Below are positions 1 to 17,636 of a DNA stretch of 17,636 nucleotides, one piece after another; within the stretch, counting starts at the first letter, position 1; each line of letters starts with the position of its first letter. The notes under the pieces are model-generated. The model had not been told where the DNA came from, did not search any database, and saw nothing but the letters and a program-made list of their open reading frames with translations. Source of the stretch: Candidatus Fervidifonticultor quintus (lineage in GTDB: Bacteria; Sysuimicrobiota; Sysuimicrobiia; Sysuimicrobiales; Humicultoraceae); NCBI GenBank assembly GCA_031459535.1, contig JAVKIJ010000070.1, forward strand, positions 1-17,636. Reading direction: 5' to 3'. Position numbers and translations under genes: made by a program.

Positions 1-480
1 CTCGATGAGGCCGCCGTGCTGGCCCGGTTCCTCGACCGGTTCGACGAGGCGATCGGCCCCGACCTGCGGGCGGCCGCCAGGGCCCGCGGGCTCTCCCTTC
101 ACCAGCTGCTCACGGTGGCGTCCATGGTGGAGCGGGAAGCTCGGGCTCCGGATGAGCGACCGGTGGTCGCTGCGGTGATCTACAACCGCCTGGCGCGGGG
201 CATGCGCCTGGAAATTGACGCCACGGTGCTGTACGCGATGGGGACCCACAAGCCGTCTCTGACGGCCGCCGACCTGGCAGTGGACTCGCCCTACAACACC
301 TATCGCCGCGAAGGCCTGCCTCCCGGGCCGATTGCCAATCCAGGCCTGGCGGCGATTGCGGCCGCGGCGTCCCCGGCTGATGTGCCGTACCTGTACTACG
401 TCCTGCGGCCCGACGGGCGCCACCATTTCAGTCGCACCCTAGAGGAACACCTGGACGCAGTGCGCCGGTATCGGCCGTGA
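1..480 (+). CDS. mltG: Endolytic transglycosylase MltG (YceG family), 5'-truncated by window edge
   Basis: Frame is open from base 1. Motifs ASMVERE (catalytic Glu), IYNRL, DATVLY, SPYNTY and GLPPGPIANPG are typical of the MltG C-terminus. Confidence 0.93.
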   Translation, partial: LDEAAVLARFLDRFDEAIGPDLRAAARARGLSLHQLLTVASMVEREARAPDERPVVAAVIYNRLARGMRLEIDATVLYAMGTHKPSLTAADLAVDSPYNTYRREGLPPGPIANPGLAAIAAAASPADVPYLYYVLRPDGRHHFSRTLEEHLDAVRRYRP

Positions 481-1007
481 TCGCTTCACTCCGCCTGCTC
501 GCGCCCCGCTACGCGGTGCGCCGGGTTACAGACCTCTCTCCGGCGCTGCTGCGGGCGTGGAGGATCGATGCGCTCATGCTGGACCTGGACAACACGCTGG
601 TGGCATGGGCAGAGGCTGCGGCGCCTGCCGTGGTCTGCGCCTGGGTGGCCGAGCTCCGGCAGGCCGGCATCCGCGCCTGCATCGTCTCTAACAACCTCTC
701 GGGGCGAGTGCGCACAGTGGCGGCACAACTGCAGCTCCCCGCCGCCGAGGGCCGCTTCAAGCCCAGCGCCGACAAGCTGCGGCGCGCCCTGCGCATTCTG
801 GGGTCAGCGCCGGAGCGGACGGCTATGGTCGGCGATCAGATCTTCACCGACGTGCTGGCCGGCAACCGGCTTGGCGTCCCCACGATTCTCACCGAACCGC
901 TGGGTCCCCAAGAACCGATGCGCATCCGCATGCTGCGCCGCATTGAGCACGTGTTGATGGCGCTGATGGCCCGGCGTGGGCTCGTCCCTCGCGGGCTCGA
1001 TGTCTGA
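477..1007 (+). CDS. yqeG: YqeG-family HAD IIIA phosphatase
   Basis: HAD motif I DLDNTL, motif II IVSNN, KP, motif IV GDQIFTDV. GTGA overlap with the mltG stop. Confidence 0.85.
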   Translation: MIASLRLLAPRYAVRRVTDLSPALLRAWRIDALMLDLDNTLVAWAEAAAPAVVCAWVAELRQAGIRACIVSNNLSGRVRTVAAQLQLPAAEGRFKPSADKLRRALRILGSAPERTAMVGDQIFTDVLAGNRLGVPTILTEPLGPQEPMRIRMLRRIEHVLMALMARRGLVPRGLDV

Positions 1008-1027
1008 CCATTCCCTGGCGCGGGCAT
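1002..1027 (+). promoter_or_regulatory. Putative SigB/SigF-type promoter GTCTGA-N14-GGGCAT upstream of the HD-GYP gene
   Basis: GTCTGA at 1002-1007, 14-nt spacer, GGGCAT at 1022-1027. Same motif and spacing recur at five other gene starts in this window. Confidence 0.65.
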
Positions 1028-1063
1028 AGTTATCATCGCGCTGGCTTCATCCTCGGAGGACGC

Positions 1064-2677
1064 ATGCGCCCGGCCGGTGAGATCGAGTGGTGGCCCTTGT
1101 ACGTTCGGGGTTTCGTCGCCCTCTTCGGCCTCTCCGCGCTGATCCTGAGCGAACCGGCCCAGGCGGTGCTCCCGCCGGCGGCACCGCTGGCGCTGTTGGG
1201 CCTGATGCTGAGCACGGGCCTGCTGAGTGTCCTGGCGCAGCGGCGGCTGCCGGGGCCTCATGTGTCCAGTCTGGTCGGGGTGGTCTTCGAGCTGGCCATC
1301 GTGTCGCTCCTGGTCTACGAGACCGGCGGTGCGGCCAGCTTCTTCCTTTTCCTGTACGTGCCCGTGCTGCTGTGGGGCTCGGCCGGCCGCGGGCTCATCG
1401 CGGGTGTGGTCGGCGGCTGGGTCGCCGCGATCGGCTTTACGATCGCCGTCGCCCTGCGGGCCGAGTTGCCGGCGGATGCGCTGCCGCGGGCGGCGCTGTT
1501 GGCCATGGTCGGGTTTGTGGTCGGTCTCATCGAGCAGCGGCGGCTGGACGCGGAGGCGGCTGCCATGCGCGGAGCCCACGAGCTCACCCGTCAGGCACGC
1601 CTCTGGGCCGAAATCCATGCGGCGCTGACGGAGATGGTGCCTCTCGACCTGCGCGTACGTGCCCGGGTCCTGCTCGAGCGGTGTCAGCGGCTGGCCAATG
1701 CCGACCACGGGCTGGTGGCCGTGCTGGACATTGAGGATCGATTGGTGGTCGAGGCCGCCATTCCCGCGCCAGGCAGCGAACGCCAGCGCGGCGAGGTGCT
1801 GCCCAAGACCGCGGTCATCGAGGAGACTCTGCGCTCGGGCCTGCCGCACCGGACGGTGGAGGCCCAGGGCGACGCCGGGTGGGCGGCGGCGTTCGGCCCG
1901 GATGCCACGGGCAGCGCGCTGGTGCTGCCGTGTCGGTAGGTGGACGGGACGTTCGCGATCGTGTACCTGGCCCGCCAGGATGTCCGACTCTACGGCGACG
2001 ACGAGCTGAATGCGGTCACGACCCTGGTGGATGCCGGGGCGGTCCTCTTGCACGACGCGCGCATGCAGGCCGCGGCCCGCGACTTCCAGCTCAGCTCTAT
2101 CAACGCCCTGGCTGCGGCGCTGGAGGCGAAGGATCCCTACACGCGAGGCCACTCGCAGCGCGTGGCCAGCAACGCGACGGCCATTGCCACTGAGCTCGGC
2201 CTCTCTGCCGCCGAGATCGAACGCATCCGTTGGGCCAGCCTGCTCCACGACATCGGCAAGATCGCCACGCCCGAGCACATCCTCCACAAACGCGGCCCCC
2301 TCTCCGACGACGAGCGTGCGGTCATGAGCATGCATCCCGAACGGGGGGCCAACATCCTCAAGCAGATGGCGCCGTTCCGGCCGTTCGTGGAGTATGTCCG
2401 CTCTCATCAGGAGGCCTACGACGGTAGCGGGTATCCCGAGGGCCTGGCCGGCGACGCCATCCCCATGGGCGCCCGCATCATCCGGGTCGCAGACACGTTC
2501 GATGCCATAATCTCCGACCGACCCTACCAGCGAGGCCGCTCCGTAGAGGAAGCCATCGAGGCGCTGCGCCAGTTGGCTGGCACCGAACTCGACCCGAGGC
2601 TGGTGGACGTGTTCATTCGGATCCTGAAGCAGAAGCCGCCGTTCGAGGTGCAGTTGCGGATGTGGCGGGAACGGTAG
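1064..2677 (+). pseudogene. Membrane-GAF-HD-GYP c-di-GMP phosphodiesterase interrupted by in-frame TAG at 1937-1939 (nonsense allele, sequencing error or read-through)
   Basis: ORFs 1064-1939 and 1940-2677 are in one frame with only the stop codon between them. The stop falls inside a GAF domain (SALVLP...FAIVYLAR...DELNAVTTL). N-terminus has about 5 hydrophobic helices. C-terminus has EAKDPYTRGHS, HDIGK, HQEAYDGSGYP and ADTFDA...RPY. SD GGAGG precedes 1064. Confidence 0.75.
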
Positions 2678-2679
2678 GT

Positions 2680-3654
2680 TCAGAGATCCTGCGCGCTGGC
2701 GGCGGCAGCGATGGTGTTCCGTCCCGAGCGGGCCCGCGCCAGGGCCTCTTCGGCTCGCGCGAGCAGGGTCTGCTCGTCCTCGCCATCCCGCGGATAACAG
2801 GCCAAGCCGATGCTCACGGTCCGCGTGGTCGGGAAGGGGTGATCCGGCAGGACGAACGCCGTGCGCTCGACGACCCCCCGCAGCCGCTCAGCCATGGCGA
2901 TGGCGCCCTCGAGCGAGGTCTCGGGCAAGATGATCCCGAAGCGCCCGCCGCCCAGCGAGGTACGTACGTCCACCTGTCTCATCCACCGCGTCATGATGTC
3001 GACCAGTTGGAGCAGCAGAGCCTGCTGGTCGGCCTCGACGAGCACGTCGTCGAGCTCTTCGCTCTCATCGAGGGCGATCAGCCCGATGGTGCACGTCCTG
3101 CCGAACCGGCGGCTGCGCTGGATCTCGCGATGCACGGCGGCGCCGAAGTAGTTGCTGTTGAACAGGCCCGTGACCGGATCAACCAGGACCTGTCTGCGGG
3201 CCTGTTCGCGCAGGTCGTCGAGTCGCTTCTGGACGGCCAGCGTCCGCCGATCGCGCTGCAGCTCGTGCCGACGGATGGCCTCGAGCACGCCCACGGAGAT
3301 CATGCCGGTCAGGAACGTCCCCACGTCGGGGTCTGCGGTCCCGCCGGAGCCGCCGGTCAACAGGTCCAGGAGCGCCGGCTTGATCTGGAGCAGCACCCGG
3401 ATGACTTCGTCCAGGGGGATCTGGAGGGCGAACGCCTCCTGACTCAGGCGCCCGGCGAAGTCGGCAAAGGCCTCGGGCTGGCCGCTGGCCGTCGCGTGGG
3501 CCAGGGCGTCCACGCCGGCCTGCAGGCGCGGCCCGGTGCGGTCGGCGTCACGCCACAGCGGATGCAGATCGGGGATGTCGGACAGGCGCCGGCCCCACTG
3601 GGCTGCCAGGCGCCGGCGGTGGACGCGGATCTGTTCGACGGTCGAAGACCGCAT
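2680..3654 (-). CDS. Degenerate GGDEF-domain protein with N-terminal helical (RsbRD_N/globin-like) domain
   Basis: DPVTGLFN start of GGDEF fold, RQVD I-site, active site SLGGGRF instead of RYGG[DE]EF, TVSIGLACYP. Start placed at ATG 3654 behind a G-rich SD; the ORF-track GTG at 3711 is less likely. N-domain call is tentative. Confidence 0.8.
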   Translation of the reverse strand: MRSSTVEQIRVHRRRLAAQWGRRLSDIPDLHPLWRDADRTGPRLQAGVDALAHATASGQPEAFADFAGRLSQEAFALQIPLDEVIRVLLQIKPALLDLLTGGSGGTADPDVGTFLTGMISVGVLEAIRRHELQRDRRTLAVQKRLDDLREQARRQVLVDPVTGLFNSNYFGAAVHREIQRSRRFGRTCTIGLIALDESEELDDVLVEADQQALLLQLVDIMTRWMRQVDVRTSLGGGRFGIILPETSLEGAIAMAERLRGVVERTAFVLPDHPFPTTRTVSIGLACYPRDGEDEQTLLARAEEALARARSGRNTIAAAASAQDL

Positions 3655-3770
3655 GACTGCCCCCGCAGTAGCGTTTCTCAGAGTAGTATGCCCATCTCCT
3701 GTCGCGATCACCGCACCACACAGGACGATGGCGGCACCCGGCGAACTGAATAGGCACCCGGTTGACGATC

Positions 3771-4130
3771 ATGAGTGTGAAACTGAAAGGCATACTCCAG
3801 GAACTGGTGGGCGACGATACGCGGGCGGTGGCGCTGTTTGGGGGTGACGGCCAGGTGATCGAGGCCGTCACGAAGAGCGGCCTCCATGACCTTGGGCCGG
3901 TGTCCGCCGATCTGGCCGCCATGCTCAAGGTCGCGGCGTACTGCGCGCGCAAGCTGGACGGCGGCGACCTGGACCACGTGACCATGACCACCGACAACGT
4001 GGCCGTGCTCGCCGTCTCGGTGGGCCCGGCGCACTACCTGGTCACGGTTCTGGACGCCGGCGGCAACCTGGCGCGCGCGCGCGTCCAGATTCGGCGCCGG
4101 AAGGCGGAGATCACCGAGGAGCTCTCATGA
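3771..4130 (+). CDS. Roadblock/LC7 (MglB-like) domain protein
   Basis: About 119 aa with pattern [12 protein letters not shown]...[21 protein letters not shown]...GNLARAR, typical of Roadblock/LC7. Confidence 0.8.
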
Positions 4131-5110
4131 GCGTGCGCGGCTGCGCACTCGCGGCGTCCCTGGTCCTGGCGGTGCTGGCCGGCGGCCGGCCTGCCGCCGC
4201 TTCGCCGCCGACGCTGCGCGATGGCGCTGCGGCCTACTCGCAGGGTCGCCTTGACCGCGCCCGGGCCATCTTCCATCAGGTGGCGGTCACCCGCCCCGGG
4301 GAACATCACGCCTGGTTGTGGCTGGGCGTGGTGGAGTTCCAGAGGAAGGACTATGGGAGGGCCGAGCAGGCGTTCGGTCGCGCGGCGCATCTGGCGCCGC
4401 AGGATGCTTCTGTGCACCTCTGGTGGGGCCACAGCCTCGCAAAGCTCCAGCGACCCGAGGAAGCGGCCCGGGCGTTCGAGCGGGCCCTGCTCGCCCGTGG
4501 CAGTCTGAAAGTGTATGACCTGGCCCAGCAGGCCCTGCGCGCGATGCGGCCGCTGCCCGCTCTGCCAGTCGCGGGGCCGGTCGGTCAGCCGTCCAGGTCT
4601 GGGCCCGCGGCTCCGGCCTGGGTACTGAACCTTGACAGCTACCGCACCCTGGCCAAGCACTACAACTCGTCACTGTCCGTCGTCGAGTCCGATGCCATCG
4701 CCAGGGCGATCCTGGGGTACAGCCGGCACTTCAATCTGGACCCACGGTTGGTGGTGGCGCTGATCGCCGTCGAGTCAGGATTCCAGCCCAGGGCGCTGTC
4801 CCGCGCAGGTGCCATGGGGTTGGGGCAACTGATGCCGGGGACGGCGCGGGCGCTTGGCGTCAATCCGTGGGACCCGGTCCAGAACGTCTACGGCGCCATC
4901 AGGTATCTGCGCGGAAACCTCGACCAGTTTGGATGGGGCAACACGCACCTGGCTCTGGCCGCCTACAACGCGGGGCGCGGGGCGGTCGAGCGGTACGAGG
5001 GCATCCCGCCTTTTGCAGAGACCCAGTGGTATGTGGCCAACGTGACGAGCCTCTATCGCCGGTTGATGGCGATCCGGGGCGAGATGTCGGAACTCCACCG
5101 CCGCCTCTGA
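4127..5110 (+). CDS. Secreted TPR-containing lytic transglycosylase (SLT domain)
   Basis: Signal-peptide-like N-terminus and about 3 TPR-like repeats. SLT motifs VESGF (catalytic Glu), [28 protein letters not shown] overlap with the upstream gene. Confidence 0.88.
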
Positions 5111-5124
5111 GAGATTTGAGGGAG

Positions 5125-5150
5125 GACTAGGCGAAGCCCCGAACGGGAAC
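5125..5150 (+). promoter_or_regulatory. Putative SigB/SigF-type promoter GACTAG-N14-GGGAAC
   Basis: GACTAG at 5125-5130, 14-nt spacer, GGGAAC at 5145-5150, upstream of the 5223-7610 gene trio. Confidence 0.6.
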
Positions 5151-5171
5151 GTAAACAGTGCAGCGGCGCAC

Positions 5172-5211
5172 GCCGAGCGGGCAGCCGAGAGGGCTGCTCG
5201 CGGCCTTTCCT
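5172..5211 (+). terminator. GC-rich hairpin with weak pyrimidine tail (terminator or leader attenuator)
   Basis: GCGGGCAGCC (5177-5186) pairs with GGCTGCTCGC (5192-5201), extendable to 5172/5204, followed by CTTTCCT. Confidence 0.4.
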
Positions 5212-5222
5212 CTGGGCGGTAG

Positions 5223-6041
5223 GTGAGAGACCTGATCGAGACCCGGCGCCAGATCCTCGACACGTTGCGTGCCGGCCCGGCGCTCTTCGGCGGCTTGCCC
5301 GGTGACCTGGTAGACCTGGAGCGCCTGGCGGCGCACCTGGCACGTCGCGGTGTCCACGCTGCAGTCCACGTGTCTGACGGCACGTCGGACGGCGTCCTGT
5401 GGATCGAGGATGGTGGGCCAGCGGAGACGTGGTTCTTCGAAACCGGGGGCCCGGAGGCTGTCTTCCCATTTTCGGAAGGCCGGGACCTGCTCCGCCAGAT
5501 CGTTGCGCGCGGCGGCACGGTCAGCGTGTACGTCCGACCCGCGCAGGTGCCCACCGCCAGCCGGATGGCGCAGTTCCGCACGGTCATCGCCGAGCCGCCG
5601 GCCCCACCGCCCACGCCGGCAGAGCCCGAACCGATGCCCGCTCCGCACGCGCCCATCGAGGAAGCGCCCGAGGTCGAGGGCGCGTCCGAGGTCGAAGCCG
5701 GGCAGTCCGCTGAACCTCCGCGGGGAGGGGTCCAGATGGAGCCACCATCGCACCCGTGGCCCGGTATCCTGGCCGAGCTGCTGGTGCGCGTCGAGCGGTC
5801 TCGGGGCCCGCGTCTGGCAACCCTGTACCGCAACGCCCTGGCGAAGGCGCTGTCGGAGCACGGTGGGAGGCTCGAAGAGGACCGGATCATCGCGCCGCCG
5901 CTCTCAGAGTCGGTCTGGCGGCAGGTCGTTGAGAGGGGTTGCGAACCCATCGTGTTGATCGCGGGGCGCGCATTCCTCGACCGGATGATCGCCGCGTCCG
6001 AGCGACACGTGGTGGACCGCGACGCGGCCGCAGGGGAGTGA
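5223..6041 (+). CDS. Hypothetical protein, N-terminal PATAN/DUF4388-like domain, Pro/Glu-rich linker, helical C-terminal domain
   Basis: Operon-like spacing to the next gene. N-terminal GLPGDLVDLERLAAHL..RG...VHV.....GVLWIEDG resembles the PATAN/DUF4388 pattern (by eye only). Confidence 0.55.
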   Translation: MRDLIETRRQILDTLRAGPALFGGLPGDLVDLERLAAHLARRGVHAAVHVSDGTSDGVLWIEDGGPAETWFFETGGPEAVFPFSEGRDLLRQIVARGGTVSVYVRPAQVPTASRMAQFRTVIAEPPAPPPTPAEPEPMPAPHAPIEEAPEVEGASEVEAGQSAEPPRGGVQMEPPSHPWPGILAELLVRVERSRGPRLATLYRNALAKALSEHGGRLEEDRIIAPPLSESVWRQVVERGCEPIVLIAGRAFLDRMIAASERHVVDRDAAAGE

Positions 6042-6043
6042 CG

Positions 6044-6826
6044 ATGGCCAGGAATTCACGGACGATGGTGCTGGTGACCGTGGGGCTGTTGGCCTTGGCC
6101 ACGCTGTATGCGTATGGCAGCGAGGGAAGCTCGTCGCGGGATGGCGCGGTCCGCCACATGCTGGCGACCGCTTTGCAGATCCTCGCACCATTGGCGGCCG
6201 GGCTGGGGTGCTGGGAGGCGACGAAGGCTTACTCCCCCGGTGATCGCGAGCGCGTGGTGTGGGCCATGGGCGCTGCGGCGGCGCTGGCCTGGACGTCGGG
6301 TCGCCTGGTCTTCGCTGCTCACCGGTGGACGGGGGGTTCGTCGCCGCCATACCCGTCCGTCGCCGACGGGTTCTTCGTGGCGTTCTACGTGCTGCTGGCA
6401 GTGGCCCTGCTGTTGGAGATCCGACTAGTGCTGCCCATGGTGGACCGGTCCGCCCGCCTGCTCCTGGTCGCCGTGGGCGTGCTGGGGTGGACCGTGAGTT
6501 TCGTCTACGTGCTCCGCCCGATCGTCATGGGTCCGGCAGCACCCCTGCAGAAGATCCTGGCAGCCTTCTACCCGACGGTGGCGATGTTCCTGATACCGGC
6601 GGGCCTGATGCCGGCTCTGGGATTCCGTGGAGGCATCTCGGCATATCCCTGGCTGGTCGTGGCGGCTGCCGCGCTGTGCCTGGCCGCCGCCAGCCTGGGC
6701 TACGCGTTCCTGACGTGGTACAACCTCTATTCCGACGTGCACGTCGTCAACGCCCTCTGGGTGGCGGGCTTCGTCTTCCTGGCCCTGGGCGGATTCTGGC
6801 AGCGGACCGTGCAGGAGGAGACGTAG
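6044..6826 (+). CDS. Multi-pass membrane protein resembling a stand-alone membrane sensor domain
   Basis: About 8 hydrophobic segments. W...G....W..G.......PYPSVADGFF..FY motif is seen in N-terminal membrane sensors of GGDEF/kinase proteins. SD GGGGAG precedes ATG 6044. Confidence 0.7.
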   Translation: MARNSRTMVLVTVGLLALATLYAYGSEGSSSRDGAVRHMLATALQILAPLAAGLGCWEATKAYSPGDRERVVWAMGAAAALAWTSGRLVFAAHRWTGGSSPPYPSVADGFFVAFYVLLAVALLLEIRLVLPMVDRSARLLLVAVGVLGWTVSFVYVLRPIVMGPAAPLQKILAAFYPTVAMFLIPAGLMPALGFRGGISAYPWLVVAAAALCLAAASLGYAFLTWYNLYSDVHVVNALWVAGFVFLALGGFWQRTVQEET

Positions 6827-6827
6827 G

Positions 6828-7610
6828 GTGATCGCGCACTACGTCTGGCCCGAGGGGCTGGCTGTGGTGGTGGAGGCGGCGTCCGGCCGCGCCGCCACCG
6901 TGTTCGAACCCACAGGATGGCGGCATGGCGATCCGCGTCTGCTGTTGCCGGACGGCCCGCCGCCCGATGCCGACAGTGTGGCTCTCTCGCTGCCCTCGTG
7001 GTTGACCGAGGCGATCGTGCCTCTCGATGTGAGTCTGGGCGGTCTGCACACCGAGTTCGTGAACCTGGGCCGGATGATCTCGCGGCTGCAGGCAGCGGCA
7101 ACAGACGGCGTGCTGCTGGTTCTGGGGCCGCGACCGGTTGCGGCGGCGCTCAAAGGCGGAGCGCTGCGGAGCCTGCTGCCCGACGGCGGTTCGGCGGCGC
7201 CGGCCCCGGTCGACGTGGACCAGGCAGACGGATGGATCCTCTTCCTCAACGGATCTGTGGAGGTGCCGCGCGATGAGCGCGATGGCGCGAAGCCTGTAGA
7301 GCCTGTAGAAACGTCACCGCCGGTCAGCACGGCGCGCGAAGGGCCGAGCGAGCGCTATCTGATCGCGCTGGGCGCGCTTGGCGCCCTCCCCGAGGACGTC
7401 CGGGCCGCAATCGTCGCCGAAGGTGGGGAGGCAGGGATGGCCGTCCCGCCTTTGCTCGACGGCAACCGCTCTCTGCTCGAGGTCGCACAGGCCACCGGCT
7501 TGCGCGAAGAGCAGGTGATGGCGATCGTCAGGCTGCTTGCGGCGCGAAAGCTGGCGTTCCGGTACGTGGCCCGTGCCCGGGCGGCCGCGCGGCCGGGCGC
7601 CAGGGAGTGA
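6828..7610 (+). CDS. Hypothetical protein, PATAN/DUF4388-like core plus C-terminal winged helix
   Basis: GGLHTEFVNLGRMISRL....DGVLLV segment is similar to the 5223 protein. C-terminal LLDGNRSLLEVAQATGLREEQVMAIVRLL is wHTH-like. SD GGAGGAG upstream. Confidence 0.6.
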   Translation: MIAHYVWPEGLAVVVEAASGRAATVFEPTGWRHGDPRLLLPDGPPPDADSVALSLPSWLTEAIVPLDVSLGGLHTEFVNLGRMISRLQAAATDGVLLVLGPRPVAAALKGGALRSLLPDGGSAAPAPVDVDQADGWILFLNGSVEVPRDERDGAKPVEPVETSPPVSTAREGPSERYLIALGALGALPEDVRAAIVAEGGEAGMAVPPLLDGNRSLLEVAQATGLREEQVMAIVRLLAARKLAFRYVARARAAARPGARE

Positions 7611-7634
7611 AGGCCCGCCCAGACGTTTGGGGAT

Positions 7635-7660
7635 GTCTAACGCGCGAGCAATCTGGGTAC
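7635..7660 (+). promoter_or_regulatory. Putative autoregulatory SigB/SigF-type promoter GTCTAA-N14-GGGTAC
   Basis: One mismatch per box to the B. subtilis SigB consensus GTTTAA-N12-14-GGGTAT. Lies upstream of the riboswitch and sigma gene. Confidence 0.7.
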
Positions 7661-7700
7661 TAGATTTTACACAGACCTGGCGTTAAGGTTCTCGACGGTC

Positions 7701-7706
7701 TATAGT
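7701..7706 (+). promoter_or_regulatory. Possible sigma70-type -10 box TATAGT (second promoter for the sigma gene)
   Basis: 5/6 match to TATAAT in an AT-richer intergenic stretch; no convincing -35. Confidence 0.3.
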
Positions 7707-7753
7707 AAAGAGGCTCGGACGACGTAGCGGTCGAGAGCCACAAGTTCATATCG

Positions 7754-7836
7754 TCCTCGATAAAGGCAAACCCATCGCGAGATGGGGGCGCAAAGCTTCG
7801 GGACCAGGTGTCTGGTTGGCCGGGCTGCCGAAGGGA
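7754..7836 (+). ncRNA. c-di-GMP-I (GEMM-I) riboswitch aptamer
   Basis: CGATAAAGGCAAACCCATC-GCGA-GATGGGGGCGCAAAGC...GGCCGGGCTGCCGAAGGGA. Has GGCAAACC, a GNRA-capped P2, GCAAAGC and 3' GCCGA. The G20-equivalent is G, indicating c-di-GMP rather than 3',3'-cGAMP. Confidence 0.93.
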
Positions 7837-7844
7837 GTGCAGCG

Positions 7845-7883
7845 ATCAGCCTCTTGGGGCAGCCCGAGAGGCTGGTTCGTTTT
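7845..7883 (+). terminator. Riboswitch expression-platform intrinsic terminator
   Basis: 14-bp stem ATCAGCCTCTTGGG / CCCGAGAGGCTGGT (2 G-U pairs), loop GCAG, tail TCGTTTT. Confidence 0.8.
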
Positions 7884-7897
7884 CCTGGGGAGGCGCC

Positions 7898-8722
7898 ATG
7901 GCAGTGCGTGCCGCACACCGACAGGTCGCATCTCGACGCATCACGCATCACACTGCGACGCCGTCTCCCGCGCCGGGCGATGTGGAGATACTCGTGGCGG
8001 AATATCTGCAGACGCCGACCCCGCAGATTCGAGAACGCATCGTGGCGGCCTGCACGCCCCTGGTCCGCCGCATCGCCGGCGAGTTCGTCTTCGCGGGCGT
8101 GCCCTCCGAGGACCTGGTGCAGGTGGGTTACATCGGGCTCCTCAACGCCATCGCGGCGTTCGACCCGGCCAAGGGGGCGAAGTTCTCCACATATGCCAGC
8201 TACCTGATCCGCGGGGAGATCCGTCACTACCTGCGGGACCAACGGGATACGATCCGCAAGCCGCGCTGGCTGCAGCGGCTGAACAGCAGGATCGAGGAGG
8301 CCGTGAGCCGCCACGTGAGCGAGACCGGTCGGTTCCCGGGCCTCGAACACCTCTCGGAGGAGCTGAACATCGAGGAGGACGGTCTGCTGGAGATCCTCCG
8401 GACGCGCGAGGCCCTGCGGACCGTGTCGTTGGAGACCGATGAGGAGAACCCGGAGCTGCGAGTTGACCGTGACCGGATCAGGCATCGCACGCACGTCAGC
8501 TTCCAGTTGCCGATCGAGGACCGCGTGGTCCTGTTGGAGGCCATGGAGTCGCTGAACGCGCTGCAGCGGAAAGTGCTCTACTACATCTTCTACACCGACC
8601 TCACGCAGATGGAAGCGGCAAAGCGCATCGGGATCTCACAGAAGCACGTGTCGCGCGTGCTGGCATCGGCACTGGCCAAGCTCCGGGGGCTGATGGGCGC
8701 GCCATCGCCCGGCGCGATGTAG
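7898..8722 (+). CDS. Group 3 sigma factor, SigB/SigF/SigG family
   Basis: Region 2 EDLVQVGYIGLLNAIAAFDP..G.KFSTYA...IRGEIRHYLRD...IRKPR. Region 4 LTQMEAAKRIGISQKHVSR. SD GGGGAGG precedes ATG 7898. Confidence 0.92.
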   Translation: MAVRAAHRQVASRRITHHTATPSPAPGDVEILVAEYLQTPTPQIRERIVAACTPLVRRIAGEFVFAGVPSEDLVQVGYIGLLNAIAAFDPAKGAKFSTYASYLIRGEIRHYLRDQRDTIRKPRWLQRLNSRIEEAVSRHVSETGRFPGLEHLSEELNIEEDGLLEILRTREALRTVSLETDEENPELRVDRDRIRHRTHVSFQLPIEDRVVLLEAMESLNALQRKVLYYIFYTDLTQMEAAKRIGISQKHVSRVLASALAKLRGLMGAPSPGAM

Positions 8723-8737
8723 ATGGGGGGAGCGGAG

Positions 8738-9094
8738 ATGTCGCAGCTCAAAGACGTGTTGATGGACCTTTCCAAGGTGGAGGGTGTGCTGGCCGCGCTC
8801 GTCGTCGCCCGGGACGGCTTCGTCGTCGAGGGCCTGGCCACCGACGAATCAGTGGACCTGGAGGCCGTCGGCGCCATTGTGGCCAGCAACATCGCGGCGT
8901 CAGACTCCATGGGCCGGGAGATGGCCAGGGGAGGGATGCGCAACATCCTGATCGAGTTCGACGAGGGCCCCGTGGCGATCGGGCCGGCCGGCCCGGACGC
9001 CGTGTTGGTCGTCGTCGGCAGCCGGCAGGCCAACCTGGGCCGCATCCGTCTGGAGATGCGCCGGAACAGCCAGCTGGCCGCCGCGCTGGTCTAG
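8738..9094 (+). CDS. Roadblock/LC7 (MglB-like) domain protein
   Basis: VEGVLAALVVARDGFVV, NILIEFDEG and ANLGRIRLEM are typical Roadblock motifs. SD GGGGAG precedes ATG 8738. Confidence 0.88.
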   Translation: MSQLKDVLMDLSKVEGVLAALVVARDGFVVEGLATDESVDLEAVGAIVASNIAASDSMGREMARGGMRNILIEFDEGPVAIGPAGPDAVLVVVGSRQANLGRIRLEMRRNSQLAAALV

Positions 9095-9104
9095 CGGCCC
9101 GCAG

Positions 9105-9130
9105 GCCTAGAGGCCGATGCTCTTGGGCAT
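9105..9130 (+). promoter_or_regulatory. Putative SigB/SigF-type promoter GCCTAG-N14-GGGCAT for the minor pilin operon
   Basis: GCCTAG at 9105-9110, 14-nt spacer, GGGCAT at 9125-9130. SD at 9141-9147 lies just after the predicted TSS. Confidence 0.65.
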
Positions 9131-9155
9131 AGTCCGGCGAGAGGGGGGCGCTCAC

Positions 9156-9587
9156 GTGGCGGTCATGCCCCGACGGCGGCTGCGAAGGGCAGAAGAGGGG
9201 TTTAGCTTCATCGAACTCCTGGTGGCCCTATCGTTGCTCGCCGGTGTGTCGCTGTTCATCTTTCAGACCTTCATTGCCGGGATGGCCCATGCGGGCCGGG
9301 CGAACGAGCGGGCGGCCGCCACCATGGTCGCCCTGCAGATCATGGAGCAGGTCCGGGCCAGCGTGAACCCATACGAGATGGTGGGCTTCGTGGACCTGCC
9401 GCGGACGGCGCTGCCGCTGCCCGCGCCGTACTCAGGGATCGCCAATCCCACGCCGCACCGGTTCGAGGTGGCGGTGGACGTGACCCGTGACGACAACCTG
9501 ACGCTGACCACGGTGACCGTGCAGGTGTACCGGCCCTCGGACACGACGCCCTTCGTCACGCTGACCACGGTGCTCGATGACCAGTAG
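9156..9587 (+). CDS. Type IV minor pilin, PilV/GspI-like
   Basis: Class III signal: basic leader RRRLRRAEEG|FSFIELLVAL. Start GTG 9156 (or ATG 9165) behind SD GAGGGGG. Confidence 0.85.
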   Translation: MAVMPRRRLRRAEEGFSFIELLVALSLLAGVSLFIFQTFIAGMAHAGRANERAAATMVALQIMEQVRASVNPYEMVGFVDLPRTALPLPAPYSGIANPTPHRFEVAVDVTRDDNLTLTTVTVQVYRPSDTTPFVTLTTVLDDQ

Positions 9588-10158
9588 CCGCCGCGTTGGC
9601 TGGTTGCGGTCGGCCGCGGGCGATGCCCGCGGCGTGACCCTCGTGGAACTGGTGATGGCGCTGGCGCTCCTCAGCCTGGCGCTGGGCAGCATCTATGGAT
9701 TCGTGCTGACGGGTGGGCGATCCGCGCGGGTCACCAACGATCTGCTCCAGACCCAGGCCCAGGTCCGCGCGGCGATGGACAACGTGGTGGACGAGATCCG
9801 CTGGGCGCAGCGGGTGACGGCGGCCAGCGCGGCATCTGTGACGCTGCTCGTCCCCCAGTCCACGCCCTTCTCACCGTCCAGCCCCTACACCGTGACCTTT
9901 GCCTACGATGCCGGGACGCAGACGCTGACCCGGCGCGAGGACCCGGACGCGGACGGTCCTTCCGCCGCGGGTGCACCCGTGGACCTGGCCTATGGGCTCG
10001 CCAGCCTGACATTCGAGTACTTCGACAACAACGGGATCTCGCTGGGCTCGTCGCCGGCCGACCTGGACGCGGTGGCCCGGGTGCGCATGGCGGTCACCGC
10101 CATGCGGGACCAGACGATCCGCTCCTTCGCCGGCGACGCGGCACTGCGGGGCCGGTAG
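9577..10158 (+). CDS. Type IV minor pilin, PilW/GspJ-like
   Basis: ARG|VTLVELVMALALL prepilin motif, followed by a Q.Q.RAAMD.V.DEIR.A helix. Confidence 0.85.
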   Translation: MTSSRRVGWLRSAAGDARGVTLVELVMALALLSLALGSIYGFVLTGGRSARVTNDLLQTQAQVRAAMDNVVDEIRWAQRVTAASAASVTLLVPQSTPFSPSSPYTVTFAYDAGTQTLTRREDPDADGPSAAGAPVDLAYGLASLTFEYFDNNGISLGSSPADLDAVARVRMAVTAMRDQTIRSFAGDAALRGR

Positions 10159-10187
10159 ACGCCCTGGGGTTGGGCCGGAGGGTTGAG

Positions 10188-12218
10188 ATGATGGCACGGC
10201 TGCGTTCCACCAGAGGGTTCGCCCTGGTGTCGGCTCTGCTCGTGATCTTCGTCCTGGTCATCCTCGGCGCGCTCATCCTCTATCTGAGCGGCAAGGAGAT
10301 CGCGCTGAGCGCCACGCGGATGACCGGGGCCCAGGCGCTGAACATTGCCGAGGGCGGCGGCGTGGCCGCCCGTGCCGCGCTCATGGTCCTGATGGGCGCC
10401 AATCCCACCGATGTGGTCTCCGTGGACGCCTCACTGAGCGGAACCACCCTCGCCACCTGGTATGCGGGAGGCGATCCCGCCTCACAGAACCCGCTGCGCC
10501 TGTTCGACTACCTGGTGCTGGACGGCCAGCGTTACACCACCGGCGCCACGTCGGCGACCAGCTCGCTGAGCTTCGAGGTGAACTGGGCGGCCCCGTACAC
10601 GCACCGCAAGCTGCAGCTTGCCACGGGCACGCCGCCGGCGAACTCCCTGGGGACGGGGAGCTACAGGGCGACGCTGGTGGTGAGCCGCCGGCTGGCGCCC
10701 CACCCCACCGACCCCGGGCAGCCGCAGCGCTACATCCAGCAGCTCGGCGTGGACCACTACGAGTTTTACTACACGTACACGGTCACCAGTGACGGCCAGG
10801 TGCCACCGTGGCCGGCACGGCGTCGCGTGACGATGTCCAGAGACTTTAGCGTTCAGATCAAACGGCAGAGCTTCGCGCACTACGCGCTGTTCACCCACGT
10901 CCACACCACCCCCAGCGGCGGCGACATCTGGTTCACCAGCCGCACCAGCTTCGACGGCCCGGTGCACACCAACGGGGAGTTCCGGTTCGCCTTCTTCCCC
11001 AAGTTCGGCACACCCGACAGCGACGGCACCTGTCCGCCGAACAATGCCGCGCCCACCCGGCTGACCAGTGTGAGCCGCTACGCCTGGTTCAACAACAACG
11101 GGAGTCCGCGGCGGCTCCAGGCCAACGAGAACGTGGTCAACGGTGTCCGGCGCGACGCGCCGGTGCTCCCCGACTGCACACCGTCCACCCTCAGCGACGA
11201 CAACGATAACCAGGCCGCCGACTTCACCCGCGGCGCGGCGTCCATCCCGATGCCCAGCAACCCGTATAGCCAGAAGGGCGTCTCCATCGGTCGGGACCCT
11301 GCGGACACCACGGCGGTGACGAATCTACAGATCCGCCAGGCGGTCCCCGAGCTCCCCGACAGCACCAGCACCGTGCCCAACGGCATCTACGTTCCGGTCG
11401 TGGACGCCAACGGCAATGGCATCTCCGATCCCGGCGAGGCCCTGGGCGGCGGCATCTACGTCCAGGGCGACCTGAACGGCATGACCCTCAGCGTGGGCGG
11501 GCCAGGCAACAATCTGGCCATCTACACGCTCGTGCAGGGCTCACAGACGGTCACTGTGACGGTCGACCGCGACGCGCAGACGACCACGGTCACCAACACC
11601 GCGTGGTCTTCTCCGCAGACCCGGATGTTTGCCGGCGTGCCCAAGGGCTGGCAGGGGCCGGGCAACACCAACGCGACCCTCATCTTTGTCCAGGGCAATA
11701 TCAACTCACTGAGCGGGACGCTGGAAGAGAAGGAGCAGACGACCATCGCCGCCTCCGGGCGCATCGACATCACCAACCACCTGCGCTACGAGGTGCCCCC
11801 GATCGTCACCGATCCCAACAGCAACCCGCTCAACGTGCTCGGCCTGTACTCGGCGAACAACGACATCCGCATCTCGGCCTCAGCGCCCAACGACCTGGAG
11901 ATCCACGCCGTGCTGATGGCGGGAAACACCGGCGACGGCGTCAATAGCTCGGTGAACGTCCAGAACTACGATACGGGCTCCCCGCGCGGGACGCTGCGGT
12001 TGATCGGCGGGGTCATCGAGGAGTACTACGGCGCCTTCGGCACCTTTGACCCGAATACCGGGAACCCACAGACAGGGTACGGCCGGGACTTCCGCTACGA
12101 CCGCCGCATGAGCCGCGGGTTCACGCCGCCATACTTCCCCACCACGCCGCTGTTCGAAATCACCCAGGTACAGGGCCTGGCCGGCGCGCGGCCGGTCTGG
12201 CGCGAGGCGGCGCCGTGA
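10188..12218 (+). CDS. Large PilX/GspK-position pilin-like protein (DUF4900/ComZ-like tip protein)
   Basis: RG|FALVSALL (no Glu5, as in PilX) and ALNIAEGG helix. FDGPVHTNG, beta-rich N/T/G body, C-terminal GYGRDFRYDRRM..PPYFP. Confidence 0.8.
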   Translation: MMARLRSTRGFALVSALLVIFVLVILGALILYLSGKEIALSATRMTGAQALNIAEGGGVAARAALMVLMGANPTDVVSVDASLSGTTLATWYAGGDPASQNPLRLFDYLVLDGQRYTTGATSATSSLSFEVNWAAPYTHRKLQLATGTPPANSLGTGSYRATLVVSRRLAPHPTDPGQPQRYIQQLGVDHYEFYYTYTVTSDGQVPPWPARRRVTMSRDFSVQIKRQSFAHYALFTHVHTTPSGGDIWFTSRTSFDGPVHTNGEFRFAFFPKFGTPDSDGTCPPNNAAPTRLTSVSRYAWFNNNGSPRRLQANENVVNGVRRDAPVLPDCTPSTLSDDNDNQAADFTRGAASIPMPSNPYSQKGVSIGRDPADTTAVTNLQIRQAVPELPDSTSTVPNGIYVPVVDANGNGISDPGEALGGGIYVQGDLNGMTLSVGGPGNNLAIYTLVQGSQTVTVTVDRDAQTTTVTNTAWSSPQTRMFAGVPKGWQGPGNTNATLIFVQGNINSLSGTLEEKEQTTIAASGRIDITNHLRYEVPPIVTDPNSNPLNVLGLYSANNDIRISASAPNDLEIHAVLMAGNTGDGVNSSVNVQNYDTGSPRGTLRLIGGVIEEYYGAFGTFDPNTGNPQTGYGRDFRYDRRMSRGFTPPYFPTTPLFEITQVQGLAGARPVWREAAP

Positions 12219-12649
12219 GCCGCAGATCCCGCGCTGCTGCGACCGCGGGCTTCAGCCTCCTCGAGGTCGCGGTCGTCGCGGCGCTGGTGGGGGTCGTCCT
12301 GGCGCTGGCGTTGACGGGCTGGCGGGGATATTCGGCCCAGCAGCGGCTGCGCTACGGCACCGCGCAGGTGGCCACTGACCTTCGGCAGGCGCAGGAGCGG
12401 GCCAAGGCCGAGCGGGTCGTCTACACAGTGACGTTTGTCGCGTCGTCGCCCAACTACACGATCGCCCGCAGCGGAGGCGGGTTCCTGGAGAACGCCACCC
12501 TGCCGGAAGGTGTCACGTCAACCGCCAGCGTCACCGTGACGTTCTCGGCCTTCGGCAGGCCGGATGCGGCCCACACGATCACCGTCCAGAGCTCAGCGGG
12601 AACGGGAGTGGTGACCGTGACCGAACTGGGCGGCATCTCTTACCAGTAG
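12215..12649 (+). CDS. Type IV minor pilin, FimT/GspH-like
   Basis: AG|FSLLEVAVV, DLRQAQERA, VTFSAFGRP and VTVTELG fit the FimT/GspH pattern. GTGA overlap with the upstream stop. Confidence 0.85.
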   Translation: MSRRSRAAATAGFSLLEVAVVAALVGVVLALALTGWRGYSAQQRLRYGTAQVATDLRQAQERAKAERVVYTVTFVASSPNYTIARSGGGFLENATLPEGVTSTASVTVTFSAFGRPDAAHTITVQSSAGTGVVTVTELGGISYQ

Positions 12650-12650
12650 G

Positions 12651-14870
12651 CTACTCCTGCACGTAGACCACCCGCAGGATCTCATCAATCGTGGAGATGC
12701 CCGACATGACCTTCTCGAGGCCGTCGTCCCGCAACGTGCGCATGCCTTCCCGGATGGCCTGGGCCTTGATCTCTGCCGCGGGCGCGCGGTGCACGATCAT
12801 GTCCCGGATCGCGTCGCTCACCACCATCAGCTCGAAGATGCCGATCCGTCCCCGGTAGCCGGTACCCCGGCAGTAGTCGCAGCCGGTGCCACGGTAGAAC
12901 TCCACGCTGGCGTCCGCCTCGATGTTGACGCCCAGCCGGCGCAGCGCGTCGGCCGGCGGGACGTAGGCGACCTTGCACTTGGTGCAGATGGCCCGGGCCA
13001 GGCGCTGCGCCAGGACGGCGATGACCGAGGAGCTGATCAGGAATGGTTCGACACCCATGTCGGTCAACCGGGTGATGGCGCCGGCCGAGTCATTGGTGTG
13101 CAGCGTGGACAGCACCAGGTGCCCAGTCAGGGCGGCCTGAATGGCGATCTCCGCGGTCTCCCGGTCGCGGATCTCTCCCACCATGACGATGTCGGGGTCC
13201 TGCCGGAGGATGCTGCGCAGACCGTTGGCAAAGGTGAGGCCGGCCTTGGGGTTGACCTGGACCTGGTTGATGCGGGGGATCTGGTACTCCACCGGGTCCT
13301 CGACGGTCACGATGTTGCGGTCGAGGGTGTTGAGCTTGCCCAGCGTGGCGTACAGCGTAGTGGTCTTGCCGCTCCCGGTGGGGCCGGTCACCAGGACCAT
13401 TCCGTGTGGCTTGCTCACCGCGCTCTCCCACAGGTGGAGGACCTCGGTGGGGAACCCCAGGCGGGTGAGGCCCAACTGGGTGGAGGACTGGTCGAGGACC
13501 CGCAGCACGACCTTCTCGCCGAACATGGTCGGCAGGGTGGAGACGCGCAGGTCAATGTTGCGGCTGTCGGCGGTCAGGTGGATGCGACCGTCCTGGGGCC
13601 GTCGCCGCTCGGCGATGTCCAGGTCGGCCATGATCTTGATCCGCGACGTGAGCGCCGCCTTGAGGTTGGCGGGCGGGTTCATCACGTCGCGCAGCACGCC
13701 ATCCACCCGATAGCGGATGAACAACCCGTTGCGGTGCGGCTCGATGTGGATGTCGCTGGCGCTCTGCTTCACCGCCTCGTCCACGATGAGGTTGACGAGC
13801 TTGACGACCGGCGCCTCCTCGGTGAGCGCCTTCAGCTTCTCGACCGACTCGTCTTCTTCGCCGGTCTCCAGCGCGTACTCGGTGATCGACTCGCGCATCA
13901 CGCGATCGATGAGGCTGTCGGCGATCTGGTAGACGCTGGCCAGGGCGTTGGCGATGTCTTCCTCGGTGGCGATCACCAGGTCCACTTCCATCCCGGTGAT
14001 CAATCGCACGTCGTCGATCGCGAGCACGTTGAGCGGGTCGGCGACGGCCAGCACCAGCCGGCCGCCCCGCCGCTCCAGCGCGATGCACTTGTGCCGGACC
14101 GCCAGCGCGTGCGGGATCAGCTTGGCGGTCTCCTCGTCAATCTTGGTGTTGGCCAGGGCCACGTACGGGTAGCCCCACTGCGCGGCCATGGCGCGGGCCA
14201 GATCCTGGTCGCTGACGGCGCCGGTGTCACGCAGGATCTTGCCGAGCCGCTCGCCCGTCCGGTCCTGGATCTCCTGGGCGTGTTTGAGCTGCTGCTCGGT
14301 GACCACCCCTAGCTCGAGGAGGATCTGACCGAGCCTCTCGGCCCGGACGGCCTTGACGCCGACCTTCGTCCGGCCGCCCTTGGCCGGCGTGGGCTTCTCG
14401 GCGGCGCGATGGCTGCTCTTCTCCGCGGCGCGCGGGGCGGGCTTCCCAGCCGCCGGGGCCGGCGCGGGCGGCGGAGGTTCCACCGTGGGCGCGATGGGGG
14501 CATCGACATTCAGCCTGGCCTGGATCACCGGGTCGTTGGGCGAGGCCGCTACGGCCTGCTGGTAGGCCTTCAGCACCCAATCGGTCTCGCCGCGGGCGAG
14601 ATGCTTGTCTGCAGCCGTCAAGTAGGCCGCCGCCGCGTCGTGCGGCGCGTCCAGCGCCCGATACACCTCCGCGAGGTCCCGGTACACCCAGGGCTCGTCG
14701 GGATCCAAGGACGCCAGGCGCAGGTAGGCTTCCTGCGCTTCCGACCAGCGCCGGGCCCGCGCCAGCGTGCGCGCCTCGGCGTAGGCGAATGCGCGGTCGA
14801 GGGTCGGGCAGTCCGCCGCAATCCCGGCTGCCGCTTTGAGCGTCTGGAGCGTGCCGTCGCCGTGCGCCAT
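12651..14870 (-). CDS. pilB: Type IV pilus assembly ATPase PilB/GspE with N-terminal TPR and MshEN domains
   Basis: Walker A GPTGSGKTT, TVEDPVE, LRQDPDIVMVGEIRD, TGHLVLSTLHTN, Zn cysteines CTKC/CDYC, MshEN RLGQILLELG...Q...RLGKIL. Start at the second ATG (14870) gives proper spacing to SD GAGAGG. Confidence 0.93.
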   Translation of the reverse strand: MAHGDGTLQTLKAAAGIAADCPTLDRAFAYAEARTLARARRWSEAQEAYLRLASLDPDEPWVYRDLAEVYRALDAPHDAAAAYLTAADKHLARGETDWVLKAYQQAVAASPNDPVIQARLNVDAPIAPTVEPPPPAPAPAAGKPAPRAAEKSSHRAAEKPTPAKGGRTKVGVKAVRAERLGQILLELGVVTEQQLKHAQEIQDRTGERLGKILRDTGAVSDQDLARAMAAQWGYPYVALANTKIDEETAKLIPHALAVRHKCIALERRGGRLVLAVADPLNVLAIDDVRLITGMEVDLVIATEEDIANALASVYQIADSLIDRVMRESITEYALETGEEDESVEKLKALTEEAPVVKLVNLIVDEAVKQSASDIHIEPHRNGLFIRYRVDGVLRDVMNPPANLKAALTSRIKIMADLDIAERRRPQDGRIHLTADSRNIDLRVSTLPTMFGEKVVLRVLDQSSTQLGLTRLGFPTEVLHLWESAVSKPHGMVLVTGPTGSGKTTTLYATLGKLNTLDRNIVTVEDPVEYQIPRINQVQVNPKAGLTFANGLRSILRQDPDIVMVGEIRDRETAEIAIQAALTGHLVLSTLHTNDSAGAITRLTDMGVEPFLISSSVIAVLAQRLARAICTKCKVAYVPPADALRRLGVNIEADASVEFYRGTGCDYCRGTGYRGRIGIFELMVVSDAIRDMIVHRAPAAEIKAQAIREGMRTLRDDGLEKVMSGISTIDEILRVVYVQE

Positions 14871-14919
14871 CCACATCCTCTCGACAGCAGGAAGAGGGCT
14901 GCGGGGTCTGCCCCTTCGG

Positions 14920-14945
14920 GACTAGTCCCAAGATCTTCTGGGCAT
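14920..14945 (+). promoter_or_regulatory. Putative SigB/SigF-type promoter GACTAG-N14-GGGCAT for the dnaB-like operon
   Basis: GACTAG at 14920-14925, 14-nt spacer, GGGCAT at 14940-14945. Confidence 0.65.
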
Positions 14946-14953
14946 ATTCCTAG

Positions 14954-14979
14954 GTGCCCATCTGAAGATTGCCTTAGAC
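14954..14979 (-). promoter_or_regulatory. Putative SigB/SigF-type promoter GTCTAA-N14-GGGCAC for pilB
   Basis: Minus strand GTCTAA at 14979-14974, 14-nt spacer, GGGCAC at 14959-14954. Confidence 0.65.
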
Positions 14980-15092
14980 TATCACAGGGCTGGGCGCGGC
15001 GGGCGACAAGGTTCTGATAGGTTTGATCGAGAATCTGGGGAAGGTGGGCCCGCGGTAGGGACGGTGCTCGTCTCGTCGGCGGGGGGTCTGCA

Positions 15093-16664
15093 GTGGAGAT
15101 TTACCAGATAGAGACACGGGTACTCAGCGGCTTGATGCGCGACCGCCATCTGTACACGCTGGCGGCGTCCGACGGATTTCACGTGGACCTGCTGTCGTCG
15201 CCCCAGGGCCGTCGGCTGGCGAAGGCCATCATCGAGATCTACAACACGCCTGCCGTGGTGCTGGACGAGGCCTCGGTCAGGGCATTCCTGACCGAACACG
15301 GGCTGTTGAACCCCGAGATGGAGCGCTACCTGGCGTCGGTGCTCGTGATCCCGCCGCCCAGTGCCGGCGACCTGATGGCCCACGTGGAGCTGTTGAAGGC
15401 GCGCGAGAGCCGGGAGCTGCTCGCCCAGGTCCACGAGAGCATCGGCAACTACCTGTACCGACACGATCGGTCGCAGGCGGACATCGTGGAGTTCACCACC
15501 GACGCCATCCACCGGCTGCTGGAGATCCAGCGTCGCCGCGTGCGCCGCCAGGTCGCTCCGATCTCCGAAGCCTTTGGGCCGCTGTTGGCCCACGCGGTCC
15601 CGAGGCCGGCAGATGGGATCCTGGGGTACTCGATCAGCCCCTTCAACCGGCTGAACGCGTTGCTCTCCGGGCTCCGGCGGGGCTTCTACTACGGCCTGGC
15701 CGGCGCGCCCAGGCGTGGCAAGACCAACTTCGCCCTGGACCTGGCCACGTTCGTGGCCACCAACCACCGCATCCCGGTCCTCTACTACACCTGGGAGCAG
15801 ACCCGGCGCGTGCTGGCCGCCCGCCTGATCGCCAAGGAGACCGGCGTCAACCCCACGGCGATCCTGATGGGCGCCGACGCCAACGGCGAGATTGCCAGCC
15901 GGATCGCCAGCGCCAAGGAGGCCCTGGCTCGCTTCGGGCCCTACCTGCACCTGGTGGAAGCCGGCCGCCGCGAGACGCTGGATCGCATCCGGGCGCACGC
16001 CCACAACCTGATGCAGGAGTTCCAGACGCAAGAGATCGCCATCTTCTTCGACTACCTGCAGAAGATCCCGCTCGCCGACCAGATCGAGGACTGGAAGGCT
16101 CGGACCGACCGAATCTCCACGGCGCTGGCCGAGCTGAGCCTTGAGCTGAACTGCCCGATCTTCGCCATCTCACCGCTGGACAAAGAAGGGTGCCGGCTCG
16201 ATGAGCGGCCGCTGGAGGACGCGGACGTCTTCAACCCCTATAACCGGCCCACCATGCACCACAGCATGGGCAGCGGCGACCTGGAGTACGACCTGGACGT
16301 GGCCATGGTGCTGGCCAAAGACTGGAAGGCGACCCACGACCTCCGGCAGCTCGTCGAGACCCGGGCCAAGGCCGAGGGGATCGACACCGACGACCTGCCC
16401 ACCATCGACATCATGAACCTCTATGTGGACAAGAACCGGGACGCGCCCGAATCGGAGTCCAACATCGTGCAGTACGCGTTCTTCGTGACGTTGAACCGGT
16501 TCCTCGAACTCGACTACAAGACCGAGGCCGAGTACCGGCCCGAGTTCCAGGGCTTTGCCAAGCTCCAGGAAATCTACACGTTCCTGCGCGAGCACGGATT
16601 CGGACCCCAGCGCGACCTGGTCGCGACCTCCAGGACCACAACGAACGGAGGGGGAGCGCGATGA
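15093..16664 (+). CDS. Divergent DnaB-like (SF4) helicase/ATPase paralog
   Basis: DnaB_N-like N-terminus. Walker A GAPRRGKT, YYTWEQ (H1a), IFFDYLQ (Walker B), ELNCPIFAISPL (H3), RPTMHHSMGSGDLEYDLD (H4), KNRD arginine finger. Confidence 0.85.
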   Translation: MEIYQIETRVLSGLMRDRHLYTLAASDGFHVDLLSSPQGRRLAKAIIEIYNTPAVVLDEASVRAFLTEHGLLNPEMERYLASVLVIPPPSAGDLMAHVELLKARESRELLAQVHESIGNYLYRHDRSQADIVEFTTDAIHRLLEIQRRRVRRQVAPISEAFGPLLAHAVPRPADGILGYSISPFNRLNALLSGLRRGFYYGLAGAPRRGKTNFALDLATFVATNHRIPVLYYTWEQTRRVLAARLIAKETGVNPTAILMGADANGEIASRIASAKEALARFGPYLHLVEAGRRETLDRIRAHAHNLMQEFQTQEIAIFFDYLQKIPLADQIEDWKARTDRISTALAELSLELNCPIFAISPLDKEGCRLDERPLEDADVFNPYNRPTMHHSMGSGDLEYDLDVAMVLAKDWKATHDLRQLVETRAKAEGIDTDDLPTIDIMNLYVDKNRDAPESESNIVQYAFFVTLNRFLELDYKTEAEYRPEFQGFAKLQEIYTFLREHGFGPQRDLVATSRTTTNGGGAR

Positions 16665-16942
16665 TTGTGGACAGGCGAGCGCCAATCTATCCTATCAGGA
16701 CGGTGGCGCACCTCACGGGCGTGAATCCGCGGCGCATCCGCGCCTGGGAGGACCAGTACAACCTGCTGACCCCGGCGCGCACGGGCGGCGGACACCGCCT
16801 CTACAGCGAAGAGGATGTGGAACGCATCCGATGGGTGAAGGCCATGGTGGATCGCGGCATGAGCCTCAAGGGCATCCAACGGCTGTTAGAGACCCCCCGC
16901 GAGTCGGAGCTGGCGGCCGAAGTCCGGGGAGGCAGGCGATGA
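16661..16942 (+). CDS. Short MerR-family HTH regulator (DNA-binding domain only)
   Basis: YPIRTVAHLTGVNPRRIRAWE..Y.LL.PARTGGGHRLYSEEDV. 93 aa; ATGA overlaps with both neighbours. Confidence 0.9.
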   Translation: MIVDRRAPIYPIRTVAHLTGVNPRRIRAWEDQYNLLTPARTGGGHRLYSEEDVERIRWVKAMVDRGMSLKGIQRLLETPRESELAAEVRGGRR

Positions 16943-17181
16943 AGGTTGAGCTCGACCGTGAACATGTCGTCCTGTTCACCCAGCTCAACCGCGTCGAGGG
17001 CGAGGTGCATCTGCCATCGACCGCACGGCTGTCCGACCGGCTGAACGCCGCCAAGGACTTCGTGCCCATCACCTCCGCGCGGGTGTTCTCGCTGGACGGC
17101 AATCTCATGTACACCAGCGACGTGGTCCTGGTGCACAAGGCCCACATTGTGATGATCATGGAGCGCCATGAAACCGCCTAG
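16939..17181 (+). CDS. Small conserved-looking hypothetical protein (DUF6812-like), 80 aa
   Basis: ATGA coupling and SD GGGGAGG. Pattern RVEGEVHLP..RLSD.LN...FVPIT.A.V...V.K..IV; family name recalled from memory, unverified. Confidence 0.65.
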   Translation: MKVELDREHVVLFTQLNRVEGEVHLPSTARLSDRLNAAKDFVPITSARVFSLDGNLMYTSDVVLVHKAHIVMIMERHETA

Positions 17182-17636
17182 GAGCCTCACGCGGCGCCGC
17201 ATCCCCCTGGGTGAGCTGCTGGTCGAAGCCGGCCTCATCACCAGGCAGCAGCTCGACCAAGCCCTGCAGTCCCAGCGCGTGACCGGCCACCGACTGGGGA
17301 GGGTCCTGGTCTCGATGGGCCTGGCGACCCCTGAAGCCATCGCCAGGGCTGTCGCGGGTCAACTCGGCATCGAGTTCGTGGAGCTGCAGGCGATCACCAT
17401 ACCGGATGACGTCCTCACCGTACTGCCCGAGACCCTGATCCGGCGGCACCAGGTCATTCCCATCCGCAACGAGGGTGAGGCCCTGGTGCTGGGCATGGTG
17501 GACCCGCTGGACATCCTGGCGCTGGACGACATCCGTCGCTTCCTGAACCGCGACCTCATCCCCGCTGCCATCACCCTCGAGGGCTTCCAGGACGCCGTCA
17601 ACCGCTACCCGGCCCTGGCCAGCTCCATTGACAAGG
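17168..17636 (+). CDS. Second MshEN-domain PilB/GspE-like protein, 3'-truncated by window edge (absent from ORF track)
   Basis: Manual translation: MKPPRSLTRRRIPLGELLVEAGLITRQQLDQALQSQRVTGHRLGRVLVSMGLAT...LVLGMVDPLDILALDDIRR. Clearly paralogous to the N-terminal domain of the pilB in this window. The ATPase domain is not visible. Confidence 0.85.
   Translation, partial: MKPPRSLTRRRIPLGELLVEAGLITRQQLDQALQSQRVTGHRLGRVLVSMGLATPEAIARAVAGQLGIEFVELQAITIPDDVLTVLPETLIRRHQVIPIRNEGEALVLGMVDPLDILALDDIRRFLNRDLIPAAITLEGFQDAVNRYPALASSIDK

Follow-up and report, generated by a model that had tools for sequence, protein, structure and literature searches.

A genome-wide promoter-like motif preceding pilus and c-di-GMP genes, probably read by a riboswitch-led SigB/F-type sigma factor

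The SigB/SigF/SigG family of sigma factors is defined by control through an anti-sigma kinase (RsbW/SpoIIAB) and a STAS anti-anti-sigma factor, and SigB of Bacillus subtilis is controlled by RsbV/RsbW partner switching. The consensus promoter of B. subtilis SigB is quoted as RGGXTTRA-N14-GGGTAT (PMC2532724), and in Synechocystis sp. PCC 6803 the autoregulated SigF transcribes pilA1 from a promoter with a GG(G)TAA -12 box (PMC2532724, Asayama and Imamura 2008). In Clostridioides difficile, c-di-GMP riboswitches have been described for the flgB operon, which encodes SigD (Cdi-1-3), and for pilA1 (Cdi-2-4) (PMC6200980). As far as the accessible parts of the literature go, including PMC11604079, our search returned no riboswitch-gated SigB/F-type pilus sigma factor, and the cyanobacterial SigF and C. 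difficile systems were the only precedents. Here we analysed a locus of an uncultured hot-spring bacterium that resembles each of these systems in part.

The window, by which we mean the whole stretch of 17,636 nt analysed, contains exactly six matches to GNCTRR-N14-GGGHAY, every one of which is oriented toward the next gene on its own strand. These sites had been listed in an earlier note on this DNA, and we found them at the same coordinates, with the same sequences and the same 14-nt spacers. Site 1 (GTCTGA-N14-GGGCAT, 1002..1027, plus strand) lies 37 nt before the ATG of a 291-aa gene without a Pfam or NCBIfam match (1064-1939), which abuts an HD-GYP gene (1940-2677); the uncharacterised protein and the c-di-GMP phosphodiesterase-type HD-GYP protein (Pfam HD_5, E 1.9e-42) likely form a plus-strand operon (1064..2677). 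The GGDEF diguanylate-cyclase-type gene on the minus strand (2680..3711; NCBIfam TIGR00254 GGDEF, 82.4 bits) has no motif upstream; a plus-strand ORF at 2662-3753 was rejected as a shadow ORF, since the codon-usage caller favours the minus strand. Site 2 (GACTAG-N14-GGGAAC, 5125..5150, plus strand) precedes three uncharacterised plus-strand genes (5223-6041, 6038-6826 and 6828-7610). A weak Pfam search of the uncharacterised target genes returned nothing useful.

Site 3 belongs to the sigma gene and is treated with its leader below. Site 4 (GCCTAG-N14-GGGCAT, 9105..9130, plus strand) precedes a minor-pilin operon, the first pilin of which more likely starts at GTG 9157 because ATG 9117 falls inside the motif. 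The plus-strand pilin block (9157..12649) holds prepilin-type genes (to 9587, and 9577-10158; Pfam N_methyl), a gene for a DUF4900 protein (10170-12218; Pfam DUF4900) and, at its end, a GspH-like pilin gene (12215-12649); its NCBIfam matches to GspI, PilV and GspH are all weak. A PilB-type assembly ATPase with TPR and MshEN N-terminal domains is encoded on the minus strand (12651..14876; Pfam T2SSE, E 4e-146; MshEN, E 4.2e-24). Toward it points site 6 (GTCTAA-N14-GGGCAC, 14954..14979, minus strand), whose -10 box faces that of site 5 (GACTAG-N14-GGGCAT, 14920..14945, plus strand) 8 bp away. Site 5 is directed toward a DnaB-like operon on the plus strand that encodes a DnaB_C/AAA_25 ATPase (15093-16664; Pfam; TIGR00665 DnaB at 117.1 bits, far below the 385.25 cut-off), a DUF6812 protein (to 17181; Pfam) and an MshEN-domain protein (17168 onward; Pfam) that is cut by the window end. 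The one RNA run with the locus, X4, contains 42% of the sampled words, and its contigs cover all 30 window bins at low depth, although they are uninformative on transcription starts and could reflect DNA carry-over; one of them, assembled RNA with the same possible carry-over, spans sites 5 and 6.

Dinucleotide shuffles of the window had a mean of 0.24 matches and a maximum of two, and none of 200 shuffles reached six. In the whole genome (3,115,143 bases; completeness 88.85%), the loose pattern had 56 matches compared to 42 for the reversed pattern; those outside the window were mostly GNCTGG within genes, and six of the 56 fell in the window, which makes up 0.57% of the genome. Since reversed words differ in how common they are in coding DNA (CTAG being rare, unlike GATC), the reversed pattern is an unsuitable control, and we preferred a spacing control, in which "intergenic" was defined by a crude gene caller based on codon usage (3025 genes, 93% coding) with identical calls for all spacings. 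GNCTAR-Nx-GGGHAY had 15 matches at x=14, in 10 of which the -10 box is non-coding, as opposed to 0-2 per spacing at x=10-13 and 15-19, and GNCTRR had 17 intergenic matches at x=14 versus 1-3 at other spacings. Similarly, G[AT]CT-N16-GGGHAY had 31 intergenic copies at the motif spacing versus 2-5 at each of nine others. An unbiased offset scan returned the same -35 element (top words ACTA at offset 19, GTCT at 20, GACT at 20 and TCTA at 19).

The resulting consensus is G(A/T)CT(A/G)N-N14-GGG(C/A/T)A(T/C), with a strict 14-base spacer and about 30 intergenic copies genome-wide. Thus the variant -35 box proposed earlier as GNCTRR is a real element that is better written G(A/T)CT(A/G)N, whereas the idea of a hidden local regulon did not hold. 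That the TRR of the -35 box might be an artefact of stop codons was rejected, because only site 1 overlaps one (the TGA at 1005-1007 of a HAD gene). On these comparisons, the motif is a real two-part element with a fixed spacer and an orientation that follows the genes; with its GGG-led -10 box and ~14-nt spacer it has the makeup of the SigB/SigF-type promoter class. The likeness to the SigB consensus that the earlier note had drawn is borne out by the form quoted in PMC2532724: both have the 14-nt spacer, a -10 box that begins with GGG and a -35 box with T(A/G)A as its last letters, while the -35 core is GTTT in B. subtilis and G(A/T)CT here. By comparison, the cyanobacterial TAGGC (-32)/GGTAA (-12) core is not matched, only the GGG-led -10 box being alike.

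Orthologous loci of other genera also carry the sites, and the spacers between their boxes have diverged in sequence. A motif-like site 1 was present in 7/7 related loci in which both flanking genes were found (PWM 13.2-19.5, diverged spacers), site 2 was retained in 5/5 and site 5, the best-conserved, in 9/9 (PWM 19.0-24.6), where the PWM was built from this genome and the relatives are not independent of one another; the conservation anticipated in the earlier note was thereby found for these three sites. Site 6 is less conserved, with five of eight relatives scoring 11.2-13.0 and three having none, and site 4 is also present in G008 but not in G004. The exact pattern of site 3 is retained, with diverged spacers, in 11 of 22 family sigma loci (L019-L029), and L031 has the variant GGGCAA. 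The spacing preference recurs in G004, G008, G012 and G006, where GNCTAR had 12, 9, 12 and 14 matches at N14 compared to 2, 1, 2 and 0 at N13 and 5, 1, 1 and 3 at N15. When GWCT-N16-GGGHAY was counted in 41 genomes, the two without a sigma match (G010 and G026) were not clearly different, the coding background of this pattern being high.

The sigma gene (7898..8722, plus strand) encodes a 274-aa SigB/SigF/SigG-like group-3 sigma factor, consistent with the SigB/F-type assignment made earlier. Its product has regions 2, 3 and 4 (Pfam Sigma70_r2, E 4.4e-17; r3, E 1.8e-4; r4, E 3.1e-13) without region 1.1, and its length lies in the subfamily range of about 230-280 aa. The best model was TIGR02980 (SigBFG), the subfamily to which B. 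subtilis SigB belongs, at 178.2 bits against a cut-off of 234.35; a TIGR02980 search likewise returned nothing above the cut-off in 4/4 genomes. Judged by these scores, the protein is a divergent relative of the SigB/SigF/SigG subfamily and no certified member. Orthologues were found in 39 of 41 genomes searched, its own included. Directly after the sigma stop codon starts a gene for a Roadblock/LC7 protein (8723..9094, plus strand; Pfam Robl_LC7, E 6.2e-16), which adjoins the sigma gene in 12/12 syntenic loci at 72-89% identity. With Pfam, no RsbW/RsbV-type genes were found in the window. The two partner-switching models searched in the 88.85%-complete genome gave no match for PF13466 (STAS_2) and matches for PF13581 (HATPase_c_2) only in open frames of 357-854 aa; thus, in contrast with B. 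subtilis SigB, neither a STAS protein nor a small RsbW-like kinase was found in this incomplete genome.

The leader of the sigma gene comprises, in order, the motif, a sigmaA-like promoter, a c-di-GMP-I-type aptamer, a terminator hairpin, GGAGG and the ATG at 7898, all on the plus strand. Site 3 (GTCTAA-N14-GGGTAC, 7635..7660) is its distal promoter-like site, a predicted entry point for autoregulation or for a cascade. Between this motif and the riboswitch, ~50 nt before the aptamer, the sigmaA-like promoter was read by eye (7678..7706; -35 TGGCGT at 7678-7683, 17-nt spacer, -10 TATAGT at 7701-7706), and relatives, also read by eye, keep TTGCGx-N17-TAnnnT at this position. The aptamer (7756..7833) matched RF03167 best, over its full length (1-80 of 80; 68.7 bits, gathering 59, E 1e-14); the c-di-GMP-I riboswitch clan (Rfam CL00126) comprises RF01051 and RF03167, and the name of the latter, the c-di-GMP-I-GGC variant, refers to binding-pocket nucleotides. 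Two junction positions of the aptamer depart from the consensus of RF03167; where this model has GGGACGCGAAG, the window and all 20 orthologues have GGGGCGCAAAG. A riboswitch was present upstream of the sigma orthologue in 20/20 family loci tested, and also in L040, L061-L063 and four of six loci of other families in the order.

An expression platform follows (7844..7886), in which a hairpin at 7844-7877 (RNAfold MFE) is succeeded by the U-rich tract UCGUUUUCC, as in an intrinsic terminator. GC-rich hairpins of -18.7 to -36.9 kcal/mol with differing stem sequences occur in 21/21 orthologous leaders, as do U-rich tails read by eye. An automatic terminator rule scored only 3/21 leaders, the fold having drawn the U-tract into the stem, and RNAalifold recovered the aptamer helices from an MAFFT alignment that is too gapped at the terminator for pair counts.

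The motif also precedes riboswitches elsewhere. In this genome (G000), its -10 box ends 14, 15, 17, 24 or 31 nt before five of seven c-di-GMP-I-type aptamers, with no other promoter-like element evident there, and across five genomes of five genera it lies within 130 nt upstream in 16 of 30 riboswitch loci versus 0 of 30 control windows. Sister riboswitches of the regulon score best with RF01051. In G004, G008 and G012, the -10 box of site 2 is followed by a c-di-GMP-I-type riboswitch at distances of 19, 20 and 47 nt, and the leader of site 6 has a match in G008 (59.3 bits, above the cut-off) and in G004 (51.4 bits, below it); in the window itself, no riboswitch remnants were found in the other leaders, including those of sites 2 and 6, at E values up to 1. 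The sigma-leader riboswitch with its terminator, the sigmaA-like promoter and the motif-driven, riboswitch-led transcripts elsewhere are features absent from the earlier note.

Genome-wide, the motif precedes minor pilins, pilB, two pilT-like (T2SSE) genes, further pilin clusters and a pilM-pilN-pilO-GGDEF operon, of which a separate GGDEF gene is the last. It also stands in front of six of eight HD-GYP genes, one fused to GGDEF; targets of this type include a REC-GGDEF-HD-GYP gene, two REC-HD-GYP genes and two further HD-GYP genes. Both the window sigma gene and a paralogous sigma gene are preceded by it (for the latter, motifs C135:2944 and C135:6611), and some sites precede genes that fall outside pilus biology and c-di-GMP signalling (M20 and S9 peptidases, a PRTase-ABC operon, carA-like and glmS-like genes). 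The earlier suggestion of a dedicated pilus sigma factor therefore stands for the pilus genes as predicted targets but is too narrow, given the HD-GYP, GGDEF and other genes. Autoregulation, also suggested, is indicated by the upstream copy kept in 11/22 loci; since this copy is absent in half of the family loci, including G008, G018 and G024, it is not universal.

Synechocystis SigF (PMC2532724) is likewise a SigB-related group-3 sigma factor for pilus and motility genes, with a stringent non-sigma70 promoter, a G-rich -12/-10 box (GGGTAA versus GGG(C/A/T)A(T/C) here) and a promoter copy upstream of its own gene; copies before pilus genes and before the sigma gene itself are what our locus has in common with such a pilus sigma factor. 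The upstream element of SigF promoters is TAGGC at -32 in an AG-rich stretch, whereas ours is G(A/T)CTA(G/A), strictly 14 nt from the -10 box. Recognition was shown in vitro for SigF, whereas here it is predicted, as are autoregulation and the role in pilus expression. Unlike SigF, for which no riboswitch is described in PMC2532724, the sigma gene here has a riboswitch in its leader and the regulon includes most HD-GYP genes; B. subtilis SigB differs in having general stress genes as targets rather than pili and c-di-GMP enzymes.

In our view, the sites likely form a genome-wide class of promoters recognised by the SigB/F-type sigma factor of 7898-8722. It might be objected that they are an artefact of chance or composition, given GC-rich DNA and a degenerate pattern drawn up by eye after the fact; the genome matches of this pattern exceed those of the reversed one only by 56 to 42 and are mostly GNCTGG inside genes, and coding DNA should in any case be poorer in words that contain CTAG. 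However, the shuffles and, decisively, the spacing controls refute such an artefact, and the unbiased recovery of the -35 element, the conservation across genera and the coupling to riboswitches also speak against it; chance is excluded as the origin of the six sites, and we give an artefact of this kind a negligible probability. A conserved two-box site before co-regulated genes could instead be the operator of a transcription factor, such as a response regulator or a c-di-GMP-binding regulator, particularly as the locus encodes several regulators and the motif is known from sequence alone. We regard this as very unlikely, since the two boxes are dissimilar and non-palindromic, have one spacer length, always follow the gene in orientation and resemble the SigB consensus with its N14 spacer (PMC2532724); moreover, the -10 box lies 14-31 nt before aptamers, which need a start just upstream.

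A further alternative concerns which sigma factor reads these promoters. The genome has three SigB/F-like paralogues at 49-53% identity, any one of which, or more than one, might recognise the motif; one of the other two (C135:6663-7403 or C83:5917-6693) could be the main reader, with the window sigma as its target or a cascade step. The C135 paralogue gene is the last in a pilin operon that is led by a riboswitch and driven by the motif, and a further copy, GTCTAC-N14-GGGTAC, lies 27 nt upstream of the gene itself. The -10 form GGGTAC is common to both sigma genes (GTCTA-N15-GGGTAC), while structural genes mostly have GGGCAT or GGGAAC, a split that fits a hierarchy and may mark sub-classes read by different paralogues, and in Nostoc punctiforme, sigma factors are reported to act as a hierarchical cascade in pilus-based motility (PMC6495340). 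Nevertheless, we find a paralogue as main reader unlikely. The recognition helix in region 4.2 is nearly identical in the C135 paralogue, and since region 4.2 is almost identical among the paralogues, shared recognition is more likely than exclusive; in addition, the window sigma sits among the six sites and is conserved in 23 of 24 family genomes. With three paralogues in this genome, we infer that the window sigma reads the motif mainly because G008 (97% complete), in which the orthologue of the window gene is the only SigBFG-type sigma apart from one of SigA size, retains sites 1, 2, 4 and 5.

If the window sigma indeed reads this promoter class, a basal sigmaA-driven sigma transcript would be gated by the c-di-GMP-type riboswitch, and the sigma protein would in turn activate pilus and phosphodiesterase genes as well as the distal promoter of its own gene. 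In several targets, a riboswitch in the transcript itself would then form a second gate, giving a nested, feed-forward c-di-GMP circuit. Since the aptamer fold and the terminator do not overlap, bound ligand would promote termination (an OFF switch), such that low c-di-GMP would yield sigma, pili and HD-GYP enzymes in a self-reinforcing motile state; this switch direction is the weakest inference of the explanation. Because no RsbW/RsbV-type genes were found, the riboswitch probably replaces partner switching as the main input. More tentatively, and in our estimate possible but improbable, RNA would have taken the place of protein partner switching in this lineage through nested RNA AND-gates, in a doubly self-reinforcing bistable switch for pilus motility, in which the sigma factor drives its own gene and most HD-GYP phosphodiesterases and the co-translated Roadblock protein is a new kind of sigma partner.

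C. difficile (PMC6200980) resembles this arrangement in having a terminating class I c-di-GMP riboswitch upstream of an operon for an alternative sigma factor, which relays c-di-GMP more widely, and type IV pilus genes under riboswitch control. There, however, SigD is of the sigma-28 type and encoded deep in a 23-kb flagellar operon, whereas here the riboswitch lies directly before a SigB/F-type sigma gene; the C. difficile pilin switch is of class II and ON; and here, unlike there, the predicted target promoters of the sigma factor feed further class I-type riboswitches.

If this reading is correct, it would define both the regulon and the promoter code for an alternative sigma factor of a lineage without a cultured member, and the annotation of its pilus and c-di-GMP genes would become predictive. 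A single second messenger would be used twice in succession via RNA, on the sigma gene and then on the sigma targets, with positive feedback through phosphodiesterases in a compact natural circuit, the small parts of which (a 274-aa sigma factor, 26-bp promoters and 80-nt aptamers) could serve as orthogonal promoter-sigma-riboswitch modules. It would also extend the link between SigF-type sigma factors and pili, known from cyanobacteria, to another lineage.

A pattern search of the window returned exactly six matches to the two-part motif GNCTRR-N14-GGGHAY (-35 element and -10 box), at the coordinates and on the strands listed in the earlier note, and every site faced the next gene on its own strand. 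Dinucleotide shuffles of the window gave an expectation of 0.24 sites, and 0 of 200 shuffles attained six. The window (66-71% G+C) lies on contig C107 of a 3.12 Mb genome in 138 contigs that is 88.85% complete. Across this genome the degenerate pattern was loose, with 56 matches compared to 42 for the reversed pattern, and the majority of the matches were GNCTGG sequences within genes. When the spacer was varied with the -35 element restricted to GNCTAR, 15 matches were found with a 14-nt spacer (10 with a non-coding -10 box, 5 in the window) and 0-2 at each spacer of 10-13 or 15-19 nt. Among intergenic GNCTRR matches, as defined by a crude gene caller based on codon usage (3025 genes, 93% coding), 17 had the 14-nt spacer, while the remaining spacings gave 1-3.

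We also scanned from the -10 box only, scoring all 4-mers at offsets 12-23 from 668 intergenic GGGHAY hexamers. The four most position-specific 4-mers were ACTA at 19, GTCT at 20, GACT at 20 and TCTA at 19, which together spell G(A/T)CTA beginning 20 nt before GGG and thus reproduce the geometry that had been read by eye. Intergenic copies of G[AT]CT-N16-GGGHAY numbered 31 genome-wide, compared to 2-5 at nine alternative spacings, indicating ~27 sites above background. In four relatives representing four genera of the same family, GNCTAR matches with the 14-nt spacer numbered 12, 9, 12 and 14, with 2, 1, 2 and 0 matches at 13 nt and 5, 1, 1 and 3 at 15 nt; the preference was weak in one genome of another family (3 matches at 14 nt, 0 at 13 nt and 1 at 15 nt). 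Taken together, we conclude with high confidence that the motif represents a real promoter-like class.

Synteny of the locus extends across the family, from YceG through the MshEN protein. Site conservation, which the earlier note had put forward as a check, was counted in loci for which the genes on both sides had been identified. Site 1 (1002, +), which precedes a gene of unknown function and then an HD-GYP gene, was present in 7/7 related loci, and site 2 (5125, +), which precedes three unknown genes, in 5/5. Site 3 (7635, +), upstream of the sigma gene, matched the pattern exactly in 11 of 22 sigma loci, and one more locus carried a GGGCAA variant. Site 4 (9105, +) was present in 2 of 3 loci and precedes two prepilin-type genes and genes for a DUF4900 protein and a GspH-like pilin. 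Site 5 (14920, +) was present in 9/9 loci and is followed by genes for a DnaB_C-type ATPase, a DUF6812 protein and an MshEN-domain protein. Site 6 (14954-14979, -), upstream of the gene for a PilB-type ATPase that includes an MshEN domain, was strong only in the genome under study, and 5 of 8 relatives had a weaker site (score 11-13). At all conserved sites the boxes were kept while the 14-nt spacers diverged.

Sites 5 and 6 place their -10 boxes face to face, 8 bp apart (14940-14959), so that two polymerases would compete for one stretch and either 5' UTR would include the other promoter. In this region, the ttGCCC that forms a minus-strand GGGCAA box was kept in five relatives (G001, G003, G004, G008 and G011). 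The operon (15093-17635) behind site 5, the best-conserved of the sites, is a predicted target, and its DnaB_C/AAA_25 ATPase scored far under the DnaB cut-off. Elsewhere in the window, a profile search (NCBIfam) identified a GGDEF protein gene on the minus strand (2680-3711); a plus-strand ORF (2662-3753) shadows it and would lead to mis-annotation if only the plus strand were read. The window also carries two Roadblock/LC7 genes (3762-4130 and 8723-9094), and no small GTPase domain was found among its proteins with Pfam. The second of these genes begins directly after the sigma stop codon and was kept in 12/12 syntenic loci at 72-89% identity.

The regulon had been proposed to be local and dedicated to pili, but neither restriction held, as the intergenic copies were spread genome-wide and some preceded non-pilus genes. 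Outside the window, the motif was located upstream of pilM-pilN-pilO-GGDEF and of genes for two PilT-like ATPases accompanied by a hybrid kinase. It also stood before genes encoding a REC-GGDEF-HD-GYP protein, two REC-HD-GYP proteins (two pilin-like genes follow one of these), another two HD-GYP proteins and a G8/beta-helix protein, and before an operon including a PilZ protein. Six of the eight genes in the genome matching HD_5, the Pfam model for HD-GYP, had an upstream motif, one of them in the weaker form GTCTGC. A pilin-like operon behind the motif ends in a gene for a paralogous sigma, which has its own motif copy 27 nt upstream. Other copies lie before peptidase genes, a transporter operon, and genes resembling carA and glmS, and some of these may be background. 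One 26-nt instance of the motif (GTCTCT...GGGTAC) is duplicated near an end of contig C106 (62356-62452), the two copies lying 71 nt apart in what looks like a short repeat.

We considered which sigma factor reads the motif. The genome encodes three SigB/F-like paralogues, namely the window's sigma and those on contigs C135 (53% identity) and C83 (49%), in addition to a SigA-sized sigma. It is nevertheless plausible that the window-encoded sigma is the reader, mainly because G008, a 97% complete relative, has only the orthologue of this sigma in the subfamily yet keeps sites 1, 2, 4 and 5. Both sigma genes carry GTCTA-N15-GGGTAC, while structural genes mostly have GGGCAT or GGGAAC, such that promoter sub-classes or a sigma cascade are possible. 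Neither a STAS protein nor a small RsbW-like kinase was found in the 88.85% of the genome represented in the assembly.

The sigma protein (7898-8722, +) contains sigma-70 regions 2, 3 and 4 (Pfam), and its best NCBIfam model was SigB/F/G at 178.2 bits, below the cut-off of 234.35. The earlier note had correctly placed site 3 upstream of this gene but missed a riboswitch layer in between. The leader contains a c-di-GMP-I-type riboswitch (7756-7833, +; RF03167, 68.7 bits against a gathering threshold of 59), followed by a hairpin (7844-7877) with a U-rich tract, GGAGG and the sigma start codon (ATG, 7898). A sigmaA-like promoter, with TGGCGT (7678-7683) and TATAGT (7701-7706) separated by 17 nt, lies between site 3 and the riboswitch, and TTGCGx-N17-TAnnnT was kept at the same place in relatives. 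The riboswitch preceded the sigma orthologue in 20/20 family loci tested, in locus L040 and three MAG records, and in 4 of the 6 loci that belong to other families within the order; it was absent from 9/9 loci of more distant homologues (titled Thermotogae, Acetothermia/Bipolaricaulota, Verrucomicrobiales and Dehalococcoidia). A strong hairpin was present in 21/21 leaders, with varying stem sequences. The aptamer 3' strand (GGGCUGCC) is complementary to the hairpin apex (GGCAGCCC). Since the folded aptamer and hairpin did not overlap, and folding made the antiterminator ~7 kcal/mol costlier than the terminator, we predict an OFF switch, albeit with low confidence. The junction is GGGACGCGAAG in the RF03167 consensus and GGGGCGCAAAG in the window as well as in all 20 orthologues; the best model for sister riboswitches in the regulon was RF01051, from the same clan. 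The ligand is most likely c-di-GMP.

Seven c-di-GMP-I-type riboswitches were matched in the genome with Rfam. In five of them (contigs C70, C84, C128, C51 and C135), a motif -10 box lies upstream and ends 14, 15, 17, 24 or 31 nt ahead of the aptamer. Since a riboswitch requires a transcription start just upstream, the motif stands where the promoter must be. The sole riboswitch without a motif (C109, 5125-5203) has a sigma70-like TTGCCA-N17-TATGGT upstream. On C70 (23605-23963; locus L002, 1305-1663), the motif is followed by a full riboswitch (68.9 bits) without a called downstream gene, the next gene (a DAO oxidoreductase) being on the opposite strand; this arrangement could serve a small ORF, an antisense RNA or a stand-alone RNA. 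When 30 of 40 riboswitch matches in five relatives from five genera were examined, the motif (PWM score of at least 12) lay within 130 nt upstream in 16/30, mostly at 14-30 nt, and in 0/30 control windows 300-430 nt upstream, a result that is repetition rather than independent proof because the PWM was built from sites in the genome under study, to which the five others are related.

Riboswitch matches were also detected in leaders equivalent to that of site 6 (pilB) in G004 and G008 and that of site 2 in G004, G008 and G012 (G004:C1:193301-193389 and 205513-205604; G008:C7:77759-77844 and 68149-68244; G012:C1:2816870-2816956). Two of the five exceeded the RF03167 cut-off (G004:C1:205513-205604, 60.3 bits; G008:C7:77759-77844, 59.3 bits), and the other three fell under it (51.4, 51.8 and 43.9 bits). 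The site 2 and site 6 leaders of the genome under study gave no match at E values up to 1. Thus, riboswitches appear to have been gained or lost behind the same promoters.

The closest precedent for the window's sigma is Synechocystis SigF, described as an autoregulated, stringent sigma that transcribes pilA1 from TAGGC/GGTAA in a paper that also quotes the B. subtilis SigB consensus as RGGXTTRA-N14-GGGTAT (PMC2532724). C. difficile is reported to use a class I riboswitch to terminate the flgB operon, which encodes SigD, and one of class II to switch on pilA1 (PMC6200980). The literature searched contained no account of a riboswitch directly before a SigB/F-type pilus sigma, or of sigma-dependent promoters feeding riboswitches. 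A SigF-type pilus sigma and c-di-GMP riboswitch control are both known parts, and the probable variant in this organism is their combination.

Follow-up and report, generated by a model that had tools for sequence, protein, structure and literature searches.

DnaB is the textbook replication motor, and type IV pili have key roles in motility, adhesion and DNA uptake. In the window analyzed here, a stretch of DNA of 17,636 nucleotides, the two meet: a DnaB-like gene, which we call dnaBL, is the first gene of a pilus motor operon. What might a helicase-type motor do in such a place? A full-text literature search returned no paper tying a DnaB paralog to type IV pili, and the main text of the paper describing the phylum, searched by term, mentions neither pili nor DnaB (PMC11604079). 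The source organism is an uncultured hot-spring bacterium.

The pilus locus and its promoter-like motifs

The features of the locus, in window coordinates, are as follows.

7635..7660, forward strand: motif GTCTAA-N14-GGGTAC, of the SigB/F type, 5′ of the sigma gene
7756..7833, forward strand: c-di-GMP-I-GGC riboswitch aptamer in the sigma-gene leader (68.7 bits, gathering score 59)
7808..8722, forward strand: SigB/F/G-type sigma factor (profile matches)
8723..9094, forward strand: Roadblock/LC7 (MglB-like) protein
9117..12649, forward strand: four pseudopilin/minor-pilin-like genes (Pfam: N_methyl, DUF4900/PilX-like, GspH-like)
12651..14876, reverse strand: PilB1, 741 aa, with N-terminal TPR, MshEN and T2SSE ATPase domains (TIGR02538, 692.5 bits against a cut-off of 675.65)
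14920..14945, forward strand: SigB/F-type promoter-like motif GACTAG-N14-GGGCAT, about 150 nt 5′ of dnaBL
14954..14979, reverse strand: motif GTCTAA-N14-GGGCAC, of the same type, directed at pilB1
15093..16664, forward strand: DnaBL, a DnaB-like paralog of 523 aa with a GTG start
16661..16942, forward strand: short MerR/HspR-like helix-turn-helix protein, 93 aa, its start overlapping the dnaBL stop (ATGA)
16939..17181, forward strand: DUF6812 protein, 80 aa, its start overlapping the merR stop (ATGA)
17168..17636, forward strand: N-terminal part of PilB2, truncated by the contig end; it has an MshEN domain and a c-di-GMP-binding motif of the MshE type

The gene dnaBL is divergent from pilB1. 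An earlier note on this DNA had described it as coupled by stop/start overlaps to MerR, a small protein and an MshEN-PilB, and this arrangement is confirmed, the overlaps being ATGA at 16661-16664 (dnaBL/merR), ATGA at 16939-16942 (merR/DUF6812) and 14 nt at 17168-17181 (DUF6812/pilB2). In congeners, pilB2 is followed by pilT and pilC. The actual start of the sigma gene probably lies downstream of the riboswitch. The same note had remarked that replication and phage genes are absent nearby; indeed, none of the 19 window ORFs scanned gave a replication, integrase, relaxase or phage structural match. In one metatranscriptome run, which held 31% of the sampled words, contigs extended over all 30 window bins at a low, even depth that could reflect DNA carry-over, and one contig, subject to the same caution, spans 13861-15032.

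The SigB/F-like motif before dnaBL is kept in orthologous loci of family f1 of the phylum. Written as G[AT]CTA[AG]-N14-GGG[CT]A[CT], the pattern has just 9 matches in the 3.1-Mb genome, and the three window sites are among them. This much of the ‘pilus sigma motif’ claimed earlier stands, but the pattern was itself built from two of those three sites, and its 9 matches against 25 for the reversed-pattern control amount to no genome-wide enrichment. The sole notable point in this genome is the clustering on this contig. For family f3, in which dnaBL is unlinked to pili, GTCTA-N14-16-GGGCAT lies before the gene in 11 of 16 loci, and in 3/3 genomes one of just 4-7 genomic pattern matches is directly 5′ of dnaBL. 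These matches do not establish a shared regulon in f3: strict-pattern totals of 4-7 per genome are near those of the reversed-pattern controls (1-4), and none of the six other f3 sites inspected precedes a gene similar to those for the window’s pilus, sigma or Roadblock proteins. In f5-type loci, a sigma-54 -24/-12 element precedes dnaBL in 12 of 12 cases. It is a new observation that dnaBL lies behind promoter motifs of an alternative-sigma type, either SigB/F-like or sigma-54-like.

Fold, motifs and paralogy of DnaBL

DnaBL consists of a DnaB N-terminal domain, a linker and a RecA-like C-terminal domain. A G-rich Shine-Dalgarno-like stretch lies 5′ of its start, and the start position is common to orthologs. 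Pfam DnaB_C (PF03796) matches residues 183-456 at 89 bits (gathering cut-off 27), which makes the protein a member, and the equivalog model for replicative DnaB, TIGR00665, scores 117.1 bits, below its cut-off of 385.25. The AlphaFold2 model (pLDDT 91.2) aligns in Foldseek with full-length E. coli and V. cholerae DnaB at a TM-score of 0.75-0.80 by target length. In VIA, the model gives Z 28.8 with the E. coli DnaB C-terminal domain, 27.4 with Aquifex DnaB and 13.7-14.1 with DnaB N-terminal domains. The closest solved structures in VIA are nucleic-acid motors (DnaB, Z 27-29; gp41, 25.3; RadA, 23.6; Twinkle, 23.2), with KaiC (20) and FlaH/ArlH (17.5) further down. PilT (2eyu) gives Z 10.3 in VIA, a value that reflects just the shared P-loop arrangement. 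Relative to DnaB, there are insertions at 373-384, 422-435 and 455-457, of which the first two are acidic, and a helical C-terminal extension at 488-523.

Residues were compared column by column between 30 DnaBL family members and 46 ordinary DnaB-like sequences. G209, K210, E235, D320-Y-x-Q323, K447 and R449 are kept in 30/30 members and T211, which completes the Walker A GKT, in 29/30. Two motifs are rebuilt. In H3, 20 of the 30 members have P where SQL has its Gln, 8 have S and 2 have V (Q in 34/46 and S in 11/46 of the ordinary sequences), and the Arg of SQLxR, present in 46/46 ordinary sequences, is Lys in 30/30. In H4, the R/K of 46/46 ordinary sequences is absent from 30/30 members, being V, M or T instead; the E/D of 45/46 is Gly in 30/30; and a new HH pair appears (H389 in 26/30, H390 in 27/30). 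SQLxR has thus become S[PS]LDK and SDLRESG has become HH[SC]xGSG, neither of them the replicative-DnaB motif. What the earlier note had read from one sequence, namely a full DnaB architecture with its ATPase core, the loss of the SQL Gln and of the H4 loop Arg/Glu, and acidic insertions, is borne out, for the motifs across the family. With every catalytic and trans-acting residue in place, DnaBL has most likely retained the ability to form a ring of the DnaB type and to hydrolyze NTP. We infer that DnaBL forms hexamers, is active as an NTPase and makes contact with PilB/PilT.

The canonical dnaB lies on another contig (C51), as the earlier note had anticipated. Its frame of 945 aa encodes both the DnaB N and C domains, contains two intein stretches and scores 529.4 bits with TIGR00665, above the cut-off, so DnaBL is a paralog and not the replicative helicase of this genome. 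A search of the genome with TIGR00416 (RadA/Sms) listed C59, C71 and C49 and did not match the DnaBL gene; RadA itself is encoded elsewhere in the genome at 594 bits. No Lon-like domain was found in DnaBL by Pfam. For PF06745 (KaiC/ArlH), there was no match to DnaBL at E ≤0.01, and three distant family members reached 16-21 bits, under the cut-off of 26.6, the fold likeness (Z 17-20) being at superfamily level alone.

The gene is present in 72 of the 94 genomes of the phylum (whose named relatives are Sysuimicrobiota/CSP1-3) and in 43 of the 54 high-quality ones. Each carrier genome has one locus, with fragments on two contigs in two genomes, and the Sysuimicrobiota sequences form a single clade (support 92). 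It is a core gene, kept as a single chromosomal copy and inherited vertically across four families. This history bears on the idea that a prophage, or a pilus-bearing ICE of the SPI-7/PAPI-1 kind, has DnaBL as its replicative helicase. SPI-7-type islands carry DnaB and a type IV pilus together (model NF040583), a pairing like that seen here; DnaBL matches PHROG 19 (DnaB-like replicative helicase) at 133.7 bits; and its language-model look-alikes in a protein atlas are phage DnaB clusters with a score of 0.98, which come without alignment or E-value and are leads only. However, DnaBL reaches just 71 bits with NF040583 (cut-off 655) and 99.3 with TIGR03600 for phage DnaB (cut-off 498.65), its flanks are housekeeping or pilus genes, and integrases, relaxases and phage structural genes gave no match in the window. 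A scan of IMG/VR found 4 loci, all at 23-27% identity, and no family member among the viral contigs. The close homologs are chromosomal and single-copy, contrary to the earlier worry that they might group with prophage or ICE helicases. The mobile-element reading is largely refuted, and we regard it as highly improbable.

Family distribution and the pilus link

DnaBL belongs to what is, by sequence, a distinct and old clade derived from DnaB (SF4), which is also found in Acidobacteriota, Desulfomonilaceae and unnamed lineages. For synteny, 20 of the 72 loci of the phylum were sampled, picked for long contigs. PilB/PilT adjoins dnaBL in 16 of them (families f1, f4 and f5), in three different gene orders, and one further f4 locus (G071) has pilin-like genes, PilD and PilM beside it; in f3, pilus genes were beside the gene in 0/3 sampled loci. 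Both the position next to pilB/pilT and the common orientation are conserved in f1, f4 and f5. Named genome records repeat the pattern. At identities of at least 55%, 37 of 38 loci have a PilB-family gene, and below 55% none of 42 genome loci has one (17 at 49-54% and 25 below 49%, from Acidobacteriota, Desulfomonilaceae and others). Unlinked loci instead have a YfcE-like phosphoesterase (12 loci), a small SMC/ABC-like ATPase (9 loci) and MutS_V genes as neighbors.

Two distant clades have neighbors of a related kind. In one, DnaBL is fused to an N-terminal zinc ribbon (CxxC...CxxC, read from the alignment alone), and prepilin-like genes lie 2.5-6 kb away in 8 of 10 loci, with PilB at about 9 kb in 2. 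In another, the gene has ComFB beside it in 3 loci, and a PilQ-type secretin and ComEA in 1 locus each. In two distant members, the N-terminal extension matched no Pfam domain. Pilus or competence neighbors therefore occur in three subclades, on both sides of the deepest split of the family, and other subclades are without such a link. On the family tree, the pilus link needs 5 changes, at least 3 of them forced by well-supported branches. The link is not family-wide. Additionally, in genera g21 and g25 a T2SSE-pilT-sigma-merR-pilB-pilC cluster is retained but dnaBL is missing, so the gene is dispensable for that cluster; the finding of the pilus motor cluster without it in one genus, g21, is new. 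PilB-family genes are present in 92 of the 94 genomes of the phylum, so co-occurrence with pili cannot tell the possible readings apart.

Possible functions and known systems

That a pilus motor operon begins with a second, strongly altered ring ATPase of the DnaB type suggests that a helicase-type motor has a pilus-linked task not described before. One possible explanation, which we favor tentatively and with somewhat less than even confidence, is that DnaBL assists the pilus motor as an accessory ring NTPase and is an analog of ArlH. A non-replicative DnaB (SF4) relative with a rebuilt central-channel (H4) loop and H3 motif would be co-produced with the motor ATPases of the type IV pilus, from an operon dnaBL-merR-DUF6812-pilB2(-pilT-pilC) divergent from pilB1. 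Its promoter type (SigB/F-like) would be common to pilB1 and to the cluster’s own sigma gene, whose leader has the c-di-GMP-type riboswitch. The protein would work at the cytoplasmic base of the pilus machine in an accessory or regulatory capacity for PilB/PilT, parallel to the RecA-fold ArlH, which partners the PilB homolog ArlI in the archaellum, and would be neither a replication helicase nor an obligatory part of ComEC-dependent DNA uptake. That the closest structures are all nucleic-acid motors counts against such an accessory role. The broader proposition that a third ring NTPase, derived from DnaB and docking on or gating PilB/PilT as a counterpart of archaeal ArlH, can be part of the type IV pilus motors of bacteria is possible but rather doubtful.

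Two other readings have to be weighed against this one. DnaBL could be an ssDNA translocase or helicase acting on DNA imported through the pilus or by competence, or on the ensuing recombination, as an analog of RadA, ComM and ComFA. It has the full ring-helicase fold and an intact ATPase site, and S. pneumoniae RadA is structurally close (rmsd 2.2 over 207 residues). RadA has an N-terminal zinc ribbon, as does one DnaBL clade, and the distant subclades have ComFB, a PilQ-type secretin and ComEA as neighbors. This genome encodes DprA and RadA, and 5/5 congeners have ComEC. However, the genome already has its own RadA, and comEC, dprA and recA never adjoin dnaBL in the loci examined. The DNA-contact Arg and Glu of DnaB are gone in 30/30 members; other SF4 helicases contact DNA through different loops, so losing the DnaB-type Arg proves no loss of DNA binding. 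Further evidence comes from the distribution of ComEC (PF03772), which is found in 30/33 genomes of f1, 18/22 of f3 and 12/12 of f5, but in 0/23 of f4; in 5/5 high-quality f4 genomes TIGR00361 stays below 20 bits, with none above the cut-off. In f4, dnaBL is nevertheless kept in 12 of 23 genomes, a combination with missing ComEC that is new here, and the order pilB1-dnaBL-pilB2-pilT is seen in 4 of 5 sampled loci. The pilus-linked gene is thus independent of ComEC, which weakens the DNA-uptake reading. As to ComFB, one report links this c-di-NMP receptor to pili and motility no less than to DNA uptake (PMC12448109). We judge a role in handling imported DNA to be unlikely. Between the two options of the earlier note, DNA processing has lost ground to a non-DNA function, which is favored but unproven.

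Alternatively, DnaBL could be a general DNA-repair or housekeeping ATPase whose position in the pilus cluster is a lineage-specific accident of gene order or of shared regulation. The unlinked loci of f3, Acidobacteriota, Desulfomonilaceae and others agree with this, as do their conserved phosphoesterase, SMC/ABC-like and MutS_V neighbors, the g21 cluster and the uninformative ubiquity of PilB. An accident fits poorly with pilus or competence neighbors on either side of the deepest split, with a Sysuimicrobiota gene that stays by PilB/PilT through three rearrangements, with the stop/start overlaps through to pilB2, or with alternative-sigma-type motifs in f1, f3 and f5, and we consider this reading quite unlikely. 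The earlier proposal of a repurposed SF4 ring ATPase coupled to the pilus consequently holds for this lineage, but it extends neither to the whole family (0/42) nor to an essential role (g21).

If the accessory reading is true, the SF4 ring would have been put to a new use, as a conserved and catalytically intact copy of DnaB outside replication and within a pilus motor operon. Type IV pili would then have a new component or regulator, from a family that is widespread in uncultured soil and hot-spring phyla. Experimental handles are at hand in ComEC-less lineages with the pilus-linked gene, in a genus with the cluster and without the gene, and in the rebuilt channel loop.

Among known systems, ArlH (FlaH) offers the functional parallel: this ATP-binding protein of the RecA superfamily is encoded alongside the motor ATPase, a PilB-family member, of a type IV filament machine and acts on it, as described in a preprint (bioRxiv 10.1101/2021.03.19.436134). 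FlaH structures match the C-terminal domain of DnaBL at Z 17.4-17.6. ArlH belongs to the KaiC branch and has just one domain (about 230 aa), whereas DnaBL is a full DnaB with N-terminal collar, complete Walker B and Arg finger, is not matched by PF06745, and has a putative contact with the motor. The SPI-7-type island DnaB (NF040583) is likewise a DnaB-family gene in a locus with a type IV pilus, but DnaBL scores far below that cut-off, is without island features and is a vertically inherited core gene. RadA/Sms (8rxc) shares the RecA-like core with a KNR-type motif and is also a non-replicative DnaB relative, in its case linked to transformation; DnaBL has the DnaB N-terminal domain in place of the Lon-like domain. 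DnaB itself (7t22, 9dls, 4nmn) is alike in two-domain architecture, fold, Walker A, catalytic Glu, Walker B DYxQ and KxR finger. From it DnaBL differs by its H3/H4 motifs, three insertions, C-terminal helix and sub-cut-off TIGR00665 score, and by being a second copy, set in a pilus operon behind alternative-sigma-type promoter motifs.

DnaBL, its family and its distribution

The DnaB-like paralogue gene dnaBL lies on a contig that the window covers entirely (17.6 kb), part of a metagenome-assembled genome of 3.1 Mb that is 88.9% complete.

15093-16664, + strand: dnaBL, ORF of 523 aa

Its product, DnaBL, matches Pfam DnaB_C at 89 bits, stays below the cut-off of the NCBIfam replicative-DnaB model (117 bits versus 385) and falls far under those of the phage-DnaB and SPI-7-island DnaB models. 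The AlphaFold2 model (pLDDT 91.2, input alignment of 77 sequences) matches full-length DnaB structures with Foldseek TM scores of 0.75-0.80 (target length) and VIA Z scores of 27-29, and the N-terminal domain reaches Z 14 with DnaB N-domains. Comparing 30 family members column by column with 46 ordinary DnaB-like sequences, we found the nucleotide-hydrolysis residues (GKT, E235, DYxQ, K447/R449) retained throughout the family. SQLxR is replaced by S[P/S]LDK, with Arg to Lys in 30/30, and the DNA-loop motif SDLRESG by HH[S/C]xGSG; the loop R/K present in 46/46 ordinary sequences is lost in all 30 members. Acidic insertions occupy 373-384 and 422-435, and the protein gains a helix at its C-terminus. 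The residue-level observations of the earlier note are thus correct. Residues specific to the family are themselves conserved, as is C367 (29/30), so DnaBL is under selection and not in decay.

DnaBL is neither the replicative helicase nor mobile cargo. The earlier note had suggested looking for a canonical dnaB elsewhere in the genome, and one is present on contig C51 (529 bits; L001 1471-4308, - strand, 945-aa frame). The DnaB_C domain of this canonical protein comes in three pieces with two intein-splicing stretches, the first intein lying in the P-loop. DnaBL orthologues (49-79% identity) occur in 72/94 genomes of the phylum Sysuimicrobiota and in 43/54 high-quality ones, counts that take in two genomes marked as unpublished. 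Relatives that carry a name are Sysuimicrobiota/CSP1-3 MAGs, often listed under Armatimonadota. A scan of every protein of a 50%-identity representative library gave only 27 representatives at E 1e-30 or better; past these, scores fall from 327 to about 110 bits, the generic DnaB level. A 74-row tree (the window, 44 of 80 genome loci, the others being short or near-duplicate, 8 representatives and 21 ordinary DnaBs) places the family in a starred clade of its own, set off by a long stem from the ordinary DnaBs. A mobile-element origin, under which homologues would cluster with prophage or ICE helicases, is very improbable: IMG/VR yielded no family members, the gene is spread across most of the phylum, and a PHROGs scan of the 19 window ORFs found no phage or ICE genes, in line with the earlier reading that no phage genes lie nearby.

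Neighbourhood and upstream motifs

Stop/start overlaps connect dnaBL to genes for a MerR/HspR-like protein (93 aa), a DUF6812 protein (80 aa) and a PilB (pilB2) with a c-di-GMP-binding MshE-type N-terminus, truncated by the contig end; in congeners, pilT and pilC follow this PilB. Upstream of dnaBL, past the divergent pilB1, the contig carries four minor-pilin-like genes together with genes for a Roadblock/MglB-like protein and a SigB/F-type sigma factor.

12651-14876, - strand: PilB1, with TPR, MshEN and T2SSE domains, divergent from dnaBL
7756-7833, + strand: c-di-GMP-I-GGC variant riboswitch (68.7 bits), in the sigma-gene leader, overlapping the listed GTG start

The N-terminal extension of PilB1 (~180 aa) contains the TPR and precedes MshEN; it has no alignment in some genomes of family f4 nor in genus g21, which has no dnaBL. 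A second riboswitch copy lies on C51 (L136 1390-1477, - strand, 69.1 bits), downstream of the promoter-like motif given below and upstream of a gene for a 709-aa secreted protein. The pilus module is flanked by the end of mltG (1-480, +), a TPR and lytic-transglycosylase protein (4127-5110, +) and a GGDEF diguanylate cyclase (2680-3711, -), which extends the locus's c-di-GMP theme.

The promoter-like motif G[AT]CTA[AG]-N14-GGG[CT]A[CT] precedes dnaBL, pilB1 and the sigma gene, 3 of its 9 genome matches; its pattern was built from two of these three sites. Family f3 has GTCTA-N14-16-GGGCAT ahead of dnaBL in 11/16 loci, its dnaBL being unlinked to pilus genes. In all 12 f5-type (Sysuimicrobiaceae-type) loci, a sigma-54-type -24/-12 element, TGGAAC-N5-TTGC, precedes a dnaBL-pilT operon; 12 of its 16 matches in the 453 kb searched are these.

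53-89 nt upstream of dnaBL: sigma-54-type elements in loci L081-L085, L088, L111, L196, L198, L204, L205 and L209

Across f1 (the family of the window's locus), f3 and f5, dnaBL thus consistently stands behind alternative-sigma-type motifs, a pattern that fits a conditional function and not a housekeeping one.

Reach of the pilus link

Synteny was sampled in 20 of the 72 phylum loci, picked for long contigs, and three gene orders emerged. All eight f1 loci have pilT, pilB2, DUF6812, merR and dnaBL on one strand, with pilB1 diverging; four f5 loci have pilT and dnaBL diverging from pilB1. Four of five f4 loci read sigma-merR-Robl-Robl-pilB1-dnaBL-pilB2-pilT, and in the fifth dnaBL lies between pilin-like genes, PilD and PilM. 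Around dnaBL in the three f3 loci there are only housekeeping genes. Of the 80 named genome loci, those at 55% identity or more have a PilB-family gene with dnaBL in 37/38 cases, against 0/17 at 49-54% (f3-type) and 0/25 below 49%. These last come from Acidobacteriota, Desulfomonilaceae and individual MAGs bearing the labels Limnocylindrales and Eisenbacteria, and carry a YfcE-like phosphoesterase or a small SMC/ABC-like ATPase after dnaBL. The YfcE-like metallophosphoesterase is immediately downstream in Acidobacteriota-type loci (L112-L124) and a few genes away in f3 loci (L090-L102), 12 loci in all; it may be an older partner.

Two further subclades came from a scan of metagenomes that started from the most distant members. 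One (L143-L161, metagenome contigs) is fused to a Zn-ribbon (N-terminal CxxC...CxxC, then a long Pro/Gln-rich linker), its gene having a bamA-skp-lpx cluster on one side and, on the other, the gene of a conserved ~590-aa TPR-like lipoprotein. A minor-pilin-like cluster lies 2.5-6 kb off in 8/10 of these loci, the other two having no downstream sequence, and PilB is ~9 kb away in two. Near the other subclade are genes for ComFB (3 loci), STAS, HD-GYP, a PilQ-type secretin (1 locus) and ComEA (1 locus). Published work links ComFB, a c-di-NMP receptor, to pili, to motility and to competence (PMC12448109; bioRxiv 10.1101/2023.11.27.568819). A 52-row tree (quick search, LG+G4) puts the pilus-linked state at 5 changes, starred branches forcing at least 3 of them; the state appears to either side of the deepest split in the family, the label 'linked' being applied more loosely to the ComFB clade.

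Possible roles of DnaBL

A pilus-unrelated enzyme of DNA metabolism would suit the unlinked f3 and more distant loci; we hold it unlikely. Slightly better placed, and still rather unlikely, is a DNA motor for transformation or recombination. The window's genome has DprA and RadA; ComEC and ComEA were not found in this incomplete bin, and ComEC is present in 5/5 congeners. ComEC, the DNA import channel (PF03772), occurs in 30/33 f1, 18/22 f3 and 12/12 f5 genomes, and in 62 of the 71 searched outside f4. Within f4 it was found in 0/23 genomes (G057-G079), a second ComEC model scoring below 20 bits in 5/5 high-quality ones; the whole family seems to have lost the uptake channel, with type IV pilus ATPases persisting. 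Yet 12/23 f4 genomes keep dnaBL, placed between pilB1 and pilB2 in 4/5 sampled loci, so the gene follows the pilus motor and not the DNA-uptake route. Genera g21 and g25 have a T2SSE-pilT-sigma-merR-pilB-pilC cluster with neither dnaBL nor Roadblock, so dnaBL counts as an accessory of the pilus, not as one of its core parts.

The earlier proposal of a repurposed SF4 ring ATPase is supported for this lineage, and the observation behind it is confirmed. Full-text literature searches found no description of a protein of this kind. After DnaB, the next VIA matches are T4 gp41, RadA (Z 23.6), Twinkle, T7 gp4, KaiC (Z 20) and FlaH/ArlH (Z 17.5). We tentatively favor, at somewhat less than even confidence, a reading in which DnaBL would serve the pilus motor as an accessory or regulatory ring NTPase, in analogy to ArlH.
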